Part shown: in pieces, positions 1 through 64,000 of the stretch
Layout: every line of letters begins with the position of its first letter
Numbering within the stretch: position 1 is the first letter of the stretch
NCBI GenBank assembly: GCA_964550035.1
Contig: CAZJVU010000001.1
Location: 83,990-147,989 of the forward strand
Length of the DNA: 64,000 bases
Source: an uncultured Candidatus Saccharibacteria bacterium
GTDB taxonomy: Bacteria; Patescibacteriota; Saccharimonadia; Saccharimonadales; EFPC-124
Direction: 5' to 3'
The notes under the pieces: generated by a model
Databases searched by the model: none
Seen by the model: the letters and a program-made list of their open reading frames with translations, nothing else
Told to the model about the DNA's origin: nothing
Translations under genes and position numbers: made by a program

Positions 1-2
1 TT

Positions 3-236
3 GACGCTATCGGGGGCGTGCTTGTATTTCGTGGGCCGGGTTCTTTTACCGGGCTGCGCATTGGCATTACGGTGGCGAACACATTGAGCCATGGGCTATC
101 GGTGCCGATTGTGGGGATTGCCGACGAGCACGAATGGCTCGAGCGGGGTCTGGCCAAGCTAAAAGATGGCGAAAGCGACCAGCTTGTTATGCCGGAGTAT
201 GGTGCCGAAGCACACATTACTCAGCAGAAGAAATAG
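3..236 (+). CDS. tsaB: TsaB (tRNA t6A biosynthesis, YeaZ family), C-terminal part; 5' end outside window
   Basis: Frame stays open to the window edge. FRGPGSFTGLRIGITVANTL matches the conserved TsaB/YeaZ motif. Listed ORF 18..236 is its in-frame tail. Confidence 0.75.
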   Translation, partial: DAIGGVLVFRGPGSFTGLRIGITVANTLSHGLSVPIVGIADEHEWLERGLAKLKDGESDQLVMPEYGAEAHITQQKK

Positions 237-248
237 CGCTTTAGGTAT

Positions 249-278
249 TTGACGAAACTATCTTTTCGCATGTATAGT
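249..278 (+). promoter_or_regulatory. sigma70-type promoter for 317..811
   Basis: TTGACG (249-254), 18-nt spacer, TATAGT (273-278). This rules out the GTG at 281 as the start codon. Confidence 0.5.
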
Positions 279-316
279 ACGTGCGTTCTTGTTGCCAACA
301 GATTGGAAGAGCCGCG

Positions 317-811
317 ATGGGCACATTCCATCCTACACTCCCTGACGCTCAGGCGTTGATACTGGTGCGCGCTGCGCTGGCGGTTCGGGCGATCTGCATC
401 GAAGTGGCCGCGAGCATGGAAGGCCAGCCGAATGCTCCTCGCTACGGCCGGCCTCTGGCTTGGCCGCCACACCTCAAGGCCAGGCCGGCCAACGGCGCCG
501 GACTGTCGTTAGTGCTCGAAGGGTTGCCGCTGAGGGTCGCCTCGGAGTGGGGCACGCTGGAGATTGCGCCTTCGTGTTCGGAGGCGACGTCGCAGCAGAC
601 CAAGAAGGTTCTGCAGCAGCTCGCTGCGCGCCATGTTGTGCTCGACCTGGAGGGTGACCCGGACACCGAGTTCTTGCTGGTCGCGCACGTCAAGTCAGTG
701 CGCGGTGTACCGCTGCCGGCCGTCGACCCGGGTGGTCCCGGCGCGTTCCGATACTTCACGGAAGCCAAGCGGGCTTACCTGGCGGCGTGCGAGGCGATCG
801 TCCGCCGATAA
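317..811 (+). CDS. hypothetical protein (high-GC3 unit 1)
   Basis: ATG at 317 follows GGAAGAG. Codons mostly end in G/C. Own promoter and hairpin. No recognisable motif. Confidence 0.6.
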   Translation: MGTFHPTLPDAQALILVRAALAVRAICIEVAASMEGQPNAPRYGRPLAWPPHLKARPANGAGLSLVLEGLPLRVASEWGTLEIAPSCSEATSQQTKKVLQQLAARHVVLDLEGDPDTEFLLVAHVKSVRGVPLPAVDPGGPGAFRYFTEAKRAYLAACEAIVRR

Positions 812-837
812 GCCGCAGGAGCCCTCGAGGCCCAACG

Positions 838-880
838 AAAAAGAGGCTCCGCGGAGCCCATTTCCGCGGGCCTCTTTTTC
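838..880 (+). terminator. intrinsic terminator hairpin
   Basis: AAAAAGAGGC..GCCTCTTTTT arms with inner CCGCGG pairing and a T-run. Confidence 0.7.
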
Positions 881-1089
881 GTATTTATAATGCGTTTGAC
901 TATCTTTCGTTGTGGAGCGTACAATGAAAATGGTTTTCTTATACATTAAGACAAGATAACCGACTGACTGCTTTTCATTACATACTTAAGAATTTTTCTG
1001 ATACACCCTTGGACTTTAGCGGGCCCTGATAGTTGCTCACCGCGACGCCGCACACCAAGCGGTTGTGTCGTGAACAGAAAGGAAATGCT

Positions 1090-2607
1090 ATGGAAATAGC
1101 TGCTGTAATTGCCGCCATTTTAGCCGGTACTGCTGCTGGTGTTGGCGGAACGACATTACTGGCGAGGCGCCAAGGGGTGTCTGGTGCGCACAAAGCCGAG
1201 GAACTTATAGCAAAAGCAAAAAACGAGGCTCAAGACATTCTCCTTGAGGCCAAGAACAAAGCGCTCGCCGTCACGGAAGAGGCCAACAAAGCCGAGCAAA
1301 TTCGGCGCAAAGAAGTAAAAGCTGCCGAGAATCGCATCGCTGATCGCGAGCAGACACTCGACAAGAAGCTCGACGATCTCGACAAGCGCTCCGAAAAGCT
1401 CCGCAAAGCTGAATCCGAAGTCGACAACCTCAAGCAAGAGATTCGCGATATTCGAAGCAAGCAGCAAGAAAAGCTCGAGAAGATCGCCGGCCTCACCAAG
1501 AAGGACGCCGCCCAAAAACTCATGACAATGACTGAGCGCGACATTCGGAACGACCTCGTCGGTCTGGTCGCCAAGCTCCAGGCTGACGCCGAGCGCGACG
1601 CCGAAGAGCGTGCGCAGGTTGTATTGGTCAGCGCGATGGAGCGTATGGCTTCTGAGGTGACTGCCGAGAAGACCGTGACCGCTGTGAAGCTCGAAGACGA
1701 AGAAATGAAAGGTCGCATTATCGGCAAAGAAGGCCGCAACATCCAGGCGCTCCAGCGCGAGACAGGTGTTGACGTGCTTGTGGACGACACGCCTGGTATG
1801 GTTATCCTCAGCAGTTTCGACCCGGTTCGCCGCCAGGTTGCCCGCGTGGCGCTCGAGCTCCTTATGAAAGACGGTCGTATCCATCCGGCGCGCATCGAAG
1901 AAGTCGTGGCCAAAGCTCACAAACAGATCGACAAAGAAATCGACCAAGCTGGTGAAGACGCCGCGCGTGAAGTTGGCGTTGTAGGCATTCCGAAGGAAGT
2001 TTTGCGACTCCTGGGTGAGCTGAAGTTCCGCACCAGTTACGGCCAGAACGTGTTGAAGCACTCTACCGAGATGGCTCACATTGCTGGCCTCATCGCCGAA
2101 GACATCGGCGCTGACGTTCGCACCGCAAAGTACGCGGCGCTGATCCACGACATGGGCAAGGCGCTGACGCACAAGATGGAAGGCAAGCACCACCACATCA
2201 GCGGTGAAATGGCTCGCAAGTATGGCGTGCCAGAGGAAGTCGCTGTTGCTGCCGAACAACACCACGATGATGTCGAAGCCACAACGCCAGAGGCACTCAT
2301 CGTCCGTGTCGTCGACGCCCTCAGTGCTGCTCGTCCGGGTGCTCGTAACATTAGTGCCGAGAACTTTGTGGAGCGCATGCGTGAGCTCGAGAATGTCGCG
2401 ACCAGTTTCGATGGTATCGACAAGGCCTACGCCATTAGCGCTGGCCGCGAAATTCGCGTGATCGTGAAGCCGCAATCTATCGACGATCTCAGCGCGATCA
2501 AGCTCGCCCGTGATATTGCCACTAAGATCGAGAGCACCATGCAATACCCTGGTACGATCAAGGTGAACGTCGTCCGAGAAACCCGCGCAATCGAATACGC
2601 CAAATAG
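1090..2607 (+). CDS. rny: ribonuclease Y
   Basis: N-terminal TM helix, coiled-coil, KH motif (IGKEGRNIQALQRETGVDV) and HD domain (HSTEMAHIAG..IHDMGK). ATG at 1090 follows GAAAGGAA; the track start at 1033 is less likely. Confidence 0.93.
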   Translation: MEIAAVIAAILAGTAAGVGGTTLLARRQGVSGAHKAEELIAKAKNEAQDILLEAKNKALAVTEEANKAEQIRRKEVKAAENRIADREQTLDKKLDDLDKRSEKLRKAESEVDNLKQEIRDIRSKQQEKLEKIAGLTKKDAAQKLMTMTERDIRNDLVGLVAKLQADAERDAEERAQVVLVSAMERMASEVTAEKTVTAVKLEDEEMKGRIIGKEGRNIQALQRETGVDVLVDDTPGMVILSSFDPVRRQVARVALELLMKDGRIHPARIEEVVAKAHKQIDKEIDQAGEDAAREVGVVGIPKEVLRLLGELKFRTSYGQNVLKHSTEMAHIAGLIAEDIGADVRTAKYAALIHDMGKALTHKMEGKHHHISGEMARKYGVPEEVAVAAEQHHDDVEATTPEALIVRVVDALSAARPGARNISAENFVERMRELENVATSFDGIDKAYAISAGREIRVIVKPQSIDDLSAIKLARDIATKIESTMQYPGTIKVNVVRETRAIEYAK

Positions 2608-2667
2608 TCCTCTTGTGGCTGCCCCCGACGTTCGCGTACTATTAGAACTATAGTCGAAGGGAGCGCC

Positions 2668-3603
2668 ATGTCAGCCAGCCAAGTTGTAAACGATATTTTT
2701 CAGAAAGCGACCACAACTCGATCGGTTATCGTCTTGGTATTGGTCTTTGCGGTGGCGTATATCCTGAGCACACTCGGCGCGAAGCTCGTTGTGAAACTTG
2801 CCCAGGCGATCTCGGTGCGCTCAGATACGGCTTCGACAGAGGAGCGCAGTATTCGACTGCGCCGCGTTGAGACATATCTGAGCGTGGGTATTGCGATTAT
2901 GCGTGCGGTTATCATCGGGGCGGCCGCGTATATTGCCTTTACTATAATCCTGCCGGAGCAAGGTGCGTTGGTGACAACCATTGGCGCCGGTACGTTCTTC
3001 ATCGTGATTGCGAACGCGACGGTTGCGCCGCTACTGCGTGACTTTACGTCGGGTGCAGTGATGATCGTCGAGCGGTGGTTCTCGGTAGGCGACTTTGTAC
3101 GAGTAGAGCCATTCATCGAGGTCGGCGGTGTGGTCGAGCGGGTCACGCTTCGCTCGACAAAGCTTCGTGACCTCAACGGCGAAACGATCTGGCTTCACAA
3201 CCAATACATCCAGGGCGTCAAAGTGACCCCGCGCGGCGTGCGAACCATGGCCGTCGATGTTTTTGTGCGTAAACCAGATGAAGCCGAAGAAATTTTGCGC
3301 GATGTCGCCAAGACGCTCCCAACCGGCCCAACTATGCTCGTGCGTCCACTTGCTATCCAAGAGAAGGAGCAACTTGCCGATAATCTCTGGCGTATCACTA
3401 TGATGGCCCACACGGCGCCGGGGCGTGAATGGCTTATCCAGGATTTCCTGGCGCCCGCCATCAAAGACGCCGATGCCTCGCGAGGCAATAAGGGCAAAGA
3501 GCGAATCATCGTCTACGGTCCGCTCGTACGCTACGCCGACGAGCTCGCCGAGAAACGCTTTCGCCGCGCTGTTCGCGTGGGTAATAAGCTCCGAGCAGGA
3601 TAG
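2668..3603 (+). CDS. MscS-family mechanosensitive channel
   Basis: Three N-terminal TM helices followed by VGDFVRV..GGVVERVTLRSTKLRDLNGETIWLHNQ, a typical MscS beta-domain. Confidence 0.8.
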   Translation: MSASQVVNDIFQKATTTRSVIVLVLVFAVAYILSTLGAKLVVKLAQAISVRSDTASTEERSIRLRRVETYLSVGIAIMRAVIIGAAAYIAFTIILPEQGALVTTIGAGTFFIVIANATVAPLLRDFTSGAVMIVERWFSVGDFVRVEPFIEVGGVVERVTLRSTKLRDLNGETIWLHNQYIQGVKVTPRGVRTMAVDVFVRKPDEAEEILRDVAKTLPTGPTMLVRPLAIQEKEQLADNLWRITMMAHTAPGREWLIQDFLAPAIKDADASRGNKGKERIIVYGPLVRYADELAEKRFRRAVRVGNKLRAG

Positions 3604-3745
3604 CAATGACCGTCGAAGAAGTCCACTAGTTATTCCTCGACGGGTCGAACAGATTGCCGAGCTATGTTATCGTTACTTTGAAGCCCTCTCGCGGAAGGCG
3701 AACGAATCACAAGCACGTAAAGGCGTCTGACGCGCGGCGAAAATT

Positions 3746-4564
3746 ATGAGCAATTATCTACGAGTACTCTATATTGGTGACATCATGGGCAGACCTGGGC
3801 GCGACGTGGCCAAGAAGTTGCTGCCAGGGCTACTAAAGACGCTCAAGCCTGATCTCACGATCGCCCAAGCTGAGAACGTGACGCACGGCAAGGGGATGAG
3901 CCCGACACATATGCGTGAGCTACAGGAGGCCGGTATACAGTTCTTCACCGGTGGCAATCATACTATTGAGCGGCCAGCAATCAAGCCGCTCCTGGCTGAC
4001 CCTGCCGAACCGGTTATCGCGCCTATCAACCAGCACGGTGTGGAGCCAGAGTGGGGCGTGAAGGCTATCGAGACAAAGCACGGCATTGTGCAGGTGATCA
4101 GCTTGCTTGGCACGGTCTTCCCAAACATCAACGGCTACATGCAGAACCCGCTGCAGGCGATGGATGCGATTTTGGCTAAGACGACTGGTCCGTATGCGGC
4201 ACGCATTGTCAATTTCCACGCTGATTGGTCGAGCGAGAAGCGCGTGATTGGGTACTATCTGGATGGAAAAGTGAGCGCTGTCGTGGGTGACCACTGGCAT
4301 GTGCCGACCGCTGACGCCATGGTTCTGCCCAAAGGCACGGCGCATATTACCGATGTCGGCATGGTCGGTACGCTCCATTCGTCGCTGGGTGTGAGCGTGA
4401 GCACGATCGTCGACCGTTGGCATGACGGCGTGGCTAATAAGAACGACATCGCCGAGGACGCGCCGTTCCAGTTCAATGCCGTGCTGATTGAAATTGACCC
4501 CAAAAACGGACAGGCCCGATCGATCGAGCCTGTCCAAAAGGTTATTGAATCGCTGGAGTCTTAG
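3746..4564 (+). CDS. ymdB: YmdB-like metallophosphoesterase (TIGR00282 family)
   Basis: LRVLYIGDIMGRPGR..AENVTHGKG..GGNHT motifs. Synteny with rny as in Firmicutes. Confidence 0.85.
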   Translation: MSNYLRVLYIGDIMGRPGRDVAKKLLPGLLKTLKPDLTIAQAENVTHGKGMSPTHMRELQEAGIQFFTGGNHTIERPAIKPLLADPAEPVIAPINQHGVEPEWGVKAIETKHGIVQVISLLGTVFPNINGYMQNPLQAMDAILAKTTGPYAARIVNFHADWSSEKRVIGYYLDGKVSAVVGDHWHVPTADAMVLPKGTAHITDVGMVGTLHSSLGVSVSTIVDRWHDGVANKNDIAEDAPFQFNAVLIEIDPKNGQARSIEPVQKVIESLES

Positions 4565-6036
4565 GCGCCAGGAACGGCAGCCAAGGCTTCGGCTTCGCTT
4601 TCGCGTTCTTCGCTGAGCGATGCGGTTGGTTTCTTCGAGCGAAGGACAACGAGTGCCACGACGCTTGCGGCGATCGCAAAGAACACGGCAGCACGGAATC
4701 CTTCCTGGAATCCATGCACCAGTGCCTCTGGCAGAAGCGCAGGATTGCCATGTGCTGCGGCGAGTTTGTCGTTCGTTGCTTGCGTTGAAATGACGCTGAG
4801 AACCGCCAGGCCAAGCGCGCCACCAATCTGCTGCGCAGTGTTGAGCAGGCCAGAAACGAGGCCAGACTCTTTGTGGCTCACACCACTCGTCGCGGTAACG
4901 GTAACGAGTACAAACCCGACTGCCATACCAGCGGCCATCGTAATGATACCGGGCAGTAGATCGATCCAATAGTTACTCGTGAGCGGCAAGCGCGACAGGT
5001 AGAGCAATCCACCAGCAACAAGCAATGGAGCTGCCACGAGGAATGGCTTGGGGTTGATCTTTGCGGCTCGGCGCGACAGAAAACCGGCGATGAGAATTAT
5101 TACGAGAGTGAATGGCACATTCGCAATACCCGTCTCGGTTGGTGTGTAGTGTAGCAAGCCCTGCAGGTAAATCGACAGGTAGAAGAACATGCTAAACATT
5201 GCCGCTGGCATAAATGTCTGAATCAGCGCACCGCCAGTTACATTGCGCCGCTTAAAGATCGACAAGTCGATCAGCGGTTGCTTGACGAGTCGCTCATTTA
5301 CAATGAACGCCGCAAGAAGTACGGCCGAAGCCACAAACATCCAGATCGTGTTTGCGCCAGCCCAGCCAAACTCAGGCACTTTGGCGAGCGCATACACAGC
5401 AGCCATCAGGCTACCGGTAATGGTGAGCGCACCGAGAATGTCGAGTTTCTGCTTTGCAGTCGGGATGCTTGCCGGTACGAAGCGCGGTGCAAGCAGTAAG
5501 ACTGCTATCGCGATCGGTACGTTAATAAAGAACGTCCAGCGCCAATCAACAAACTGCGTGAGCAGTCCACCGAGTACCAGTCCTACGGCGCCACCACCAC
5601 CGGCAACCATACTCCATACGCCAAGCGCGCGGTTGCGCTCTGGGCCTTCTTTGAAGATGGTGAGCACGAGTGACAGGGCCGCTGGTGACAGTAGCGCGCC
5701 ACCAAGACCTTGGATTGCGCGGAAGACAATCAGCTCAGTCGATCCCTGTGCAAAACCACCGAGCAGAGAGGCCACGGCAAAGATTGCCGTACCGATGAGC
5801 AGCATGCGGCGTCGACCAAATAGGTCTGCCAGGCGGCCACCGAGTAGGAGGAATCCGCCGAACACGAGTGCGTAAGCGGTCACAATCCACTGGAGGTCAG
5901 AGGCAGAAGCAAAGCCGAGTGACTTTTGAATGGCAGGTAGGGCAACATTGACGATCGTAGCGTCAAGGATCACCATAAACTGCGCAGTCGCGAGCAGTGC
6001 AAGCGCCAGGCCTTTATGTTTTACCTTTTCAATCAT
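4561..6036 (-). CDS. MFS transporter, DHA2 (EmrB/QacA-like, 14-TMS) family
   Basis: LLATAQFMVILDATIVNVALPAI and GRLADLFGRRR motifs. About 14 hydrophobic segments. Confidence 0.85.
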   Translation of the reverse strand: MIEKVKHKGLALALLATAQFMVILDATIVNVALPAIQKSLGFASASDLQWIVTAYALVFGGFLLLGGRLADLFGRRRMLLIGTAIFAVASLLGGFAQGSTELIVFRAIQGLGGALLSPAALSLVLTIFKEGPERNRALGVWSMVAGGGGAVGLVLGGLLTQFVDWRWTFFINVPIAIAVLLLAPRFVPASIPTAKQKLDILGALTITGSLMAAVYALAKVPEFGWAGANTIWMFVASAVLLAAFIVNERLVKQPLIDLSIFKRRNVTGGALIQTFMPAAMFSMFFYLSIYLQGLLHYTPTETGIANVPFTLVIILIAGFLSRRAAKINPKPFLVAAPLLVAGGLLYLSRLPLTSNYWIDLLPGIITMAAGMAVGFVLVTVTATSGVSHKESGLVSGLLNTAQQIGGALGLAVLSVISTQATNDKLAAAHGNPALLPEALVHGFQEGFRAAVFFAIAASVVALVVLRSKKPTASLSEERESEAEALAAVPGA

Positions 6037-6135
6037 TATTTCTCCTTCGTTTTAATTACTTGAGGTACCAAAGTAATAGTATACATATATATTTGAAGTA
6101 TTCAAGTATTTACAATTTCATGTATAATATGTCGT
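6037..6135. promoter_or_regulatory. AT-rich divergent promoter/operator region between MFS and marR
   Basis: Imperfect palindromes TACTTGAGGTACCAAAGTA and TTGAAGTATTCAA. TATAAT at 6123-6128 lies 7 nt before the marR ATG. Confidence 0.45.
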
Positions 6136-6540
6136 ATGGAACTTACAGCCGAAGTCGTTTGTCAGGATTTGCTCTCACTACTGAGCCGTTTCAAGCAAGA
6201 AATGGGCTCTATTGCTGACGAGCGGGGTCTGACGCCTGTGCAGCTCGCGGCGCTCTATAGGATAGACGAGCATGGTGAGCTGGCGATGGGTAAGGTTGCG
6301 CATGTCTTGCACTGTGACCCATCTAATGTAACAGGCATCGTCGATCGACTTGTCGGACACCATCTCGTGACCCGTCAGGAATGCGCAACCGACCGCCGCG
6401 CCAAGACAATCGCGCTGACCGATGAGGGTAAAAAAGTCGTCACAGAAATTATGAAAACCATGCCAGATCGGCTCGGCTGCTCTAAATTTACCCAGGCCGA
6501 GCGTGAGGCGATACATTCGGCTGTGCAGAAAGTTAGCTAG
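6136..6540 (+). CDS. MarR family transcriptional regulator
   Basis: Winged-helix pattern LTPVQLAALYRI..MGKVAHVLHCDPSNVTGIVDRLV..LV.R....DRR. Divergent from an efflux gene. Confidence 0.85.
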   Translation: MELTAEVVCQDLLSLLSRFKQEMGSIADERGLTPVQLAALYRIDEHGELAMGKVAHVLHCDPSNVTGIVDRLVGHHLVTRQECATDRRAKTIALTDEGKKVVTEIMKTMPDRLGCSKFTQAEREAIHSAVQKVS

Positions 6541-7367
6541 GTATTTTCTGGCGGCCCATCCTGGGCTAAGGCTTCTACGACCCGAACTGTCTGCTCGAGC
6601 ATTTTACTAAATCCCTGGAGTAATCCGTCCGTCCGATTTTTATCATCCGTTGCGGTAATCAATGAACTAATCTGGATTTCACCGCTGACTTTGCCTAGTT
6701 TTCTGTCGGAAACAAGGTGAAAGACTGGCGATTCATTTTCAAACGATAGAGAGGGGACGCTGAAGGTCCATTGCCACTCGTGGGGCGGCTCATCCCCAAA
6801 GGGGTCTGCTTTGAGTTCATTCTGTGCGTGACTGATTGCCGTCGCCGCAAGGATGGGCGTGCGGTGTTTGTCGATGTTATTGAATGATGCGAGTCTAAGG
6901 AGGTGGACGCCCACCACTTGGCCTAGATTGAAGGGCTGCAGATTCTTGATGGTGACCTTCAAACTTGCCGGTAAGGCGGCTAGCTTGTGCGATTTATTTT
7001 GCCAGTCTTTTGGAGTTTCGCAGATCGGAAACTCTAGCAGGTTGAGTTTTTCTGTGATGTCGAGCGAGAGCGCTTTTTCATAGACAGCATTGTCAAGCGC
7101 GCTCCTTGTGTTGTGAATCGCGTCACTAAACATAAAGCCCAGCTTTTCTAGAGGTGGCGGGGTGTCTAGCTTAATTCTCCAGGTGCAAGTGAGCCTATCC
7201 TTGGATATAGTTGGTTCAATGGCAAAGTTTGAGTGTTGTTGCCAGTGCTTAATCAATTCCTGCATGGCACGGCCTTGCTCGTCGGCCCATTCAAGCCTTC
7301 TGGCAACGTTAGGTAGTTTCTGATAGACAACATGGGGGATAAAGCTTCGCATAGTTCTATTAGACAT
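6537..7367 (-). CDS. hypothetical protein (lower-GC orphan; possible Abi/HEPN-like, unproven)
   Basis: Single long ORF with natural amino-acid composition. FSDAIHNTRSALDN and FNNIDKHRTPI motifs. No family firmly recognised. Confidence 0.6.
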   Translation of the reverse strand: MSNRTMRSFIPHVVYQKLPNVARRLEWADEQGRAMQELIKHWQQHSNFAIEPTISKDRLTCTWRIKLDTPPPLEKLGFMFSDAIHNTRSALDNAVYEKALSLDITEKLNLLEFPICETPKDWQNKSHKLAALPASLKVTIKNLQPFNLGQVVGVHLLRLASFNNIDKHRTPILAATAISHAQNELKADPFGDEPPHEWQWTFSVPSLSFENESPVFHLVSDRKLGKVSGEIQISSLITATDDKNRTDGLLQGFSKMLEQTVRVVEALAQDGPPENT

Positions 7368-7406
7368 GAAAAAACATCATCGCGCAAAACGGATGATGCC
7401 TTTTCA

Positions 7407-7482
7407 TGGTCGGGGTGAAAGGACTCGAACCTTCGACCTCACGGTCCCAAACCGCGCGCGCTACCAGCTGCGCCACACCCCG
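7407..7482 (-). tRNA. tRNA-Pro (anticodon TGG), CCA encoded
   Basis: Reverse complement folds as a cloverleaf: CGGGGTG acceptor, anticodon loop TTTGGGA, T-loop TTCGAGT. Confidence 0.9.
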
Positions 7483-7578
7483 ATAGGTGTTAATCAAACA
7501 GAATTATACTTGAAATTACCCCTGTGCACAAGAGTATTGCAAAAAGAGTCGGAGAAGGCGTAGTCTAGAAAATAGCTT

Positions 7579-7655
7579 CGGGGATTAGCGCAGCTTGGTA
7601 GCGCGCACCGTTCGGGACGGTGAGGTCGTCGGTTCAAATCCGATATCCCCGACCA
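7579..7655 (+). tRNA. tRNA-Pro (anticodon CGG), CCA encoded
   Basis: CGGGGAT acceptor, anticodon loop TTCGGGA, T-loop TTCAAAT. Confidence 0.9.
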
Positions 7656-7656
7656 T

Positions 7657-8046
7657 TTACGTTATTTCTGGATATCGATCGGCGTTTTTGCGGTAGTACG
7701 CAACCCATTTGTCGTCCTCGTCTATTTCGATGAAGTCGACGTAGAAGCCTTTTGTGAAAGGTCCGTCCTTCTTGTTTTTTATCGATTGAGCCTGCGCTAC
7801 CTCTGAACTGCTGATACCATAGAGCTCTCGTAGATCATCGAGCGCTTGCTGGACGTCTGCGATTTCGGCTGCAATGTCCTGAGGAGGAGCGTGGAGTATT
7901 TCGTGTGCTTCCTCGATGATTTTTTTGATAAGTTCTTCTTTGTGCTCTTCGGTGCCTAGCGAGCGATACGATGGTTTTGCACCGGATGCGGTTTGGTGGT
8001 CAACGATCTTGTCGCGGACGAGCTTCTTCAATTGAAATTTCAACAT
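7657..8046 (-). CDS. MazG-like all-alpha NTP pyrophosphohydrolase (house-cleaning type)
   Basis: N-terminal KLVRDKI motif and EEAHE..EIADV acidic helices, typical of the MazG/PRA-PH superfamily. Confidence 0.65.
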   Translation of the reverse strand: MLKFQLKKLVRDKIVDHQTASGAKPSYRSLGTEEHKEELIKKIIEEAHEILHAPPQDIAAEIADVQQALDDLRELYGISSSEVAQAQSIKNKKDGPFTKGFYVDFIEIDEDDKWVAYYRKNADRYPEIT

Positions 8047-8070
8047 ACTCTAACAATAGCAAAAGTTGGC

Positions 8071-8110
8071 GCGGGGCGGCCCGAGGACACTGCTGCCCGG
8101 GCCGCCCCGC
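8071..8110 (-). terminator. GC-rich hairpin downstream of 8118..8441
   Basis: Perfect 13-bp stem GCGGGGCGGCCCG/CGGGCCGCCCCGC. Confidence 0.65.
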
Positions 8111-8117
8111 CGTTGGC

Positions 8118-8441
8118 CTACCGCGGTCGTGTTCTGAACCACTGGAGGGTCTTGGCCCTCATGTCTAAAAGTTTGGCAGCCTGGAAGGTGTTCAGCACGA
8201 TGTTGTGGTCGGCCATGCTGATCGGCTCGCAGAAGGTCAGGTCCCTGACTTCGCCGGTTTTCGACGAGACGGCCAAGAAAAGTGTTCCTGCGTTCTCCGT
8301 GGCTCGAATGAGGTAGAGACCACTCATTGTGGACAGGTACAGCTCCCAGCCGGCATCATGCTGCCAGATGGGCGTGATGTTTTTGATCCTGGACTCGATG
8401 AGGAGGTTGCGGAGCTCGGCGGTCGCGATCTTCGGATCCAT
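8118..8441 (-). CDS. hypothetical protein (high-GC3 unit 2)
   Basis: AAGGGAG SD before the ATG. Mostly G/C-ending codons. Own hairpin. Confidence 0.6.
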   Translation of the reverse strand: MDPKIATAELRNLLIESRIKNITPIWQHDAGWELYLSTMSGLYLIRATENAGTLFLAVSSKTGEVRDLTFCEPISMADHNIVLNTFQAAKLLDMRAKTLQWFRTRPR

Positions 8442-8503
8442 GATTAACTCCCTTGCGGTCGGGCGTGCTTCTAGCCTACCTTGCCCATGTTAAAATGCCA
8501 ATA

Positions 8504-8893
8504 ATGAATGCAACCAAAGACGCACGAATAGACGATGCAATCGAGGCGCTACCTGAGTGGCAGCGCCTTGTCGCGACTCAAGTGCGCGAGCTCATCCACC
8601 AAGCCGAGCCAGAGATTGAGGAGACGATCAAGCGCGGTGACCGCCCGTACTTCGCACTGCAGGGAACCGTAGCGGCACTGCTTGGCGCAAAAGATCACCT
8701 GAATATATTTATCTACGATCCGATTGCGCCTGACCCGCACAAGATTATCAATCAGGGCGAGGGCAATAAGACTGCGCGAGCAATTCAGTTGTATGAGTAT
8801 GACACGCTGAACGAATCGGCATTTGTCGATCTGATAAAAGCTGTCGTCGCCAACAACCGCGCCGGCGGATGGCGCAAACTCTCAGGAAAATAG
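8504..8893 (+). CDS. DUF1801 (YdhG-like) domain protein
   Basis: Pattern ..LPEWQRLVATQVRELI..AEPEIEETIKRGDRPYF.. resembles YdhG/DUF1801. ATG at 8504 lies 7 nt after TGTTAAAAT, so it is probably leaderless. The track start at 8453 is TTG. Confidence 0.65.
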   Translation: MNATKDARIDDAIEALPEWQRLVATQVRELIHQAEPEIEETIKRGDRPYFALQGTVAALLGAKDHLNIFIYDPIAPDPHKIINQGEGNKTARAIQLYEYDTLNESAFVDLIKAVVANNRAGGWRKLSGK

Positions 8894-8911
8894 TGATATT
8901 ATAAAGCGAAG

Positions 8912-11356
8912 ATGAAACTCAAATCGTCACGTCGATCAAGCATTCGTCGTCCTAGTTCTGTCGCTGGTGGGCAGCGGGGCGGCCGTATTGGAAATTTGAT
9001 AGCCGCGTATCGTCGGCTACCTCTCTGGAAAAAGATATTTGTCATTGTTTGGCCAACGGTCATTCTGTTGGTATTTGTTGCGGTCATTACGACTATTTCG
9101 TTCGCGAGTGCACTCGGTAGCAAAGAAGCACTGATGAACCGAAACAACACCGGTGTGACGCTGCTCGATCGCAATGGTAAAGTCTTTTATACATTCAATA
9201 ACGCGCACAATGACACCTACGTTCAGCTGAAAGATATTGCGCCAATCGCACAGAAAGCCGTTGTGTCGTCAGAGGACAAAGACTTTTACAAGCATCCAGG
9301 CTTCTCGGTTGCGGGTATCGCGAATGCGCTGCTACAGAACGTCACTCATGGCGGCGGTGCTGGCGGTGGCTCGACACTGACACAGCAGTTGGTCAAGAAC
9401 GCCTTGCTCAGCCAGGAGCGAAGTATTTTCCGTAAGTATCAGGAGCTCGTGCTGTCCATTGAAGTCGAGCGTCGGTACTCCAAGGATGAAATCCTCGAAA
9501 TGTATCTGAATTCGGTTTACTTTGGCGAAGGTGCGTTCGGCATTGAGGACGCGGCCAAGACGTACTTTGGTAAGTCCGCCAAAGATCTCGATAACGCCCA
9601 AGCGGCCATGTTGATTGGTCTATTGCCAGCGCCGAGTGTGTATTCGCCAATTTCGGGTGATGAGCATAAGGCAAAGGTCCGCCAAGATTATGTGCTTGGA
9701 CGAATGCAAGAGGACGGTATCCTGAACGCTGATCAAGCAACTGCTGCCGAAGGCGAGCAGCTCAGTTATCAGCCTGCCAAGGCCGAGGAAGCGCCAGAAG
9801 CGCCGCACTTTGCACTCATGGTTAAGCAATGGCTTGAGGATAAGTATGGTGAAGAAAAAGTCGCTCGCTCGGGCTACAAAGTGACAACCACGCTCGATCT
9901 CGACGCACAGTCCAAAGCACAGGCCGCCGTACAGAACCAGGTCAATCGCTTGGCGACAAGTAAGGTGAGTAACGGTAGTGCAGTCGTGATGGACCCGCGC
10001 TCGGGTGAGGTATTGGCCCTCGTAGGTAGCGCCGACTGGAGCAATAATACCTTTGGTAAGGTAAATATGGCCACGGCCAGCCGCCAGCCTGGTTCGTCGT
10101 TCAAGCCATTTGTCTATGCCACGGGTATTCAGAACCGGCAGATGACTGGTGCAACAATCTTCTCTGATACACCGCAAGATTTTAGTGGCTACAAGCCAAA
10201 AGATTACGACCTGCGATACCGTGGCGATGTCACACTTCGCCGTGCGCTGAGTAACTCGCTGAACATCCCGGCCATTGAGGCAATGCAGAAGGTTGGCATC
10301 AATAACGTCATCCAAAACGCCAAAGCCGCTGGGCTGACCACGCTCGACAAGACGGCTGACCAATATGGTTTGCCGCTGGCGCTCGGTAGTGGTCAGGCTA
10401 AGCTGATCGAGATGACGAGTGCTTACGGCGCGTTTGCCAGCGAAGGTAACCACGCACAAACTCAAATGGTGCTGAATATTGTGAACAAAGACAAGCAGAA
10501 GATCTACGAAGAAAAAGTCTCGAGCAATTCGGTGTGGTCGTCTGGCACGGCGTATATCATGTCGAATATATTGTCCGACAACAGCGCGCGTTCAGAGATC
10601 TTTGGCAGTAGCTTGACCGTCTCCGCCAACCGCCCTGTCGCTGTCAAAACAGGTACGACCGAGGATTACCGCGATGCCTGGACGATCGGCTACACGCCAA
10701 GCCTCGCTATCGGCGTCTGGATTGGTAACAACGACAACAGCCAGATGAGCTCGGTCGCCGGGTCGAGCGGTTCGGGTCCGATATGGCTTAGCCTAATGCG
10801 CCAGTTACTGACAAATAAAGCTGTCGAGAAATTCAACCAGCCTTCAACCGTTGTCTCGCATGACGTCTGTAAGAATAACGGTGCACTCGCGCAAACATCG
10901 GGTAGCAACACCTACAGCGAAGTGTTCCTCAGCGGCACGCTCCCGACGACGACCTGCAACGAAGCCAAGCAAGAACAAAAGCAAGATACAACGCCGCAAA
11001 ACCAACAAGAGCAGCAAACCAAAGAAGACACCAGCATTCCAACCGTTCCAACCGGGCTCTCAGCAACGCCAGGCATCACCACCATCTCGCTATCATGGAA
11101 CGCAAGTAGAGATGATACTGGTGTCACGGGCTACCGAGTGTATCGCAATGGCGCTTTGGTCACAACCGTCACAACGCCAACTTATAAAGACACCGGCCTC
11201 ACGCCGCTCACCAAGTACAATTACTACGTCGTCGCTGTTGATGCGGCAGGCAATATGTCGCAGCAGAGCTCAACAGCTACCGCAACAACAACCGCCGATA
11301 GCGGCAACGGTAATGGAAACGGCGGCGGTAATGGCGGCGTGACGCCGAATCAGTAA
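8912..11356 (+). CDS. class A penicillin-binding protein (glycosyltransferase + transpeptidase) with C-terminal fibronectin type III domain
   Basis: GT51 motifs EDKDFYKHPG, GGSTLTQQLVKN and RKYQELVLSIEVERRYSK. Transpeptidase motifs SSFKP and KTGT. FN3-like tail LSWNASRDDTGVTGYRVYRNG. Confidence 0.92.
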   Translation: MKLKSSRRSSIRRPSSVAGGQRGGRIGNLIAAYRRLPLWKKIFVIVWPTVILLVFVAVITTISFASALGSKEALMNRNNTGVTLLDRNGKVFYTFNNAHNDTYVQLKDIAPIAQKAVVSSEDKDFYKHPGFSVAGIANALLQNVTHGGGAGGGSTLTQQLVKNALLSQERSIFRKYQELVLSIEVERRYSKDEILEMYLNSVYFGEGAFGIEDAAKTYFGKSAKDLDNAQAAMLIGLLPAPSVYSPISGDEHKAKVRQDYVLGRMQEDGILNADQATAAEGEQLSYQPAKAEEAPEAPHFALMVKQWLEDKYGEEKVARSGYKVTTTLDLDAQSKAQAAVQNQVNRLATSKVSNGSAVVMDPRSGEVLALVGSADWSNNTFGKVNMATASRQPGSSFKPFVYATGIQNRQMTGATIFSDTPQDFSGYKPKDYDLRYRGDVTLRRALSNSLNIPAIEAMQKVGINNVIQNAKAAGLTTLDKTADQYGLPLALGSGQAKLIEMTSAYGAFASEGNHAQTQMVLNIVNKDKQKIYEEKVSSNSVWSSGTAYIMSNILSDNSARSEIFGSSLTVSANRPVAVKTGTTEDYRDAWTIGYTPSLAIGVWIGNNDNSQMSSVAGSSGSGPIWLSLMRQLLTNKAVEKFNQPSTVVSHDVCKNNGALAQTSGSNTYSEVFLSGTLPTTTCNEAKQEQKQDTTPQNQQEQQTKEDTSIPTVPTGLSATPGITTISLSWNASRDDTGVTGYRVYRNGALVTTVTTPTYKDTGLTPLTKYNYYVVAVDAAGNMSQQSSTATATTTADSGNGNGNGGGNGGVTPNQ

Positions 11357-11820
11357 TGAAAATGAAAGCACCTGACTTTACCCTCCTCGATCAAGATGGT
11401 CGCCAGCGCAGCCTCGCCGACTATAAAGGCTCGTGGCTGGTATTGTACTTTTACCCCAAGGACGATACGCCAGGATGTACAACAGAAGCGTGTGCGTTTC
11501 GCGACGAGCGAGAGGTCATTGCCGAGCACGGCGCGGAAATCGTCGGTATCAGTAAGGATAGCGTGAAAAGCCACAAGAAATTTGCCGAGAAGTACGGGCT
11601 GAACTTTACATTACTCAGCGACGAAGATCACGCCGTGATCGAAGCGTATGGTGCGTGGGCACCGAAGAAGATGTTTGGGCGTGAGTTCATCGGCACGCTG
11701 CGCAGGACGTTCATCATCGACCCGCATGGTGAGATCGTCCGCGAATATCCCGATGTGACGCCGAAGGAACACGCATTGCAGATCATCCATGATCTCGAGA
11801 CCTTAAAAGCGGCAGCGTAA
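11356..11820 (+). CDS. bcp: thiol peroxidase Bcp (peroxiredoxin)
   Basis: APDFTLLDQDG..WLVLYFYPKDDTPGCTTEA active-site motif. Confidence 0.92.
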   Translation: MKMKAPDFTLLDQDGRQRSLADYKGSWLVLYFYPKDDTPGCTTEACAFRDEREVIAEHGAEIVGISKDSVKSHKKFAEKYGLNFTLLSDEDHAVIEAYGAWAPKKMFGREFIGTLRRTFIIDPHGEIVREYPDVTPKEHALQIIHDLETLKAAA

Positions 11821-11859
11821 CTGGTCAGTCGACTGCATAAATGCTAAAGTAACAGTAGT

Positions 11860-14499
11860 ATGTGCGGAATTGCTGGTTATTGTCATCTTGAAAACGGATC
11901 CGAAAAACTCCTAAAGTCCATGAATGCCTCGCAGGCCCACCGCGGTCCTGACGGCGAGGGCTATTACGTGGATGGGTCGATTGGTCTAGCGCAGCTGCGT
12001 CTGGCTATTATCGACCGCGAACACGGCGTACAGCCGCTGTATAACAAAGACAAATCACTCGTGATCGTCTATAACGGTGAGGTCTACAACTACCGTGAGC
12101 TCCGCACAGAACTCGAAGCCGAAGGGCATGAGTTTGCCACGCAGTCGGACACCGAAGTTGTGCTCCAAGCCTACGCCGCCTGGGGTACTGCCGCATTCGA
12201 CAAACTCAATGGCATGTTTGCGCTGGCTATCCACGACAAGAAGGCCGACAAGCTCGTCCTGGCGCGCGACCATTTCGGCATCAAGCCGCTGTATGTGGCG
12301 CGACCAGCAAAAGGTCAGCTCATGTTCGCTTCAGAGATCAAACCACTTATCGAATCTGGTCTTATCGAGAAAAAACCAAATGACCGCGCTATCTACCGCT
12401 ATCTTCGTTTCCGCATCCACGAAGACTCGAGTGAGACGTTCTTTGCTGGCATCACCAAGCTGATGCCGGGCGAAGTCCTCGAAATCACCAAAGACGGTGA
12501 GAAACTCAGTAGCTTCACAACGCTCAAAGACGACCTCAAACGCTTGGCGAGCGAAAACAACCCATACAGCGCCGACGCAGCCGCAGAGTACAAAAAGCGT
12601 CTGATGGAGTCGATCAAAGTCCGTCTGCAAAGCGAAGTGCCAGTTGGTACCAGCTTCTCTGGTGGGCTCGACAGTTCGACTGTCGTCGCGGTCATCAACC
12701 AGCTCATGAAGGATGACAAAGGTTCGACTGCATCAGTCGGCGCGCGCCAGAACACTTTCAGCGCTATCTTCCCTGGCTCGGCCAATGACGAAGAAAAATA
12801 CGTCGACTCGCTACTCCAGCGTGTTGGCGACAGCGTCACGGCGCACAAGATCAAGCCCGACGCCGACACATTCGTGAAGGATCTCGAAGATTTCATCCGT
12901 ACCCAGGAAGAACCACTCATCAGCACTGGACCATACGCTCAGTACAAGGTTATGCAAGAAGCAACCAACCACGTCACCGTTCTACTGGATGGCCAGGGCG
13001 CCGACGAGACAATGGCTGGCTATATCCCGTATTACTTCGTGTACCTCAGACAGCTGAAGGCACGGGGCGAGTGGGGCAAGCTGATCAGCGAGATCATCAG
13101 CAGCTCTGATATTTTCTATCGCTTCGCCAAAGTAAACCTCCGCGAGCGGATCCTCCGCAAGACGCCAGTCCGCGTGGCCCAGCTCATGAACCGCGAATTC
13201 AGCACAAAGTTTGCCGACGAGAAGTTCGTGACCACGCCGGACAATCTCAAGCTCCGTCTTGTCGAGGACACATTCAGCAACAGCCTGCCGTCGCTCCTGC
13301 GCTACGAAGATAAAAACACCATGCGCTTCAGCCTGGAAGGTCGTGTGCCATTCCTCGACAAAGACGTGCTGAAGTTCCTCTTTGCGCTGGACGACGAGTC
13401 GATCATCAAGGGCGGCTGGAACAAACGCATCTTGCGCGACGCCACTCGTGACTTACTACCACCGATGATCAACCGCCGGCGCAACAAGATCGGCTTCACG
13501 ACTCCAGAGCACGAATGGTTTATGCGCCTCAAGAATCGCTTCTACGGCATATTCCTGAGCGAAGAGTTCGTCAACCGACCGTACTGGGATGCACAGGCAG
13601 TCGCCGAAGCGTTCGAAGGATTTATCAAAGGCAAGAACGACAGCAACAGCTTGCTGTACTGGCGATTCCTGAACGTCGAACTCTGGCTGCGCGAGTTCTT
13701 TGACGAGAAGAAAGACGAAGAGCCCGTGCACGAGAAGGGCGAGCTCGAACCAAACGAAGGCAAGCAGCTCGATATCACAGCCGGCGGTGCAGAATATCGC
13801 CGCTATCCGCTGCGCACCGACTTCGTGACGGCTAAGGACAACTTGCAGGAGTTTGTCACGGCTCGGGTCAGCAAATTCTTCGAAAATCTCAGTTCCGACA
13901 AAGCGCATGCTGAGTACAAAACACACGATTGGTACTTCCTCATCAGCGAAAAGATTGTCGCCATCACACAAGGTCGTAGCTACTTTGTATGGGATATTAC
14001 GCCAGGCTGGTGGGCGCGGTTCCTGAGCAAGCGCGTGACCAAGACGCCGTATGGCATTGGTTTGGGCAGTCCATGGACAATGCAGCTTGCCATCCAGGAA
14101 GTGGGCTTGCCAAAGATTCTGTATGCCTCAATCGGCGGCGCCATTGGCAAGATGATCGGTAAGCGCGGCACATTCTATAATCTCGTGGGCAGCGACATCC
14201 GCGCCATCGACGGCCCGACCGAATATTCAGTCTACCCCAGTAATGTCAGTGCTAAGCTTGCACCGAAAGACCCTGACCTTGTTTCGCAGCAGCTTGCTGA
14301 CGCCATTCGTGCGGCCGTCCCAAAGACAGCAGCTGAGCATTTCAAAGGCGTGGTCGTGATCGATAGCAACGACATCGGCCGCAATGTCTTGGGTCAAAAC
14401 ACGGGCGAGGACGAGAAGCTTTTCGAAGATATCTTTGGCGACAATCCGCTCGGACAGGCCGATCAGCGAACGCCGCTTTGCATTGTATTTAAGAAATAG
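11860..14499 (+). CDS. asnB: asparagine synthase (glutamine-hydrolysing) fused to a C-terminal CofE-like (F420-0:gamma-glutamyl ligase fold) domain
   Basis: MCGIAGY Ntn nucleophile and SGGLDSS PP-loop. The last ~250 aa carry ISEKIVAITQGR, IRAIDGP, VVVIDSNDIGRN and LGQADQRTPLCIV, collinear with CofE motifs. Confidence 0.8.
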   Translation: MCGIAGYCHLENGSEKLLKSMNASQAHRGPDGEGYYVDGSIGLAQLRLAIIDREHGVQPLYNKDKSLVIVYNGEVYNYRELRTELEAEGHEFATQSDTEVVLQAYAAWGTAAFDKLNGMFALAIHDKKADKLVLARDHFGIKPLYVARPAKGQLMFASEIKPLIESGLIEKKPNDRAIYRYLRFRIHEDSSETFFAGITKLMPGEVLEITKDGEKLSSFTTLKDDLKRLASENNPYSADAAAEYKKRLMESIKVRLQSEVPVGTSFSGGLDSSTVVAVINQLMKDDKGSTASVGARQNTFSAIFPGSANDEEKYVDSLLQRVGDSVTAHKIKPDADTFVKDLEDFIRTQEEPLISTGPYAQYKVMQEATNHVTVLLDGQGADETMAGYIPYYFVYLRQLKARGEWGKLISEIISSSDIFYRFAKVNLRERILRKTPVRVAQLMNREFSTKFADEKFVTTPDNLKLRLVEDTFSNSLPSLLRYEDKNTMRFSLEGRVPFLDKDVLKFLFALDDESIIKGGWNKRILRDATRDLLPPMINRRRNKIGFTTPEHEWFMRLKNRFYGIFLSEEFVNRPYWDAQAVAEAFEGFIKGKNDSNSLLYWRFLNVELWLREFFDEKKDEEPVHEKGELEPNEGKQLDITAGGAEYRRYPLRTDFVTAKDNLQEFVTARVSKFFENLSSDKAHAEYKTHDWYFLISEKIVAITQGRSYFVWDITPGWWARFLSKRVTKTPYGIGLGSPWTMQLAIQEVGLPKILYASIGGAIGKMIGKRGTFYNLVGSDIRAIDGPTEYSVYPSNVSAKLAPKDPDLVSQQLADAIRAAVPKTAAEHFKGVVVIDSNDIGRNVLGQNTGEDEKLFEDIFGDNPLGQADQRTPLCIVFKK

Positions 14500-14545
14500 T
14501 TTTGACATACTGGCTAGGTCCGACGCGTTGGATTTGGAGGGTCGC

Positions 14546-14842
14546 ATGTCCCAGAAAGTGTTCGAATACATCGGCATCACACTGGAGGTGTCGTATGCGG
14601 AAGAGCGTGAGCTCGATGTGCGTGACGTATTCGACAACGGGAGTCGCTTGAGTTTCGAGGGCGGGAAGTTCATCATCGACTTCGTCCTTCGGGTGGTCCT
14701 GGAAGAGCGTGGCGCCAGGCTGGCGTACCGAGTCCTCGAAGGGAAGACGGAGGTCTTCGCCGTAAGTGGGAGCGGCAGTCGCTCCTACCGTGGTGGTACG
14801 CGTAGGGGGACGGTGCTCGGCACTGTGGGCTTTGGTTTCTAG
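14546..14842 (+). CDS. hypothetical protein (elevated-GC3 unit 3)
   Basis: GGAGGG SD 6 nt before the ATG at 14546. The track ORF start at 14384 overlaps asnB and is rejected. Hairpin follows. Confidence 0.5.
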   Translation: MSQKVFEYIGITLEVSYAEERELDVRDVFDNGSRLSFEGGKFIIDFVLRVVLEERGARLAYRVLEGKTEVFAVSGSGSRSYRGGTRRGTVLGTVGFGF

Positions 14843-14850
14843 CTCGGACG

Positions 14851-14886
14851 AGTCGCTCAGCCCCAGATTCTCGGGGCTGAGCGACT
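14851..14886 (+). terminator. hairpin terminator
   Basis: Perfect 14-bp stem AGTCGCTCAGCCCC/GGGGCTGAGCGACT. Confidence 0.65.
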
Positions 14887-14932
14887 ACAGCAACAAGGTG
14901 GTTTTCCGCCTTGCGGATGATACAATGAACTT

Positions 14933-15304
14933 ATGGTAATCGTTGCGCTCTTTTCGTGGTGGTACACCGCCGGGTGGGCCCAGTTGGGTAGGCGCGCCGT
15001 CTTGCGTATCGCTGGGGTGCTCGATTTCTTCTCGGTCGGGTTGTTGCTGAAGAGCCTGTTTGCGCCATTCCGGCAAATATCGGTCGGACGCGTACAGGGC
15101 TCACTTGATACACAAGTTCGTGCGTGGGCTGATCGGCAGATTTCGCGTGGTATTGGTGCGATGGTGCGACTTGGCGTTATTTTGTTTGGGCTGATCGCGA
15201 CTGTGCTGATGGTTATCGTGGCTGTGGCGCTGCTTGTGCTGTGGCCGTTGGTGCCCTTTGTGCCGATTATCGTAACGGTGCTGGTGGTGGGGACGCACGT
15301 ATGA
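14933..15304 (+). CDS. small integral membrane protein
   Basis: Three or four hydrophobic helices. Stop overlaps the next start (ATGA). Confidence 0.6.
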   Translation: MVIVALFSWWYTAGWAQLGRRAVLRIAGVLDFFSVGLLLKSLFAPFRQISVGRVQGSLDTQVRAWADRQISRGIGAMVRLGVILFGLIATVLMVIVAVALLVLWPLVPFVPIIVTVLVVGTHV

Positions 15305-17760
15305 ACCAAGGCATGTTCGACTACCGCTCGGCGCGTGCACAGAAGGCACGATTTGGCGTACTCCTGGGGACCAAGCCGGTAAAATTATCGCTGATGGCGG
15401 CTGTCGCGGGGTTGTTTCTGCTGGGCGCGGTAATTGTGGTCGTGGCGCTCCAGCCGGTCGGTGTGATCGTTGCGAGTTTGGCGGTTTGGCCGCTCATGCT
15501 GCTCATTTGGCACAAATACGAACTCGACGATCTCCATCCGCTAAAGGAAGCGCAACCAACAATGCACGGTCAACTCAGCGGTGATGTTCTGGGGCGGCTC
15601 GGCGCAAACCCCTCACCGCAACAGATCGCTGACGTGGTAATGAGCTTGAACGGTGGGCTGTTCTTTGTGACTCGGTTTGGGGTGGGGCCGAACTTTCTGA
15701 CCGAGCTGAGTAGTCATTTGCCTGAAAGCACGGAGGTTATTTGGAAGCGAGCGCTTGAGCTCCGCGATAAGTACCGAGCTGAAAGCGTCGATGCTGCCAC
15801 GCTCCTGACTGCACTTGTCGAGCAAATTCCTGGAAACGACCAGATACTTGCTCATCTCCAGCTCAGTCCGGACGATATCGAGGCTGGCCTGGGATGGTAT
15901 CAACACATCCGACATATCGTAAAGACACATGGCACGAAGGAACAAACAGGCGGTATTGGTCGCGACTGGGCCTTCGGGTATACGCCAATGCTGAGTCGAT
16001 TTGCCTTGAACGTATCTGAAAGCGTGTCGGGCGGGCTGCTGACGCGTGACCTCGAAGGACACCAAGAAGTTATCGGGCAAGTCACCAAGCTGTTGGCCGG
16101 TGGCGGCCGTCAGAACGCGGTGTTGGTGGGGCCAACCGGTGTCGGCAAGACGACGCTCGTGTATGCACTGGCCGAGCGACTTATCAACCCGTCGCCTGAG
16201 CTGCCGCAGAGTTTACGCTACCGCCAAGTAATGGCGCTGGACCCGGCAAGTCTTATCGCTCAAGCCCGGGGAAGGGGCGAGCTCGAAAACCTCGTGCAAG
16301 GATTGTTCGTTGAGGCGCTCAAAGCCAAGAACGTCGTGCTCTTCCTGGATGATGCGCAGCTGTTTCTTCAGGAGGGCACTGGTTCGGTTGACCTCAGTAA
16401 TTTGCTTCTGCCGATTCTGGAAGGTGGTGGCCTGCGAATTATTCTAGCCATGGACGAACAGCGCTGGCTACAGCTCTCGCAGACCAACCCGGCGCTGACG
16501 CAGTATATGAACCGCATCACCGTCGCGCCGCTTGGCAAAGACGACACGTTGCTTGTGCTGCAAGATCAATTGCTCATCCTCGAATTCCGCAACAACGTGA
16601 CGTATATGTATCAGTCGCTGGAGGAGGCCTATCGCTTGGGTGACCGTTACGTGCAAGACCGCGCGATGCCGGGTCAGGCCATCAGCTTACTCGAAGCCGC
16701 GGCGCAGCAGACGACGAACGGCCTGGTGACGGCGAGCTCAATCCAGCAAGCGGTTGAAAAGACTTTTGGCGTGAAGGTTGGGAATGCCAACGCCGCCGAC
16801 GAGCGCACCAAGCTTCTTAACCTCGAGCAACTTATCCACGAGCGGATGATCAATCAAGTCCGTGCCGTCAATGTCGTGAGTAGCGCGCTTCGTCGCGCCC
16901 GTGCTGGTGTGCGCAACCAAGATAGACCGATCGGTACGTTCCTGTTTCTTGGGCCAACTGGTGTCGGTAAGACTGAGCTGAGCAAAGCACTTGCTTCGGT
17001 GTACTTCGGTGGTGAGGATCGACTGGTACGTCTGGATCTCAACGAATTCTCTCGCCCCGATGACGTTACGCGATTAATCGCCGACGGCGCGCATGACCCG
17101 AACGGCCTGGCTGCGCAGATCGCCAAGCAGCCATTCAGCGTTGTGTTGCTTGACGAGATCGAAAAGGCGCACCCGAACGTGCTCAATACGCTCCTGCAGC
17201 TGCTGGATGAAGGCGTGCTGCGCGATATCAATAACCGCGCCGTGAGCTTCAAGGATGCGATTGTTATCGCGACAAGTAACGCCGGCGCTGACCGAATTCG
17301 TCAGTATATCGATGCGGGGTGGAAGCTGGAGCAGTTCGAGGAGAAGTTTGTGAATGAACTCATCGATTCTGGTCAGTTCAAACCTGAGTTCCTGAACCGC
17401 TTCGACGAAATTGTTGTCTTCCGTCCGCTCAACCAAGATGAGTTGCTGCAAGTGCTTGACCTCATTGTCGCGAGTATTAACAAGACGCTCGCGCTGCAGA
17501 AAGTCACGGTGCATGTCGCCGACGATGCCAAAAAGATGCTCGTAAGCGCCGGATACGACCCACGCCTGGGCGCGCGTCCGATGCGCCGTATTGTGCAGCG
17601 AAGTATCGAGGATATCGTGGCCAAGCGTATGCTTTCGGGTACCGTCATGCCGGGCACGGCTATGGATATTACACTCGCCGACGTACAGGCCGCGCTCAAT
17701 CAAAACGGCGAGCCTGCGCCCGCCGCCCCCCCCGAAAACTCAGCCGTAATTACGCGCTGA
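15301..17760 (+). CDS. membrane-anchored Clp/Hsp100-family double AAA+ ATPase
   Basis: Two N-terminal TM helices. D1 has GPTGVGKTT with VLFLDDAQ; D2 has GPTGVGKTELSKALA with VVLLDEIEKAH. ATG at 15301 makes an ATGA overlap with the upstream gene. Confidence 0.85.
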   Translation: MNQGMFDYRSARAQKARFGVLLGTKPVKLSLMAAVAGLFLLGAVIVVVALQPVGVIVASLAVWPLMLLIWHKYELDDLHPLKEAQPTMHGQLSGDVLGRLGANPSPQQIADVVMSLNGGLFFVTRFGVGPNFLTELSSHLPESTEVIWKRALELRDKYRAESVDAATLLTALVEQIPGNDQILAHLQLSPDDIEAGLGWYQHIRHIVKTHGTKEQTGGIGRDWAFGYTPMLSRFALNVSESVSGGLLTRDLEGHQEVIGQVTKLLAGGGRQNAVLVGPTGVGKTTLVYALAERLINPSPELPQSLRYRQVMALDPASLIAQARGRGELENLVQGLFVEALKAKNVVLFLDDAQLFLQEGTGSVDLSNLLLPILEGGGLRIILAMDEQRWLQLSQTNPALTQYMNRITVAPLGKDDTLLVLQDQLLILEFRNNVTYMYQSLEEAYRLGDRYVQDRAMPGQAISLLEAAAQQTTNGLVTASSIQQAVEKTFGVKVGNANAADERTKLLNLEQLIHERMINQVRAVNVVSSALRRARAGVRNQDRPIGTFLFLGPTGVGKTELSKALASVYFGGEDRLVRLDLNEFSRPDDVTRLIADGAHDPNGLAAQIAKQPFSVVLLDEIEKAHPNVLNTLLQLLDEGVLRDINNRAVSFKDAIVIATSNAGADRIRQYIDAGWKLEQFEEKFVNELIDSGQFKPEFLNRFDEIVVFRPLNQDELLQVLDLIVASINKTLALQKVTVHVADDAKKMLVSAGYDPRLGARPMRRIVQRSIEDIVAKRMLSGTVMPGTAMDITLADVQAALNQNGEPAPAAPPENSAVITR

Positions 17761-19636
17761 GTTTCTGCCTGACTTTCTTGGCGAAACTGCCATGCGCACG
17801 CAGAGCGTTGATGATCACTACGACATCGACAACCTCTTGCAGCGCCGCACCAAGCACGGCGGGGAAGTGGCCAGTCGAGAACACGAGCATCATGCCGACG
17901 CTTATGATGATGCCAGTCCAGATGCTCTGCAGACCAATACGAATTGTATCCTTCGCAATACGAACCGCCTGCGCGACTTTGTGCACATCGTCGAGCATGA
18001 TCACCACATCAGCCGACTCGCTTGCCGCGGTTGAACCACGTGCACCCAGCGCGATGCCAACGTCGCTGGCAGCAAGTACTGGCGCGTCATTGACGCCGTC
18101 GCCAACCATGCCGGTCGGGTGGTAGCTACGGTCGATGTTTTTGATCCCCGAAACTTTGTCCTTAGGCAGGAGGCCGGCGTAGACTTCCGTGATGCCAACT
18201 TGCTGGGCGATGTTTTTGGCGACGCTTTGGTTGTCGCCGGTAAGCATGAGGATATGTTCGACGCCATGCTCACGGAGGTCCTGAATGGTGGCTTTGGCTT
18301 CTTGGCGAATCTCATCGGTGAAATGTAGCGCACCCACAACCTTGCCATCAACAGCGACGAACGTTGTGGTGCGCTCGTTTTCGGCTGCTGCTTGTTCGCT
18401 ACGGAAGGTCGCGTCGTTGTCGTGCATGAAGGCGTATTTGCCCAGGAGAACTTTCTTGCCGTTCCAGTCGGCACGGAGGCCGAAGCCTGGTTCCTCGCTC
18501 ACATTCTCAACGCTGGTCGAGGTGACTTTGCGGTTCTTGGCTTCAGCAACGACAGCTTCAGCTAAGATGTGGGCGGAGTTTGATTCGATCGCGGCAGCCA
18601 GACTGAGCACAGTGTTCTCGTCCATATCGCCATACGACTCGACGGCGTCAATAACCGGCTTGCCTTTGGTGAGCGTACCTGTCTTGTCGAACGCGATGCT
18701 CTTGATGGCAGCAAGACGTTCAAGACTCGAACCGTTCTTAACGATAATGCCGTGCTTGGCGGCGCGGCTCATGCCGGAGATGATCGCAACTGGTGCGCCA
18801 ATCAGCAGCGGACACGGTGTCGCCACGACGATGACTTCTAGGAAGCGATGCACGTCGCTCGAGATTGCCCAGGCGGTGAACGCAATCGCGTAAGAAATAG
18901 CAGTGAAGGGCAGGCTGTAGCGATCAGCAAGGCGTACGAAAGGTGACTTCGCAGTGGTTGCTTCAGTGACTAGCTTGATGATCTGGGAGTATTGGCTGTC
19001 GGCGCTGGTGTGTAGCGCCTCGATGATGATCGGTGCGTCGACGTTTACGGCACCACTCATGAGCTCGTCGCCGGGTTTTTTGCCGACAGGCAGGCTCTCA
19101 CCGGTCAGGCTGGACTCGTCGAGGCTGGTGGTGCCTTTGACGATCTTGCCATCAACTGGGATAACTTCGCCTGGCTTGACCAAGACGCGGTCGCCGACCT
19201 TGACGGCTTCGATACGCACGTCGGTTGTCGAACCGTCCTTTCCCGCAAGGTGCGCTTGCTTCGGCGCGCGGTCCATCAGGTCGGTGAGCTCGTTGGTCGC
19301 GCGGAGCTCAGCATAGTCCTCGAGCGCCTCACCGCCGGTGAGCATCAGTGCAATGACGACGGCCGCCCAATATTCCTGCAGAAGCACGCCCACCACGATG
19401 GCGGTCAGCGCTAGCACATCGAGCCCCAGCCCGCCTTCGCGAACCGTCTTAGCCATCTCGATAACTATCTGGATAGCCGCAATGACCGATACGGCCACGA
19501 GAAGCACGTTAGTAATAGAGTGCATGCCGGCCAGCTGGAATCCGAGGCCCACAAGCATGGCGGCGGCGACCAACGCGAAAACTGGATATTTCCGCACCGA
19601 AGAAACCGCCCGGGTGTAAAATGTCGTTTTGTTCAT
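17750..19636 (-). CDS. heavy-metal translocating P-type (P1B) ATPase without N-terminal metal-binding domain
   Basis: DKTGTLT phosphorylation site, TPCPLL membrane motif, GDGVNDAP hinge. Confidence 0.9.
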   Translation of the reverse strand: MNKTTFYTRAVSSVRKYPVFALVAAAMLVGLGFQLAGMHSITNVLLVAVSVIAAIQIVIEMAKTVREGGLGLDVLALTAIVVGVLLQEYWAAVVIALMLTGGEALEDYAELRATNELTDLMDRAPKQAHLAGKDGSTTDVRIEAVKVGDRVLVKPGEVIPVDGKIVKGTTSLDESSLTGESLPVGKKPGDELMSGAVNVDAPIIIEALHTSADSQYSQIIKLVTEATTAKSPFVRLADRYSLPFTAISYAIAFTAWAISSDVHRFLEVIVVATPCPLLIGAPVAIISGMSRAAKHGIIVKNGSSLERLAAIKSIAFDKTGTLTKGKPVIDAVESYGDMDENTVLSLAAAIESNSAHILAEAVVAEAKNRKVTSTSVENVSEEPGFGLRADWNGKKVLLGKYAFMHDNDATFRSEQAAAENERTTTFVAVDGKVVGALHFTDEIRQEAKATIQDLREHGVEHILMLTGDNQSVAKNIAQQVGITEVYAGLLPKDKVSGIKNIDRSYHPTGMVGDGVNDAPVLAASDVGIALGARGSTAASESADVVIMLDDVHKVAQAVRIAKDTIRIGLQSIWTGIIISVGMMLVFSTGHFPAVLGAALQEVVDVVVIINALRAHGSFAKKVRQKLSA

Positions 19637-19699
19637 GATTACTTCTAATTATACACGACCCACAGATGAGCCATGGTATAATAACTGAGGTAAAACTGT

Positions 19700-19774
19700 G
19701 CGAGTGTTGTATAAAGGCTATTATGTCAGCCTTCCAAGCTGAAGATGAGGGTTCGATTCCCTCCACTCGCACCA
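19700..19774 (+). tRNA. tRNA-Gly (anticodon TCC), CCA encoded
   Basis: GCGAGTG/CACTCGC acceptor, anticodon loop CTTCCAA, T-arm GAGGGTTCGATTCCCTC. Confidence 0.88.
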
Positions 19775-19813
19775 AGTTATGAAAAGTACCCTTGCAGTAG
19801 TTTTCATAACTTG
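19773..19813 (+). terminator. hairpin starting in the CCA end of tRNA-Gly
   Basis: Perfect 13-bp stem CAAGTTATGAAAA/TTTTCATAACTTG. Confidence 0.6.
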
Positions 19814-19954
19814 TATGTCTGAGGTTTCGAACCCGTTAGGGCGAGAATTGCCAGTGGCAATTCGAGTTTTCCTTGCTTGGCCGAGCGAAAGTGCTTGTCA
19901 CTTTGAGCGAGCAGGAGTGTCGATTCCCTCTCGATCAGTGTATTATTTCAATAT

Positions 19955-20031
19955 GCCCCGGTAGCTCAGCTGGATAGAGCAGGAGACTTCTAAGCTTCAG
20001 GCCGTTGGTTCGATTCCAACCCGGGGTACCA
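19955..20031 (+). tRNA. tRNA-Arg (anticodon TCT), CCA encoded
   Basis: GCCCCGG acceptor, D-arm GCTCAGCTGGATAGAGC, anticodon loop CTTCTAA, T-loop TTCGATT. Confidence 0.88.
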
Positions 20032-20071
20032 TTTCCGTGGTGCAAAGGAATTATTTGCTAAAATACTAAGT

Positions 20072-20500
20072 ATGGATATACAAAAAGTTACGCTACCAGA
20101 TGGATATCGCTTTGTGTATAGCGACATCCAACCAGAAGAAGTAAACGAGCTGCGTCGAAAATATGGTTGGAATCCAGATACGGCCGAGAGGTGGCGTGAA
20201 TGCTTAGATAATTCAATCGTTGTTGGAGTTCGTTACGATTCGGAGCTTGTTGGTATTGGATTCATAGCCGGTAATTCACGACATGGTGTTTTATGCGATC
20301 TTAGTGTTGATCCCGATCACAAAAACCTTGGAATCGCTGAAGCTATTACAGATGAAAACCTACGGCTTGCTAAAGAAAGAGGTATGCGATACTTCTACTT
20401 ACATGAGTCGGATCCTAAACTGCTTCATGAAAAGTACCTAGAGTGTGGATTTAGAGATACCGACGGCAGCCTTTTCCGCAACGATACCCTGCAAACTTAG
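20072..20500 (+). CDS. GNAT family N-acetyltransferase
   Basis: VVGVRYDSELVGIGFI..LCDLSVDPDHKNLGIAEAI matches GNAT motif A. Low GC. ATG lies 7 nt after TGCTAAAAT. Confidence 0.75.
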   Translation: MDIQKVTLPDGYRFVYSDIQPEEVNELRRKYGWNPDTAERWRECLDNSIVVGVRYDSELVGIGFIAGNSRHGVLCDLSVDPDHKNLGIAEAITDENLRLAKERGMRYFYLHESDPKLLHEKYLECGFRDTDGSLFRNDTLQT

Positions 20501-20537
20501 TTCTAATCTCATACAACACGCTGTACCAGCACTTATA

Positions 20538-21251
20538 CTAAGAGACTTCTTCGGGAATCTTCTGCAACGCCATATAGTAATACGGAGTTGCGTTGCTCGG
20601 CTTTTCGTTGACGGCCGCGACTACTTTATAGCCTAGGCGCTCGAATGCAACCCTCTCGGCCTCAGTACCATCGGCCAGGTATAGACCGCCAGGCTTAAGG
20701 CAGCGCTGTATTTCTGCAGCAGCGGTTAATCTCAAGGATTTTTGTAGATCTGCCTCGTCGACTTTGCCCGACACCGCAAGGTCGTCTATGGCTTGTTCAG
20801 CGGCAGCCTGACGTCGTTTGTATTCAATATTGTCTTCCTCGCTGAAGTCTGAGAATTCAAAATCATCTTCGGCAATTGCTGGAAGATGCGCTGCAACGAT
20901 CATGTCAACCGAACTATCCGCGAAATCTAAATGCCGGACGTCAAGGAGTTTATCAAGCGATTCGTTTTCGTCACGCTGAGAAGCAAGTGTACCCTCGGCG
21001 ACGTTGCTGATAACCGGTTCATGTTGTAACTTGACGCCCTCAAGATAGTAATGGCCTATAGCTGTCGGTCCGGCCAGCTCGATGACCGGCCCTTGCATAT
21101 GTTCGATAGCGCCCTTTAGGTCAAAACCTGGCTCAACCCATTCATCAACTTTTTCGCCACGTTCGCGGCGCTGCTTGATCGTCGAAGCCAGCTCCGAATC
21201 AAAAGGATATGAATGCGTCATTGGACCCTCGAGTGTTTCGTGATCTTCCAT
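20538..21251 (-). CDS. putative class I SAM-dependent methyltransferase with acidic insertion
   Basis: VIELAGPT (motif I-like), LDFADSSVDMIVAAHL and LKPGGLYL. Confidence 0.5.
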   Translation of the reverse strand: MEDHETLEGPMTHSYPFDSELASTIKQRRERGEKVDEWVEPGFDLKGAIEHMQGPVIELAGPTAIGHYYLEGVKLQHEPVISNVAEGTLASQRDENESLDKLLDVRHLDFADSSVDMIVAAHLPAIAEDDFEFSDFSEEDNIEYKRRQAAAEQAIDDLAVSGKVDEADLQKSLRLTAAAEIQRCLKPGGLYLADGTEAERVAFERLGYKVVAAVNEKPSNATPYYYMALQKIPEEVS

Positions 21252-21396
21252 ATACTTTATCTTAGCACGAGCACTTACTATTTGACGGCGTTCAGGCGAC
21301 AGGGTATGCTAAACATAAGCCTTATTATACAAGTGCAAGTGGAGTAGATGTTGGAGGGCAGGTGCCTTTTAACTTACAAACAAAAAGGGTGAAACG

Positions 21397-23907
21397 TTGA
21401 AGAAAAAGGTACTTATTATAATTGCTGCGCTCGTGGCGATTTCGCTCGGATTAGGGGCGTGGTTTGTGCTACGCCCTGGTCAGCAAACGTCAAATTCAAA
21501 CCCCACGCGGCAAAACGCGACCGTTCCATCTATCCAGTTGAATGTTTCTCAGGAGAGCTTAGCCTCGGCCCAGAACAGCAGGCGCTTACCAGTTGCGGTC
21601 CGAACCGACAGCTACCAGGACGTTGCTCGCGTAGAGTATCTGATCGATGGCAAGTTGGCGACCTACAGTACACAGGCACCGTTCAATGTCGAGATTGACC
21701 TCTCTACGCTCGCAGCAGGGGAGCACACGCTGCAAGCAATTGCTTACGGGGTACATGGCGGTGTTGCCAAGAGCGGCGTCTTCAGGTTTACGCTGAGTGG
21801 GGATAGCAAAGTTGAGCCGTCTAACGACGAGTCACAAACAGTAGTCGACCAGAGTGTTACATCGAGCGTGCTCGGGCGTAGTGCCAGCCATGGGGCAAGA
21901 ACCGTTTCGACATCGACCAGCAGTGGATCGCAAAATAGCGATGGCACAGGCGGAAGCGGGGGAGATTCTGGCAACGGCGGAGGTGGCGGCGACACCACAC
22001 CATGGCCAGACGCGCCGGAGACACTTATCTGCGGCAACACAGCACTCCTGAGTGGCCCGAGCAGCGCACCTACTGGACCGAATACGATTATAGTAGCCGC
22101 CGGGGATAATAGCGGCGTGGACTTTACGCTTGCAAGCAAGACCTACTGGTTTGCGCCTGGAACACACAGGCTTGGCAGCGGGCAATTTAGCCAAATTTCC
22201 CCAGGGAACAACTCGACATTTGTAGGTGCGCCCGGTGCTGTTCTAGACGGGCAAGGCCTCAATAATTATGCGTTTTCTGGAAGTGCCACGAATGTCAAAA
22301 TCCAATATTTAACTATCAAGAATTTTATCTCGCCCAAAGATGAGGGCGTCATCAACCACAACAGCGGTGTAGGTTGGACTATGGAGTACCTAACCGCACA
22401 GAACAACAAGGGCGGCGCAGTCTTCGTCGGTACAAACAATCTCCTACGCTATAGCTGTTTGAAAGATAATGGCCAGTATGGCTTCCAGGTTTACAGTGGC
22501 GACGTCGGCGGCCCGCAGAACGCGACACTCGACCATAACGAGATCGTCGGTAACAACACTGACAACTGGGAAGTCGACACCAACGGCGATCCAACCGGCT
22601 GCGGCTGTACCGGTGGTGGTAAGTTCTGGGATGCGCATACGGTAAACGTGACTAATAACTACGTTCATAACAACTTGAGCGTTGGTCTCTGGGCTGATAC
22701 GAACGATACGGACTTCCTCGTCGAGGGTAACTACATCTCTGATAATGAGAGCCAGGGCTTATTCTACGAGATCAGCTACAACATGATCGTGCGCAATAAT
22801 AACTTCGTTCGCAATGGCTGGCCGGCAGGTGCGGGGAACTCAGGCTTCCCCACCGGCGCTATTTACCTCTCTGAGTCGGGTGGTGACAGCCGTGTGGCCG
22901 GACGTACCGACAAGATCGATATTTACGACAACCAATTTACCGATAACTGGGGCGGCGTGGTCTTGTGGGAGAATGCCGACCGATTCTGCTCATCGCCGGC
23001 CAACACGAGCTCGGGTTACTGTACCATCGTGAATCCGGCCGCGACGCTCGCAAACTGTACCGACCCGGCAAATGGCGGACACGTCAATGTCGAGCCGTAC
23101 AAGTCTGATTGTCGCTGGAAGACGCAGAATGTTTCTGTTCACAACAACGTTTTCTCGATGAACAGGGCTACCATTACCAACTGCGCATCAACCGCGAGCT
23201 GTGGTTTCCAGGGAATTTTCTCGAATAGCGGCTCCTTCCCGAGTTGGTCGCCGTATATGGGCGATGTCATCCAGACGGCTATTACGTATAACCAGAACAA
23301 TCATTTCAGCAACAATACGTACATCGGCGACTGGAGGTTCCGTCCATTAACCGAAAGTGCAACGACCATCTTTGCGATCTGGCAGGGCTCGCCATACAGT
23401 CAGGATGTAGGTAGTACGTACAATGGCGCCGATCACCAACAGGTGACGAACTATCTCGACGATAACACCGCGACGCTCGAGGGCTCGATCGGTCAGTGGC
23501 AAAGCTGGTTCTCCACAACGGTCGCGCAGTCGACGGCCGAAGCACATACCGGTACGCACAGCCTCAAGATCAACATCACAGCGCCGTTCGGGTGGGGTGT
23601 CCAGCTGTCAGATCCGGTCGGGCCGCAGATCACGACGCGGGATAAGCACATTAGTTTTTGGGGTAAGCTTGGCTCCGGCACGAACATCAAGGCTAAATTG
23701 GAAGTTCGGTGGTTGGGCGCAACGCAGAATTTGATTAGGACCGACATCCTGACCTCGCCGATCCTTAACGCAACGTGGCAAGAGACCGCCAGTACGTTGA
23801 CGCCGCCGGCGGGTGCTAAGACGGTGAGCATTGTGGTTGATGACAGTTCGGGCACTGCTGGCAACTCGCTGTATCTCGACGATATTGTTATCGCGGATAG
23901 CAACTAG
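21397..23907 (+). CDS. secreted right-handed beta-helix protein with N-terminal Ig-like and C-terminal CBM4/9-like domains
   Basis: TTG start after AAGGGTGA and a signal/TM helix. Repeated N..V.NN / beta-helix turns (HNEIVGNNTDN, TNNYVHNN, VRNNNFVRNG). C-terminal EGSIGQWQSW..AHTGTHSLKI. Confidence 0.75.
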   Translation: MKKKVLIIIAALVAISLGLGAWFVLRPGQQTSNSNPTRQNATVPSIQLNVSQESLASAQNSRRLPVAVRTDSYQDVARVEYLIDGKLATYSTQAPFNVEIDLSTLAAGEHTLQAIAYGVHGGVAKSGVFRFTLSGDSKVEPSNDESQTVVDQSVTSSVLGRSASHGARTVSTSTSSGSQNSDGTGGSGGDSGNGGGGGDTTPWPDAPETLICGNTALLSGPSSAPTGPNTIIVAAGDNSGVDFTLASKTYWFAPGTHRLGSGQFSQISPGNNSTFVGAPGAVLDGQGLNNYAFSGSATNVKIQYLTIKNFISPKDEGVINHNSGVGWTMEYLTAQNNKGGAVFVGTNNLLRYSCLKDNGQYGFQVYSGDVGGPQNATLDHNEIVGNNTDNWEVDTNGDPTGCGCTGGGKFWDAHTVNVTNNYVHNNLSVGLWADTNDTDFLVEGNYISDNESQGLFYEISYNMIVRNNNFVRNGWPAGAGNSGFPTGAIYLSESGGDSRVAGRTDKIDIYDNQFTDNWGGVVLWENADRFCSSPANTSSGYCTIVNPAATLANCTDPANGGHVNVEPYKSDCRWKTQNVSVHNNVFSMNRATITNCASTASCGFQGIFSNSGSFPSWSPYMGDVIQTAITYNQNNHFSNNTYIGDWRFRPLTESATTIFAIWQGSPYSQDVGSTYNGADHQQVTNYLDDNTATLEGSIGQWQSWFSTTVAQSTAEAHTGTHSLKINITAPFGWGVQLSDPVGPQITTRDKHISFWGKLGSGTNIKAKLEVRWLGATQNLIRTDILTSPILNATWQETASTLTPPAGAKTVSIVVDDSSGTAGNSLYLDDIVIADSN

Positions 23908-24156
23908 CTTCGAATAATTTCTCCAGAAATTTATAAGGGCCCCGGTTAAGGGGCCATATATCGGGCGCGCCACGAGGGCGGCCGTGGTGGTGCGTCACGC
24001 TTTTTAGCGTGGTACATCAGGGGCTGTCCCGGGTGGGAGCTAGCGCCTCATCGAAAAGCGACGGGCGCGCACATAGTGCACAGTCTTACGTGTATTACAC
24101 CAGGTGAGTCTTCGTTACATCTTGCAGTATAGCCTACCTCAAACGACTAGCAGTTG

Positions 24157-24726
24157 TTAGGCCAACTCGTCGGCCTCACGTTGCTTGTCGTCCTCCTCCA
24201 GCCAGAAGAGCAGATCCGCCTCGGACTCCATCTCCCTGTAGAATTCGGCCAGGTGAATCTGCCGGAACTCTTCAGCGGTGCAGCCGAGCACTTTGTGCGC
24301 GTGCTGGAGCTTCACGATGAAGTGAGGCAGCCAGAACGTGTACGGATCGCGCCGGTCGCGCACGGGCGTGGAGGCGCCGTTGAACCGGGTTCTGACCTCC
24401 TCGTCGGTAGGCGGGGTCATCGGCTTGTTCAGCCAGTCGAGACGCCAAAACGTCTCGAAAGGCACCAAGCCAAGCTCGGCCGGCGTGTACACCCAGTGCT
24501 CCTGTCCGTAGTACGGGTGGACGTAGCTGGTGCGGAACGTCGTCCTGAACTTCGCCCAGATCCGATTCTGGTCCGAGCGGAAGTCGGCCAAGATCTGACC
24601 GATCTTATTGATCCGGAACTCACCCTCGTCGATTCGCTCGAAGAGGACCCACGTCGCCGGGCTCGGGTGAACCTGAGCTAACGTGGCCGCCATCGGGTGG
24701 GTGGGGGACTTGCGGGACGGTGCCAT
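24157..24726 (-). CDS. hypothetical protein (high-GC unit 4)
   Basis: GGAGG SD and TTGACA-N17-TATTAT promoter upstream on the minus strand. W/F/Y-rich natural composition; the opposite-strand ORF is R/L/V/G/P-rich. Confidence 0.65.
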   Translation of the reverse strand: MAPSRKSPTHPMAATLAQVHPSPATWVLFERIDEGEFRINKIGQILADFRSDQNRIWAKFRTTFRTSYVHPYYGQEHWVYTPAELGLVPFETFWRLDWLNKPMTPPTDEEVRTRFNGASTPVRDRRDPYTFWLPHFIVKLQHAHKVLGCTAEEFRQIHLAEFYREMESEADLLFWLEEDDKQREADELA

Positions 24727-24824
24727 GATGGCCTCCAGCGGTAGGAACGCTGCTGAATGAGCAGAATATGCCTATAATATACTATGTTATAGGTTATGTC
24801 AAGTAATAAGATCTGGGAATGTCT

Positions 24825-24871
24825 CTACCCTCCGGGATAACGCAGCCAGAGGCGGCCATCCCGGAGGGTAG
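24825..24871 (-). terminator. hairpin terminator of 24877..25989
   Basis: Perfect 13-bp stem CTACCCTCCGGGA/TCCCGGAGGGTAG. Confidence 0.7.
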
Positions 24872-24876
24872 TCAAA

Positions 24877-25989
24877 TTATGGAGCGAGCAAGGCACGGAC
24901 TCGCTCTTTGTAGAGCGCGACGTTCTGGGCCCTCACTACATGTCGAGCAGGAAGTCGTCCCTGGGTGGTGCGGCCTGCGCCACGGTACCCAAGCTTACGC
25001 ACTACGTCCCTTGTGATCGGCTGGGAGTAACTGTCGGGCACTCGCAGTTGGGCCGCAGCGATGAGGTTGCCAACCGCCTCATCGGGGTCGACAGGCGCGA
25101 ACTGGTACAGGCCCTTCTCGTTGCCCAGAGCCTGAGACAGTGCGAGCACCGCCTGGAGGTCGTGAATCGACAGCGCCGGGTAGGGCTTGAGGTATTCGCC
25201 TTGGGCCTGGCGACGCAGCTGCTCTTTCTTGTGTCGCTGCTCGGCACGGGCCCGATGACGAAGGAAAAGCTGTCCAATTTCAGGCTGTACGCCCAGACGG
25301 ACAAGCTCCTCGGCGCCCGAGAACGTCACGCTTGGATCTCGTGTGATATCCGAAGGTACGACATACATTTGCTGCGGATAGCGCAAGTACACTTCGAGTG
25401 CCGCCATCATGTCGACGTCCACATTGAACGCGAGCTTGCTGTAGATCGCGCGCTGCGACAGATCGAACCCGGCTTGAGCGGCCAGGTAGCCGAGCTTCTG
25501 TCGTATGCGTTTGTACTGCAGCATGCGGGAAACTTCCGAAAAAGGACCACCCACAATGAGGTGGACCCGCCCCGGGAGTGAAGCGACATGCTTGAGGGCA
25601 TCGTCGAACCCGCCGGCGATAGAACGCGCGCCCAAACCGGAGGCGTCGCCGTAGATATCGTAGTCTTCATGCCTTACGTGGGCCTGATGCGGAATGGGCG
25701 ATGTGATCGCCGTATCCGCTATATCCAGCCCCATGTAGACAGGAACATCCTCTTCGGCCCGCGTGAACATTCCAGCCATTCGCGCAGTGTGCAGCCTGTG
25801 TGCCGCCCGGGAGTCCTTGATGTTTCGTGATCCCAGGGGAGCATTTTTACCATAGTTGACGGCCGTTGCTGACACAATGACGGCTGCCAGCTTGTATCTT
25901 TTGGACCAAAACGCCTTCCGTGCACCCCAGGCGCATGCCGGGTTGTCTGCGTTTACTCCATCCGCGAGAGCAATCACGTATTCGGTCAC
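24877..25989 (-). CDS. hypothetical protein (GC-elevated unit 5; weak nucleoside-hydrolase-like pattern)
   Basis: GTG start after TAAGGAC. VHLIVGGPFSEVSRML resembles the IU-nucleoside hydrolase GPLTN segment, but the N-terminal Asp cluster is not conserved. Confidence 0.6.
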   Translation of the reverse strand: MTEYVIALADGVNADNPACAWGARKAFWSKRYKLAAVIVSATAVNYGKNAPLGSRNIKDSRAAHRLHTARMAGMFTRAEEDVPVYMGLDIADTAITSPIPHQAHVRHEDYDIYGDASGLGARSIAGGFDDALKHVASLPGRVHLIVGGPFSEVSRMLQYKRIRQKLGYLAAQAGFDLSQRAIYSKLAFNVDVDMMAALEVYLRYPQQMYVVPSDITRDPSVTFSGAEELVRLGVQPEIGQLFLRHRARAEQRHKKEQLRRQAQGEYLKPYPALSIHDLQAVLALSQALGNEKGLYQFAPVDPDEAVGNLIAAAQLRVPDSYSQPITRDVVRKLGYRGAGRTTQGRLPARHVVRAQNVALYKERVRALLAP

Positions 25990-26160
25990 AGATCGTCCTT
26001 ATCGGTCGTGTTTTTCTGTGGTGACAACGGCTGACAGTATATCACAGATTTATGCTGAGGCTGGAGCGAGTGGAGAGTTGCAATTATGAAGCCAATTGCG
26101 ACTTATTTGCAAAAAGTAACGCCAATCTGCAAAAATAGAGAAAACTAAAGGAAAATTACC

Positions 26161-26889
26161 GTGTTTCTACCTATCGTACTCGCATTTTCGACATTTCTAT
26201 CAACACTTCTGGGCGGTATAACCGCGCTGCGTAATCGCGATCGGCTGCATCGCATTCTGGGCTACACCGCGGGCGTGATATTGGGTGTGGTTGCTTTTGA
26301 TCTGTTGCCTGAGATATTCGAGAGCGTTCATGCTAACAATATTGACCCGACGCTGCCGATGGTTGCATTGGTCGTGGGCTTCTTGGCATTTCATGTCGTC
26401 GAGAAGCTTATGGCGCTGCATCATGCGCACGACGACGAATACAGTGACCACAAGCATCCACAGATTGGTCTGGCGTCGGCTATGGCGCTGGTGGGGCATA
26501 GCTTCCTAGATGGTGTCGGTATCGGCCTCGCATTTCAGGCGGGTGAGGCGGTCGGTGTGACCGTAGCGATTGCGGTCATTGCGCACGACTTCGCCGATGG
26601 CCTCAACACCGTCAGCCTCATGCTGGCGCATCGTAATTCGCGCAAGCGAAGCATTGTACTCCTGATTCTCGACGCGCTCGCGCCGGTGCTTGGCGCGCTT
26701 TCGACGCTGTTCTTTGCGCTGAATGCTTCGACGCTTGTTATCTACCTCGGGTTCTTTACAGGATTTTTGCTCTACATTGGCGCGAGTGATATCTTGCCAG
26801 AGGCCCACGCAAAGCATTCGTCGAAGGTGACGATTGCGCTGACCGTGCTTGGGGCTGTGTTTATGTTTGTGGTGACAAGGTTTGTATAA
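26161..26889 (+). CDS. ZIP family metal transporter (ZupT-like)
   Basis: GHSFLDGVGIGLAF and AVIAHDFADGL motifs. Eight TM pattern. GTG start after AAAGGAA. Confidence 0.88.
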   Translation: MFLPIVLAFSTFLSTLLGGITALRNRDRLHRILGYTAGVILGVVAFDLLPEIFESVHANNIDPTLPMVALVVGFLAFHVVEKLMALHHAHDDEYSDHKHPQIGLASAMALVGHSFLDGVGIGLAFQAGEAVGVTVAIAVIAHDFADGLNTVSLMLAHRNSRKRSIVLLILDALAPVLGALSTLFFALNASTLVIYLGFFTGFLLYIGASDILPEAHAKHSSKVTIALTVLGAVFMFVVTRFV

Positions 26890-26907
26890 GATTATATAAT
26901 ATAGTTC

Positions 26908-27189
26908 ATGACAGAAGAAACGGAGCTCACGCCCGAGAAGATCATCGGTATCGTGAAGCAGGTCCTGAACGAGCACGCACCCAATGCTGACCCGCAGGAC
27001 ATCGAGGAACTCCTCGAGACTCTGCGGGGCAACGACCCCGACGAGTTGGAGATGAACATCGGTGCCGGCTTCGCCGAGTTGTGCGAAGGTGAGGCGGCGT
27101 GCGACGCGGCGTTCGCGCGCTACGCCGAACTGATCGGCACCGGGGAGGTCAAGCACAACCCCATCCCCGGCCCGTCGTCCGAGTCCTGA
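26908..27189 (+). CDS. small acidic hypothetical protein (high-GC3 unit 6)
   Basis: ATG lies 7 nt after TATAAT (26895-26900). G/C-ending codons dominate. Hairpin follows. Confidence 0.6.
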   Translation: MTEETELTPEKIIGIVKQVLNEHAPNADPQDIEELLETLRGNDPDELEMNIGAGFAELCEGEAACDAAFARYAELIGTGEVKHNPIPGPSSES

Positions 27190-27200
27190 ACTGTCTGAGT

Positions 27201-27236
27201 CGCCCGCGCGGAGCCGCCCTGGCTTCCGCGCGGGCG
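27201..27236 (+). terminator. GC-rich hairpin
   Basis: Perfect 12-bp stem CGCCCGCGCGGA/TCCGCGCGGGCG. No U-tract. Confidence 0.6.
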
Positions 27237-27296
27237 CTCCCGATTACTCTGTTAAAAGTTGTTTTTATCTGGTAGAATAAGTTTCGTATCAAGTAT

Positions 27297-27374
27297 GGCG
27301 GACGTAGCTCAGTTGGTTAGAGCGCTGGATTGTGGCTCCGGAGGCCGTGGGTTCAAGACCCATCGTTCGCCCCA
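27297..27374 (+). tRNA. tRNA-His (anticodon GTG) with encoded G-1 and CCA
   Basis: G-1 opposite discriminator C, anticodon loop TTGTGGC, T-loop TTCAAGA. Confidence 0.88.
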
Positions 27375-27414
27375 TGATTAAAGCCCCACCTCGTGTGGGG
27401 CTTTAATCATGGGG
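27370..27414 (+). terminator. 19-bp hairpin overlapping the tRNA-His 3' end
   Basis: CCCCATGATTAAAGCCCCA / TGGGGCTTTAATCATGGGG. Confidence 0.6.
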
Positions 27415-27470
27415 CTGGCGGCGCTCGCGCCGAGCGAGAGGGAGAGTGTCAAGACCGTCGTTTTCTATGA

Positions 27471-28079
27471 TTACTGATGAAAGTATTCCGGATGCTGATC
27501 TATCAGTTCCCTAATCTCATCATAATATTCTCCTACCGCCCAGTGGGCGTGCGCTTTCTTGCGGTGCGGCTCCAGAACTTTGTTGTAAGCTTCCAACGTG
27601 AACTTGCGTTCTCGGAAAAGCTGCGCGTGGTCGAGGTAGTCGAAGTAGACTGGCAGGTATTTGTCGAGCGCGTAGACGAACTTTGCCTCTTCTGACTCCC
27701 TTCTTTCGTATTCGTGGATGATATTTACGATCCACGGGAATTGCGCATATTCCGCTTCTATCTTATGGAGTGCTCGCTTCTCGCGCTGTTCTTTTGAGGC
27801 TATCTTCTCTGAGTCTGCAAAGGTGGAGGTATCATCGGCAAATACTTCAACGATGTCATGAGCGATTGCCAGCTGGCATACTTTTCCAACATCCAAGCTC
27901 TTGTCGATCTCGGGCGCCAACGCGCAGGCTAAGAAAGCGAGAGACCATGAATGCTCGGCATCGTTTTCGAACCGTCGTTCATTCGTGGGGACGGGAATGT
28001 CGCGCTTGATGTGATAAAACGGCAACATGAGCGACGTAATGAGGTTCTGCACATCTGCATGATGAGGTTTGTTGGCCAT
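27471..28079 (-). CDS. HD-domain 5'-deoxynucleotidase (YfbR-like)
   Basis: ENDAEHSWSLAFLA and AHDIVEVFADD metal-binding motifs. ATG at 28079 chosen; the upstream extension to 28202 overlaps the MFS gene. Confidence 0.75.
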   Translation of the reverse strand: MANKPHHADVQNLITSLMLPFYHIKRDIPVPTNERRFENDAEHSWSLAFLACALAPEIDKSLDVGKVCQLAIAHDIVEVFADDTSTFADSEKIASKEQREKRALHKIEAEYAQFPWIVNIIHEYERRESEEAKFVYALDKYLPVYFDYLDHAQLFRERKFTLEAYNKVLEPHRKKAHAHWAVGEYYDEIRELIDQHPEYFHQ

Positions 28080-28149
28080 ATTGGTAATTAGTATAAACCT
28101 TTCGGATGACAAAACCCCAGAAGCAGCAAGCTCCTGGGGTCTGTCATCT

Positions 28150-29313
28150 CTAGCGGAAGGCTCCGATCTGGCGCAGTCGCGTAGTGGCCGCGAGGGCAAC
28201 AACGCTACAAATGACGCCGGTCAGAATCATGCCAGTGGCGAGGTTCGTCTTGTCGACGGCCACGCCGACCAGCGGTCCGGCTACCATGTAACCCATGCGT
28301 TGGACGAGGTTGGCGACGCTATTCAGCGTGGCACGGTGATCTTCCTCGATGTGCGCGTTCAGACGGTGTGTGAGCGGTGAATTGCCCAGCGCCTGGACAA
28401 CATCGTGGCCCAGGACGACCCACACCAACCAGAGTTGGCCAGTGGCCATCGCCAGGTATACGGCGCCGACGGTGATCGAGTAGATACTCATAGTGCGGCT
28501 GACGTGAGCCTCATGGTGGAATCGATGCGACAGCCAGGCCTTCCACAAACTGCGGACAGCGAGGATGGCACCGAACAGCACCACCGGAATACCCATTTGG
28601 GTGTAGTACAACGCGCTCAGCCAGAAGGCGAGGTACGTCGCGGTACTTAGGGTCGTCTTGAGGATGACCAGCCAGCGGACGTGGGACTTGCGCGCCAATT
28701 CGCGCAGGGCGTGCCAGGTGCTTCGCCGAAGTTTGTCTTGGCCGCCATTACTGCGCGGCGCTTCGACAAGCTTGAAGGCAAAGTATGCACCCAGGCCCGT
28801 CGCAATACCATCCGCGAGCAGTGCAGAGGCAACACCGAAGAAGTGAACCAGCACAACGGCCAGCGGAACTGCAACGGCGGTCGAGGCGAACCCCAGCCCG
28901 TCCATGCGTTGCTGGAGGCGGACGAAGTCTTTCTCTTTGCCATCGGCCTTCAGCGAGTCGATCAGCAGCGCCGTATCGATGCCGCTGATCAGACCGTTTG
29001 CCAATGCGAGAATCAACTCGCAGACCACGAACTGCCAGAATTCGTCACTCAGCCCATAGAGGATCATGCCCAGCGCTGCAATTGGCGCGCTGATCTTGAT
29101 GCTCGCGGCACGGCCCAGCCGGTCGGCCAACATGCCGCTCGGAATCTCCCACAACAGATACGCCGCGCTAAAGATAGACTGCAACAGAAAGATCTGCGTG
29201 GTGTTCAAACCGTGCTCGACAAAGAATGGCGTCAGGTACGCGGCACTGATGCTGAGGGCGCGAAAAGGCGCCAGCCAGAGCAACCAGCGAGCATTTTGAC
29301 TGTAGTGACGCAC
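28150..29313 (-). CDS. MFS transporter
   Basis: Twelve-TM pattern with GMLADRLGR loop motif. GTG start after GAAAGGAA. Confidence 0.8.
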   Translation of the reverse strand: MRHYSQNARWLLWLAPFRALSISAAYLTPFFVEHGLNTTQIFLLQSIFSAAYLLWEIPSGMLADRLGRAASIKISAPIAALGMILYGLSDEFWQFVVCELILALANGLISGIDTALLIDSLKADGKEKDFVRLQQRMDGLGFASTAVAVPLAVVLVHFFGVASALLADGIATGLGAYFAFKLVEAPRSNGGQDKLRRSTWHALRELARKSHVRWLVILKTTLSTATYLAFWLSALYYTQMGIPVVLFGAILAVRSLWKAWLSHRFHHEAHVSRTMSIYSITVGAVYLAMATGQLWLVWVVLGHDVVQALGNSPLTHRLNAHIEEDHRATLNSVANLVQRMGYMVAGPLVGVAVDKTNLATGMILTGVICSVVALAATTRLRQIGAFR

Positions 29314-29415
29314 GTGAATTCCTTTCGTTTGTTAGTTGATAGAGATGACAGGGGTCTTTCTCAGACCCGATCCGCCTCCGAGCCCTGCGGTGTAAAAATA
29401 CTTTTGAAACGATAA

Positions 29416-29437
29416 ACGCCTCCTGACTCGGAGGCGT
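29416..29437 (-). terminator. hairpin downstream of the 37-aa ORF
   Basis: ACGCCTCC/GGAGGCGT stem. Confidence 0.45.
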
Positions 29438-29468
29438 ATCGCGACTGACGAAGATGAAACTATATGTT

Positions 29469-29582
29469 TTACGTGAGTACGATACGCCCTAGGTCCCATG
29501 AAGTGACCATGCCAAAGACAGCAATGCCGCCGGTAAGTGCGGTTGCCATACGTTGGTTATGATTTGGGCGATATCGTTTCAT
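29469..29582 (-). CDS. 37-aa basic/hydrophobic micro-protein (MKRYRPNHNQRMATALTGGIAVFGMVTSWDLGRIVLT)
   Basis: Own TTTACA-N16-TGCTATACT promoter 9 nt upstream of the ATG (includes GGAG), plus a downstream hairpin. One predicted TM helix. Confidence 0.45.
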   Translation of the reverse strand: MKRYRPNHNQRMATALTGGIAVFGMVTSWDLGRIVLT

Positions 29583-29591
29583 ATCTCCGCC

Positions 29592-29619
29592 AGTATAGCA
29601 GAGTTGGAAAGTTTGTAAA
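29592..29619 (-). promoter_or_regulatory. near-consensus promoter for the micro-ORF
   Basis: Minus strand: TTTACA (29619-29614), 16 nt, TGc-TATACT (29597-29592). Confidence 0.55.
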
Positions 29620-29691
29620 TACAGTGTTTTATTTTGTGGTATAGTAATTATATTCGTGGCGTACTTGTTACGAAGTACTGAGGAGGCGGTT

Positions 29692-30084
29692 ATGAGCATG
29701 CAGGAGACCCCTGAGGCTCAACTGGCAGATTTTCGAGGCCCCTTTTACCCCTTGACGATCGAGGAGGTCGCCAAGGCCTACGTGGGATGCGGTAACCTGG
29801 ATGCTTCCAGGGTGGAACTCGCCGCACGTCGTGGCTACGCGTTCCATTCCATCAGGTGGAATGTCATCACCCAAGACGGCTACCAGTGGTACGCAGTAGC
29901 GACATTTGGTCTCGTTGGTGGGAGGGGAGCAATTGCCCTACCGCGGGCGCGAGACCTCAACAGGCGGGACAACGTTCCGCTTGACCGTTCGCCAGCCGTC
30001 TACCTGAAGGGGACGGTTTCTACGCGGGATGCAGCTCGGATCGCGGAACGATTCGCCCGAGCCCTGCGCAGTGTGCAGGGCTGA
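29692..30084 (+). CDS. hypothetical protein, paralogue A (high-GC3 unit 7)
   Basis: GAGGAGG SD. TGGTATAGT extended -10 at 29637-29645. Shares LDRSPAVY, KAY and YP motifs with the next gene. Confidence 0.65.
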   Translation: MSMQETPEAQLADFRGPFYPLTIEEVAKAYVGCGNLDASRVELAARRGYAFHSIRWNVITQDGYQWYAVATFGLVGGRGAIALPRARDLNRRDNVPLDRSPAVYLKGTVSTRDAARIAERFARALRSVQG

Positions 30085-30103
30085 GTCAGAAAGGAACCTG
30101 TTC

Positions 30104-30499
30104 ATGAGCCTGAACCAAGTGGCCGAGGCGAACCTCGATGGTTACGGCCCGCCCATCTACCCGCAGGCTGAGATCTGGAGCCTCACAAAGGCGTACACCT
30201 CACAGGGGCCGGAGGGCTTCATGGCGAGGACGTTGGATGCGGCGGCCAGAGCCTGCCACGGTTTCGACACGGCCAGCCGAGTCATCCGGACATCGGACGA
30301 CTACGTCTGGCGTCGGATCATCGAGTTCAAGTTCCAGGGTAAAGCCCGGGTGGCAGTAGCCTTTCCGGGCGCTCGAAGGAACGACTGCGATGGCTCGCAG
30401 CTCGACCGTTCGCCGGCCGTCTACATCGCGGGCGGCGCAACGGAGACGCTCGCCAAGGCTGTGCTGGTGGCGCTCGCGAGAACTCTGTACCGCCGCTGA
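30104..30499 (+). CDS. hypothetical protein, paralogue B (high-GC3 unit 7)
   Basis: GAAAGGAA SD. Collinear similarity with 29692..30084. Confidence 0.65.
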   Translation: MSLNQVAEANLDGYGPPIYPQAEIWSLTKAYTSQGPEGFMARTLDAAARACHGFDTASRVIRTSDDYVWRRIIEFKFQGKARVAVAFPGARRNDCDGSQLDRSPAVYIAGGATETLAKAVLVALARTLYRR

Positions 30500-30512
30500 C
30501 GCACACACAACT

Positions 30513-30550
30513 GGCCCGGGGCAGAAAGCAAACTGCCCATGCCCCGGGCC
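30513..30550 (+). terminator. GC-rich hairpin
   Basis: GGCCCGGGGCA/TGCCCCGGGCC 11-bp stem. No U-tract. Confidence 0.6.
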
Positions 30551-30572
30551 GGTGCAACACCTATGAAATTAT

Positions 30573-31508
30573 CTATTTGATTCGGATGACAACCTTGCCG
30601 CGGTGATGACCGACGTGGATGTACTCTAGCGCCTCAGCGGCGTTCTCCAGCGGGAACGTTTTGTCGATAGTCACAGGCAGCGCGTCGCTATCGACGAGCT
30701 CTGCAATGCGAGAAAGGCGCTCAGTCGTGACTATGGTGAACTGATTCGTTGCCGTGACGTTGTGCTCAGCTTCGAGCTGCTTGTCGGGTTGCTCTACCAT
30801 CGAGACGATCTGGCCGCCGGATTTCAGCGCGGCAAACGAGCGCCTGTATGTTTCACCGCCAACCGTGTCGAAGACTGCGTCGTAGTCGTGTAGCTTGTCC
30901 TCAAACTTTTCGGCAGTGTAGTCGATGACTTCGTCCGCGCCGAGCTGCCGAACGTAGTCGAGGTCTTCTGGCGATGCGGTCGTCGCTACGTATGCGCCTA
31001 GATGCTTGGCCAGCGGAATCGCAAAGCTCCCGATGCCGCCAGCACCACCGTGGATAAGGATTTTCTGCCCCGCGCTCAAGTGGAGCGTGTCGACGAGTGC
31101 TTGGTATGCGCTCACAGCTGTCAGCGGAATCGCCGCGGCCGTGATGAAGTCGACGCTGGCTGGTTTGCTCGCCAGAGATTCTGCTTTGACAGGAGTAAAC
31201 TCCGCGAACGACCCGTGGCCGCTCAGCGGGCTTGTCTGGCCATACACTTCCTGGCCAACTTCAAAGCCATTGACGCCGTCACCTATCTCGACGATCGTTC
31301 CCGCAAAATCCCCACCCAATGTGGCAGGGAAGGTGAGCTGCGCGATTTGTTGGGTTTGTCCGGCGCGAACCTTGTAGTCAAACGGATTGACGCTGGCAGC
31401 GTGCACTTCCACGAGCACTTGGCCCGCGCCGGCGGTCGGCTTGTCTGCATCCGTGGTGAATTGTAGGACGTCTGCATCGCCATATTCGTTGATTTGAGCT
31501 GCTCGCAT
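30573..31508 (-). CDS. NADPH:quinone oxidoreductase / zinc-type MDR family oxidoreductase
   Basis: VLVEVHAASVNPFDYKVR and HGGAGGIGSFAIPLAK Rossmann motif. ATG at 31508 follows GGAGGTT. Confidence 0.85.
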   Translation of the reverse strand: MRAAQINEYGDADVLQFTTDADKPTAGAGQVLVEVHAASVNPFDYKVRAGQTQQIAQLTFPATLGGDFAGTIVEIGDGVNGFEVGQEVYGQTSPLSGHGSFAEFTPVKAESLASKPASVDFITAAAIPLTAVSAYQALVDTLHLSAGQKILIHGGAGGIGSFAIPLAKHLGAYVATTASPEDLDYVRQLGADEVIDYTAEKFEDKLHDYDAVFDTVGGETYRRSFAALKSGGQIVSMVEQPDKQLEAEHNVTATNQFTIVTTERLSRIAELVDSDALPVTIDKTFPLENAAEALEYIHVGHHRGKVVIRIK

Positions 31509-31595
31509 AGAATAACCTCCACAAATACTATTATTTTTATAGTAGCATGCTCGAAGGTGCGGGCAAAAAGCTAACGCTAATGCTATACTTTGGTC

Positions 31596-32255
31596 ATGGC
31601 ACGGTATCACTATCGCGAGGGTGTGACTCTTGATAAGAAAAAGAGTCGTTGGTTTCTCTATCTTATTGGTGCGATTATCTTTGCTGCCGCTGCGTATGTA
31701 GCTGCCGTGTACTTGGCGCCGCAACTCGTCACAGTACCCTTTACAAGCCTGACCGCGGATGCTACGGACAACAAGATTCAGAGCTCAAAGGCTGGGCAGT
31801 TTGGTGATCATCTCTTCATCCCGCAAATAAACGTCGATGTGGCCATCAACGTTGGCGGCGATAAATCACAGCTCGAAGCTGGTGTGTGGCAACGCAATAC
31901 TGATCTTGGTAACCCTGATAAGGGCGGCAACTTTGTGCTCAGTGGATACAAATTTACCTGGGACACACTGCCGCAATGGGCGCGTGCAAAATCGCCGTTC
32001 TTTAACCTCGGCAAGCTGAAGACTGGTGATGACTTGACGCTCGACTACAAGGGGAAGCGTTATGTCTATAAGGTAGATCGCACGGCCAGTGTCGCATCGG
32101 GCGATACAAGCGTCGAGCAGAAGAGTGACGGCTACCGTCTGACGCTCTATGCAGCCGATGCGACCGGAACGGCGTTGGCCGGGCCGGCTATTGGCGCGCA
32201 TCGCATCAGCCCAGCGCTTGATCAACAGGCGAACGCGAGCTTTGGCGAACAGTAG
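31596..32255 (+). CDS. sortase-fold protein lacking catalytic His and Cys (pseudo-sortase)
   Basis: N-terminal TM and sortase-like LFIPQINVDV..GNFVLSGY..GDDL..YKV..RLTLYAAD. Tyr replaces the GH histidine and the TLxTC cysteine is absent. ATG lies 6 nt after TGCTATACT. Confidence 0.6.
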   Translation: MARYHYREGVTLDKKKSRWFLYLIGAIIFAAAAYVAAVYLAPQLVTVPFTSLTADATDNKIQSSKAGQFGDHLFIPQINVDVAINVGGDKSQLEAGVWQRNTDLGNPDKGGNFVLSGYKFTWDTLPQWARAKSPFFNLGKLKTGDDLTLDYKGKRYVYKVDRTASVASGDTSVEQKSDGYRLTLYAADATGTALAGPAIGAHRISPALDQQANASFGEQ

Positions 32256-34220
32256 TTAGAGCTGTGGCGTGATCTCGTTTAATGCCTGCGAAACAGTCAG
32301 AACAGGAATCCCTGTTGCTTTGATAGCGCCCAACTGCGCATCGAGATTGGCGGCGGTAATAGACCACGCAGCGCTGTCAGCGATGACAGGGTCGCCGACA
32401 CCGTGATAGACGAGCACGAGCCAGGTGTGCTGAGCTTGGGCTTGATTGACCCACGCGGCAACCTCTTCGGTTGTGGTTGTGGCCAGAATGTTTTGCACCT
32501 TGATGTTATAGATGTCGAAGTTATCTTTGCTGTTGAATCCAACGTCGACTGAGCGGTGTGATCGGTAGTACTGCTTGATCGCGGCGATCGATTCGGCGTT
32601 GTATTCGCCGTGTGGCGTTGCAAAGTCGGTTGGCTTCTGGCCAGTGATCGTCGTGAGGTCGCTCTGCGACTGCGACAGTTCCTGCTGGAGCTGTGTGGCA
32701 GTGAGAGTGATGAGCGAGCTGTGCGTCACGGTGTGCGAGCCAATCTCGTGGCCAGTGTCGGCGAAGGCTTTCATCATTGCAGGTGTCATGTAGTTAGGGT
32801 CGGTTGTGTAGCCGCTCAGCATGTACTGGGTCGAGAGGAAGTTGTACTTCTGGAGGAGTGGCAAGCCGTTGAGGTATACCGAGCGAAGCGAATCGTCGAA
32901 TGTCAGGCTGACCATGCCTCGGGTGAAGCCAATTGGTTCGTATTTGACCAGCTTGTAATCATCCGTGTTGAGGTAGCCCACGCCGGCCATGCTGTGATAT
33001 ACCATGATCGAAGCCGCGCCAGCTGGTACGGTAAACTGCTGGTCGAAGTGGTTCCAGCCTGTGCTGTGCCATGCAGTCCCGATGTTCAGCCACTGCTGAC
33101 TGCCGTCCTTCATGGTTACTTCGGCGTAAATGTACGTGTCGACGTTTGACTGGTAGTAATCAGAGAATTCGTAAAGCGCGCCACCGGTGACAGGCTGCGT
33201 CGGATATGACCAGTAGGCGTCGCCGTTCGTGTAGGCGCTCATAGTGATGTTAAGGCTGCGACTGCCGCTATGGCCGCTGTTTTGGTAGGCAAAAGTGGTT
33301 GTATTCGTCTTGGATTTGTTGGTTTGCCAGTTTGCAGGCAGACTGCCGGATGCGGTCTCGACCGATGGATTAGGCACAAGGTTCGATCCTGTCGGCTGCG
33401 CGTTATTAGCGACCGTTACGATAACTGCACTCGAAGTGGTTGTCTTGCCTGACGTATTGCGAGCAACGGCCGTGAGCGTGTGCTGACCGTCGGCGACGAC
33501 TTTGGTGTTCCATTGTGTCTGGTACGGGGCGGCCGTTACTTCTGCGCCAAGGTTCGCGCCATCAAGCTTGAACTGGACGCCGGCCATGCCGATCGTGTCG
33601 CTGGCGTTAGCTGCTACGGTGACGGTTTGGCTGATGGTTGAGCCATTCGACGGGCTCGTGATGCTGACCGTAGGAGCAGCTGGCGCTGTGGTGGCAAGGC
33701 TGAAGTTGTCTGTCTGAAGGTTGCCGGTGCCGCTCAGGATGTGCATAACGGTCATAGTAACAGCATTGCTTGGTGTTTTGACGCTGGCGGTGAGCTTTTT
33801 CCAGCTGGTGCTTTTATTGGCGCCACCGAGCCATTGGAAGGAGTCGTTGCCCTGTGCATCGGTGAAGCGAGCCAGGAGATCGGTCCAGGTCGAAGACTTG
33901 TAGTAGTCGCTATACGTATATGTGGTGTCAGGAGTGACGGTGACGGGTGCAAAGATCCATTTTGCATCACCACTGCTATGAGTTGTCATAGAGACGTACA
34001 GACTGTGGCTGCCATTTTGGCCGTTGTTTTTATATGCAAAGGTCGCGTTATTGGTACCCCATTTATCGGTAGACCAGCCCGTTGGTTGGCCGCTGGCGCT
34101 TTGTTCGACTGATGGGTTGCTAATAAGATTAGGCGAGGCGGCAAGGGCTCCCTGGAACGGGGTCAGAGTCAGCCAGCTGAGGAGTATGCCAAGGGCAATA
34201 CGTGGCGCAAGTTTTTTCAT
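32256..34220 (-). CDS. secreted polysaccharide deacetylase (NodB domain) with two CBM-like modules and an Ig-like domain
   Basis: Signal peptide. VSLTFDDSLRS and GHEIGSHTVTH NodB motifs. Duplicated N-terminal NPSVE..W modules. Confidence 0.85.
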   Translation of the reverse strand: MKKLAPRIALGILLSWLTLTPFQGALAASPNLISNPSVEQSASGQPTGWSTDKWGTNNATFAYKNNGQNGSHSLYVSMTTHSSGDAKWIFAPVTVTPDTTYTYSDYYKSSTWTDLLARFTDAQGNDSFQWLGGANKSTSWKKLTASVKTPSNAVTMTVMHILSGTGNLQTDNFSLATTAPAAPTVSITSPSNGSTISQTVTVAANASDTIGMAGVQFKLDGANLGAEVTAAPYQTQWNTKVVADGQHTLTAVARNTSGKTTTSSAVIVTVANNAQPTGSNLVPNPSVETASGSLPANWQTNKSKTNTTTFAYQNSGHSGSRSLNITMSAYTNGDAYWSYPTQPVTGGALYEFSDYYQSNVDTYIYAEVTMKDGSQQWLNIGTAWHSTGWNHFDQQFTVPAGAASIMVYHSMAGVGYLNTDDYKLVKYEPIGFTRGMVSLTFDDSLRSVYLNGLPLLQKYNFLSTQYMLSGYTTDPNYMTPAMMKAFADTGHEIGSHTVTHSSLITLTATQLQQELSQSQSDLTTITGQKPTDFATPHGEYNAESIAAIKQYYRSHRSVDVGFNSKDNFDIYNIKVQNILATTTTEEVAAWVNQAQAQHTWLVLVYHGVGDPVIADSAAWSITAANLDAQLGAIKATGIPVLTVSQALNEITPQL

Positions 34221-34330
34221 GATCTCGAATACCTTTCACGTAATTAGAGAATGAGACTTTAAGTTAATGATACAACTTATAAAACAGATGTCAATACCTA
34301 TTATCACTAGTGCTTAGCCTGACATTAGTA

Positions 34331-34359
34331 TTTACAAATCAGGTAAATAGGTATATAGT
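34331..34359 (+). promoter_or_regulatory. near-consensus promoter of the mini LPNTAG gene
   Basis: TTTACA, 17 nt, TATAGT. AAGGAG SD at 34380-34385. Confidence 0.55.
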
Positions 34360-34393
34360 CACGTTCCGACGGATAATGTAAGGAGTAAAGTAC

Positions 34394-34579
34394 ATGTCTG
34401 GTAACGATATTGGTAAAGGTGCGGGTCCTGTTGCTCCAATTGCAGCAGGCGTCGCAGTCCTCCCAAACACCGCCGGCAATCCACTACTGATGGTCTTTAG
34501 CATCGTAGCAATTGTCGCAGGCGTCGTCGCATTGAGCAGCTTCATCGCTTCTCGTCTCGTGCTTCGCGCAACCCGCTAA
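34394..34579 (+). CDS. 61-aa protein consisting essentially of an LPNTAG sortase sorting signal (motif + TM + basic tail)
   Basis: ..AAGVAVLPNTAGNPLLMVFSIVAIVAGVVALSSFIASRLVLRATR. Strong promoter, SD and terminator. Confidence 0.65.
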   Translation: MSGNDIGKGAGPVAPIAAGVAVLPNTAGNPLLMVFSIVAIVAGVVALSSFIASRLVLRATR

Positions 34580-34605
34580 TTTTTATTAACGGTTGTCTCA
34601 AATAA

Positions 34606-34655
34606 AAATACAAATAACCGCTTCGAGGGTACCCTTCGGGCGGTTATTTGTATTT
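34606..34655 (+). terminator. long AT-rich hairpin terminator
   Basis: AAATACAAATAACCGC / GCGGTTATTTGTATTT with T-rich tail. Confidence 0.75.
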
Positions 34656-34669
34656 GAGGCTTAGTCATT

Positions 34670-35944
34670 ATGAATATCATACTCTATATCATTATTGTTC
34701 TCGGGATTCTCAACCTTATTCGGCTGACGACTTTTATGGTCAGCGCCGATCTGTACGAAATGCGCCGCAAGCGCCAGCAAGCCCTGGCCGCAAAGACGCC
34801 GCAGGAATCGTACACGCCGTTTGTATCTATCGTCATTCCGGCATATAACGAAGAACTTTGTATTATCCGTACGCTCGAGTCGGTGTTGGCGAACGACTAT
34901 GTGTACAAGCAAATTATCATCGTCGACGATGGCTCGAAGGATAAGACCTATAACCGGGTTCGTTACTACCTCCGTAAGCACAATATCGGTATCGTCAAAC
35001 TCGTCCACCAAGCCAATAAAGGCAAGGCCGCTGCCATCAACAACGGCATAAAGAAGCACGCGCTCGGTAGCCTCGTAATGGTACTCGACGCCGACTCGCT
35101 GTTGCACCGACAGGCTATCAGTAAGATGGTCGAGTACTTTCGTGACCCAACCGTTACGGCGGCAGCGACAAACGTCAAGGTTATCTCTGGTCGCAGTGTT
35201 CTGAACGCAGCACAGCGGCTCGAGTATGTTGTTTCGCACCGTATGAAGCGTGCGCTGACGGCACTGAACATGGAGTACATTGTGGGCGGCGTCGGCTCAA
35301 CCTTTCGCAAAGATATCATCGAAAAGTGTGAGTACTACGACACTGACACCATGACCGAAGACATCGACTTCACCATGAAGATCATTGCTCGCCAGGGCAA
35401 TCGCAACAGTAAAGTTGTGTTCGCCGCTGACGTGCTGGCGTACACCGAGGGCGTGACACGCTTCAAGAGTCTTATCCGTCAGCGTTTCCGCTGGAAGTAC
35501 GGGCGTATGCAGACATTCGTCAAGAACCGCTCGGTGTTCTTCAGCCGCGACGCAAAGCATACCAAGCAGCTCAGCTGGTTGTACCTGCCGTTCGTTGTCT
35601 TCAGCGAGCTAGAGCTCCTGTTGGAGCCGGTGCTCACGGGGTTCGTGCTCTATAACTCGTTCCTGTACGGTGGCATGGGCGGTTTCCTGAGTGCCTATAT
35701 ATTTGTGGTTATCTTTAGCACGATCAACATTTTGAGCGAGACGACCGAGTCGGGCCGCGGTAAGCTGTCGCTGATGCTCCTTACGCCGTTTGCGTATGGG
35801 CTGCTGCTGATTATGTCATTCGTTGACTTCATGGCGCTCATCAAGTCGCTGGTCCGCTTGCCAAAGCTCTTTGGTGGTCAGGTGAGCGTCGGCCACTGGG
35901 AGCATGTGGAGCGGACCGGTGGCGCCGTGAAGGTTGCGGCTTAG
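34670..35944 (+). CDS. processive family-2 glycosyltransferase (PgaC/IcaA/NodC-like synthase)
   Basis: VSIVIPAYNEE, IIIVDDGSKD, VLDADS and QRFRWKYG (QxxRW). TM helices at both ends. Confidence 0.85.
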   Translation: MNIILYIIIVLGILNLIRLTTFMVSADLYEMRRKRQQALAAKTPQESYTPFVSIVIPAYNEELCIIRTLESVLANDYVYKQIIIVDDGSKDKTYNRVRYYLRKHNIGIVKLVHQANKGKAAAINNGIKKHALGSLVMVLDADSLLHRQAISKMVEYFRDPTVTAAATNVKVISGRSVLNAAQRLEYVVSHRMKRALTALNMEYIVGGVGSTFRKDIIEKCEYYDTDTMTEDIDFTMKIIARQGNRNSKVVFAADVLAYTEGVTRFKSLIRQRFRWKYGRMQTFVKNRSVFFSRDAKHTKQLSWLYLPFVVFSELELLLEPVLTGFVLYNSFLYGGMGGFLSAYIFVVIFSTINILSETTESGRGKLSLMLLTPFAYGLLLIMSFVDFMALIKSLVRLPKLFGGQVSVGHWEHVERTGGAVKVAA

Positions 35945-35965
35945 CGGCCGGATATCGTAGGGATG

Positions 35966-35995
35966 AAACACCACCAGAGAGTGGTGTTTTGTTTT
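35966..35995 (+). terminator. intrinsic terminator
   Basis: AAACACCAC/GTGGTGTTT stem followed by a T-run. Confidence 0.7.
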
Positions 35996-36040
35996 AGGCA
36001 GATATTATTCTATAATATGTTTAAGACTATCTGAAGGGAA

Positions 36041-36238
36041 GTGGTCGTTGTGTTTGGGTTGATCATGGCGTCTCTCGGCTTCGGCCTCATCGTCGGTCTC
36101 TTCGGTGGTGCTTTCCGCGTCGCGAATGCCCACGACTGGGGCTACATCGTCCGATTCTGGCCGTCCTTCGTGATGTGCGCCGTACCGACCGTGGTGCTGA
36201 TGTTCCTCATCGGAGGGCTCATGCTTCTTCTCCACTGA
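36041..36238 (+). CDS. 65-aa two-TM membrane protein (high-GC3 unit 8)
   Basis: GTG start after GAAGGGAAG. 52 of 65 codons end in G/C (hand count). Hairpin follows. Confidence 0.5.
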   Translation: MVVVFGLIMASLGFGLIVGLFGGAFRVANAHDWGYIVRFWPSFVMCAVPTVVLMFLIGGLMLLLH

Positions 36239-36244
36239 TCGTCC

Positions 36245-36274
36245 GGCTTGGGCGGGGTAACTCCCGCTCAAGCC
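36245..36274 (+). terminator. GC-rich hairpin
   Basis: GGCTTGGGCGGG/CCCGCTCAAGCC. Confidence 0.55.
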
Positions 36275-36290
36275 ATACAGCTTCCGTAAA

Positions 36291-36326
36291 CCACAAAACC
36301 ACGCATTATGCGTGGTTTCTTTGTGG
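36291..36326. terminator. hairpin, probable terminator of the sortase gene
   Basis: CCACAAAACCACGC/GCGTGGTTTCTTTGTGG. Confidence 0.55.
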
Positions 36327-36344
36327 CTGAGGGTGGGGGGTAGG

Positions 36345-36953
36345 TTAGACCTTTTCAACCTTCGTAAAGTCGAGGATGAAGAAACGGCGGCTTTCCGAGA
36401 AGGCACCGACGCACGTCTGCAGCAGCAGGCGAGGCGAGCCTTCGTACGAGAGGACGTTCGTCGTCTGAGGGGTGACGGTCTCGGTTTCCTTGAGCGTATA
36501 GGTGAACTTGTAGCCGTTGCTGGTGTAGACTTCGACGACCTGGCCGACCTTCATGTTCAACAGTTTACCGAACACACGCTGCGTAGCGTGGCCGTAGATG
36601 AACGTCTGGCCGGACTTGTCGTTTGGCTCAGTAGTCATAGCGGCAAACATAGCTTTATCGTCGTAGAGCGTCCAGTCACCAGATGATTTGTCGTAGAAAC
36701 CATCAACAACTGACATATCCACACCAACAGATGGCGAGACGACACGAACGGGGTGACCACTGATAGATTCAGGGGCCGGCTCGGTTTTTTTCACCTCTGT
36801 CACAGGGGTTGCAACCTGGGAAGAATTCGATTCAGCAAAAGCAGTGGTAGCGCCACTGTTAAAGAGGGCGGGGATCAAGCCCATCAGTCCAATGACTGTG
36901 AGCGCAACACCAGCAATAGCAATATTTGGAGGGGTTAAAAACTTCTTCTTCAT
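36345..36953 (-). CDS. sortase (catalytically complete)
   Basis: TM anchor, TFIYGH histidine motif, LLLQTC cysteine motif and downstream Arg. ATG at 36953 follows AAGGGAG. Confidence 0.85.
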   Translation of the reverse strand: MKKKFLTPPNIAIAGVALTVIGLMGLIPALFNSGATTAFAESNSSQVATPVTEVKKTEPAPESISGHPVRVVSPSVGVDMSVVDGFYDKSSGDWTLYDDKAMFAAMTTEPNDKSGQTFIYGHATQRVFGKLLNMKVGQVVEVYTSNGYKFTYTLKETETVTPQTTNVLSYEGSPRLLLQTCVGAFSESRRFFILDFTKVEKV

Positions 36954-37057
36954 CACAAACTCCCTTGAGGTGGGGTATACGAATACTATACCATAGTATG
37001 TCAATAATGTAAATACCTTTTATGCTTATCACCGGACGTGGTAAGCTCTAGATAACC

Positions 37058-37891
37058 ATGAGCGCTTTTTCTTCTTTAAAGATACGTCGACGTGGGGCAG
37101 CGCTCGCCCTGGCTTTTGGCGTCTCGCTGATGTTAGCACCTCTGGCAAGTGCGCAGTCGAATGGTTCGTTAGCTCAGGGGTACGCAGTGAGTACTGACAG
37201 GGGTCAGATCGTATCTGGGGCGCTGGTGAGCCTCAAATCTGACTCGCAGAGCGTCGAATTGGCAGCAACGGACACCGTGGATCGCCTTGTTGGCGTGGTT
37301 GATCAGAAGCCGCTGGTCGTCATATCGGGTAATGCGCAGGAGTCGCAAATCGTCTTAAGCGGTACGACCGCGGTGCTCGTGAGCGATATCAACGGTACTA
37401 TTAAGGCTGGCGACAAAGTGACTGCCTCGCCGATTGCCGGGGTTGGCATGCGTGCGACGACAGATGCGCGGATTGTTGGCGGGGCGCAAACCGACTTCGA
37501 TACAGGAAAGGCTCAGACGCAAACCATCACTGACATTCATGGCGCCTCACATGAGGTACACGTCGGATATATTCAGCTCCAGGTAGGGCTTGCGAACTAT
37601 CAAGCACCGGGGAGTAATTTCTTGCCACCATTTGTACAGAATATCGCTAACAGCGTCGCGGGGCGGCAGGTATCGCTGATACGAGTGGTCTTTGCGACGA
37701 TTTTGCTTCTGTTTAGCTTTGTGAGTATTGCGATTCTTATATCCAGCTCAATCCGTTCAGCCATGATCTCGCTCGGGCGCAACCCACTGGCGGCGAGCAA
37801 TATTCGTAAAAGCATTTACCAAGTCGGTGGCGTAACGTTGCTGGTGCTGGGCGCTACTCTGGTAGCGTGTTATCTTATCCTGATTTTGTAG
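37058..37891 (+). CDS. secreted/membrane protein of unknown function (signal peptide plus C-terminal two-TM hairpin)
   Basis: Signal peptide ..APLASAQS. C-terminal helices flank a GRNPLA loop. Confidence 0.65.
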   Translation: MSAFSSLKIRRRGAALALAFGVSLMLAPLASAQSNGSLAQGYAVSTDRGQIVSGALVSLKSDSQSVELAATDTVDRLVGVVDQKPLVVISGNAQESQIVLSGTTAVLVSDINGTIKAGDKVTASPIAGVGMRATTDARIVGGAQTDFDTGKAQTQTITDIHGASHEVHVGYIQLQVGLANYQAPGSNFLPPFVQNIANSVAGRQVSLIRVVFATILLLFSFVSIAILISSSIRSAMISLGRNPLAASNIRKSIYQVGGVTLLVLGATLVACYLILIL

Positions 37892-37978
37892 ATAAGCGCA
37901 AGCAAGTTCTTGCCTTTTTGCCTCGCCTCATTGTAAAATAAACATAACAACTGAGGTTGGGTTTTTAAAACAAACAAA

Positions 37979-40219
37979 ATGCAAAACGAGCGCTCCTTCG
38001 ACGTAGCGCCAGACCCTTCGGTCCAACAAACAGGGACCGCGACGGCTGGCACGTCGCCTTCCCAGGCGATCCCTCTTCGGGTGGCGCCTCCACCTCAGGG
38101 GACGCCCATCCCACCACGCGCCCCTTCATATACTGCACCAGCACAGGCACGGCGCAGCTTGTGGCGGTTTATTGCGATTGGACTCGTCGTCATTGTGGCG
38201 TTGGTTGGTGGCATTATCGCGCTGTTTACGCAGCTTAGTCGTCAGCAGCAAGTCCAATCCGGTGAGTACAATGTCTTGAAAGTACCTCTCACGAGCTTTG
38301 CGGGCAAAGGTGTCCCGCTCCAGAATGCAACCAGCCTGAAGGTGAATGGTCAACTCGACATCAGCCAGTCGGTACGGTTTACTCCTTCGACACAGCCCAA
38401 GAACCCGCTTGCCGGCCAACTCTACTTCGACCAAGCGTCGAGTAAGCTGCTGTACTACGACGGCCAGCAATTCATAAGTGTCGGATCTTCGAATACGACC
38501 GTAAACAACACCACGAATACGACCGGCGGCGCTATCACGACGAATGTCACTAATGTGCTGGGCGGCTCTGGCAACTCACAGTTTGGTGTGGAGCTACAGT
38601 CAGCGGCGCCAGGCGTGCAGCAGGTGGGCAACTTTAACGTTTCAGGGACGGGGCAGGTCGGTAACCTGAAGACATCATTGATTGATCCAGATAATGGCAC
38701 ATTGGTGGTTAAGGCGCCGACATTTAGCGTGCAGAATTCGATCGGACAGAGTGTTATTACCTCGAATACAAGCGGAATTACCGTCACGACCACTCCGGCT
38801 AGCGGCGTAACCGGCGATATAACGATCAAGAGCGGGGATTCGTCTACCACGGCTTCGGGCGATGTTACTGTCGACGCTGGAGCGGGGTTTGTATCTGGTA
38901 CGGTTGTTGGAAATAAGACTTTTGAGAGCGGGCTCGACAACATGACGCCTTGGTTTGGCAGCACGATTGCGCAGTCGTCGGCACAGGCGCACAGCGGCGT
39001 CGAGAGTTTGCAGATGACGACAACAGGTGGATTCTGGGGCGTCATAGAAGGCGTCAATAATCAGATGGCGCCGGCTGTGCCTGGGCACAGCTATCACTTT
39101 AGTCTGTGGGTACGCGCAGCTACGACGCCTCGAACAGTTGGCGCAACGATTGTTTGGAATGGTGGCTCCGGGACGATTCCTCTGCAGCCAGTCGTAGACA
39201 GCACAACCGGTTGGATCGAAATGACCGGTAATGGCGTGGCACCGGCGGGCACAACCGGTGCGTATTGGGAAGTTTCGGGAAGCGGTACGTCAGCTGGCGA
39301 AGTGCATTACTTCGACGACATGGTCGTTACCGACCTCAGTTCTTCGAGCGCGACGTCAGTTCTGAACCTTGGTAATACGAACGCGCAGATCGTGAACATC
39401 GGCAATATGAATCAGATTGGCGCAACGACCATAAAAGGCGGCAGTGGCGTCGATATCCAGAGTGGACAGAGCGGCATCACGCTGACTGGTGGAGCTATCA
39501 ACCTCACCGGAAGCGCGGCTTCGACACTGAGCACGACTGGTGGCGCCTTGACTGTCAATTCTGCCACGACCGCAAGCTGGGGTGTCTCGACTGCAACGTC
39601 AGGAGTGGGCGGTAATCTCACGCTCCATGGTGGTAATGGAGCTACCGGCGGTGCAAATAATGGTGGCGACCTCGTCCTGCAGGGCGGCAACCAGAATGGT
39701 GGTGGCATCGGAGGTAGCGTGGTGGTCAAGCCTCAGGCAGATTCGGCTCAGGCGTTTCAGGTTCAGAACAGCACGGGCGTACAGCTGCTTGTGGCTGACA
39801 CAACGGCCATGAAACTCTCTGTTACCGGCACCGCGACGACCTTTGCATCGCTGACGCTTGCCAACGCGCACTTTGGTTCGACGCAAACTAACCCGCCAAC
39901 GATCGCCACGCCAACTAACTGTGGCACCACGCCAACGGCGGCCGTTACGGCTGGTTCCACTGACTCTGCGGGTTCATTTACCATTACGACTGGGACGGGC
40001 GGGACATCATCGACGTGCGACACGGTGTTTACGTTCAATAAGCCATACGGCGCTGCACCGAAATCTATTATCGTCGTGGGCAAAACCGATGCCGCATCTG
40101 CCGCGCGCCAAGCCTACGTGGTCTCGTCGAACGCGACGAGCTTTACGGTCAGCTTTGGCGCAAGTGCGGCGGGCGCCAATAGCACGACATATAACTTCAG
40201 CTATTGGATCATCGAATGA
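37979..40219 (+). CDS. large N-terminally anchored surface protein with CBM4/9-like module and Gly/Thr/Ser-rich beta-repeats
   Basis: Pro-rich cytoplasmic head and a TM helix. FESGLDNMTPWFGSTIAQSSAQAHSG..GHSYHFSLWVRA resembles the CBM of 21397..23907. Confidence 0.7.
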   Translation: MQNERSFDVAPDPSVQQTGTATAGTSPSQAIPLRVAPPPQGTPIPPRAPSYTAPAQARRSLWRFIAIGLVVIVALVGGIIALFTQLSRQQQVQSGEYNVLKVPLTSFAGKGVPLQNATSLKVNGQLDISQSVRFTPSTQPKNPLAGQLYFDQASSKLLYYDGQQFISVGSSNTTVNNTTNTTGGAITTNVTNVLGGSGNSQFGVELQSAAPGVQQVGNFNVSGTGQVGNLKTSLIDPDNGTLVVKAPTFSVQNSIGQSVITSNTSGITVTTTPASGVTGDITIKSGDSSTTASGDVTVDAGAGFVSGTVVGNKTFESGLDNMTPWFGSTIAQSSAQAHSGVESLQMTTTGGFWGVIEGVNNQMAPAVPGHSYHFSLWVRAATTPRTVGATIVWNGGSGTIPLQPVVDSTTGWIEMTGNGVAPAGTTGAYWEVSGSGTSAGEVHYFDDMVVTDLSSSSATSVLNLGNTNAQIVNIGNMNQIGATTIKGGSGVDIQSGQSGITLTGGAINLTGSAASTLSTTGGALTVNSATTASWGVSTATSGVGGNLTLHGGNGATGGANNGGDLVLQGGNQNGGGIGGSVVVKPQADSAQAFQVQNSTGVQLLVADTTAMKLSVTGTATTFASLTLANAHFGSTQTNPPTIATPTNCGTTPTAAVTAGSTDSAGSFTITTGTGGTSSTCDTVFTFNKPYGAAPKSIIVVGKTDAASAARQAYVVSSNATSFTVSFGASAAGANSTTYNFSYWIIE

Positions 40220-40965
40220 GCGTTCCGTCGCTGCACGTTCCGGCGCGGGTTCGTCAGATTGCAGGAGAGCCGAACTGGTACGACCATCTTGACCTAATAC
40301 GGAGCTGCTTGTCGCTCGGATCACTAGCAGTGGATGCGAGTAAGAAGCCAGGCGAACAAGCTTCGCAGCTCACGCTCACGCTTTTTACGCAGCTGCTCAA
40401 GGAGGGCGCCGCGACACTCGGAGAGGCAGGACCAAACTGGGACGTCGAGCGCCAGGCGATCGATACGGTTGTCGTGCATCATACCTCTCGGCCAGCACCG
40501 ATGGACTTGTCGCAGCTGAACGCCATGCACCTCCTGAATCTCTATGTGCCAAAGTACCGCAATCCTGGCCCCGACCTCGAGATTATTGGTGGCACGCCGG
40601 TGTATTCGGGCCATGCAGATCAAGCCGGAAGGCAGGTGTTTTACGGCTATCATTGGCTGATTCGGGAAGATGGTTCAAGAGAGCGCCTGCTGGATGATGC
40701 GGCGATCGGCTGGCATTCGGGCGATTGGGAGACGAATGCGCGGAGTGTTGCGGTGTGCTTTGACGGCGACTTTGAGACCGGTCGGCCACCGCAGGCTGCG
40801 CTGGACTCGGCGGCTGAGCTCATAGCTGAGCAGTATGCGGGCGTTGTATCGACCAGAATTTTGGGGCACAACGCTGTCGTGCAGACGGTTTGTCCCGGTA
40901 ACGACTTTAGTTTGTGGGGCGAAGAGCTCCGCGCACTGGTCGATGCCACCCGGGCAACTTCTTAA
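40216..40965 (+). CDS. N-acetylmuramoyl-L-alanine amidase (Amidase_2/PGRP fold)
   Basis: VVVHHTS, GYHWLIREDG, GWHSGDWETNARSVAVCFDG and LGHNAV..CPGN. ATGA overlap with the upstream stop. Confidence 0.8.
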   Translation: MSVPSLHVPARVRQIAGEPNWYDHLDLIRSCLSLGSLAVDASKKPGEQASQLTLTLFTQLLKEGAATLGEAGPNWDVERQAIDTVVVHHTSRPAPMDLSQLNAMHLLNLYVPKYRNPGPDLEIIGGTPVYSGHADQAGRQVFYGYHWLIREDGSRERLLDDAAIGWHSGDWETNARSVAVCFDGDFETGRPPQAALDSAAELIAEQYAGVVSTRILGHNAVVQTVCPGNDFSLWGEELRALVDATRATS

Positions 40966-42488
40966 ATTTCGCGGAATACTTCGATACTAGCGCCAAGCTC
41001 GTTGAGTCGAGCGGCGAGATCTTCATAGCCACGGCTGATGCTGTACACATTGCGCAGGATAGATGTACCAGGGGCGGCCAACATGCCGATCAGTACCAAC
41101 ACGGCTGGGCGCAGCGCTGGCGGGCAGATGACTTCGGCGGCTTTCCACTTGGTTGGGCCAGTTACATAGGCACGGTGCACATCGGCGAGCTGGACGTTGG
41201 CGTTGAGCTTGGTGAGCTCGGTGTAGTAGATGGCGCGATTTTCGTAGCTCCAGTCGTGGATGAGCGTGCGGCCTTCGGCTGTCGCGGCGATAGGTACAAA
41301 GTAGGGCAGGTTGTCCATGTTCATGCCTGGCGCATCGTGGGCTTCGAGCTTGTCTTCTGGGGCAATGAGCTGTGGTGATTCGTGGCACTGGATATCGACG
41401 AGCGTCACCTTGCCGTTATCTGACTTGTATTCAGGCCCCACGGTGAAGTACATGCCCATTTTCTCAAGCTTGAGCAGCTCGAGGTCGAGAAAGTCGATAG
41501 GACAGCGCGTAATTTTGATAGGCGAGTTAGTCGTCGCGGCGATGCTGAGGAACGTCATGGCCTCGATAGGATCTTCGGCCGGACTATAGGTGACATTCTT
41601 GTTGATGTCTTTGATGCCGTGGATGCGGAGGCGGTCGGTGCCGATGCCTTCGATTTTGACGCCCAGCTTTTCAAGGAAATTACAGAGGTCGACAACCATG
41701 TAGTTGTATGCGGCGCGGCGGATTTCGGTGACACCTGGCGTGCGCGCAGCGGCCATAATGGCATTCTCGGTTGGTGTGTTGCCGGGCTCGTACATAACGA
41801 CACGGCCGGGAGCTTTTGGCTTGCTGTAACAGGTGTACCATCCGGTGTGAGTCTCGACGTTCAAGCCGAACTCTTCCAGTGCAAAGAGGTGTGGACGAAT
41901 GGTGCGTTCGCCAAGCTTACAGCCACCAGCGTAGGGCAGGCGGAATTCCTTAAACATGTGCATCAGTGGCGCCATGTACATGATGACGCTGCGGGTTTTG
42001 CGGCCGGCTTCGGCGTTCATCTCATCGAGCTTGAGCTTGGCGGGTGGTTTGATCTCGAGGTCGTTGTGCTCGTTGAGCCAACGTGTCTGCACGCCGATAC
42101 TATTGAGCACCTCGAGGAGTCGGTTGACTTCTTCGATACGCGGCATCCGCCTCAGCGTCGTCTTGCCTTTGTTGAGGAGCGCTGCGCACATGATAGCGAC
42201 AGCTGCGTTTTTGGAGGTTTTAACAGCAATGGTGCCATGCAGCTTGCGGCCACCTTCAATGCGAAAGTTAAGCGTGCCAGGCTTGTTGAGCGAGACGATC
42301 TCGCTGTTAAGCACGTCACTGATGCGCGCCAGCATCTCCATGCTAAGGTTCTGGCCGCCATTCTCGATACGGTTCACCGCGCTTTGGCTGGTGCCGAGCG
42401 CTTTCGCCATTTCGGCCTGAGTCAGCCCCCGATCTTGGCGGGCTTTCTGAATAAGTTTGCCTATTTTTTCCTTGTAGCTTGCATCCAT
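40962..42488 (-). CDS. murA: UDP-N-acetylglucosamine 1-carboxyvinyltransferase with N-terminal XRE-type HTH domain
   Basis: Residues 1-65: KARQDRGLTQAEMAKALGTSQSAVNRIENG. Then MurA motifs GTIAVKTSKNAAV and YAGGCKLGERTIRPH (catalytic Cys loop). Confidence 0.88.
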   Translation of the reverse strand: MDASYKEKIGKLIQKARQDRGLTQAEMAKALGTSQSAVNRIENGGQNLSMEMLARISDVLNSEIVSLNKPGTLNFRIEGGRKLHGTIAVKTSKNAAVAIMCAALLNKGKTTLRRMPRIEEVNRLLEVLNSIGVQTRWLNEHNDLEIKPPAKLKLDEMNAEAGRKTRSVIMYMAPLMHMFKEFRLPYAGGCKLGERTIRPHLFALEEFGLNVETHTGWYTCYSKPKAPGRVVMYEPGNTPTENAIMAAARTPGVTEIRRAAYNYMVVDLCNFLEKLGVKIEGIGTDRLRIHGIKDINKNVTYSPAEDPIEAMTFLSIAATTNSPIKITRCPIDFLDLELLKLEKMGMYFTVGPEYKSDNGKVTLVDIQCHESPQLIAPEDKLEAHDAPGMNMDNLPYFVPIAATAEGRTLIHDWSYENRAIYYTELTKLNANVQLADVHRAYVTGPTKWKAAEVICPPALRPAVLVLIGMLAAPGTSILRNVYSISRGYEDLAARLNELGASIEVFREI

Positions 42489-42585
42489 AATGCTTTTATT
42501 ATATCACGAATGAGATAAATGCAAGTTTTTGTCGCGCACAAGCGGCCATTTTTGACATAGTATATCTAGGTGGTACGATTGATAC

Positions 42586-42980
42586 GTTCAGAATCCCTGC
42601 TATCAAGAGGAGTCAGGATGTCCACGCGCACCATGGAGTCGCACGACAGGGTCAAGATCGTCGACGTGCGGTCCACGTACGCCAACATCGAGATCACGGC
42701 GGGCGACGGCCCCACCGTTCCGAAGGTGAAGGGTCCGCGCTCGATGATCGGCCTGGTGCACTGCAACGCGCTGCCGGTGAAGAAGGGCGTCACGCTGATC
42801 GTGTCCAACGTGGAGAAGCCGGTCGGTGACGCCGTGGAGCACACGGTGACCAAGAAGGCGCCGTTCCGCTCCGCTCCGCCCATGGCGGGAGTCACGATCA
42901 CGATGACCGTGGAGCCGGGCACGATCGTGCAGAGCTGAATACCAGCGGTGGCTCGGTCGGGTACCTCGCCCGACCGAGCC
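42586..42980 (+). repeat. cassette copy 1 (conserved 5' leader + diverged CDS + conserved hairpin)
   Basis: GTTCAGAATCCC at 42586 and the 42-nt block CCAGCGGTGGCTCGGTCGGG.ACCTCGCC.GACCGAGCCCCG (40/42 identical to copy 2). Confidence 0.75.
42618..42938 (+). CDS. hypothetical protein, cassette paralogue 1 (high-GC3 unit 9)
   Basis: AGAGGAG SD. Only 5 of 106 sense codons end in A/T (hand count). Confidence 0.7.
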   Translation: MSTRTMESHDRVKIVDVRSTYANIEITAGDGPTVPKVKGPRSMIGLVHCNALPVKKGVTLIVSNVEKPVGDAVEHTVTKKAPFRSAPPMAGVTITMTVEPGTIVQS

Positions 42981-43017
42981 CCGTTGCGAAAAATCAGAAA
43001 GATGCTATTATAGTTTT

Positions 43018-43418
43018 GTTCAGAATCCCCGATCTCGAGGAGTTGAGTCGTGAGCGAATACAGGTTGGGCCGGTTCAAGGAGGTGGGGGTGGTGGACGTT
43101 CGCAGACTGAACGCCCAGGTCAAGATTTTCCCCAGCGGACAGGGCATCACCGACCCGCTCGTCACCGGTCCTCCCGTGAGGATCCGTCGCGTGACGACCA
43201 CCGTGACGCGCAACGAAAAGGACGGCAAGAAGCTGGTCCTGACCAACAGCAAGGCGCAGGCCGGCGGTGATCCGCAGGTCACAGTGATCACGGACAAACC
43301 GTTCGAACGCCTCGACTCGGGCGCGCCGATCATGGTCGAACTGTTCGTCCGACCCGGCACACGCGTCTTCCACTGAACGCCAGCGGTGGCTCGGTCGGGC
43401 ACCTCGCCTGACCGAGCC
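43018..43418 (+). repeat. cassette copy 2
   Basis: Same GTTCAGAATCCC leader (43018) and same 3' hairpin block (43388-43418). Confidence 0.75.
43050..43376 (+). CDS. hypothetical protein, cassette paralogue 2 (high-GC3 unit 10)
   Basis: GTG start after GAGGAG. Shares V.VVDVR near the N-terminus and PF...V.PGT.V at the C-terminus with 42618..42938. Confidence 0.65.
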   Translation: MSEYRLGRFKEVGVVDVRRLNAQVKIFPSGQGITDPLVTGPPVRIRRVTTTVTRNEKDGKKLVLTNSKAQAGGDPQVTVITDKPFERLDSGAPIMVELFVRPGTRVFH

Positions 43419-43507
43419 CCGCGGCACACTATAGTGATACAATGAACTTATGATCTAATAGAACTCGCATCAACCAGAGTTACTAAACTTTATACGGAGA
43501 TTAACCG

Positions 43508-44785
43508 ATGAAAGATGCGGATGTTGCACGACTTATAGAAGCAGAAGAAAAGCGCCAGCGCGAGGGACTTGAACTTATACCGTCCGAGAATTACGTCAGC
43601 CGCGATGTACTGACGGCGATGGGGAGTGTCTTTACGAACAAGTATTCCGAAGGCTTCCCAGGCCGGCGCTACTACGGCGGCCAAGAAAACACCGATCAGA
43701 TCGAGACGCTGGCAATCGAACGCGCGAAGAAGCTTTTCGGTGCTGATCACGTAAATGTTCAACCGCTGAGTGGCGCGCAGGCCAACGAAGCTGCCTACCA
43801 CGCCTGGATGGAACCGGGCGACACGATCCTCGGTATGGAGCTCAGCCATGGTGGCCACCTGACGCACGGTCGGCCGGGTACGGTGCTGGCGAAGCTGTTT
43901 AACTTTGTGCGCTATGGCATGAAGGACGTGGAAACCGGCGAGATCGACTACGACCAGCTGCGCGATCTGGCGCTGAAGCACAAGCCAAAGATGATTCTAG
44001 CGGGCTTTAGCAGCTTCCCGCGTGAGCTCGACTACCAGAAGTTTGCAGATATCGCGAACGAAGTCGGCGCGGTGGCCATCATGGATATGGCGCACATCGC
44101 CGGGCTCATCGCCGGCAAAGCGCTGAAGAACCCGTTCGACTACGGCTTCCATATGGTTACGACTACGACACACAAGACGCTTCGCGGTCCTCGGGGTGGC
44201 ATGATTTTGACCAAGGGCACAGTCGGCAACCCACTGAAGGCGCCAGAGAAGACGATCGAGAATCTGCCGACGCTTGTCGACCGAACCGTATTCCCGGGTG
44301 TGCAAGGCGGTCCACACATGCACGTCATCGCGGCAAAGGCAGTGGCATTTGGCGAAGCGAACACGCCGGAGTTCGAAGCGTACGCCGAGCAAGTCCTGAA
44401 GAACGCAAAGGTCTTGGCCAGTGAGCTCATGAAGCGAAACTTCAAGCTCATCACCAACGGTACTGACAATCACATGGTGGTCGCTGATGTGCAAACCAGC
44501 TTTGGCATGCATGGCGGCGAAGCTGAGGCCGCGCTCGATGCGATTGGTTTGAATCTCAACAAGAACGTCATACCAGATGACCCACTCCCGCCATTCCGCC
44601 CGAGTGGTATTCGCCTCGGCACGCCGGCGATTACGACGCGTGGACTGAGGGAAGAACACATGGCGCAGATCGCCGAGTGGATGCTCGCCGCCTTGCAGGC
44701 AAAGGGCGACGAAAAGAAACTGGCAAGCCTGAAGAGCGAGGTAGTCGACTTCGCCAGCCAGTACCCGCTGCCGAGCGACAAGTAG
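43508..44785 (+). CDS. glyA: serine hydroxymethyltransferase
   Basis: LELIPSENY, YSEGFPGRRYYGG and TTTTHKTLRGPRGG (PLP lysine). Confidence 0.95.
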   Translation: MKDADVARLIEAEEKRQREGLELIPSENYVSRDVLTAMGSVFTNKYSEGFPGRRYYGGQENTDQIETLAIERAKKLFGADHVNVQPLSGAQANEAAYHAWMEPGDTILGMELSHGGHLTHGRPGTVLAKLFNFVRYGMKDVETGEIDYDQLRDLALKHKPKMILAGFSSFPRELDYQKFADIANEVGAVAIMDMAHIAGLIAGKALKNPFDYGFHMVTTTTHKTLRGPRGGMILTKGTVGNPLKAPEKTIENLPTLVDRTVFPGVQGGPHMHVIAAKAVAFGEANTPEFEAYAEQVLKNAKVLASELMKRNFKLITNGTDNHMVVADVQTSFGMHGGEAEAALDAIGLNLNKNVIPDDPLPPFRPSGIRLGTPAITTRGLREEHMAQIAEWMLAALQAKGDEKKLASLKSEVVDFASQYPLPSDK

Positions 44786-44786
44786 C

Positions 44787-45170
44787 ATGAAGGAATCGCT
44801 CCCTACGATATTTCAGCGTATCGAAAACGTCAGCATCGCGATGCTTGCGCTGCTGGTATATACGCGGCTCGAGTTTGCATGGTGGTGGCTGCCGATTTTG
44901 TTCATAGCTTTTGACCTATCGACGCTCGGGTACATCGTGAATCCACGCATCGGCGCGATTATGTACAATGCATTTCACAACTACCTCGTGCCGGTCGGCG
45001 CACTGACGGTTGGCTATGCGATGGGTGCGACGCCGAGCTGGCTACTACTGGTCTGCTTGGTGTGGATTTTCCACATCGCAACAGACCGCGTGCTGGGGTA
45101 TGGACTGAAATATCCTGATGGGTTTGGGCACACGCATCTCGGCATAATTGGCAAGAAGGAGCGCTCATGA
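44787..45170 (+). CDS. DUF4260 family membrane protein
   Basis: W.LP..F.AFDLS.LGY..NPRIGA..YN.FHNY pattern. Confidence 0.6.
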   Translation: MKESLPTIFQRIENVSIAMLALLVYTRLEFAWWWLPILFIAFDLSTLGYIVNPRIGAIMYNAFHNYLVPVGALTVGYAMGATPSWLLLVCLVWIFHIATDRVLGYGLKYPDGFGHTHLGIIGKKERS

Positions 45171-45808
45171 CCATCGACCAAGCAACGCAGATACTCTGGG
45201 ACTATCACCATATGCATCACGAGCTCAAGCCAGCAGACTGCTTGTTCGTGCTGGGCAATAGCGATATCCGCACCGCTGATCGCGCGGTTGAATTGTACGA
45301 TCAAGGTCTCGCGCCGCTGGTGCTGGTGACCGGAGGTGCCGGACGGTTTACGAAAGATATGTTTACCGAGAGTGAAGCATCGGTCTTTGCCAAGCGCATG
45401 GTCTCAAAGGGTGTGCCGGCGCGCGTCATCCTCCAAGAGGATCGGTCGACAAACACGGGTGATAACTTCGTGATGGGTATGCGTCGGCTCGCGGAGATGG
45501 GCTACATGGCGCAGTCGCTCATCGTGGTGACCAAGCCGTATATGGAGCGCCGGGCATACGCCACAGGCATGAAGCAGCTTGCTGGTGTGACGATGCAAAT
45601 GGCTTCGCCAGAGATTAGCTGGGAAGATTATCCGACGGACGAACTTCCTCGCGATAAAGTTATCAACATTATGGTTGGCGATCTCCAGCGTATTATCGAG
45701 TATCCCAAGCTTGGCTTCCAGATTGAGCAAGACGTTCCAACCGAAGCTCGAGCCGCGATGGAATATCTAATCGCGCAAGGGTACGACCAGTCGCTTATCA
45801 AAGAATAG
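45167..45808 (+). CDS. YdcF/DUF218 family protein
   Basis: ADCLFVLGNSD..RA.ELY..GLAPLVLVTGG. Confidence 0.7.
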   Translation: MTIDQATQILWDYHHMHHELKPADCLFVLGNSDIRTADRAVELYDQGLAPLVLVTGGAGRFTKDMFTESEASVFAKRMVSKGVPARVILQEDRSTNTGDNFVMGMRRLAEMGYMAQSLIVVTKPYMERRAYATGMKQLAGVTMQMASPEISWEDYPTDELPRDKVINIMVGDLQRIIEYPKLGFQIEQDVPTEARAAMEYLIAQGYDQSLIKE

Positions 45809-45838
45809 CCCCGGGGAGTTGCTGCGCCCTGGGAACCC

Positions 45839-45871
45839 GCCCTGTGCCCGACATTTCGCCAGGCACAGGGC
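45839..45871. terminator. GC-rich hairpin between convergent genes
   Basis: GCCCTGTGCC/GGCACAGGGC. Confidence 0.55.
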
Positions 45872-45875
45872 AGGA

Positions 45876-46136
45876 TTAGTCTGCTTGTGAGGGGGAGATG
45901 ACGACGGTGCCGGTCTGGTCTGTGGGCTCGACGGTGTGGTCGAGCTCGAGGATTGCGGCCACTACTTCGTCGAGTAGTTCGAAGTCGTCGCAATGAAATC
46001 GCAACCCCTTACCCGACCGCTTGAGTTCCCACGGAGAGTCGCCCCTACGGTAGACGTTCAACTCCACGTAGGTCTCAAGCCCAATGAATCGCAGCCCCAA
46101 CTGTATGTAGTCGAGTGCCGCGGCAGCAGAGTCCAT
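45876..46136 (-). CDS. hypothetical 86-aa protein (high-GC3 unit 11)
   Basis: AGAGGAG SD. C-terminal C.D...L.E.V....D.H.VE......V.I.P pattern shared with 46257..46547. Confidence 0.55.
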   Translation of the reverse strand: MDSAAAALDYIQLGLRFIGLETYVELNVYRRGDSPWELKRSGKGLRFHCDDFELLDEVVAAILELDHTVEPTDQTGTVVISPSQAD

Positions 46137-46218
46137 ACTCGCTCCTCTATCGTAGACGCAGCAGGTCTTACTGTAGAGCGCGTGAAGTCTCAGGGGTAGC
46201 GAATTTACGCAATAAGTT

Positions 46219-46257
46219 CAGGGGGGTGCTACAGCCCCTGGTCGGGCCCCGCGGGGC
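46219..46257 (-). terminator. GC-rich hairpins overlapping the stop of 46257..46547
   Basis: CAGGGG..CCCCTG and GCCCCGCGGGGC. Confidence 0.5.
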
Positions 46258-46547
46258 TACTTGAATGTGGGGGTGATCAGTACTTTCTGGTTGTTGACGC
46301 GTTCCACGGAGTGGCCGTCAGCTTCGACGAGCTGTACGAATTCACGCAGCACGTCCACGTCGATGCACACTGCCACCACCTTGCCGGTGGGCTTGGGCCT
46401 GCGCGACCAGCGGTGCTTCTTGAGCTTCTCTCTGGACAGAGACCACATCAGAGGGTCCGTGGCCTCAAAGGCACCACCTGCCTTCAAGGTGGGAAGAGCA
46501 TTTGTGAGGTTGTCCATCATGAATTGAGCGTGATCGTGGTGGGGCAT
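46257..46547 (-). CDS. hypothetical 96-aa protein (high-GC3 unit 12)
   Basis: TAAGGAC SD with TGGTATAGT extended -10 upstream on the minus strand. Confidence 0.55.
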   Translation of the reverse strand: MPHHDHAQFMMDNLTNALPTLKAGGAFEATDPLMWSLSREKLKKHRWSRRPKPTGKVVAVCIDVDVLREFVQLVEADGHSVERVNNQKVLITPTFK

Positions 46548-46607
46548 CGCAGTCCTTACCGGGCTGTAGCTTGTATACTATACCATCTATGTGTGGACTC
46601 AGCTATG

Positions 46608-47096
46608 TCAGTCGATGCTTGCGATGGTCAGTTCTTGCTTATTGGGGAGTGTAACGCTCTCGCCAACCTGTTTGTCGAGGAGTGAAGCGCCCAGCGGTGA
46701 CTGGCAACTGATGACCATGTGCTCGTCGATGAATTCACCGAGGCGGAATGTCCAGTGGCCAGCGAGGAAGTAGTGATGGTGCGACCGCTTGGCTTTGTTC
46801 TCGAGTTTGACGCGCGAACCAATGCTGACCTTGTCGGTCTGTGCGGTAGGGACGGAGGGCGAAGATTTACTGAGCGTCTCTTTGAGTGTCTGAAGTTCGG
46901 CCACAAGGACGGCTTGTTTTTCGCGGAGTGCATCGAATGGGGCATTGTCGTGCCAGGTTTCGGATGTTTGGTTGAGTGCCTCGTGGAAAGCTGGCCCGAG
47001 GTTCAGAATCTCGCGTTCAATAGCAGCAATTCTCGTACGGGCGAGGGTCTTATCTTCCTCGAGGATGTAGTAGGTTTGTGCAGTATTTTGGGTCAT
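46608..47096 (-). CDS. greA: transcription elongation factor GreA
   Basis: N-terminal coiled-coil with ..ETWHDNAPFDALREKQ.. and C-terminal ISCQSPLGASLLDKQVGESV. Confidence 0.88.
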   Translation of the reverse strand: MTQNTAQTYYILEEDKTLARTRIAAIEREILNLGPAFHEALNQTSETWHDNAPFDALREKQAVLVAELQTLKETLSKSSPSVPTAQTDKVSIGSRVKLENKAKRSHHHYFLAGHWTFRLGEFIDEHMVISCQSPLGASLLDKQVGESVTLPNKQELTIASID

Positions 47097-47254
47097 TGGA
47101 CCACTTATTATAGTGGGCGAATGTGAAAAATCAAGTCATGGCGGTCCTCCATCCTGTATACTTTCTCAGCCTCGCTTCATGAAGAGCATCTACTATGACG
47201 CATGGTGTCCAGGCGCCGGACACAAGAAACTAATGCAACATAAGAGGAGGCACT

Positions 47255-47710
47255 ATGCGTATACCAAAACGCTTGATCATACCTGGTGCTGTCGTGGCAG
47301 CAGGGATCAGCGGACTCGTCGGGGTCAGCGCGGTGAATGCCGCGAGCGCCAACACCGGCCAAGACGGCTTGGTTGATAAAATAGCGAACACTTTTCACCT
47401 CAACAAAGCTGATGTTCAGAAAGTTTTTGACCAAAATCACCAGGACAGAGAGAAAGAGCACCAGCAGAAGTACGAGGCAAAGGTCAAGCAAGCAGTAACC
47501 GATGGCAAGATCACGCAGGATCTGGCCGATCAGCTGATCGCCAAGCAGAAAGAGCTTGCGACGTACCGCGACTCGCTGAAGGACAAGAAGCCTGGCGAGC
47601 GAATGGGCGCGGTGAAGACTAAGATGGATGAGTTTGTGAAATGGGCAGAAGCAAACAATATCGCCAAAGATCTGTGGCCAATGGGTCCACGAATTGACGC
47701 ACAAGAGTAA
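47255..47710 (+). CDS. secreted helical protein of unknown function
   Basis: AGGAGG SD, signal peptide, then a K/E/Q/D-rich region. Confidence 0.6.
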   Translation: MRIPKRLIIPGAVVAAGISGLVGVSAVNAASANTGQDGLVDKIANTFHLNKADVQKVFDQNHQDREKEHQQKYEAKVKQAVTDGKITQDLADQLIAKQKELATYRDSLKDKKPGERMGAVKTKMDEFVKWAEANNIAKDLWPMGPRIDAQE

Positions 47711-47732
47711 ACAACGTGGAGGTTAGGTTTCG

Positions 47733-47760
47733 CCGCCGCTCCGAAAGGAGTGGCGGTTTT
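47733..47760 (+). terminator. intrinsic terminator
   Basis: CCGCCGCTCC GAAA GGAGTGGCGG plus TTTT. Confidence 0.7.
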
Positions 47761-48142
47761 AGTGGCCGCGGCGGACGAATTTGAGAGCGCTCCAGGTGTC
47801 ATCGATGGAGCACACTTTCACGTCGACCCAATCATACGGCAAGATGATGTCGCGGAGGTCTTGCTCGGAAATGTCACTGTGAACGCCGCTGGCTTTCTTG
47901 GGCCAGCTGATCCAGAGGCCTTTTTGGATTTCATTGAACTTAAGATGCTGCATAAAATGTTCGGTCTGTTCGCGGCGAGTCATGAACATGTGCAGCCACT
48001 CGCTCGGCAGCTTGGCATGGGTATGGACGCCATTGCCGCGAAGGTATTCCAGGAACCATTCGGGTGCGTCGACCGTATCGACTGCGTCACCTTCCTGGTA
48101 GCCCAGCTTGTCGATGAGATGTTTGGGGTTATCTTCATGCAT
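47759..48142 (-). CDS. DUF3052-like protein
   Basis: GLWISWPKKASGVHSDISEQDLRD..VDVKVCSIDDTWSALKF resembles DUF3052. Confidence 0.5.
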   Translation of the reverse strand: MHEDNPKHLIDKLGYQEGDAVDTVDAPEWFLEYLRGNGVHTHAKLPSEWLHMFMTRREQTEHFMQHLKFNEIQKGLWISWPKKASGVHSDISEQDLRDIILPYDWVDVKVCSIDDTWSALKFVRRGH

Positions 48143-49182
48143 CAGATGAGCTCCGGTTCTTGTTCGAGTGTGATGCCGAAACGGTCGTGGACCTTATCGA
48201 CGATTTCTTGGCGGAATGCGGCGAGATCGTCATAGCCTTTGGCGGATTCGTTGATGAACACGAGTGCGTTTTTCTCGTAGATTTTCATACCGTGACTGCG
48301 ATAGCCCTTGAGGCCGGTGTGGTCGATGAGCCAGCCGGCGAGGAGCTTAATACGCCCGTCTTTCATCTCGTAGAAAGGCATATCGGGGTGCTCTTGCTGA
48401 AGGTGTGCGAGCGTTCCGCGCTGAACAATTGGATTCTTGAAGAACGACCCAGTGTTGGCCAAAATGTGCGGGTCGGGGAGTTTCTGTGCGCGGATTGCCA
48501 CAACGGCGCCACGAAGCGCCGCGGGTGAGTACTCGGTGACGTGGTGTTTATCTAGGTACGCCTGGAGCGCCTCGTAGAACGGTGGCTCGGGCGGTCGTTT
48601 GCTCAGACGGATGGTGATGCTGGTGATGACGTAGTGGCGGTCCTTGGGCGATTTGAAAATGCTGTCGCGATACGTGAAATTGCATTCGTCGCTTTTGAGC
48701 GTGACGAATGATTTCGTGCGAGTGTCATACGCCTCGAGTTCGAGCAGTACATCGGCTATCTCGGCGCCATATGCACCAACATTTTGCACAGGCGTTGCGC
48801 CAACGGTTCCAGGAATGGCCGAGAGCTTCTCGATGCCGCTGAGCCCTCGGGCGACGGACTGGGCCACGATGTCGTCCCAGATTTCGCCAGCGCCGATACG
48901 CATAACAACTGACTCGTTGTCCTCGCTCACAACTTCAAATCCGTGAAGCGCATTGATAATAACCAGCCCGTGATAGCCGTTGCTAAAGATGATATTACTG
49001 CCCCCGCCAAGCATCAGCGTTGGCTTGCCGTGTTGTTCGGCCCAGTCGAGTGCTTCCTTGAGATCTTCTTTGGATGAAACGGTTGTCAGTGCCTCGGCAA
49101 TACCACCCAGGCGCATGGTGGAATAATCTTTGAGCGGCACGTTGGTCTTGATCTGCATACTTTTATCATTATAGCGCGCCAA
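48142..49182 (-). CDS. murB: UDP-N-acetylenolpyruvoylglucosamine reductase
   Basis: YSTMRLGG, LGGGSNI FAD-binding motifs and GSFFKNP. Confidence 0.92.
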   Translation of the reverse strand: MARYNDKSMQIKTNVPLKDYSTMRLGGIAEALTTVSSKEDLKEALDWAEQHGKPTLMLGGGSNIIFSNGYHGLVIINALHGFEVVSEDNESVVMRIGAGEIWDDIVAQSVARGLSGIEKLSAIPGTVGATPVQNVGAYGAEIADVLLELEAYDTRTKSFVTLKSDECNFTYRDSIFKSPKDRHYVITSITIRLSKRPPEPPFYEALQAYLDKHHVTEYSPAALRGAVVAIRAQKLPDPHILANTGSFFKNPIVQRGTLAHLQQEHPDMPFYEMKDGRIKLLAGWLIDHTGLKGYRSHGMKIYEKNALVFINESAKGYDDLAAFRQEIVDKVHDRFGITLEQEPELI

Positions 49183-49261
49183 GTAAAAAAGTAGACACTA
49201 TGTGTGGTGTATGGTAAAAAATACATTGTTCTGTCCGTTTTTTCTGACACAGGGAGCAACG

Positions 49262-49606
49262 ATGGAGTTCTTGGGTGGAACCATGCGCGAGCGAGAAGCC
49301 AGCCGGGAAATTTGGAGAGCATGGCGACAGGCCAATCGCGAGTCGCCGAAGCGAGTTTTCGCTGAGCGCTTTGTGCCGCTGATGGAAGCTCAAATCACCG
49401 CGCCGGCCAAATCCACAAAGTTCCATCTCTCCAGTGTGGCGGGGGAGATCAAGGAGCAGGTGGAGAAGAACGAGCTGGACGGCCGCGCGCTGCAGCCCAG
49501 CGAGCTCAGGGATGCCCTCCTGACACTGATAAAGTGCTGGCAGTACAGTGTGTCACTGCGCAACTGGGCGATCTCGCAGGGCTACATCACGGCCAGCGAC
49601 CGCTGA
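49262..49606 (+). CDS. hypothetical protein, triple-array paralogue 1 (high-GC3 unit 13)
   Basis: CAGGGAG SD. MEFLGG start and C-terminal NWAISQGYI. Confidence 0.6.
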   Translation: MEFLGGTMREREASREIWRAWRQANRESPKRVFAERFVPLMEAQITAPAKSTKFHLSSVAGEIKEQVEKNELDGRALQPSELRDALLTLIKCWQYSVSLRNWAISQGYITASDR

Positions 49607-49634
49607 CTGCGATTCACCGACGCGAAGGAGCGCT

Positions 49635-49967
49635 ATGAAGTTCCTGGGCAAGAACGTGGTTCAGCAGAATCGAAGTCGCATCCGGTGGGAGCGATGGATC
49701 GAGTCGGTCGGGCCACAATCGCGTAAGGCGAAGTTCGCTGTTCGGTTTGTCGAAGCAGCCGAAGGTTTCATCGCGGGGACATTTCCTTTGGCCCCTGTGG
49801 CCTGGAGCGCCGTGCAGATAGCGAACCGCGAGGCGCTGAACAACAATTCGCTGACCGACGCAGAGCTCGTGGATGTCATCCGGGCACTCAGGCCGGTCTG
49901 GAAATACGGCCAAGCGTTACATAAATGGGCCATCTCGCGTGGATACATCGTGGAGGGACAAGCATGA
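49635..49967 (+). CDS. hypothetical protein, triple-array paralogue 2
   Basis: GAAGGAG SD. MKFLGK.., W..W..SVGPQSRKAKFA.RFV and KWAISRGYI. Confidence 0.65.
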   Translation: MKFLGKNVVQQNRSRIRWERWIESVGPQSRKAKFAVRFVEAAEGFIAGTFPLAPVAWSAVQIANREALNNNSLTDAELVDVIRALRPVWKYGQALHKWAISRGYIVEGQA

Positions 49968-50284
49968 AGTTCGTTGGTGATACTCCGGCTCAGCGTGGGC
50001 GAAGCGGCGAAGCATGGGAGGGCTGGCTGCAGTCCGTGGGCCCGAAGTCTCGAAAGGCACGCTTCGCTCGGCGGCTCGTTCGGGAAATCGAGTCGCGCGT
50101 GCGGCGCCCCAATCCGCATGTTGCGCAGGTGGCCGCAGACGCCGTAGCCACAGCCACCAGGGTAACCCTCAAAGAGCGGGGGCTGACCAAGGAGGAGTTC
50201 CAAGAAGTCGTGCAAGCGCTGCTGGCCTCGTGGCACCATGGTCACTCGTTCCGAATCTGGGCAAGCAGGAACGGTCACATCTAG
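49964..50284 (+). CDS. hypothetical protein, triple-array paralogue 3
   Basis: GGAGGG SD and ATGA overlap. MKFVGD.., W.GW.QSVGPKSRKARFA.R.V and IWASRNGHI. Confidence 0.65.
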   Translation: MKFVGDTPAQRGRSGEAWEGWLQSVGPKSRKARFARRLVREIESRVRRPNPHVAQVAADAVATATRVTLKERGLTKEEFQEVVQALLASWHHGHSFRIWASRNGHI

Positions 50285-50310
50285 AAGGAAGATCGCCGAC
50301 AGACGCTCGT

Positions 50311-50348
50311 GTTGGGCCCGCGCCACTCAGTGGCGGCGCGGGCCCAAC
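50311..50348 (+). terminator. GC-rich hairpin
   Basis: GTTGGGCCCGCGCC / GGCGCGGGCCCAAC 14-bp stem. No U-tract. Confidence 0.6.
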
Positions 50349-50405
50349 AAAAACCCAACAGGGTACACGGTCTCATCCCCATCTGTTATAATGAGCAGTT
50401 GTTAC

Positions 50406-50482
50406 GCCCCCGTAGCTCAGCGGATTAGAGTAACTGGCTTCGAACCAGTTGGTCGCAAGTTCGAATCTTGCCGGGGGTACCA
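50406..50482 (+). tRNA. tRNA-Arg (anticodon TCG), CCA encoded
   Basis: GCCCCCG acceptor, anticodon loop CTTCGAA, T-loop TTCGAAT. Confidence 0.88.
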
Positions 50483-50522
50483 AGATTAAAGCCTCTGCCT
50501 TTAGGTAGGGGCTTTAATCTTG
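50481..50522 (+). terminator. hairpin starting in the CCA end of tRNA-Arg
   Basis: CAAGATTAAAGCC / GGCTTTAATCTTG. Shares GATTAAAGCC..GGCTTTAATC with the tRNA-His hairpin. Confidence 0.6.
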
Positions 50523-50661
50523 TTCTGAGTGGTTGAACTTGCGGCCGCGACAGCTTCAGCTGACGCAAGGTCGTAAGTTCGTTCGCAAAACTCACGCGCA
50601 GGAGTTTACTCCGAGCATGAGTGGAAGCGGGCGTCCATCTTGCCGAAGCTAGACTTTTACC

Positions 50662-51438
50662 TTACTTAGGCAACGGAATCAACATCCGCGTCTTCTCCTT
50701 GTACTCAGGCCACTCTGGTTTCGCCTCGGCTCGTCGCTCTGCAGGTGGCACGCCGGATACGAACCGAAGCAGCACAGTGATGATGACCGGGCCGATCAGC
50801 CCAAAAAGTCCCAAGCTCGTGCCCAGCGCGATAATACCAATACCCCACCACTGCGTCATCTCGCCAAAGTAATTCGGGTGACGCGAGCGATGCCATAGCC
50901 CACTCATCATGAGCTTGCCTTTGTTGGCGGGCTGGGCCAGAAACTGCCTGAGCTGACGGTCGGCGGTTGCCTCGATACCAAATCCCGCCAGCCACACCAA
51001 GCTCCCCACTAGCACTACCCACCACTGTGGCGCAGGCGAGTGAGCGATAACAATAACTGGCAGTGATATGAGCGATGCCAGCACGGCCTGTACCAGATAC
51101 ACACGTGTGTATACTTGCAGGCCCACGTACTCCTGCGACCACTTACGGCGGAGGTCAGTGTAGCGCGGATCTTCGGCCGTCGCCCGCCTGAACCGCTGAA
51201 AGATATGCCACGCCAGTCGCGTTCCCCAGATCGTCACGAGCCCAACCACGAGCCATGCTGCCCAACTCGTCGGAGCGGTTGACGCGACATTGATCAGTGC
51301 AATGATAATAAACGTCGGCCCCCATGCCGTATCAATGATATCGTAGCGTTTTTGGGTGTGCCCGTACACAAACACGACCGACATGAACACTGCTGCCCAG
51401 AGAATCGACAGGCCGAGCGCAACGGCTAGCTGGTCCAT
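50662..51438 (-). CDS. DUF1295 / steroid 5-alpha-reductase-like membrane protein
   Basis: GLWHRSRHPNYFGEMTQWWG motif. Multi-TM. Confidence 0.75.
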   Translation of the reverse strand: MDQLAVALGLSILWAAVFMSVVFVYGHTQKRYDIIDTAWGPTFIIIALINVASTAPTSWAAWLVVGLVTIWGTRLAWHIFQRFRRATAEDPRYTDLRRKWSQEYVGLQVYTRVYLVQAVLASLISLPVIVIAHSPAPQWWVVLVGSLVWLAGFGIEATADRQLRQFLAQPANKGKLMMSGLWHRSRHPNYFGEMTQWWGIGIIALGTSLGLFGLIGPVIITVLLRFVSGVPPAERRAEAKPEWPEYKEKTRMLIPLPK

Positions 51439-51830
51439 GCTTTGACGATCCAGTAGGCCACGAGTGATACGATTGCTGTCATCAAGGCACCCCAAGCCAT
51501 GTCGACGAGGGTGAGCTTGAGCGTGTAGTGCTTCAGCGTGGCGAGGTTGGTGAGATCATACGTGGCAAAGCCGACAAGCCCAAATAATGCGCCGTAGCCA
51601 ACCGCATGTTGCCACGAGCCTTTCTCGAGCGCCGGCGAAAGCACAAACACCACAACGCCAACGACATACAGAACATAAAAGGCCAAGGCGGGAAGCATGT
51701 TGGGCTTTTCGAGAAGCAGCGAGCCAAGCTGGCTGCGATAAAACTTCTGTGTCATGGTGGTAAGCCACACAAAGTCGAGCACGCCCATCAACGCACCGGT
51801 GATGACGAACCGGATAAGAAAATCTTGCAT
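51426..51830 (-). CDS. DUF2177 family membrane protein
   Basis: LDFVWL...Q.FY pattern and four TM helices. ATG lies 6 nt after TGCTAGAAT on the minus strand. Confidence 0.55.
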   Translation of the reverse strand: MQDFLIRFVITGALMGVLDFVWLTTMTQKFYRSQLGSLLLEKPNMLPALAFYVLYVVGVVVFVLSPALEKGSWQHAVGYGALFGLVGFATYDLTNLATLKHYTLKLTLVDMAWGALMTAIVSLVAYWIVKAWTS

Positions 51831-51870
51831 ATGTTTATTCTAGCATTTATCGAATGGGTATGTGGTTATC

Positions 51871-51899
51871 TTTACATCGATGCCAAAATATTTTAGAAT
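51871..51899 (+). promoter_or_regulatory. near-consensus promoter upstream of 51987..53669
   Basis: TTTACA, 17 nt, TAGAAT. Confidence 0.55.
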
Positions 51900-51916
51900 A
51901 CTCATGTTGTAGCAGC

Positions 51917-51938
51917 AGAGGCACCCAGCCTCTTTTTT
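51917..51938 (+). terminator. terminator-like hairpin inside the leader (possible attenuator or very short RNA)
   Basis: AGAGGC ACCCA GCCTCT followed by TTTTT, about 10-35 nt after the predicted start site. Confidence 0.4.
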
Positions 51939-51986
51939 GCTACATGCACCCCATATCCGTCTCGATCGATTCCTCAGGGAGAATCC

Positions 51987-53669
51987 GTGAGTCAGACAAC
52001 TGCGCTGCCCAGGCGGCGGCGCAAAAACCGTGGCAAGACGATCGTCGTCCTGCTGGTGGTGCTGGCGCTCGGCGCCGGAGCCATCTACTGGTTCGGCTTC
52101 CGCAAGCCCGAAGACGTCACCAAGGATGCGTACCACGACATCGGCAACGGTGTCAGCATCTCGCAGGGCGCGCCGGACAACGTCAAGGCCGAGCTGGACG
52201 ACAAGATCGCGAAGGCGCAGATCCCGCAGGTCGAGCAGACCGGCGCCGTCGTGCACATCACGCCGGACGGGCCGCTCGCCGCATCGGCCACGCTGCGATT
52301 CAAGCTCACCCACAAGGTCGACGACCCCCGGGACATCCTCCTGGCGGTCAACAAGACCGGCAAGGCCGAGGACTGGACGCTGGAGCGCCCGACCAAGGTC
52401 GACGGTGAGTACGCCTACTTCATCACCGACCACCTGTCGTGGTGGGAGCCGCTGTGGCAGAGCTTCACGAACCTGGTCAACGCGACCGGGGACGAACTGA
52501 AGCGACAGTGGAACGGCCTGACGAGCGACGCGTTCGCCGAAGCCGAACAGCCGAAGTGCCAGAACGAGCAGGAGGCCCGCGACAAGGGTTACTCCATCGG
52601 CTGGAAGGGCGCCGAGGTGCTGTACTGGTGCCTCGGCCTGGAGAACGGCAAGCCCGTGGTGCACATCGCCAACAAGCGGCGGTACCCGGTGTTCGTCAAC
52701 CACAAGGGCATCAGTGTCCCCGAGAAGCCTAAGTCGAAGCTCGGCTTGGAGATGCTCGGGCGGCAGTCCTTCAGTGACGACCGCACGGTGATGATGCCCT
52801 TCGATCAGCTCGGACTCAACTTCGATCTGGACAAGGGCGGGAGCAAGACCTTCTACACCGAGTACAACGGCTTCGCCGAGAGTCTGTACCAGCTGGAGTT
52901 CGGTGTCACCACGCTGATCAACATCCTCACGCGCTACGGTGCGGGAGGGGGCACGATCAGCAACGGTGCCATCAAGATCACCGAGTTCGACCGTGTCGCC
53001 GAGAAGATGGGCAAAGCTATCGAGCGCAAGGAGTGTCTCAACGCGCTCAGCACCGACAAGCCCGACTCGGGCGCCATCCTCAGCGGCTGTTTCAGCCCCG
53101 CTGCCATCGCCGACATGTTCGGCTGGAAGGGCGTGCTCGTGGCCGTGGTGATGGCCGCGGCGCCGATCGTGAACTTCTTCCGGAACTCGTTCGAAACCCT
53201 CGGCGACCTGCTCCAGGCCAAGGACCAGGAGATGGTGACGGTCAGCTTCAACCCGCCGGCGCCGGCGGCTGCGTTGTTCGTCGGCAAGTGGACCGTGCAC
53301 GGCGCGCAGATGACGATCAACAAGGACGGCACCGGCACCTACAGCTGGAATGCCGGTCCTTGCACCGACACGGCCGGCCAGGACCAGATGTGTCAGGGCA
53401 ACGCCTCGCTGCGTTTCACGGTCAACGGTGACACGATGACCGGCACGTACGTCAAGGTGTGGTTCGCGGCCGACGGCAAGCCGGCGCCCGCGGGCTTCGA
53501 CGGTGGGTACAACGGCCGCATGGAAGGCAAGACGTTCACCATGCGGCGCAATGACGAGCACACGCTGATCACCAGCAACGGCACCGGGGACCGACCCGGC
53601 AACCCGTACCTGTGCGACGACTACGCCGAGAACCACAACGACTCGACGTACACGCTGTGCGGCGCGTGA
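51987..53669 (+). CDS. N-terminally anchored exported protein of unknown function (high-GC3 unit 14)
   Basis: GTG start after AGGGAG. RRRRKNRGK plus a TM helix. Cys-rich C-terminal module. The opposite-strand 637-aa ORF is R/V/G/H-rich shadow. Confidence 0.7.
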   Translation: MSQTTALPRRRRKNRGKTIVVLLVVLALGAGAIYWFGFRKPEDVTKDAYHDIGNGVSISQGAPDNVKAELDDKIAKAQIPQVEQTGAVVHITPDGPLAASATLRFKLTHKVDDPRDILLAVNKTGKAEDWTLERPTKVDGEYAYFITDHLSWWEPLWQSFTNLVNATGDELKRQWNGLTSDAFAEAEQPKCQNEQEARDKGYSIGWKGAEVLYWCLGLENGKPVVHIANKRRYPVFVNHKGISVPEKPKSKLGLEMLGRQSFSDDRTVMMPFDQLGLNFDLDKGGSKTFYTEYNGFAESLYQLEFGVTTLINILTRYGAGGGTISNGAIKITEFDRVAEKMGKAIERKECLNALSTDKPDSGAILSGCFSPAAIADMFGWKGVLVAVVMAAAPIVNFFRNSFETLGDLLQAKDQEMVTVSFNPPAPAAALFVGKWTVHGAQMTINKDGTGTYSWNAGPCTDTAGQDQMCQGNASLRFTVNGDTMTGTYVKVWFAADGKPAPAGFDGGYNGRMEGKTFTMRRNDEHTLITSNGTGDRPGNPYLCDDYAENHNDSTYTLCGA

Positions 53670-53706
53670 GCTCAGGGGTGCAATAAGGTCACGGAAACGT
53701 AACCTG

Positions 53707-53747
53707 CGGTGGGCGGCGGCCGGAGAAATCCTGGCCCCGCCCACCGT
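53707..53747 (+). terminator. GC-rich hairpin
   Basis: CGGTGGGCGG / CCGCCCACCG outer stem. Confidence 0.55.
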
Positions 53748-53777
53748 GAACACAATGAAATAATTTCATGGGGGTTA

Positions 53778-53800
53778 CGGGGGAGCGCGTGGCTCCCCCG
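53778..53800 (-). terminator. GC-rich hairpin
   Basis: CGGGGGAGC GCGTG GCTCCCCCG. Confidence 0.55.
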
Positions 53801-53808
53801 GCCCTTTT

Positions 53809-54555
53809 CTACAGGGGTTTGAGGTACTTGAAGTAGTTCTTCAGGTCAAATTCACCGATCTGCATGGCGTTGTAGTGGTCGGCCGAGTAGACCGGCCAGT
53901 CGGGCGTGAACTGCCTCCAGGCCTTCCTCCACTCCGGCGGAAGGTAGTAGAGCGGACGGCCCTGGTTCAGTGCGAGTTCGGTGTCGATCAGGCCTTCCAG
54001 GTGGTCGATCTCGTGCTGCAGGAACCACGCGTCGGTGCCCTCGACGATCTGGGGCGTTTTGCCGGGGACGTAGAGAATGATCTTCTTCCACCGCATGACC
54101 ACGACGCCGATTCCCGGTGCGGAGAAGCAGGACTCCCGCCGCTCCACCATGCCGGCTTCCTTGACCGGCTTGTAGCTCGGATTGAGCAGGGTGGCCACGT
54201 TCGCGGTGCGGTTCTCCTCGCGAGCGTCCGCCATCCCCAGCTGCACGGCCAGTGCGCGAACGTTGCGTTTGCTGGCGCACGCGAGCTGGGGGAAGGCCAT
54301 GCCGACCGCTTTGAGTGGTGAGGTGCTGTCGCGGTTGGTGTGCTCGCCCAAGAGCTCGATACCGCGACGGATCTCGGGGTTTTTCAGATCGGCGCGAGTC
54401 ACTCGCGAGGCCGGCCTGCGAAGGTGGGGCGATGACGGCGGCGCCAGTCCTTCGCTCAGCTCACGTCGGTAGGCCTCGACGAGTCCATGAGTGGGACGCC
54501 ACCAGCCTGGCGGCAGTCCGTTGCCAAGGAGCTTTACTTTCGGTAGCTGCTTCAT
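53809..54555 (-). CDS. divergent peptide deformylase-like metallohydrolase with N- and C-terminal extensions (high-GC3 unit 15)
   Basis: The three PDF motifs in order: GMAFPQ (GxGxAAxQ-like), ESCFS (EGCLS-like) and QHEIDHLEG (HExxH). AGGGAG SD. Confidence 0.65.
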   Translation of the reverse strand: MKQLPKVKLLGNGLPPGWWRPTHGLVEAYRRELSEGLAPPSSPHLRRPASRVTRADLKNPEIRRGIELLGEHTNRDSTSPLKAVGMAFPQLACASKRNVRALAVQLGMADAREENRTANVATLLNPSYKPVKEAGMVERRESCFSAPGIGVVVMRWKKIILYVPGKTPQIVEGTDAWFLQHEIDHLEGLIDTELALNQGRPLYYLPPEWRKAWRQFTPDWPVYSADHYNAMQIGEFDLKNYFKYLKPL

Positions 54556-54639
54556 GCCCGTCTCCCTGTCTCTCTGTAGAATGGGCAGAACAAATTATGA
54601 ACTAGAAATGCTAATTTTACAAGATGCTATACTGAAATC

Positions 54640-55203
54640 ATGAAACAGCTTATGGCTCGAAGCGGGGTTGTGGGACTTGTGACTAGCCTCGCTTTGGCGT
54701 TCTTTGCGTCGCCGATGCCAGCAGGCGCGTCACCATTTGGCTGGGGTAAGTTCGGCGCGAATGTGCCGTTCGGTTCGTCCACAAGCTTGTCGATCGCCCT
54801 CGGGGGAGACGTCGGAATCACCATGACGCCAGATGGTTCCAATAACTTTAGCGGCACCGGCTCGCACACGGTAACCGTGACCTCAACAGATGTTGTGGGC
54901 TATCAGCTCTACGTGCACACCACCGGCTCCACAAATATGACCAGCGGTAGTGCCACGATTCCGGCAAGCTCGAACAGCTCGGCCGCCGCTCTGGCCTTGA
55001 ACTCTTGGGGCTACAACACCACAGGTTCGACAACCAACTTCCTCGGCATGCTCTCTACAAACACACTCCTAAAGGACGCCAGCGGTCCATTCACCAGTGG
55101 CGATCCGACAACAATCACGTACGGCGCCTACGCAGCTTCGACGCAGCCGGCGGGCACCTATAGTGTAGCGGTGACGTACACGGCAGTCGCTAAGAATCAG
55201 TAG
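54640..55203 (+). CDS. secreted beta-rich WxL-like surface protein
   Basis: Signal peptide. S/T/G-rich. C-terminal AGTYSVAVTYTAVA strand. ATG lies 6 nt after TGCTATACT. Confidence 0.6.
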   Translation: MKQLMARSGVVGLVTSLALAFFASPMPAGASPFGWGKFGANVPFGSSTSLSIALGGDVGITMTPDGSNNFSGTGSHTVTVTSTDVVGYQLYVHTTGSTNMTSGSATIPASSNSSAAALALNSWGYNTTGSTTNFLGMLSTNTLLKDASGPFTSGDPTTITYGAYAASTQPAGTYSVAVTYTAVAKNQ

Positions 55204-56065
55204 ACTGCTTCGCTCTTCGCCGTTTCAGAGCAGGCCAGAGTATGATGACCAAACCGAGCGGTATAAGCACCGACCATGGTGGCATATACAGGACGTACTG
55301 TGATCGTTCGACGGTCTGGTTGTTGTCTGTCTTGTAGCCGTAGGTCATCTTGTAGACGCCAGGGAGGACGGGCACGCTAATAGTGCCATCCACGGCGCGC
55401 ACGCTGCCAGGCATGAGGATGTGCGCTGTGGCGGGTTCGCGCGGCTTGGCGGTGAGACCTTGGAGCTGACCAGAGACGTAGGCAAAGTAATGAGTGTTGC
55501 CCGTGTTGCGGACGTCGAAGCTATACGGAACCGTATTGCCAAAGATCAGCCATGGCGCTGAGCTTCTCTGTATCGTGCTGCTGTAGTCGAGCTTACCGGC
55601 GACCGTGACGTACAGCATGGTTGCGGCTTGGACATTGCTGGTGACGCTCCCGTTTTGGATGGTTGTCTTGGCGAAGAGTGTGAAGTAGTGACCGCCGGGC
55701 GTGGCTTTGGGCGGAACGCTGAGGGTGTAGTTGATGACCTCGCTCTTGAGCGGCTGAAGGGTGAGCTGGGTGGTGGCGAACCGTACCCAATCTTCTTTGG
55801 GTGGCGATTCGAACTTGAAGTTGTAGGTGAAGTCGCTCACCGAGAACTGATCGGCAAACAGCGAGATCGTGAGCGGCGTATTGGTGTAATTGCCTACCGT
55901 GAACGTGCCGCGTTGCACCGCGTCCGCGTTGGAGCTTATGTACGTCCGCAGTGGCGTGACGTAGAGGCCTTTGTTCTTGACCGGCTGGTTATCGGCGTGG
56001 ACCGGAGCAGCGCAAACCTGGGCAACAAGCAGCGCACTCGCAATAATCCCCAGCCCACGACGCAT
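55190..56065 (-). CDS. DUF916/DUF3324-like cell-surface protein with C-terminal TM anchor
   Basis: Signal peptide. GLYVTPLR..FTVGNYTNTPLTISL and GGHYFTLFA. C-terminal TM plus KRRRAK. Confidence 0.55.
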   Translation of the reverse strand: MRRGLGIIASALLVAQVCAAPVHADNQPVKNKGLYVTPLRTYISSNADAVQRGTFTVGNYTNTPLTISLFADQFSVSDFTYNFKFESPPKEDWVRFATTQLTLQPLKSEVINYTLSVPPKATPGGHYFTLFAKTTIQNGSVTSNVQAATMLYVTVAGKLDYSSTIQRSSAPWLIFGNTVPYSFDVRNTGNTHYFAYVSGQLQGLTAKPREPATAHILMPGSVRAVDGTISVPVLPGVYKMTYGYKTDNNQTVERSQYVLYMPPWSVLIPLGLVIILWPALKRRRAKQSTDS

Positions 56066-56070
56066 AGAGG

Positions 56071-56664
56071 CTAACTCTTCGGTCGTTTAATCAGCTGAAC
56101 CTGGATATCGTTGACGACGTTGTTGTAATGCTTGATGGCGAAAGCCTGTGCCTCGGCACTGCGATTCTGCCATTCAGGGTCGAGGATGTACGCATAGCTG
56201 AAGTCAAAGTCGCAGGTTACTGGGTAGTGGTCGAGCTTGTTGTCGATACGCCACTGCTTGTTGAAGTACAGAAAGCTCTGCTCTGAGATAGCGCGCTGAT
56301 GCGTTGGGTCCCACCATGCGCGGCTGCTGCTGTAGTACGGGCACGAGACACGGACGAAGCCTTTGGTTGGAATGTTTGGATTGTCGGGCGTAAACTCTGC
56401 TGGCTTGAGGATGCGATAGATCTCATCAAAGAACTGAAAGAATGGGTCATGGTACCCATCGCCGTGCGGAATGTGCTCGATAAAATGCGAGACTTCGATC
56501 TCGTCCACGCTGTCGTCTTCGAACTGGCTCCATGGAAATTTCAGTAGATCTTGGACGTAATCAACGGTAGGCGTCTTGGCGATGTCGACGCCCTTGAATC
56601 CTTCGGGTACGCGGTCGCCACAGGCGAGTGACAGTTTGAGGACGGTTTCTTTCTTCTTGGCCAT
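56071..56664 (-). CDS. class I SAM-dependent methyltransferase
   Basis: LKLSLACGDR..GFKGVDI (motif I) and VDEIEVSHFIEHI. ATG at 56664 follows AAGGAA. Confidence 0.65.
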   Translation of the reverse strand: MAKKKETVLKLSLACGDRVPEGFKGVDIAKTPTVDYVQDLLKFPWSQFEDDSVDEIEVSHFIEHIPHGDGYHDPFFQFFDEIYRILKPAEFTPDNPNIPTKGFVRVSCPYYSSSRAWWDPTHQRAISEQSFLYFNKQWRIDNKLDHYPVTCDFDFSYAYILDPEWQNRSAEAQAFAIKHYNNVVNDIQVQLIKRPKS

Positions 56665-56672
56665 ATGTTTCC

Positions 56673-57401
56673 TTACCACATTATTTGGTTAGCTGCGTCG
56701 TAGTGGCCCACCCGCACGCGCGAGTCGCAGGCAAATTTGTAGCCCATCTCGCGCGCTTTCATAAAGAACCACAGATCTTGCGTCATCATCGTGACGCCTC
56801 CGCTTGGTGTGACTTCCTGGATAGTCTTGAACCACTCGCCATACTCGAAGCGCTTGTCTTTGAGCATTTCCATGCGAAACAGTGTGAAGCCCATGCCGAG
56901 TCCATTGCACGGTGTGATCGTATCGGGGTGTGGAATCTGCGGCATGAAGCTCTGCGGCATAACGGAGGGGTCGCCGTAGCACATTGGCTGGCCGCCTTCG
57001 CCTTTGGTCCAGTAGAGTCCTCCGACGGCGTCGTATTCGTCGATCGATTCGTAGAGTTTCATGAGCCCGTCGACTGGCGGGGCGTTGTCCTCTTCGAGTG
57101 TGAGCAGGAACTTGAAATTACTGAGCTCGGGGTTCTCGAGAACCATCTTGATGACTTGGTTGTATGCCTCGCCAACCTCCATGCCCTCCATGAAGATTGG
57201 GCCGAGTACTTTCTGGTTCATCGGGCGGATGAGACCCTGCCAGCTCTGAACGATACGCGCAGGAATCATCCCGCGGGTCGGGCAGACGATGATGGTGCTG
57301 AGGTCGCGGTAGGTTTTCTCTTTCTTGAGGCGTGCAGTGTAATCGCTGGCATTGTGAAGGCCGGCATTATCAGGCACAAGGATTTGCGGCTTTGCTGTCA
57401 T
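56673..57401 (-). CDS. glycosyltransferase (GT-A fold, family 2-like)
   Basis: IIVCPTRG, LLTLEEDNAPP (DxD-like) and TQDLWFFMKAREMGYKFACD..VGH. Confidence 0.6.
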   Translation of the reverse strand: MTAKPQILVPDNAGLHNASDYTARLKKEKTYRDLSTIIVCPTRGMIPARIVQSWQGLIRPMNQKVLGPIFMEGMEVGEAYNQVIKMVLENPELSNFKFLLTLEEDNAPPVDGLMKLYESIDEYDAVGGLYWTKGEGGQPMCYGDPSVMPQSFMPQIPHPDTITPCNGLGMGFTLFRMEMLKDKRFEYGEWFKTIQEVTPSGGVTMMTQDLWFFMKAREMGYKFACDSRVRVGHYDAANQIMW

Positions 57402-57411
57402 ATGGCCTCTA

Positions 57412-58359
57412 TTATACCCTTATCCAGCTCAGTGCGGCATAGTAAACCAGAAAACTAATGTCACTGCCATACGTTGTCCCGTTGGCGTTGGTTGCATAGG
57501 CGCGGACGTGGTAGGTGAGGCCATTACTCAGGCCGGTAATTGAGGCGTTATACGACCCTGTGGTGCCGGATGCTGTGGCTTTGCTGTCGCTGGTCGTTGG
57601 GTTGGCGGACGTACTCCAGCAGACGCCGCGTTCGGTGATGGTGGAGCCGCCGTCAGAAACAACCGTGCCATTGCCGGTAGCAGTCGTGCCGGTGATACTC
57701 GTAACTGAGTCGGTTGTGACTGTAGGCGTCGATGGCGCGGCCTGGACACTGGCGCCGATGATACCCCACGAGTCACTATTGAGGTCATATGTCATGTTGA
57801 CCGTACCGGTGCTGCTCGACGTCGATTGTCCTGCGTTGCCGGCGGCGCTGTTGCTATTGGAGTCTTTGTGCCAACGCTCTGTCGTGCCAGAGCCTGCATT
57901 CACCCCTGCGCCGTCACAGAGTGCGTCGACGACCATGTTACCACTGGCGTTGGTGACAGAAACGCTTGCCGTCGTGCCGACCCCTGTATTGGTAGCGATA
58001 TTGATAAGCGGTGTTGTCTGGTGCGCGCCGGTAAAACTTACCGAACCACCGGTAATATCGACGGAACCACCGGTAATCGTTATCGCAACAGTGTTGGCTC
58101 CTGTTGCCGGACCAGCCAGATAAAACATCTGTACAAAACCATCGGTACCAGCTCCACTATGGACGACGCCAGCGGAAGTCATCGCCACGCCGTTATAGGT
58201 AGCCGAAGCGGACTTCCCGCTGTCGCCGATGATGCCAATGGCAACACCAACAACGAGCACCAAGTTGCTCCCTGTGCATGTATGGCTCCAGCTTAGGCTT
58301 GTGCCGCTCGCGGCGGTACCGGCTGAGCTTGGGCCTACTGCGTCAAATGCTACTGCCAT
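57412..58359 (-). CDS. signal-less G/S/T-rich fibre-like protein
   Basis: MAVAFDAVGPSS..SLSWSHTCTGSNLVLVVGV. C-terminal module ITERGVCWSTSANPTTSD..GLTYHVRAYATNANGTTYG. Confidence 0.6.
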   Translation of the reverse strand: MAVAFDAVGPSSAGTAASGTSLSWSHTCTGSNLVLVVGVAIGIIGDSGKSASATYNGVAMTSAGVVHSGAGTDGFVQMFYLAGPATGANTVAITITGGSVDITGGSVSFTGAHQTTPLINIATNTGVGTTASVSVTNASGNMVVDALCDGAGVNAGSGTTERWHKDSNSNSAAGNAGQSTSSSTGTVNMTYDLNSDSWGIIGASVQAAPSTPTVTTDSVTSITGTTATGNGTVVSDGGSTITERGVCWSTSANPTTSDSKATASGTTGSYNASITGLSNGLTYHVRAYATNANGTTYGSDISFLVYYAALSWIRV

Positions 58360-59694
58360 TTAGTATGTCGCGTTATAGATTGCATTATAGAAGTTCGCGC
58401 GTAACACGGCGCTGGCGCTGGTGTTATTAACTTGCGAGTTGGCGATCGAGGTTGGACCGGCTGTGGTGGTCGTCGAGTAGTAGCCTTGCAGTAGCATTGC
58501 GTCGCGCGCAGCCGTGGTGTTGCTGCCGATTGGCGTGAGCGCTGCTGCGCCGGCGGCCGTTGGCATGACGCTGTTGCCGTAGAGCGTGAATAACGCACCG
58601 GTGTACGTTGTGGCGCTGGTGATGACCGCAGCGATCCAGTATTCGCCTGGTGTCATGTTGACGTTCATGGGGGCAGTTAACTGACGTACGCCATTGATAG
58701 AAGTGTTTGCGCTCGAGCTGGCGGACTGCGACCACGCGAAGGCATGGTTGGCGCTACCCGAAGAGGCAAGTGATAGCGTCGAGCCATTCAGGGTGTAAAT
58801 GCCCATCCAGAGCGTTAGGTTTGCCGAGGCGGTTGTGGCTGAGGTGTTAGTGTTGGCAGAAAGAGATCCGCCGATCTTGATCGCCGTACCAGTCAGATTG
58901 AAGGGCATGTACATGTGGTTGATGGAAAGCTGTCCAGCCGAGACGGAACTAAGTGGACTGAAGAATCCTTCGGGGTAATCGAACCGTGAGAGCGTTACCG
59001 GTGATTGCACGCCCATGCTGATGGTAGAACCATTGGTGGAGATACTGAGGCCGCCCGTCGCCGACAGGCTCGATGTCTGCGGGACGTTAATCTTGAGAGA
59101 CTGGCCCGTGGTGGAGTTGATAGTAATCGCACCGCTGCCCTCGATAAGGTTGACTGTGCCGCTGCTAAATGTCGACTGTGAGTTGGCGATCGCCACGCCA
59201 CCACCCCCACCGCCGTTGCCGGCCGAGATGGTAATGGCGTTTCCGTTCTGGCTGAGCGTCACATTGTTGCCGCCGGCGAGCGTGAGCGTGCCTGAACTCA
59301 CATGGGCCATGGCGCCGGCCGTGTTACCACTGAGCGTGACGTTGTGGAGGTTTTGCGTCTGGATGGTTTGGCTTGCAGCAGAGATAGTCAAGGTGTTGCC
59401 GCCTACTGCGGTCGATTGACTGAGCGTAATATTATTGCCGCCAGCGAGCACGAGCTGGTTGGTGGCGAGCCCGGTGCTGCCGCTGGTGTTACCGATGTTG
59501 CTCATGCCAGCCGAGAATGCGCCGCCGCCTGCACCACCGGAAATAGTGATCGCATTGCCGTTCTGACTCAGCGTGATATTATTCCCGCCCGCAAGTGTCA
59601 TGGTGCCTGTCGAGACAAGCGCACCAGCGCCGGCGGTGTTGCCGGAAATTGTTGCGTTGATGCGACCGCCATTAGCAGGTGGGATATATGTCAT
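58360..59694 (-). CDS. signal-less repeat protein (three LAGGNNITLSQNGNAITIS repeats plus ~250-aa C-terminal domain)
   Basis: Repeats visible at protein and DNA level. Abuts the neighbouring gene with no gap. Confidence 0.6.
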   Translation of the reverse strand: MTYIPPANGGRINATISGNTAGAGALVSTGTMTLAGGNNITLSQNGNAITISGGAGGGAFSAGMSNIGNTSGSTGLATNQLVLAGGNNITLSQSTAVGGNTLTISAASQTIQTQNLHNVTLSGNTAGAMAHVSSGTLTLAGGNNVTLSQNGNAITISAGNGGGGGGVAIANSQSTFSSGTVNLIEGSGAITINSTTGQSLKINVPQTSSLSATGGLSISTNGSTISMGVQSPVTLSRFDYPEGFFSPLSSVSAGQLSINHMYMPFNLTGTAIKIGGSLSANTNTSATTASANLTLWMGIYTLNGSTLSLASSGSANHAFAWSQSASSSANTSINGVRQLTAPMNVNMTPGEYWIAAVITSATTYTGALFTLYGNSVMPTAAGAAALTPIGSNTTAARDAMLLQGYYSTTTTAGPTSIANSQVNNTSASAVLRANFYNAIYNATY

Positions 59695-59701
59695 ATCAAC
59701 C

Positions 59702-60403
59702 TCAGATTATATACCATGCGCTGCCGTCTGAGACGATCGTGAGCGAGGTGTATTGCTGCGAAAGTGAAACACTTGTTTGACCATCGATGGTGTCTGAACT
59801 GGAGCGAGCAATCGAGCAGGTATTGCCTGAGTTGTCGATGCGTTTGACATAAAATCGGTAGCCAGCAATCGAGGATGCTGTAGGTAACGTAATAGTGACG
59901 TTGCCGCTCGTGGCGTCAGCAAAGATGACTGTGTCGCTACTGCCGATAGTGTAGTTGCTTGTCTTGGTGCTGGTGGCGAACGTTGGGTCGCTCCAGGCGG
60001 GAAGGCCACTACTGACGCGGAGTGTTTTACCGTTACTGCCAGCCGCAAGTCGTACAAAGTTTCCAGATGAGTCTCGGTAGTGGAGGTCACCGGTTGCGCC
60101 GGACGAGTCGTCGTAGATAGCGACCTTTTTGCGCACCGTGCCAGTGGTGATCGTGAAGTAGAGGCTGTCAGTGTTGAACTCAACCGCACCGGCTTCTGGC
60201 GCAGTCATGAGCGTGCCGGATGTGAACTTGAGCGGCGCTGTGCCAGCGGTTGCGGTGCCTGCGCGGACGGTTATCTTTTGGTGGCCACCGTTAGCGGCGT
60301 TGTCGGTGTCGTCGTTGTAGTGTTCCTTCATGAGGAACTGGCGGATAATATCACCCCAAATGCCATCGTCGCTATTTACGATCGGAAGTCGCTGTTGCAC
60401 CAT
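59702..60403 (-). CDS. phage tail-fibre-like protein
   Basis: N-terminal LPIVNSDDGIWGDIIRQFL motif, as I recall it from actinophage minor tail / fibre proteins. No signal peptide. Confidence 0.6.
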   Translation of the reverse strand: MVQQRLPIVNSDDGIWGDIIRQFLMKEHYNDDTDNAANGGHQKITVRAGTATAGTAPLKFTSGTLMTAPEAGAVEFNTDSLYFTITTGTVRKKVAIYDDSSGATGDLHYRDSSGNFVRLAAGSNGKTLRVSSGLPAWSDPTFATSTKTSNYTIGSSDTVIFADATSGNVTITLPTASSIAGYRFYVKRIDNSGNTCSIARSSSDTIDGQTSVSLSQQYTSLTIVSDGSAWYII

Positions 60404-60406
60404 ATG

Positions 60407-60601
60407 CTACGCTCCGAACTTCCGTGAACCAAATCCGTGACGATCATCAACCTGCGTTTGCACAATGGTTCGTGTGGGTTGTCTGAGGAACGACAAAAGA
60501 TTGCTCAGACCCAGGAGCATCACTAATGTACCACCGGCGTAGCGGAGGAACTCCTTACGGGTCATCTGTTTATTTAGGATATCTTTTATATCATCCCGCA
60601 T
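60407..60601 (-). CDS. 64-aa protein with Tat-signal-like N-terminus
   Basis: TRKEFLRYAGGTLVMLLGL resembles S/TRRxFLK plus an h-region. Short polar tail ending GFGSRKFGA. Confidence 0.45.
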   Translation of the reverse strand: MRDDIKDILNKQMTRKEFLRYAGGTLVMLLGLSNLLSFLRQPTRTIVQTQVDDRHGFGSRKFGA

Positions 60602-60697
60602 ACGCGGTCCCCAAAATCCACACTATCTCCCTCGTAGCATACGCAAAAAACGCTTATGTTTCAAGATAGCGAGAATCTAGTCGTTCTCAGTTTGTTC

Positions 60698-61723
60698 TTA
60701 TTTTCGGCGTTTGACGCGCTTGGTGAGCTTGATGAATCGGCTGACGATAGACCACACGCCAGCGCCAATGACGAGGAGAATAGCAAGCGCAATCAGTAGG
60801 ATTTTCCACGGTATAACCCAGAAACTCACCGTGCCTTCGAGCGGAATATCGCGGTGGCCGTCGTTATAGATAGCGACGACTTTAGCGGTGTAGCGGCCGA
60901 TGCGCAGGTGTGACAGGTTGCTCCAGTTCCATTCGACATCTTTCTTTGTTGTGCCGTCGGCGGCTGTGGTTGTCTTCTCTACCTGGAATCCGTCGGTCCA
61001 CTGCGCTTTGATGATGCGGGTGGTGCCGGGGAGGATGTAGGCACTGCTCTGGTTGAGCGGGAGGGTGCCTATGGGCGACTTGTCGTTTTCTCCGCGCTGG
61101 ATGAATACATTACCGAGTGGCTGAAAGATAGAGTTGCCAGTGTTCTTGAGCTCGATATCAACTTCGGCTGGTAAGTATTCGTATATATTTTGGGTCGTCG
61201 TGATCTTACCCAATTCGAGTTTTCGAGTGGCGCCGGGACGGTCGACGTTGATAAGCGTAAAGAGTGCGAGCGACCCCTTAAGCTGATTGGTGCCGCCTTG
61301 GTTTGCAGGTTCGGTGACGCGGTTTATGACGAGGGCAAACGAATAGCTAAACCCAGCTTCCTTGGGGAGCGAAATAGTGATCTTCTCGGTGATAGTTTGA
61401 CCCGCCGCCACGGTGAACGTTGGTGACGAGAACTTTAGCCACGGCGCTACGGGCGCGAGCTTGGTGTCATCGATGTTTATCTTCTGTGTTTTGCTGTCAA
61501 ATTCAAAGCTGCGTGGCTGGATTCTGAGGTCCTCGGTATGGGTGCCTTGGTTACGGACGTTGAGCTCAAGCGTTGTGGATTGACCAGGCTTGAGCGTCGT
61601 CACGAGGGGCGAAGGGGTAACCTGAATCGCAAAATCACTAGCATTCTGAGCTTTTGCGCCGTGTGCAGTAGCAACCACAGCGAGAACTACAGAGAGCAGC
61701 GCTACGGGAAGATAGCGTCGCAT
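60698..61723 (-). CDS. DUF916/DUF3324-like cell-surface protein with C-terminal TM anchor
   Basis: Signal peptide. FAIQVTPSPL..LKPGQSTTLELNVRNQG. C-terminal TM plus KRVKRRK. Confidence 0.6.
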   Translation of the reverse strand: MRRYLPVALLSVVLAVVATAHGAKAQNASDFAIQVTPSPLVTTLKPGQSTTLELNVRNQGTHTEDLRIQPRSFEFDSKTQKINIDDTKLAPVAPWLKFSSPTFTVAAGQTITEKITISLPKEAGFSYSFALVINRVTEPANQGGTNQLKGSLALFTLINVDRPGATRKLELGKITTTQNIYEYLPAEVDIELKNTGNSIFQPLGNVFIQRGENDKSPIGTLPLNQSSAYILPGTTRIIKAQWTDGFQVEKTTTAADGTTKKDVEWNWSNLSHLRIGRYTAKVVAIYNDGHRDIPLEGTVSFWVIPWKILLIALAILLVIGAGVWSIVSRFIKLTKRVKRRK

Positions 61724-61730
61724 ATGCGGA

Positions 61731-62795
61731 CTAGAAGAGTCCCGCGCCGACCACCGTAATAGTATCGCTGTAGTCTGAGGCAGCTGCGGTCGTGGCCGAG
61801 ATGGCGGCGTTGTTGGTGAGTGTTAGGACAGCGTTATTGGCGGTGCCATTGGAGCTAGCGAGCGTTCGGAGCGATGTATCGAGGCCACCACCTTTTCCGG
61901 TCGAGCCGCCGACAAATGGCGTTGCGACAGTAATGGTGCCAGTCCCGCTCGTCTGCGTTTGTGTCACGCCGGTGTTGTAGCCGGCCGTACCGGCAGAAAG
62001 TGTGCTGTTACTGCCCGGTGTTGTGGATGCGATAGTGGACGAGGCGGTTGTGGACAGTAGGCCGGTATTGGCGTCTTTGGCCCAGACCATCCAGCCGTTT
62101 TTGGCATTTGTGTTGACTGTTGCGGTTCTTGGTGTCGGGCTACTACTGACCGAACCGGTAGTCAACGTGCCGAGGTTGTCGGTGGTGTTGTTGAGGGCAA
62201 ACGAAAAGCTTGATGGGACACTTGCCGAAACCGTTATTTGGTCGCTCGAAACACTTGCCGTATTGTATGTGGCGCTGTCGATTGTAGCAGGTCCTGAGGT
62301 GCGTGTCGTGACGGTTCCGGAGTTCGATGGCGTTGCGCTGGATGACACGGTAACTGCCGCGCTGTTTATCCAGTTGAAGCAATAGAGCGTGCCGACGACA
62401 AGGTCAGTGCTTGGGAATGTTACTGTTTGGCTTGTAACGTTGGTGGCCGTCCCAATACCAAGCCATGCGGTGCCGCCAGTTGGCCACCCCAGGTTGGTTG
62501 TGTTGACCGTAAAGGTTCCGGCTGCACCGAGTGTGTATCCGGTCGGGAACGTCACCTGTACGTCAGCTTCGGCGCCCACAGTAGCAGGGTTGGCGCACAC
62601 CGTTCCGGTTGTGGGCTGACTGGTTTGCATACGGTCAAACCGTACGAATACTTGCGAGAGCGTGCCAGCATGCGCTGTAGAGCTGGTTACGAGCGATAAC
62701 GCGACTGATAAAACAAGGAGGCAGGCAGCAGCAATGCTTCGTGTAAACACGAGTGGTTTGAATCGATTTTGCATATCTATTTGTTGTCGGCGCAT
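61731..62795 (-). CDS. secreted S/T/G-rich WxL-like surface protein
   Basis: Signal peptide (the start may be the ATG at 62774). NGWMVWAKD and C-terminal YSDTITVVGAGLF strand. Confidence 0.6.
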   Translation of the reverse strand: MRRQQIDMQNRFKPLVFTRSIAAACLLVLSVALSLVTSSTAHAGTLSQVFVRFDRMQTSQPTTGTVCANPATVGAEADVQVTFPTGYTLGAAGTFTVNTTNLGWPTGGTAWLGIGTATNVTSQTVTFPSTDLVVGTLYCFNWINSAAVTVSSSATPSNSGTVTTRTSGPATIDSATYNTASVSSDQITVSASVPSSFSFALNNTTDNLGTLTTGSVSSSPTPRTATVNTNAKNGWMVWAKDANTGLLSTTASSTIASTTPGSNSTLSAGTAGYNTGVTQTQTSGTGTITVATPFVGGSTGKGGGLDTSLRTLASSNGTANNAVLTLTNNAAISATTAAASDYSDTITVVGAGLF

Positions 62796-62890
62796 TAATC
62801 TTATTTCCTAAGCATAATCTGAATGCATTATTAGCGCAAGCGCTTTGTTCACTCAGGTGATATTATAAAGCCAAAGGCCATATACTTGCC

Positions 62891-63907
62891 ATGACAAAAT
62901 CAAAAAAGCCAAAGCTCCGTTTTCGTTTTCGTCGCCACCACTCTGAGCGACCGCTTCACAAGCGTGTGGCGTTGCATCCGCTGAGTATTTTTCTGGTGTT
63001 GTGTGCCGGTGTGCTTATCGTGGCGTCTACTTGGCGCGCAGGCGCCGATACCCTCGAGGTGACCGCCAAGGTTCCGGCGCCGCTTCCAGCAGGACCGGCT
63101 ATTATCACGTCCCCACACGACCAAGATCACCTCACCGAGACACCGATTACCGTTGCGGGTACATGCCCTGACAACACCTACGTCAAGCTGTACCGCGATG
63201 ATGTGTTTAGCGGTGTTTCACAGTGCGTCGGTGGGCATTTTAGTATCAGCACGAGCCTTGCCGACGGCGCCAACAAGCTCCAGGCAAAGGTATACAACAT
63301 AACGGACGATGAAGGACCTGCCTCTGCGCCGATCATCGTCTATTACGACCGTCCGGTCACGCCTACACCGAGTGCTCCGACGGGCCAAGCGCCGCCTGTA
63401 ACATCGACGCCGTCCGGCTCCGGTGCTATTTCGGGCACTGGCAATGGGCCACTCGTCATAACGGGGGACTATCAGTACCAGGCGCACTATACGGGGCAGC
63501 CATTTAGCTGGAAGTTCCAGGTGAGCGGCGGCGCACGGCCTTATACCATCACTATAACGTGGGGTGACGGTGAAACCACAACCTTCCAAAGCCAAGACGG
63601 CATCCTCAACCTCAGCCACGCATACAAGAAGGGCGGTGACTATCAGCCTATCCTGCACGTCACTGATGCCGACGGTGCCACTGTACAGTTGCAACTCTCG
63701 GCAGTTGTGAAAGATTGGCCAATCATAGCCGTCACCACTATGCCATTTGGCGCCGAGATAGAGCGATACTTATGGGCGCTCTGGCCGGCGTATCTCGCGA
63801 TCCTCCTCATGCTTGCGAGTTTTTGGCTCGGCGAGCTCGAAGTGGTGCACTATATCTGGATGGATAAGGTCCGTGGGAAGCGCCGCCATAAGCGTCGCCA
63901 CGTGTAA
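62891..63907 (+). CDS. membrane-anchored Ig-like + PKD-domain protein
   Basis: Basic N-terminus plus TM. ITWGDGETT..HAYKKGGDYQPILHVTDADGAT (PKD). C-terminal TM and a K/R/H tail. Confidence 0.7.
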   Translation: MTKSKKPKLRFRFRRHHSERPLHKRVALHPLSIFLVLCAGVLIVASTWRAGADTLEVTAKVPAPLPAGPAIITSPHDQDHLTETPITVAGTCPDNTYVKLYRDDVFSGVSQCVGGHFSISTSLADGANKLQAKVYNITDDEGPASAPIIVYYDRPVTPTPSAPTGQAPPVTSTPSGSGAISGTGNGPLVITGDYQYQAHYTGQPFSWKFQVSGGARPYTITITWGDGETTTFQSQDGILNLSHAYKKGGDYQPILHVTDADGATVQLQLSAVVKDWPIIAVTTMPFGAEIERYLWALWPAYLAILLMLASFWLGELEVVHYIWMDKVRGKRRHKRRHV

Positions 63908-64000
63908 CGTCTACACAATTCGGTGGTGCATCAGATACAGCAAGTCGCTGTAGTGCGCTGCACAGTACCATATATCGAAAACAAGAAGCGAAATAAAGAA

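Follow-up and report, generated by a model that had tools for sequence, protein, structure and literature searches.

Why should a Saccharimonadales genome carry, in the gaps between its housekeeping genes, small transcription units with third codon positions much richer in G and C than those of their neighbours? The question is raised by a 64,000-nt stretch of DNA (the window; 55.4% GC), the backbone of which is that of a soil Saccharimonadales. A preliminary description had listed fifteen or more such units, here taken as 18 genes (Table 1), and had read them as repeated captures of genes from actinobacterial hosts or their phages.

The GC3 of 45 backbone genes is 0.634 ± 0.069 (range 0.35–0.75). 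Against this, the label of high-GC3 units holds for 11 of the 18 genes, five strongly (z ≥ 3) and six moderately (z 2–3), a departure (z ≥ 2) of the kind looked for in foreign genes, while the remaining seven (z < 2) are like the backbone. An ORF scan added no further high-GC3 ORFs to the original list. The hand counts of A/T-ending codons, 5 of 106 in 42618-42938, 13 of 65 in 36041-36238 and 33 of the first 60 in rny (from the ATG at 1090), were reproduced exactly. The last, however, exaggerates the contrast because only 36% of the codons of the entire gene (188/524) end in A or T, and the backbone GC3 of about 0.45 that it implied is replaced by the measured 0.63 ± 0.07. Codon usage in the units resembles that of Actinobacteria, with CCC, CGG, AGG and TCC raised, CGC lowered and a C-ending share of 86–100% in two-fold codons. 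GC1 and GC2 are like the backbone in most units, as is the amino-acid make-up in about half. The data support some 11 genes as compositionally distinct, stand-alone units. The window also holds six tRNA genes, some of them adjoining units.

Table 1. Units and their 3' hairpins in the window, with GC3 and its deviation (z) from the backbone
Feature	Coordinates	Strand	GC3	z	Remarks
164-aa hypothetical gene	317..811	+	.77	2–3	moderate outlier
Hairpin 3' of 317-811	835..882	+			−35 kcal/mol; A/T tracts on both sides; classical bidirectional terminator
107-aa hypothetical gene	8118..8441	−	.79	2–3	
GC hairpin after 8118-8441	8071..8110	−			88% GC; −37 kcal/mol
98-aa hypothetical gene	14546..14842	+	.73	<2	not distinct
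Hairpin after 14546-14842	14851-14886	+			perfect, 14 bp
189-aa gene, conserved family	24157..24726	−	.86	≥3	motifs HPSPA..W / FIVK.Q.AHKVLGC
370-aa hypothetical gene	24877..25989	−	.66	<2	equals backbone
93-aa very acidic protein	26908..27189	+	.86	≥3	pI 4.1
Hairpin after 26908-27189	27193-27244				−38 kcal/mol; then tRNA-His at 27298-27374
Tandem paralogue pair	29692..30499	+	.66;.81	<2; 2–3	130 aa; 132–156 aa (start 30029/30101)
Hairpin 3' of the pair	30510-30553				common to convergent ADH gene
65-aa hydrophobic (membrane) peptide	36041..36238	+	.80	2–3	
Hairpin after 36041-36238	36245-36274	+			
Tandem paralogue pair	42618..43422	+	.95;.84	≥3; ≥3	42618-42938; 43050-43376
Near-identical GC hairpins of the pair	42943-42986; 43383-43422				
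Two distant paralogues	45876..46547	−	.73;.75	<2; <2	86 and 96 aa; not distinct
Three tandem Tad4-like paralogues	49262..50349	+	.77;.69;.71	2–3; <2; <2	49262-49606; 49635-49967; 49964-50284
Terminal hairpin of the array	50310-50349				then tRNA-Arg at 50406-50482
560-aa membrane-anchored protein	51987..53669	+	.92	≥3	
GC hairpin after 51987-53669	53706..53747	+			−37 kcal/mol; no T-tract
248-aa divergent peptide-deformylase-like gene	53809..54555	−	.82	2–3	
Hairpin after 53809-54555	53773-53804	−			

The anatomy ascribed to the units, an SD site, a promoter-like site and an own GC-rich hairpin usually lacking a U-tract, does mark them out. An SD motif precedes 15 of the 18 unit genes and 12 of 46 backbone genes, and sigma70-like matches lie immediately upstream of 42618, 43050, 51987 and 54555(−). 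The best hairpin 3' of the stop codon averages −25.6 kcal/mol in the units against −15.0 kcal/mol in the backbone (Mann-Whitney p=4e-4), reaching −30 kcal/mol or below in nine units and −24 and −21 kcal/mol in two others, though no strong hairpin was found 3' of 24157-24726. Under strict criteria (at least 12 Watson-Crick pairs, at most one mismatch, at least 70% GC) four hairpins remain in the whole window, each directly 3' of a unit. The GC-rich stem of a canonical intrinsic terminator is present in most units but the U-tract is missing: at most two T follow in the next 10 nt after the hairpins of 14546, 30101, 42618, 43050, 49964, 51987 and 53809, and clear T/A tracts are seen only at 317, whereas the backbone terminators of MFS, GT2, sortase, MFS2 and h151 have a T-tract. 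Actinobacteria use "I-shaped" intrinsic terminators, hairpins without a U-tract. The near-perfect GC-rich stems straight after the unit stop codons resemble these, but the other operons of this Saccharimonadales genome use canonical U-tract terminators. Hairpin position is kept between orthologues with compensatory sequence differences; at 8071..8110 the sequence in the relative L022 is changed with pairing preserved, and L014 has an altered equivalent of 53706..53747. We regard these hairpins as putative terminators, although they could equally be 3' stabilisers.

Orthologues in the same slot, with high GC3 kept, were found for 10 of the 18 unit genes in the relatives L001, L014, L018, L020 and L022. 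These are all the unit genes in stretches covered by diverged relatives; 14546, 24877, 26908, 29692/30101 and 36041 are matched by an identical-strain copy (L013) alone. The five relatives are 84–96% identical to the window in MurB, SHMT or RNase Y, and four-fold identity in the backbone is.37–.45, near the.28–.33 expected at saturation. The units evolve faster than the backbone at the protein level. A recently acquired gene should be lacking at the corresponding position of near relatives, but the ten genes are in place among these five, which argues against capture as a series of recent or independent events. As in the window, the L022 orthologue of 317-811 (74% identity, GC3.72) is flanked by TsaB and RNase Y. 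For 8118-8441, both L022 and L023 have an orthologue of 87% identity and GC3.79. This gene adjoins a variable slot, which in L022 is occupied by CBASS. A homologue of 24157 in L024 (50% identity) has GC3.84 in a genome of 51% GC with backbone GC3 of.41–.58.

All four tandem paralogue arrays proposed earlier stand, three of them by BLASTP (29692/30029, 35% identity, E 4e-14; 42618/43050; 49262/49635/49964) and 45876/46257 by profile comparison alone (hhalign probability 92.6%, E 5e-7, C-terminal half). Genes 42618 and 43050 each have a promoter-like site, an SD and their own hairpin. The corresponding slot between MurA and SHMT holds a single homologue in L001 (GC3.81), L018 (.88) and L020 (.82) and is empty in the more distant Saccharimonadales L002, L003 and L006; the duplication is seen only in the window. 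Orthologues of 45876/46257 lie between SHMT and GreA in L014 (GC3.78), L018 (.77) and L020 (.68), and window positions 44803-46608 are missing from L001.

If the GC3 of the units were a donor trait it should be decaying. Polarised four-fold changes were counted for one gene, that of the 560-aa protein, on the window and L018 branches. By parsimony with saturated outgroups, and with small counts, G↔C changes (S→S) amount to 13/90 in this gene and 20/138 in the backbone (p=1.0), while GC→AT changes (S→W) amount to 6/90 against 34/138 (p=3e-4), a 3.7-fold suppression. The equal S→S rates indicate that the gene and the backbone are of the same age and have received the same mutation input. With GC→AT change held down and G↔C change as frequent as in the backbone, the composition is maintained in situ and is not inherited from a donor. 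Ongoing amelioration would give an excess of GC→AT changes; this gene shows none, and the units therefore seem not to be ameliorating. In the gene tested the composition is actively maintained and is not the fading donor signature that had been supposed.

The 560-aa gene is also a tie to Actinobacteria. Its syntenic orthologues in L018, L014 and L020 (82%, 63% and 62% identity) have GC3 of.89–.90, and the sister clade of the family consists only of Amycolatopsis chromosomal genes, at 49–59% identity. GC3 is uniform in the window gene, being.92 both over the part that aligns with the shorter homologues of Amycolatopsis and over the C-terminal remainder. Because the Amycolatopsis homologue has the lowest GC3 of its neighbourhood (its GC1 is also among the lowest), transfer is possible in either direction. 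The structural model suggests, with low confidence, ZU5-like sandwiches and a ToxS-like barrel. The hosts of environmental Saccharibacteria have been described as largely unknown, and evidence for gene transfer between host and epibiont as lacking (PMC8406219).

The convergent neighbour scores 55.4 bits against the peptide deformylase family of Pfam (PF01327; cut-off 22.8) but falls well under the NCBIfam cut-offs (TIGR00079, 32 against 104; NF001159, 50.5 against 125). Its translation contains GMAFPQ, ESCFS and HEIDH, which we take to be the three catalytic motifs of peptide deformylase. The orthologues in L018 and L020 are 50–53% identical, with GC3 of.87 and.78.

The deformylase-like protein had been thought the only product of recognisable family, but the array at 49262 also matches Tad4 of Pfam (PF25186). 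The first copy scores 31.6 bits, above the gathering threshold of 25, and the second and third score 17.0 and 22.4 bits; PF25186 is also the precomputed Pfam match of both the window copy and the orthologue in L018. There are three copies in L018 and one in L020. In the AF2 model (pLDDT 87) the protein, about 110 aa long, forms a small bundle of helices, and residues 47-55 make up a single loop of low confidence. Its best matches in BFVD are two uncharacterised viral proteins (probability 1.0 and.98, TM.58–.61), the second of them from Mycobacterium phage Phabba, and no match was found in the PDB by sequence or by fold. Tad4 is a phage inhibitor of the Thoeris TIR protein ThsB, with a flexible loop that enters the ThsB active site (PMC13402655). 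The proteins described here differ in being chromosomal, triplicated and kept in a Saccharimonadales clade instead of phage-borne, with two of the three copies under threshold and no solved-structure counterpart. By analogy, they may act against TIR immunity.

Other searches did not support an origin in phages or plasmids. No phage homologues of the units were found in 50,697 phage genomes, none in PHROGs bar the deformylase-like gene and a weak match to the Tad4-like array, and none in IMG/VR or among plasmids. Genes 317-811 and 24877-25989 had no match in Pfam, PHROG or NCBIfam. No integrase or transposase family was matched among the proteins scanned in the window, as had been remarked. For the other families no actinobacterial homologues were among the best 150 matches of a concatenated HMMER query (at least about 116 bits, where weak small-protein homologues may be hidden). 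The proposed link to hosts or actinophages is thus partly supported: it stands for two families, the 560-aa protein and, at the level of fold, the Tad4-like proteins, within a limited sensitivity for small proteins. The relatives that can be checked share these genes and their composition, as expected of a set native to the clade, but two of the families do have counterparts in Actinobacteria or their phages.

The explanation that we favour, to which we would give an even chance, is that the units are accessory genes which have long resided in this soil Saccharimonadales clade and are passed on vertically, with a GC3 kept high by a force confined to the gene or transcript. Each unit would be an autonomous monocistronic transcript with sigma70-like promoter, SD, ORF and a GC-rich 3' stem-loop without U-tract. 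The force would disfavour synonymous GC→AT changes, holding GC3 at 0.8–0.95 in about 11 genes, and the same force would preserve the terminal hairpins by compensatory change. It is probably selection on mRNA, working through either the stability or the expression of this class of stand-alone transcripts. At least two families would have entered, or left, when genes were exchanged long ago with Actinobacteria or their phages: the 560-aa surface protein is kin to Amycolatopsis genes, and the Tad4-like helical proteins resemble an actinophage-type family. As a set, the units may serve in interaction with the host.

Two other forces could in principle hold GC3 high. The units could be highly expressed native genes using the optimal codons of the organism, and they share with such genes an extreme synonymous bias (C-ending two-fold codons included), a strong SD and a dedicated promoter and terminator; synonymous divergence is also lower in the 560-aa gene. 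However, no particular codon is favoured, because G↔C synonymous changes are unconstrained. The bias is generic for G or C and the preference of the backbone is not amplified, CGC falling while CCC, CGG, AGG and TCC rise. Plausibly well-expressed backbone genes (GreA, ClpB, RNase Y and SHMT, a reference without ribosomal-protein genes) have GC3 of only.64–.71, and we consider translational selection unlikely. GC-biased gene conversion, reportedly described in recombining bacterial genes by Lassalle et al. 2015, would raise GC3 by biased repair if fast-evolving accessory genes recombined between strains. Suppressed S→W with neutral S→S change is the signature of this process, the units do evolve faster at the protein level, and the 560-aa gene has 85.8% nucleotide identity against 77–82% for its flanks. 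On the other hand, the boundaries match ORF ends within about 100 nt, GC falling to.30–.42 in the promoter immediately upstream of the 560-aa gene, and the lineages do not differ in which genes are affected. A GC3 shift of about +0.25–0.3 exceeds to our knowledge any reported for gene conversion in bacteria. We think this origin improbable too.

Repeated and fairly recent capture, with GC3 and hairpins as unameliorated donor traits, fares worse. Lawrence and Ochman are said to have modelled such amelioration in compositionally atypical, horizontally acquired genes, and the units resemble these in their atypical third positions, in lying in gaps between housekeeping genes, in being lineage-restricted (some of the slots hold no gene in L002, L003 and L006) and in having one cross-phylum family. 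The actinobacterial-like codon shifts, the hairpins without U-tract, the Amycolatopsis sister clade and the mycobacteriophage fold match point the same way. Against this, the units are GC-richer than the genome, have no mobility genes among the proteins scanned and, although synonymous sites are near saturation, keep both synteny and high GC3 in five diverged relatives; GC→AT change is suppressed where an excess was expected, GC1 and GC2 are mostly backbone-like and amino-acid make-up is in about half, phage, plasmid and IMG/VR homologues were not found, and no gene in the neighbourhood of the Amycolatopsis homologue is less GC-rich than the homologue itself. The capture reading is largely refuted for those families that could be checked, and we consider it very unlikely. 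It would seem less probable still that an actinobacterial "dialect" is kept for work across the epibiont–host boundary, the genes being expressed in an actinobacterial host (plausibly Amycolatopsis) or continually exchanged with it, with contact made through the 560-aa surface protein and the Thoeris-type TIR immunity of the host disarmed by the Tad4-like proteins. A chimeric assembly, with high-GC actinobacterial fragments mis-joined into the contig, has only the compositional contrast in its favour and is excluded for practical purposes because independent assemblies carry the junctions, contig L013 of Logan (from a different run) being 100% identical over 20003-27332 (7.3 kb with three units and their junctions) and L018, L019, L022 and L023, from other samples, sharing the junctions with a nucleotide identity of about 80%.

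Accessory genes usually have more AT than the rest of the genome, the composition of which they approach with time. The conserved set described here departs in the other direction, with a higher GC3, and in the one gene examined in detail this bias is actively maintained. The units thus allow one to ask, in a tiny CPR genome, by what synonymous GC is selected, be it mRNA stability, biased conversion or matching to a host, and make a tractable case for it. A triplicated and conserved Tad4-like family in an epibiont would, if functional, show that counter-defence against TIR proteins is not confined to phages. As to the host of this soil Saccharimonadales clade, a concrete clue is that the sister clade of the 560-aa protein consists of Amycolatopsis only.

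The fifteen transcription units that the preliminary description had singled out for high GC at third codon positions were counted as 18 genes and set against 45 backbone genes. The compositional and architectural distinction holds for some two-thirds of the genes listed, with 7/18 indistinguishable in GC3 from a backbone at about 0.64 (Table). In most units GC1 and GC2 are backbone-like, and in about half so is the amino-acid make-up. The hand counts of A/T-ending codons (5/106 in 42618, 13/65 in 36041 and 33/60 at the start of the backbone gene rny) were reproduced exactly, but the 60-codon stretch at the start of rny is not typical, as 36% of codons in the whole gene end in A/T. An ORF scan of the window found no further high-GC3 ORFs. 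Long ORFs lie antisense to high-GC3 genes; these arise as a side effect of GC3 richness, and gene-calling programs could be misled by them.

Genes and other features of the window and of related contigs, with GC3 where available
Sequence	Feature	Position (strand)	GC3	Remark
Window	42618		.95	strong outlier
Window	51987 (560-aa gene)	51987-53669 (+)	.92	strong outlier
Window	24157		.86	strong outlier
Window	26908		.86	strong outlier
Window	43050		.84	strong outlier
Window	53809 (deformylase-like)	53809-54555 (-)	.82	moderate outlier
Window	30101		.81	moderate outlier
Window	36041		.80	moderate outlier
Window	8118		.79	moderate outlier
Window	317		.77	moderate outlier
Window	49262 (Tad4-like)	49262-49606 (+)	.77	moderate outlier
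Window	49635 (Tad4-like)	49635-49967 (+)		backbone-like
Window	49964 (Tad4-like)	49964-50284 (+)		backbone-like
Window	14546			backbone-like
Window	24877			backbone-like
Window	29692			backbone-like
Window	45876			backbone-like
Window	46257			backbone-like
Window	antisense ORF	51840-53753 (-)		637 aa
Window	antisense ORF	42566-43429 (-)		287 aa
Window	antisense ORF	49661-50326 (-)		221 aa
Window	variable slot	6537-8046		between MarR and 8118
Window	tRNA-Pro	7407-7482 (-)		at variable slot
Window	tRNA-Pro	7579-7655		at variable slot
Window	asparagine synthase	11860-14499		
Window	AT-rich islet	19700-21251		GC.465
Window	tRNA-Gly	19700-19774		beside islet
Window	tRNA-Arg	19955-20031		beside islet
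Window	MurA	40962-42488 (-)		EPSP_synthase fold
Window	nine-gene cluster	54640-62795		no Pfam match
L014	extra high-GC3 gene	5931-6209		
L020	extra high-GC3 gene	7848-8123		
L020	extra high-GC3 gene	13957-14802		
L020	extra high-GC3 gene	17333-18679		
L022	variable slot	4812-7049		CBASS pair
L024	extra high-GC3 gene	99-665		
L024	DUF397 gene	4639-4995	.68	adjoins 24157 homologue
L027	extra high-GC3 gene	1489-1866		
L027	extra high-GC3 gene	7773-8084		

Pfam matches of the long ORFs (RNase Y, MscS, YmdB, PBP1, AsnB, ClpB, P-type ATPase, MurA, SHMT, GreA, MurB and others) describe the backbone, whose GC3 is not low (0.634 ± 0.069, range 0.35–0.75, 45 genes) in a window of 55.4% GC. When genomes were scanned with MurB, the nearest relatives were Candidatus Saccharimonadales MAGs, the best a soil MAG of 55% GC with 85% identity, and the backbone is therefore that of a relatively GC-rich soil Saccharimonadales. 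At its N terminus MurA has an XRE-type HTH domain (HTH_3, E 2e-16), a fusion shared with the relative L018, and the asparagine synthase has a C-terminal extension of ~230 aa that weakly resembles F420 ligase (E 3e-4, under the cut-off). The nine-gene cluster, in which several genes have unusually high GC2 (.52–.62) and low GC1, has the same order in L018 at 66–92% identity, and its products may build a surface apparatus or one resembling a pilus. The AT-rich islet, with a 142-aa gene (GC3.35) and a methyltransferase-like gene (GC3.49), has the low-GC composition classically taken as a sign of foreign DNA, opposite to that of the units.

The anatomy described for the units, with a promoter or Shine–Dalgarno motif in front and a GC-rich hairpin behind, is borne out. 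The best hairpin past the stop codon averages −25.6 kcal/mol for units against −15.0 for backbone genes (p = 4e-4); most unit hairpins have no T-tract after them, whereas canonical U-tract terminators close the backbone operons. Under strict criteria, a scan of the whole window gave four perfect GC hairpins, each of them immediately 3′ of a unit. An SD motif precedes 15/18 units, and 42618, 43050, 51987 and the minus-strand deformylase-like gene (54555) have a sigma70-like site just upstream. In orthologues the hairpins keep their position and pairing despite altered sequence, so they too are functional. The four proposed paralogue arrays also stand, three of them clear by BLASTP and 45876/46257 by profile comparison alone. 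A REP- or MITE-like hairpin family was ruled out, as the hairpins have no sequence in common except for the duplicated 42943/43383 pair. Integron cassettes were ruled out by eye, each unit having its own promoter and the hairpin flanks no GTTRRRY core; no integrase was found among the proteins scanned.

Chimeric assembly is ruled out by the independent Logan assembly L013, an identical-strain copy with 100% identity across 20003–27332 including three units, and by contigs from other samples that have the same unit junctions at ~80% nucleotide identity. The relatives were obtained through unit homologues, and synteny with diverged ones covers the units outside 14–36 kb; a metagenome scan with the HD hydrolase returned only relatives of at most 57% identity, none with unit homologues from the 24–36 kb stretch. 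In L018, where SHMT is 96% identical to that of the window, MurA is followed by a 111-aa member of the 42618 family, SHMT, DUF4260, the 46257 orthologue and GreA, and further on come MurB, three Tad4-like genes and, after an interval, a 561-aa orthologue of the 560-aa gene and the deformylase-like gene, with the nine-gene cluster beyond. L014 and the 1.08-Mb contig L020 have this order, L001 has a single 42618-family gene in the MurA–SHMT slot, and L022 has orthologues of 8118 and 317 in place. Orthologue GC3 stays raised at.72–.90 (an exception being the 45876 orthologue in L020,.68), while the neighbours mostly have.57–.74. Fifteen captures as recent events are thus not upheld, since for every checkable family the orthologues in relatives are syntenic and elevated in GC3.

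Four-fold identity of SHMT, MurB and GreA between the window and L014 or L020 is 28–45%, against 28–33% expected at saturation. By a rough two-state calculation, a neutral gene starting with GC3 near 1.0 would now have ~.75 or lower in each lineage;.89–.92 is observed in four lineages. The 24157 homologue in L024, which is taken to be a related CPR or Saccharimonadales lineage, has a GC3 of.84, though that genome is 51% GC and its backbone GC3.41–.58. The DUF397 gene beside it also exceeds this backbone; DUF397 is typical of Streptomyces-type Actinobacteria. Extra high-GC3 genes without family assignment or window counterpart occur in L014, L020, L024 and L027, and examples in relatives are a Zn-ribbon protein of 91–92 aa (GC3.92–.94) and proteins of 281 aa (.90) and 448 aa (.86); the phenomenon therefore belongs to the clade. 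None were seen in the sampled stretches of the lower-GC Saccharimonadales L002, L004 and L028.

For the 560-aa gene, the one gene treated in this way and with small counts, four-fold changes along the branches to the window and to L018 were polarised, with L020 and L014 serving as outgroups. At ancestral G/C sites, G↔C changes were as frequent as in the backbone (13/90 vs 20/138; p = 1.0) and therefore the age and mutational input of the gene are those of its surroundings. GC→AT changes numbered 6/90 vs 34/138 (p = 3e-4) and are removed ~3.7-fold more often than in the backbone. A fading donor signature is excluded by this suppression at a backbone-equal G↔C rate. The test also argues against codon-specific translational selection, and fits either selection for synonymous G/C or biased gene conversion. 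GC3 stays level over the length of the gene (.92 both in the part matched by shorter Amycolatopsis homologues and in the remainder) and GC drops to.30–.42 in the promoter just upstream, which favours a transcript-bounded force over regional conversion. Nucleotide identity to L018 (51888–53755 vs 9903–11772) is 85.8% vs 77–82% for the flanking backbone, although the protein is less conserved (82% vs mostly 80–96%), because synonymous GC→AT change is suppressed.

A HMMER search with the concatenated unit proteins gave 510 matches, including exact copies of three unit proteins; nearly all of the best 150 belong to the 560-aa family. There are at least ~20 orthologues at 55–82% identity, and those that can be placed are Saccharimonadales by name or syntenic context. 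Among the matches listed, the next closest (49–59% identity) are hypothetical proteins encoded on the chromosomes of at least nine Amycolatopsis strains; in a neighbour-joining tree they form a clade that is sister to the Saccharimonadales clade of the family. Low-GC-type and high-GC-type amino-acid make-ups are intermixed in the wider family. The homologue in Amycolatopsis (73% GC) has a low GC1 and, at.87 vs.90–.97, the lowest GC3 of its neighbourhood; transfer out of the epibiont lineage is therefore as plausible as transfer into it. The structure model of the 560-aa protein is mediocre (pLDDT 69, pTM.43). It includes a membrane anchor and two beta-sandwich domains whose matches are ZU5-like; its C-terminal barrel, modelled confidently, is similar to the periplasmic domain of ToxS. 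As these matches are low-TM, the protein was assigned to no family.

Tad4 is a phage protein with a loop that blocks the ThsB TIR active site (PMC13402655). The product of 49262–49606 scores 31.6 bits against the Pfam Tad4 cut-off of 25, both paralogues falling under threshold; the family is kept in L018 and L020 and is otherwise tiny. Its confident AF2 model (pLDDT 87) is a five-helix bundle with one floppy loop, for which the PDB has no match and BFVD has two, both viral proteins (probability 1.0 and.98, TM ~.6), the second-ranked from Mycobacterium phage Phabba. The deformylase-like gene, over the Pfam threshold and far under the NCBIfam cut-offs, carries in translation the three catalytic motifs of deformylase. 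PHROGs gave a deformylase match, a weak match for the Tad4-like gene and nothing else. A tblastn search with all products concatenated found nothing in 50,697 phage genomes and 72,556 plasmids; in scans of IMG/VR the 24157, 42618 and 560-aa families had no match, and the matches of the Tad4-like protein were all trivial, spanning 18 residues. PDB sequence searches with three families had no match, and PADLOC gave nothing useful. The variable slot beside 8118 holds a 276-aa gene (GC3.54) without Pfam, PHROG or PADLOC match; in L022 a CBASS pair (CD-NTase_C and Cap15) occupies it instead, and the locus resembles a defence-island slot.

For two families, an old exchange of genes with Amycolatopsis-like Actinobacteria and with their phages appears to be documented, by the sequences of the 560-aa family and the modelled fold of the Tad4-like one. 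In the best reading, the units form a class of accessory genes that stand alone and are conserved in a clade of soil Saccharimonadales, and their GC-ending codons and U-less hairpins are maintained, most likely at the level of the mRNA. That they form a host-interaction repertoire is a reasonable guess from the Tad4-like array, the surface protein and the position of 8118 beside the slot occupied by CBASS in L022.

Follow-up and report, generated by a model that had tools for sequence, protein, structure and literature searches.

A Tandem Pair of Small Paralogous Proteins from Saccharimonadales Belongs to a Widespread Family with No Entry in Curated Libraries

Two adjacent genes in the genome of an uncultured Candidatus Saccharibacteria bacterium were found to encode paralogous proteins of about 130 residues. 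An exhaustive profile search indicates that they have relatives in 573 or more clusters, and as judged from these sequence matches the two genes are therefore not orphans. The family is unnamed in every curated library that was searched, and its confidently modeled fold has no match to a solved structure. In this report, we describe the transcription unit that encodes the two proteins, the family to which they belong, the tandem array of which they are part, and the functions that would be consistent with these properties. The window denotes the entire stretch of 64,000 nucleotides that was analyzed, and all coordinates refer to it unless a different contig is named.

The Tandem Pair and Its Transcription Unit

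Gene A (29692-30084, + strand) encodes an A-type paralogue of 130 residues that begins with MSMQETPEA, and gene B (30104-30499, + strand) encodes a B-type paralogue of 131 residues that begins with MSLNQVAEA. The order of genes at this locus is HD hydrolase, MFS transporter (- strand), A and B (+ strand), Zn-ADH (- strand), sortase, polysaccharide deacetylase, GT2, and a further sortase. The same order is shared by several metagenome contigs and by a GTDB MAG (L010, Candidatus Saccharimonadales bacterium), which places the window in Saccharimonadales (TM7/CPR). The GC content of the window genome is approximately 55-60%. A divergent 37-codon ORF, MKRYRPNHNQRMATALTGGIAVFGMVTSWDLGRIVLT, is located at 29469-29582 on the - strand and is conserved in all of the syntenic Saccharimonadales loci; only its position connects it with A and B. 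A promoter scan placed a promoter-like site for this ORF at 29619->29592 (- strand), and a hairpin scan placed a terminator near it at 29437->29416 (- strand).

The BLASTP alignment of A with B spans 129 residues, of which 35% are identical, and contains 5 gap positions (E value of 1e-15). Since this similarity is far beyond chance, A and B are true collinear paralogues. The initial annotation had described a tandem pair of collinear paralogues within one operon, and this description was borne out by the alignment, the 19-nt gap that separates the two genes, the promoter, the Shine-Dalgarno sequences, and the common terminal hairpin. The motifs that it listed as common to the pair (an MS start, EA.L, P.YP, KAY, D.Y.W, P.AR, and LDRSPAVY) are present in register, except that the 'GP' motif is offset by one column between A and B. 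The codons for LDRSPAVY constitute a 25-nt direct repeat that is 92% identical between the two genes.

Neither a signal peptide nor a transmembrane segment was found in A or B, where the highest Kyte-Doolittle values for a 19-residue window are 1.05 and 1.40, respectively, and the earlier statement that signal peptides are absent is correct. The two genes had also been described as high in GC3, which applies to B (0.81) but not to A (0.66) when compared with the neighboring genes (0.58-0.75); GC3 is thus distinctive for B only. The pI values are 9.8 for A and 9.3 for B, and the median for the family is 6.3. The distribution of pI within the family is bimodal, and there is therefore no consistent charge signature of a DNA mimic or a nucleic-acid-binding protein.

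An extended -10 promoter element for the A/B operon, TGGTATAGT, was read in the sequence at 29637-29645 (+ strand). Five syntenic Saccharimonadales lineages all carry TGTGnTATAGT without change, which supports the promoter proposed in the initial annotation, and the spacing upstream of it varies through indels. A scan with the sigma-70 consensus did not call TGGTATAGT because there is no matching -35 element. The leader is approximately 40 nt in length and contains a 5'-UTR stem-loop region (29653-29678, + strand) with two alternative folds. The inverted repeat GTACTT/AAGTAC, of 6 bp, does exist at 29661-29678 as initially reported, but it is not the favored fold; the best predicted structure is an overlapping 9-bp hairpin at 29653-29674 (-10.6 kcal/mol, z -1.5). 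Neither hairpin is significant when compared with shuffled sequence (z -0.6 to -1.5). Four relatives (L003, L004, L005, and L010) possess a hairpin at the same position of the leader, each with a different sequence and none significant singly, and on the basis of this shared position some 5' stem-loop is probably functional.

The Shine-Dalgarno sequence of gene A, GAGGAGG, is found at 29680-29686 (+ strand), 5 nt before the ATG, in agreement with the initial annotation, and a Shine-Dalgarno-like sequence, AAAGGA, is found at 30090-30095 (+ strand), 8 nt before the ATG of gene B. The operon ends in a GC-rich hairpin (30510-30553, not assigned to a strand) with arms at 30510-30523 and 30540-30553. 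The stem, previously given as 11 bp, was measured as 14 bp. This hairpin is strong (-34.6 kcal/mol, z -5.1) and conserved, with a compensatory double substitution in L010. It sits between the convergent genes for B and the Zn-ADH, with no U-tract 3' of it on either strand, and is probably either a bidirectional terminator or a stabilizer of 3' ends.

An Uncurated Family and Its Predicted Fold

A word-indexed homology search with A retrieved only A itself, and with B only three relatives. A profile constructed from the syntenic copies retrieved 20 proteins, and when 1.84 billion cluster representatives (clusters at 50% identity) were searched exhaustively with an HMM, the search retrieved 573 proteins at E <= 1e-3, with 320 at E <= 1e-10. 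Nearly all of these proteins are 120-150 residues in length and align from end to end. The family signature is MS..Q(H)..A.L.G..GP.FP ... T.DGY.WFW.L.F ... PW.QDW...DG...DRS[PI]AVY. Across 147 sequences, ten residues (S2, P17, D62, Y64, W66, P84, D88, D98, R99, and A102) reach a conservation of 90% or more, and S2 was counted in 134 of 141 sequences. The LDRSPAVY motif, for which the pair had originally been named, is indeed present in both A and B, but it is only the Saccharimonadales/high-GC version of a more general DRS[PI]AVY; the low-GC members have DRSIAVY.

The two proteins from the window depart from this signature in the W.QDW loop, where both are without W85 and Q87. Protein A keeps T60, D62, Y64, W66, P84, D88, D93, D98, R99, S100, A102, and Y104, with W85, Q87, and W89 of the loop replaced by R, R, and L, respectively. 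In protein B, the loop reads G-A-R-R and is shortened by one residue; W89 is gone and, as a consequence of this deletion, D88 is lost. The other B-type copies retain QDW, unlike B from the window. A frameshift was considered as the cause of the aberrant loop in gene B and rejected, since inspection by eye indicated that neither alternative frame restores QDW.

No match above the curated cutoff was obtained for A or B in Pfam-A 2025 or NCBIfam 20.0. When 147 members were searched singly against Pfam (E <= 1) and NCBIfam (E <= 0.1), no family was matched by more than two of them, and the consensus sequence of the family gave no match in the curated libraries. The sole Pfam match for A was to the BON domain (PF04972) at residues 103-129, with an E value of 0.0074 and a score of 17 bits against a cutoff of 27 bits. 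The identification of A as a BON domain was rejected because the match is below the cutoff, extends over no more than the final strand and helix, occurs in 1 of the 147 members, and is accompanied by neither a signal peptide nor a membrane context; this match is due to chance. There were no matches in PADLOC-DB 2.0 for eight members, including the CHAT fusion described below (E <= 0.1), and no significant sequence-profile match to the sequences in the PDB. With one or a few queries each, and hence with limited sensitivity, no match for the family was found in PHROGs and no relative among IMG/VR contigs, INPHARED phages, or PLSDB plasmids. A literature search with the family motifs found no papers, and a keyword search for tandem paralogues in Saccharibacteria found nothing relevant. 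The initial annotation had recognized no family for the pair. This remains accurate for the curated collections (Pfam, NCBIfam, PADLOC, PHROGs, and PDB), and no well-known family was matched in the libraries searched, but an uncurated family of 573 or more clusters does exist.

The family was found in uncultivated bacteria and in DPANN archaea. A scan of the GTDB genomes with a single protein found nothing, and a scan with the alignment of the canonical subfamily identified two genomes, a Saccharimonadales MAG and an Aenigmatarchaeota MAG. The scan worked through one peptide pattern, and thus the taxonomic breadth given by these two genomes is under-sampled. The family gene in the Aenigmatarchaeota MAG has archaeal neighbors (DUF63 and FEN-1/XPG). 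Genomic context was sampled in 45 metagenome loci. In an archaeal locus (L012), the family gene stands between the TFIIB and NUDIX genes, with a 4-nt overlap on each side, and a cytidylyltransferase gene comes after NUDIX. In three bacterial loci, the neighbors are a class A penicillin-binding protein, LeuRS, and GlmS (L043, a 433-kb contig), DnaB, HisRS, and a Ctp protease (L019), and a sigma-54 activator and FtsX (L041). Outside of Saccharimonadales, the family gene is essentially single-copy. An all-versus-all BLAST comparison of the neighbors in the 40-odd loci from outside this order returned redundant contigs only and no recurrent neighbor family, and a Pfam search of 94 neighbors from these loci found no family in more than two loci and no recurrent toxin domain.

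Several departures from the single-domain architecture were observed. Two of the 150 best matches (P0030 and P0080) are tandem fusions of two family domains, the second of which is without the MS tail. A third protein (P0130, 1382 residues) has the family domain N-terminal to a helical-repeat region and a CHAT caspase-like protease, the latter assigned with an E value of 5.7e-38; this is one architecture among the 150 best matches. Some members have C-terminal tails that resemble coiled coils. The family domain otherwise always starts at the true N-terminus of the protein, and where a member seems to be extended at the N-terminus, an MS is found internally, which suggests that the start was wrongly called.

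The AlphaFold2 models are confident for both A (pLDDT 88.9, pTM 0.85) and B (pLDDT 93.5, pTM 0.89). The two models exhibit the same compact alpha+beta order. An extended N-terminal tail (14 residues), which opens with the near-invariant Met-Ser, leads into a short strand and two helices; a meander of three strands comes next and is joined by a loop of about 18 residues to a fifth strand, after which the chain ends in a C-terminal helix of 17 residues. Foldseek found no significant match in the PDB (best E values of 0.11 for A and 0.14 for B, TM <= 0.36) or in BFVD (best E value of 0.045, TM <= 0.38). The low-probability matches that recur are to START/PYL helix-grip proteins, profilins, and the alpha/beta domain of beta-lactamases. 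Three conserved segments, T60-D62-Y64 in the beta2-beta3 turn, P84-W-x-Q-D88-W after beta4, and D98-R99-S100 before beta5, should be found together at one end of the predicted sheet, a clustering that was derived from strand directions and topology only. The spacing of acidic residues in this region (consensus D88-W-[DE]-[KR]-x-D93-G94-x-x-x-D98) is one residue longer than that of a DxDxDG calcium loop, and metal binding by the family is speculation.

A Diversifying Array in Saccharimonadales

In Saccharimonadales, the number of family genes in the slot next to the MFS gene varies from one to three. There is one copy in L058, two copies in the window, in L005-L008, and in the contig that carries P0013, and three copies in L003, L004, and L056/L057. 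Two copies are also present in L010, where the contig ends short of the MFS gene. The third gene in L003 and L004 had been truncated by gene callers. In L056, a truncated remnant of 44 codons is found at 2443-2577 of that locus, the DRSPA loop has been lost in two copies, and there is no ADH downstream of the array. In a neighbor-joining tree (calculated without support values), the copies designated as X-type are nearest to the outgroups, and the A-type and B-type copies form derived clades. The X-type copies keep the full signature (WFW and PWAQDW). There is no X-type copy at the window locus and no third family copy within the 64 kb; an X copy may exist elsewhere in the genome. A chimeric X/A origin of gene A was considered, given that X is missing and that the promoter abuts A, and rejected because residues 21-30 of A appear by eye to be like the A-type and unlike the X-type.

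The evolutionary rates of A and B were compared with those of the flanking genes. Relative to L004, the flanking proteins are 79-90% identical, and A and B are 48% and 55% identical, respectively. The dN values for the same comparison are 0.43 for A, 0.42 for B, and 0.06-0.12 for the flanking genes. The dN/dS ratios are 0.31 for A, 0.49 for B, and 0.05-0.10 for the six flanking genes with an estimable dS, the exception being the HD gene. A and B thus evolve 4-6 times faster than their syntenic neighbors, with dN/dS ratios that are 3-9 times higher. An estimate of dN/dS between the two copies had been suggested at the outset, but dS for A versus B is saturated (1.66) and the ratio is uninformative, and orthologue pairs were therefore used. 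The other orthologue pairs gave dN/dS ratios of 0.24-0.47, and the ratio is below 0.5 in every orthologous pair. These values demonstrate that the genes are real and constrained, though they evolve rapidly.

Possible Functions of the Pair

We propose that A and B would be produced from one transcript with an extended -10 promoter, a short structured leader, a Shine-Dalgarno sequence for each gene, and the common terminal hairpin, and that both would be soluble cytoplasmic proteins of the uncurated family. The conserved polar and aromatic residues, together with Y104, would converge at one pole of the predicted sheet, where a metal, a cationic ligand, or a partner could bind. We infer that this acidic/aromatic pole is a binding site, possibly one that includes a free N-terminal serine. 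The family is normally single-copy, and the copy beside the MFS gene has become a birth-and-death array of one to three genes in Saccharimonadales, with X as the ancestral type, A and B as derived types, and the window locus retaining only A and B. The rapid evolution under purifying selection and the partial loss of the W.QDW loop in each protein suggest that A and B are sub- or neofunctionalized derivatives, although a relaxation of constraint, and not a new function, could also account for their high rates. By analogy with the natural two-domain fusions, which are 2 among the 150 best matches, A and B probably act as a pair. Taken as a whole, the explanation that the family consists of soluble, pairwise-acting binding modules, with A and B sub- or neofunctionalized, has in our estimation an even chance of being correct.

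The other explanations were weighed against the same observations. Small cytoplasmic alpha+beta proteins encoded by a tandem array with variable copy number, a pseudogene remnant, and dN/dS ratios 3-9 times those of the neighbors are reminiscent of polymorphic-toxin immunity arrays (SUKH/Imm), in which diversifying tandem paralogues and decayed copies are also found. A and B might thus be proteins of a conflict system, either immunity- or antitoxin-like or adaptor or sensor modules for defense, with an arms race driving the diversification. Fic/Doc and PIN-like genes adjoin a few members of the family, and the N-terminal position of the family domain in the 1382-residue CHAT protein recalls the effector-associated adaptor domains of CHAT/STAND conflict systems, where the same small domain is carried by the effector and by an NTPase partner within one operon. 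In contrast to the SUKH/Imm arrays, however, the family has no neighboring toxin and no Pfam Imm/SUKH match, and the Saccharimonadales locus, with its MFS, Zn-ADH, sortase, polysaccharide deacetylase, and GT2 genes, contains no toxin, nuclease, STAND NTPase, or other defense gene. In contrast to the CHAT/STAND adaptors, the CHAT fusion is a single architecture among the 150 best matches, all other members apart from the tandem fusions are stand-alone, and the 45 metagenome loci contained neither a matching NTPase partner nor such an operon. The family is elsewhere mostly single-copy amid housekeeping genes (HisRS, LeuRS, DnaB, GlmS, and TFIIB), and its sharply conserved polar constellation is atypical of arms-race immunity proteins. 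A conflict role ranks lower because toxin or defense neighbors, PADLOC matches (for eight members), and any association with mobile elements (phage and plasmid records, viral contigs, and PHROGs) were all lacking, and we consider it unlikely. Broader still, and in our judgment more doubtful, is the proposal that the family represents a new fold and functional class of the ultra-small episymbionts (CPR and DPANN), with the A/B/X array serving as a module for epibiotic host interaction or conflict; the acidic/aromatic pole and the free N-terminal serine would then bind a molecule derived from the host or a partner.

Three further proposals are each improbable. The near-invariance of S2 (134 of 141 sequences), the position of the domain at the true N-terminus, and the conservation of D62, D88, D98, and R99 at 90% or more would be consistent with a small enzyme in which a serine exposed by removal of the initiator methionine and an Asp/Arg cluster are catalytic. 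This reading ranks lower because it has no support from the fold: no similarity in fold or sequence to any hydrolase or transferase was found, and the 14 N-terminal residues are modeled as an extended tail. Moreover, the second domains of the natural fusions are without the MS tail, D88 is missing from B of the window and W85 and Q87 from both proteins, and a housekeeping enzyme would not typically show dN/dS ratios this high. There is an equally small probability that A and B assist or regulate the divergent MFS transporter, the 37-residue hydrophobic peptide, or both. The arrangement of the MFS gene and small ORF divergent from the array is kept in Saccharimonadales loci with differing downstream genes, and the divergent promoters share one control region of approximately 60 nt. 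The linkage is nevertheless confined to one order, with neither the MFS gene nor the small ORF recurrent in the other 40-odd loci, and synteny among close relatives is weak evidence for a functional link; this role ranks lower because the synteny fits only within Saccharimonadales.

No better are the prospects for a shortened helix-grip protein, in which the sheet and the C-terminal helix would enclose a hydrophobic ligand. The helix-grip fold is a seven-stranded antiparallel sheet around a long C-terminal helix that encloses a ligand cavity. Like the proteins of the Bet v 1/START/SRPBCC group (PYR/PYL receptors and MSMEG_0129), the family members are soluble alpha+beta proteins, within a range of about 130-180 residues, with a compatible predicted order of elements (strand, two helices, antiparallel strands, and a long C-terminal helix). 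START and PYR/PYL proteins recur among the best nonsignificant Foldseek matches for both models and in BFVD, and the family has many conserved aromatic residues. These matches are nonetheless poor (E values of 0.12-0.5, probabilities of 0.08-0.33, and TM of 0.23-0.32), the predicted sheet has 4-5 strands rather than seven, and none of 147 members matched START, Polyketide_cyc, Bet_v_1, or AHSA1 in Pfam at E <= 1. Most of the conserved residues are charged and would form an acidic/aromatic cluster at one pole, not the lining of a hydrophobic cavity. The proposal ranks lower because topology alone fits, and the resemblance, seen in predicted models, is a lead and not a result. The possibility that the two genes are spurious ORFs or pseudogenes in decay might be raised from their rapid evolution, the truncated copy in L056, and the lack of any annotation anywhere, but it is effectively refuted by dN/dS ratios below 0.5 in every orthologous pair, intact frames with Shine-Dalgarno sequences, hundreds of full-length homologues, and very confident AlphaFold2 models.

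The genomes of Saccharimonadales and other CPR and DPANN lineages are tiny, and many of their genes are without a known function; in CPR genomes, small families that lack a name are common. The family described here is unusually well-defined, with hundreds of members from bacteria and archaea, a sharp signature, and confident models, and it has undergone a rapidly diversifying tandem expansion in one order of symbionts. It is suited to a new Pfam/DUF entry. If these are only generic small binding proteins, then the gain in annotation would be modest. If the conserved pole is a site for a ligand or partner, as proposed here, the family would offer a route into unexplored CPR physiology.

Flanks of the A/B pair

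A 37-codon ORF (MKRYRPNHNQRMATALTGGIAVFGMVTSWDLGRIVLT) was located on the minus strand at window positions 29469-29582, in the interval that separates gene A from the MFS gene, with transcription directed away from the A/B pair. It is preceded by a promoter-like site, TTTACA-16-TG-TATACT (29619 to 29592, minus strand), and by the Shine-Dalgarno sequence GGAG, and it is followed by a strong terminator (29437 to 29416, minus strand; dG -21.2, z -5.4). The ORF is retained in all of the syntenic Saccharimonadales loci at 46-69% identity, and no copy was found in the other loci that were fetched. A Pfam search with the product returned no match. The centre of the product is hydrophobic, and the ORF may thus encode a small membrane peptide.

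The 64-kb window contains six tRNA genes. One of these, tRNA-His (GTG) at 27298-27374, adjoins the HD-hydrolase gene approximately 2.3 kb upstream of the A/B pair. There is no sign of an integration site, since the region is syntenic in the relatives.

Family members in other gene contexts

The only tightly coupled operon observed for the family is found on an archaeal metagenome contig (L012, 6-2647), where the genes for TFIIB (446 aa), the family protein, a NUDIX hydrolase, and a cytidylyltransferase are co-directional. The family gene overlaps its neighbor on each side by 4 nt. The family domain is also found at the extreme N-terminus of a 1382-aa database protein (P0130), whose cluster is present on at least 24 contigs. 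This domain is followed by approximately 950 residues that look like helical repeats and then, at the C-terminus, by a caspase-like protease of the CHAT type (E 5.7e-38). Three entries of the same cluster (P0166-P0168, 1119 aa) were called from an internal methionine and are without the family domain.

Copies within the arrays

The third paralogue of the related Saccharimonadales loci L003 and L004 is of the B-type and is encoded by a full 130-aa ORF at 2277-2669 of L003 (GTG start) and at 9836-10228 of L004 (upstream ATG start). The public gene calls shorten this protein to 87 aa (P0004) and 75 aa (P0005). The longer form is the correct one in both loci because the MSMRR N-terminus is conserved.

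The codons for LDRSPAVY in gene A (29979-30003) and gene B (30400-30424) are identical at 23 of 25 nt, and both genes use the same rare-choice codons for arginine (cgt) and serine (tcg). The codons at this position differ among the three copies of L004. The identity between A and B could reflect a short gene-conversion tract or mere codon bias.

In a further related locus, L056, a truncated family copy (MSMERHPQAKFRTWRGPLFPNAALIQLANVLRDRRRRGWPLGLE*) is found at 2443-2577, upstream of a three-gene array in which two members have lost the DRSPA loop. The truncated copy and the loop losses are direct evidence for gene birth and death at the array locus.

Follow-up and report, generated by a model that had tools for sequence, protein, structure and literature searches.

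Saccharibacteria are ultra-small epibionts whose surface decides attachment to the host, and little is known about the biogenesis of their envelope. PNAG synthases require a small membrane partner, as in IcaAD and PgaCD, and the LPNTA motif is used by the class D sortases of Bacillus for wall anchoring. PEP-CTERM/EpsH protein sorting is associated with EPS loci (PMC1569441), and in the XrtG system of L. plantarum the genes follow the order Firmicu-CTERM protein, exosortase and two glycosyltransferases (PMC12854382). Papers on CPR/TM7 genomes mention sortases and predicted sorted proteins in general terms only (PMC3812714, PMC6744442). Searches of the literature on sortases in Saccharibacteria, TM7 and CPR, on small LAXTG proteins, on sortases together with PNAG and on signal-less substrates turned up no account of the protein family and gene cassette considered below.

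The window, that is, the whole stretch of 64,000 nucleotides that was analyzed, comes from Candidatus Saccharibacteria, as the CPR setting assumed in the initial annotation had implied. It contains a gene for a protein of 61 residues, here called the mini-protein, whose surroundings are listed in Table 1. With moderate confidence, the mini gene is read as encoding a cargo-less, signal-less sortase substrate that belongs to a surface module of Saccharibacteria, together with a sortase, a PgaC/IcaA-like GT2 synthase and usually a CE4 deacetylase. The family and the cassette suggest an undescribed coupling of a ribosomal peptide to the assembly of a cell-surface glycan. The module is widespread, with hundreds of sequence clusters annotated only as "hypothetical", and in it a sortase is linked with a processive glycan synthase. 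The mini-protein departs from two textbook rules for sortase substrates, the Sec signal peptide and the passenger domain.

Table 1. Features of the mini gene and its neighbors, in coordinates of the window
Feature	Position	Strand	Basis or remark
Pseudo-sortase	31590..32255	+	Sortase fold; catalytic Cys replaced by Ala, His lost
CE4 polysaccharide deacetylase, secreted, 654 aa, with Big_7 domain and N-terminal repeats	32256..34220	-	
Sigma-70-like promoter (TTTACA, 17 nt, TATAGT)	34331..34359	+	10/12 match
Shine-Dalgarno sequence AAGGAG, 8 nt 5' of the ATG	34380..34385	+	
Mini-protein gene, 61 aa and stop	34394..34579	+	Encodes MSGNDIGKGAGPVAPIAAGVAVLPNTAGNPLLMVFSIVAIVAGVVALSSFIASRLVLRATR
N-tail, residues 1-22	34394..34459	+	Uncharged overall, G/A/V/P/I-rich; sole "cargo"
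LPNTAG sortase motif, residues 23-28	34460..34477	+	Conservation
Transmembrane helix, residues 31-53	34484..34552	+	Conserved face L32, S36, I40, G43, L47, S49/F50
Basic cytoplasmic tail RLVLRATR, net +3	34553..34576	+	Sequence
Terminator or attenuator hairpin, 15+6 bp, between mini gene and GT2	34608..34653	+	Folding
Membrane GT2 synthase, PgaC/IcaA-like, 424 aa	34670..35944	+	Pfam GT2 families, NCBIfam
Membrane-anchored sortase, active as predicted from its residues	36345..37004	-	PF04203; His, Cys and Arg intact

The mini gene and its product

The TTTACA-N17-TATAGT promoter and the AAGGAG Shine-Dalgarno sequence described in the initial annotation are both present at the positions given in Table 1, with the -35 element at 34331-34336 and the -10 element at 34354-34359. 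In the window and the related loci L001 and L005 the promoter is retained as TATTTACA-N17-TATA[GA]T despite saturation of synonymous sites, and the Shine-Dalgarno sequence is conserved in the same three lineages. The strong expression proposed in the initial annotation would follow from these consensus-like signals, which the three lineages share. The strong terminator-like hairpin behind the gene was likewise recovered; its 15+6 pairs fold with -35.7 kcal/mol (z = -6.8), and 0/200 shuffles fold equally well. A scan of positions 34200-34700 against Rfam gave chance-level matches only and no known RNA element.

Comparison of the mini gene with its orthologues in L001 (79% amino acid identity) and L005 (90%) gave dN values of 0.055-0.125 and dS values of 1.1-1.3, the latter saturated, with dN/dS of 0.05-0.10. 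The gene is under strong purifying selection and is real, as had been proposed. On the opposite strand, a 68-aa ORF overlaps the gene. The short length, hydrophobicity and low complexity of the product, together with that overlapping frame, could be taken to mean that the ORF arose by chance or is an annotation artefact of an intergenic region. This explanation is refuted by the dN/dS ratio and by the existence of hundreds of homologues in which length, motif and synteny are kept; since LPx[T/S] is found in 149/149 homologues of a gene under such selection, the ORF is not a product of chance.

The mini-protein had been described as essentially a sorting signal without a signal peptide, and the upstream sequence agrees with this. 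An in-frame TAA at 34379-34381 precedes the ATG by four codons, none of them a start codon, so that a hidden N-terminal extension or signal peptide is ruled out. The N-tail is short, as stated at the outset; the figure of about 24 residues before the motif needs correction, as 22 residues stand before the Leu of LPNTAG. As expected of an LPXTG substrate, the LPNTA pentapeptide occupies residues 23-27 and hydrophobic residues 31-53 are followed by the +3 tail, while a Sec signal peptide and a passenger domain are lacking, with 22 residues before the motif. By analogy with sortase biochemistry, cleavage is predicted at Thr26|Ala27; the stretch that holds this predicted post-Thr site is AGVAVLPNTAGNP. 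AlphaFold2, supplied with the family alignment, predicts a single transmembrane helix (residues 30-60, pLDDT above 90), a loop at the motif and a further short helix at residues 13-21 of the N-tail, with a mean pLDDT of 82.

Domain searches recover this signal at most faintly. The mini-protein scores 12.9 bits against PF00746, below the curated cutoff of 20; TIGR01167 gives no match in an NCBIfam scan with E up to 10, and default-threshold Pfam and NCBIfam scans find no domain. It does carry the only credible C-terminal LPxTG-type signal of the window, as first noted, among all stop-to-stop ORFs with 40 aa or more in the six frames; two further LPxTG-like matches are loose motifs in antisense ORFs. 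The family HMM matches nothing else in the window, and no long LPXTG protein is found in the window or in the locus flanks examined.

A family constrained at the sortase motif

A word-indexed protein search with the single sequence as query returned 4 close relatives only. Exhaustive HMMER searching of 1.84 billion representatives yielded 31 clusters at 50% identity (E<=1e-3), nearly all of ~60 aa, and a profile built from 46 members extended these to 426 clusters at 90% identity. Among the 120 profile matches listed, all are 56-88 aa long, and those that have been named are called "hypothetical protein" or, wrongly, "HdeD/DUF308"; a conserved family of 60-residue genes has thus been missed by gene callers and domain databases. 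One of the HMMER matches, the 1386-aa repeat protein P0016, was discarded as a spurious match to "APVAMTLVLLPDTATNP" repeats and is no cargo-bearing relative. Every taxon-labelled match of the family is from Candidatus Saccharibacteria, and the collection of species-representative genomes yielded ten matches, every one in a MAG of Candidatus Saccharibacteria or Saccharimonadales.

The strongest constraint in the family is on the sortase motif. LPx[T/S] is carried by 149/149 unique members, in 137 of them as LPNT. In a set of 49 sequences M1, G19, L23, P24, T26 and G43 are invariant, and N25 (44/49), N29 and S49 nearly so. The LPXTG anchor is also the sole recognizable domain of the family, though subthreshold: with E up to 10, weak matches to PF00746 were found in 19/33 members and to TIGR01167 in 17/33, the best of the latter with E of 0.0038.

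The residues preceding the motif form an N-tail with a median length of 22 aa (range 16-36 in the 149 unique members); in the 49-sequence set, Gly, Ala, Val, Thr and Ser make up 75% of it. Its net charge is 0 in 104/149 members, and Lys is present in 35/149. The last 12 residues carry a net charge of +2 or more in 143/149 members, the C-tail charge in these ranging from +2 to +5. The asymmetry in charge between the two tails predicts an N-out, C-in topology. A pilin-like role was considered and set aside, since there is no conserved Lys: those found in N-tails (35/149) stand at no conserved position.

Within the transmembrane segment, per-column conservation is highest at the residues given for the helix in Table 1. 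These positions fit a single helix face, the period power peaking, among helix-like angles, at 100-120 degrees, although the single top peak lies at 170 degrees.

Gene order around the mini gene

The mini gene lies between the deacetylase and GT2, near a sortase and a pseudo-sortase, as the initial annotation described; a search for mini-ORFs beside sortases in CPR genomes, which it proposed, found such an arrangement in 20 of 24 distinct loci. These 24 are the loci whose sequence continues past the 3' end of the mini gene, and all were found via the mini-protein; the narrower family alignment as query gave 10 genome loci and 9 metagenome loci. One Logan contig (L004) is identical to the window. 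The gene after the mini gene is a sortase of ~195 aa in the 20 loci and a GT2 of ~425 aa in the other 4 (the window, L005, L022 and L034). In 15 loci the mini gene, sortase and GT2 follow each other on the same strand, stop and start codons frequently overlapping, and in 15 loci a CE4 deacetylase adjoins the mini gene or the cassette. All-against-all comparison of the flanking ORFs identified the sortase, GT2 and deacetylase as the only conserved neighbors. All cassette sortases retain His, Cys and Arg, as does the window sortase. The mini gene is therefore in the near-obligate neighborhood of a catalytically intact sortase and a PgaC-like synthase. Two features of this arrangement had escaped the initial annotation, namely that most lineages have a dedicated sortase between the mini gene and GT2, and that the window lineage has a replacement sortase paralogue on the other side of GT2.

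The GT2 of the window has the motifs DDG, DAD, TED and QRFRW, one N-terminal hydrophobic segment and several C-terminal ones. Its best NCBIfam match is TIGR03937, PgaC_IcaA (E 1e-44, 153 bits versus a cutoff of 422), followed by TIGR03111, the XrtG-associated glycosyltransferase (E 4e-31, 108 bits versus a cutoff of 364). Because the score is below the TIGR03937 equivalog cutoff, yet this model is the best match and the motifs are in place, the enzyme is called PgaC-like only, and for the same reason poly-GlcNAc is no more than a candidate for the polymer made by the module. From its probable start the window sortase would have 202 aa, ending at 36953. The ORF 31590..32255 is a pseudo-sortase, as initially called, because the catalytic Cys is replaced by Ala and the catalytic His is missing; it is conserved in L001, L005 and L033. 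Class D models are the best, although subthreshold, NCBIfam matches of the pseudo-sortase and are among the top matches of the active sortase.

Behind the mini gene, a GC-rich hairpin precedes the next gene in 10 of 22 loci; a T-run often comes after it, and the hairpin sequences are unrelated between loci. In the remaining loci of the 22 the gap to the next gene is 2-41 nt, with no hairpin. The hairpin pattern resembles that of a structural or precursor gene followed by processing enzymes. Together, the mini gene's own promoter and the hairpin suggest that many lineages produce more of the peptide than of the enzymes; this is not universal, because about half of the loci have short gaps without a hairpin.

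Excess production would also suit a peptide that is itself polymerized. The N-terminal amine of one peptide might attack the acyl intermediate of another or of its own, giving head-to-tail 26-residue units rich in G, A and V, in the form of a ring or of a lysine-free, pilus-like fiber. The N-terminus is unusually conserved, M1 being followed by Y or S at position 2 and, in 33/48, by G3. To our knowledge, there is no natural precedent for a sortase-built head-to-tail peptide polymer or ring. In vitro, sortases are known to carry out head-to-tail ligation and cyclization (compare PMC8248031). With Tyr at position 2 in some members and Ser/Thr in others, the mature N-termini would differ; the Lys of pilins is absent, and GT2 and CE4 would be left without a role. 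A polymer or ring of this kind is accordingly considered highly improbable.

Comparison of the window with close relatives indicates how the sortase of this lineage was exchanged. L001 is 73% identical to the window in the deacetylase, 76% in GT2 and 83% in MurA-HTH, and retains a sortase between the mini gene and GT2. The window and L005 lack a sortase gene at that place; theirs, a paralogue of only 31-40% identity, lies beyond GT2 on the opposite strand. To the cassette sortases the window sortase is 31-39% identical. The in-cassette sortase has thus been replaced rather than simply lost. An inverted orthologue of the L001 cassette sortase was ruled out as the origin of the window sortase, given an identity of 32-34% compared with 73-83% in the flanking genes. 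In L031, the gene directly after the mini gene encodes a sortase that shares 51% identity with the window type. L033 resembles the window in MurA-HTH (87% identity), sortase (72%) and pseudo-sortase (70%), but is without exactly the block of deacetylase, mini gene and GT2, the sortase and pseudo-sortase staying side by side. This loss indicates that the three genes behave as a unit. It also shows that the window-type sortase is not dedicated to the mini-protein, since L033 keeps the sortase without the mini gene.

In the divergent lineage of L034 and L035, the mini gene is 2 nt from GT2, its product has an acidic C-tail, and no sortase is found within 10 kb of the mini gene. The pair of mini gene and GT2 is therefore the invariant core of the module, an arrangement that points to a function with the synthase more than with the sortase and counts against the sortase-substrate reading. 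The main rival to that reading is a synthase partner of the IcaD/PgaD kind: the transmembrane helix would complete or activate GT2, in the manner of IcaD with IcaA and PgaD with PgaC, with LPxT serving turnover or regulation, or remaining uncleaved. Besides the invariant pairing, which extends to four loci without an intervening sortase (including L034 with its 2-nt gap), such an accessory subunit would account for the conserved helix face with the invariant G43, for the loss of deacetylase, mini gene and GT2 as one block in L033, and for PgaC_IcaA as the best NCBIfam match of GT2. Several observations run against it. Conservation across the whole family is greatest at L, P and T of the motif (149/149), and an unused motif would make no sense; a sortase gene intervenes between the mini gene and GT2 in 20/24 loci, and the hairpins behind the mini gene in about half of the loci argue for excess rather than a 1:1 ratio. 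The mini-protein has one transmembrane helix, not two. In scans of the family with E up to 10, models for IcaD and PgaD, which would indicate sequence similarity, are absent from the best 25 of 28 NCBIfam families and the best 25 of 27 Pfam families. The accessory subunit is given a real but minor chance, and it is compatible with the sortase-substrate reading; the two are not mutually exclusive.

A plainer account would make the mini-protein an ordinary small wall-anchored peptide, in which the sortase joins the 26-mer to peptidoglycan while GT2 and CE4 merely belong to a shared envelope regulon. The tripartite signal has canonical geometry, LPNTA is a class D motif and class D models are among the NCBIfam matches of the sortase and pseudo-sortase; TM7 genomes have, moreover, been reported to contain sortases and predicted sorted proteins (PMC3812714). 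This account leaves the near-obligate pairing with GT2, the block loss in L033 and the conserved transmembrane face unexplained, and an N-tail that varies in length (16-36 aa) and in sequence offers little basis for a specific surface function. As a full explanation it is distinctly improbable. Among the roles suggested initially, that of a tiny wall-linked peptide is possible as such; a link to a polymer has gained support from the invariant pairing of mini gene and GT2 and from the block loss in L033, and the family-wide conserved transmembrane face is hard to reconcile with a purely decoy or regulatory function.

A proposed route to the surface and its relation to known systems

If the mini-protein is a sortase substrate, it would insert as a single-span membrane peptide, N-out and C-in, without a Sec signal peptide. 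The uncharged N-tail of 22 residues may be translocated by YidC in the manner of the Pf3 coat protein, with the +3 tail staying inside. We know of no sortase substrate without a signal peptide, and the proposed N-out insertion is therefore deduced only from the charge bias. LPNTAG would thereby come to lie at the outer face of the membrane, at the usual distance from the transmembrane helix, where a membrane-anchored sortase would cleave after Thr26. In the window the paralogue at 36345..37004 would act, and elsewhere mostly the sortase encoded between the mini gene and GT2. The 26-residue peptide MSGNDIGKGAGPVAPIAAGVAVLPNT would then be passed to an amine of the envelope; candidate acceptors are the peptidoglycan stem peptide or lipid II, which ordinary sortases use, or glucosamines exposed by CE4 on the GT2 polymer. 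The conserved transmembrane face may be where the peptide docks specifically to the sortase or to the synthase, and overproduction of the peptide relative to the enzymes would be that of a consumed building block. We infer a functional coupling of the mini-peptide to glycan assembly.

A bolder version of this proposal, which we hold to be improbable, joins the four genes in one peptide-polysaccharide conjugate pathway. GT2 would extrude a poly-GlcNAc-type chain and CE4 would unmask its glucosamine amines, which the sortase would use as the nucleophile instead of, or besides, peptidoglycan; the 26-residue peptide would be grafted onto the glycan, or the glycan tethered to the wall via the peptide. 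Were this true, the sortase would be the first known to take a polysaccharide as acceptor, and the mini-protein the first known sortase substrate whose export requires no signal peptide.

Confirmation of the mini-peptide as a substrate would by itself define a CPR sortase recognition motif, V-L-P-N-T-G-G-N, and supply a minimal natural substrate for studies of CPR sortases. It would also open a route to testing sortase-mediated peptide-polysaccharide coupling, or the anchoring of exopolysaccharide to the wall.

Compared with the LPXTG substrates of TIGR01167 and PF00746, the C-terminal 39 residues of the mini-protein have the same build, LPxT[G/A], a short spacer, a transmembrane helix and a basic tail, and a catalytically intact membrane-anchored sortase is encoded nearby. 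It differs from them in having neither a signal peptide nor a folded passenger, 22 uncharged residues being the "cargo", in the tie of its gene to a GT2 synthase, and in scoring below both curated thresholds. Nor would we expect a conserved transmembrane face with an invariant Gly in a generic anchor. NF058583, the "LAXTG motif-containing small protein" (LAXTG_small_WW), is similarly very small and has a sortase-type motif, but this is the LAXTG of class E sortases rather than LPNT[G/A/S/N], and 1/33 family members matches the model, with E of 0.49. Unlike the pilins of class C sortases, the mini-proteins lack a conserved Lys nucleophile in their N-tails. In size, short and weakly charged N-tail, single transmembrane helix and basic C-tail the mini-protein is like the Pf3 coat protein and other signal-less N-out substrates of YidC, an analogy of topology only and not of homology.

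The module as a whole shares with IcaADB and PgaBCD the joint encoding of a PgaC/IcaA-like GT2, a CE4 deacetylase and a small membrane protein; here, however, the small protein has one transmembrane helix and a sortase motif, and a sortase is part of the module. In relation to the XrtG and PEP-CTERM systems, the cassette enzyme is a sortase of the cysteine transpeptidase fold (PF04203) rather than a polytopic exosortase, the signal is LPNTG rather than PEP or Firmicu-CTERM, and GT2 scores far under the TIGR03111 cutoff; signal peptides and passenger regions, both absent from the mini-protein, are moreover the rule in PEP-CTERM proteins. The order of the genes nevertheless follows the same logic, from sorting substrate to sorting enzyme to glycosyltransferase, and in this logic the XrtG system is the nearest analogue of the Saccharibacteria module.

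Hairpins 3′ of the mini gene

A terminator-like hairpin is found 3′ of the mini gene, ahead of either the sortase or GT2, in 10 of the 22 loci (L010, L012, L018, L019, L022, L023, L024, L030, the near relative L005 and the window). The hairpins of these loci show no sequence relationship to one another, and the arrangement looks like a convergent attenuator architecture.

Features of the window and of variant loci
Feature	Locus	Coordinates	Strand	Remarks
Tandem paralogous ORFs, 142 and 156 aa	window	29656..30084; 30029..30499	+	partly overlapping
Pseudo-sortase	window	31590..32255	+	Pfam Sortase match; catalytic Cys replaced by Ala, His lost
Mini-gene hairpin	window	34608..34653		terminator-like
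ORF, 65 aa	window	36041..36238	+	two hydrophobic segments; just downstream of GT2
Two proteins, 277 and 746 aa	window	37058..40219	+	no Pfam match; between sortase and amidase
HTH-MurA fusion, 508 aa	window	40962..42488	-	XRE-type HTH and MurA/EPSP_synthase-fold enzyme
Divergent mini-family branch	L034	10001..11433
Divergent mini-family branch	L035	6740..8172
Cassette variant with recombinase and GT-C enzyme	L039	3064..5850

The pseudo-sortase and other window genes

The pseudo-sortase abuts the deacetylase tail-to-tail in the window and is retained in the relatives L001, L005 and L033. The mini/GT2 block is missing from L033, yet the pseudo-sortase still adjoins the active sortase there. It could serve as a non-catalytic partner that binds LPNT.

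The 65-aa ORF is absent from both L001 and L005 and therefore probably lies outside the module; a competing public gene call annotates 36005..36235, on the other strand, as a 76-aa ORF. Besides its signal peptide, the 277-aa protein has TM segments at the C-terminus; the 746-aa protein, rich in Thr, Gly and Ser, has an N-terminal TM. Both are missing from L005 and L033, the insertion being seen in the window lineage only. The HTH-MurA fusion shows 61-87% identity across L001, L005, L007 and L033, and the tandem paralogs have a C-terminal ‘...LDRSPAVY...’ region in common.

Cassette variants in other loci

The mini-proteins of the divergent L034/L035 branch carry the motif LPLTGGS and an acidic C-tail (HVLEEEK). 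No sortase is present within 10 kb, and GT2 lies 2 nt from the mini gene. A subtilisin-like S8 peptidase is encoded upstream, with Peptidase_M73 and LTD-domain proteins downstream.

The surroundings of the L039 cassette differ again. This one lineage encodes a large serine recombinase 1.4 kb upstream, and the position of the deacetylase is held by a GT-C enzyme (Mannosyl_trans2). Together, the recombinase and the GT-C substitution hint at possible mobility or modularity of the cassette.
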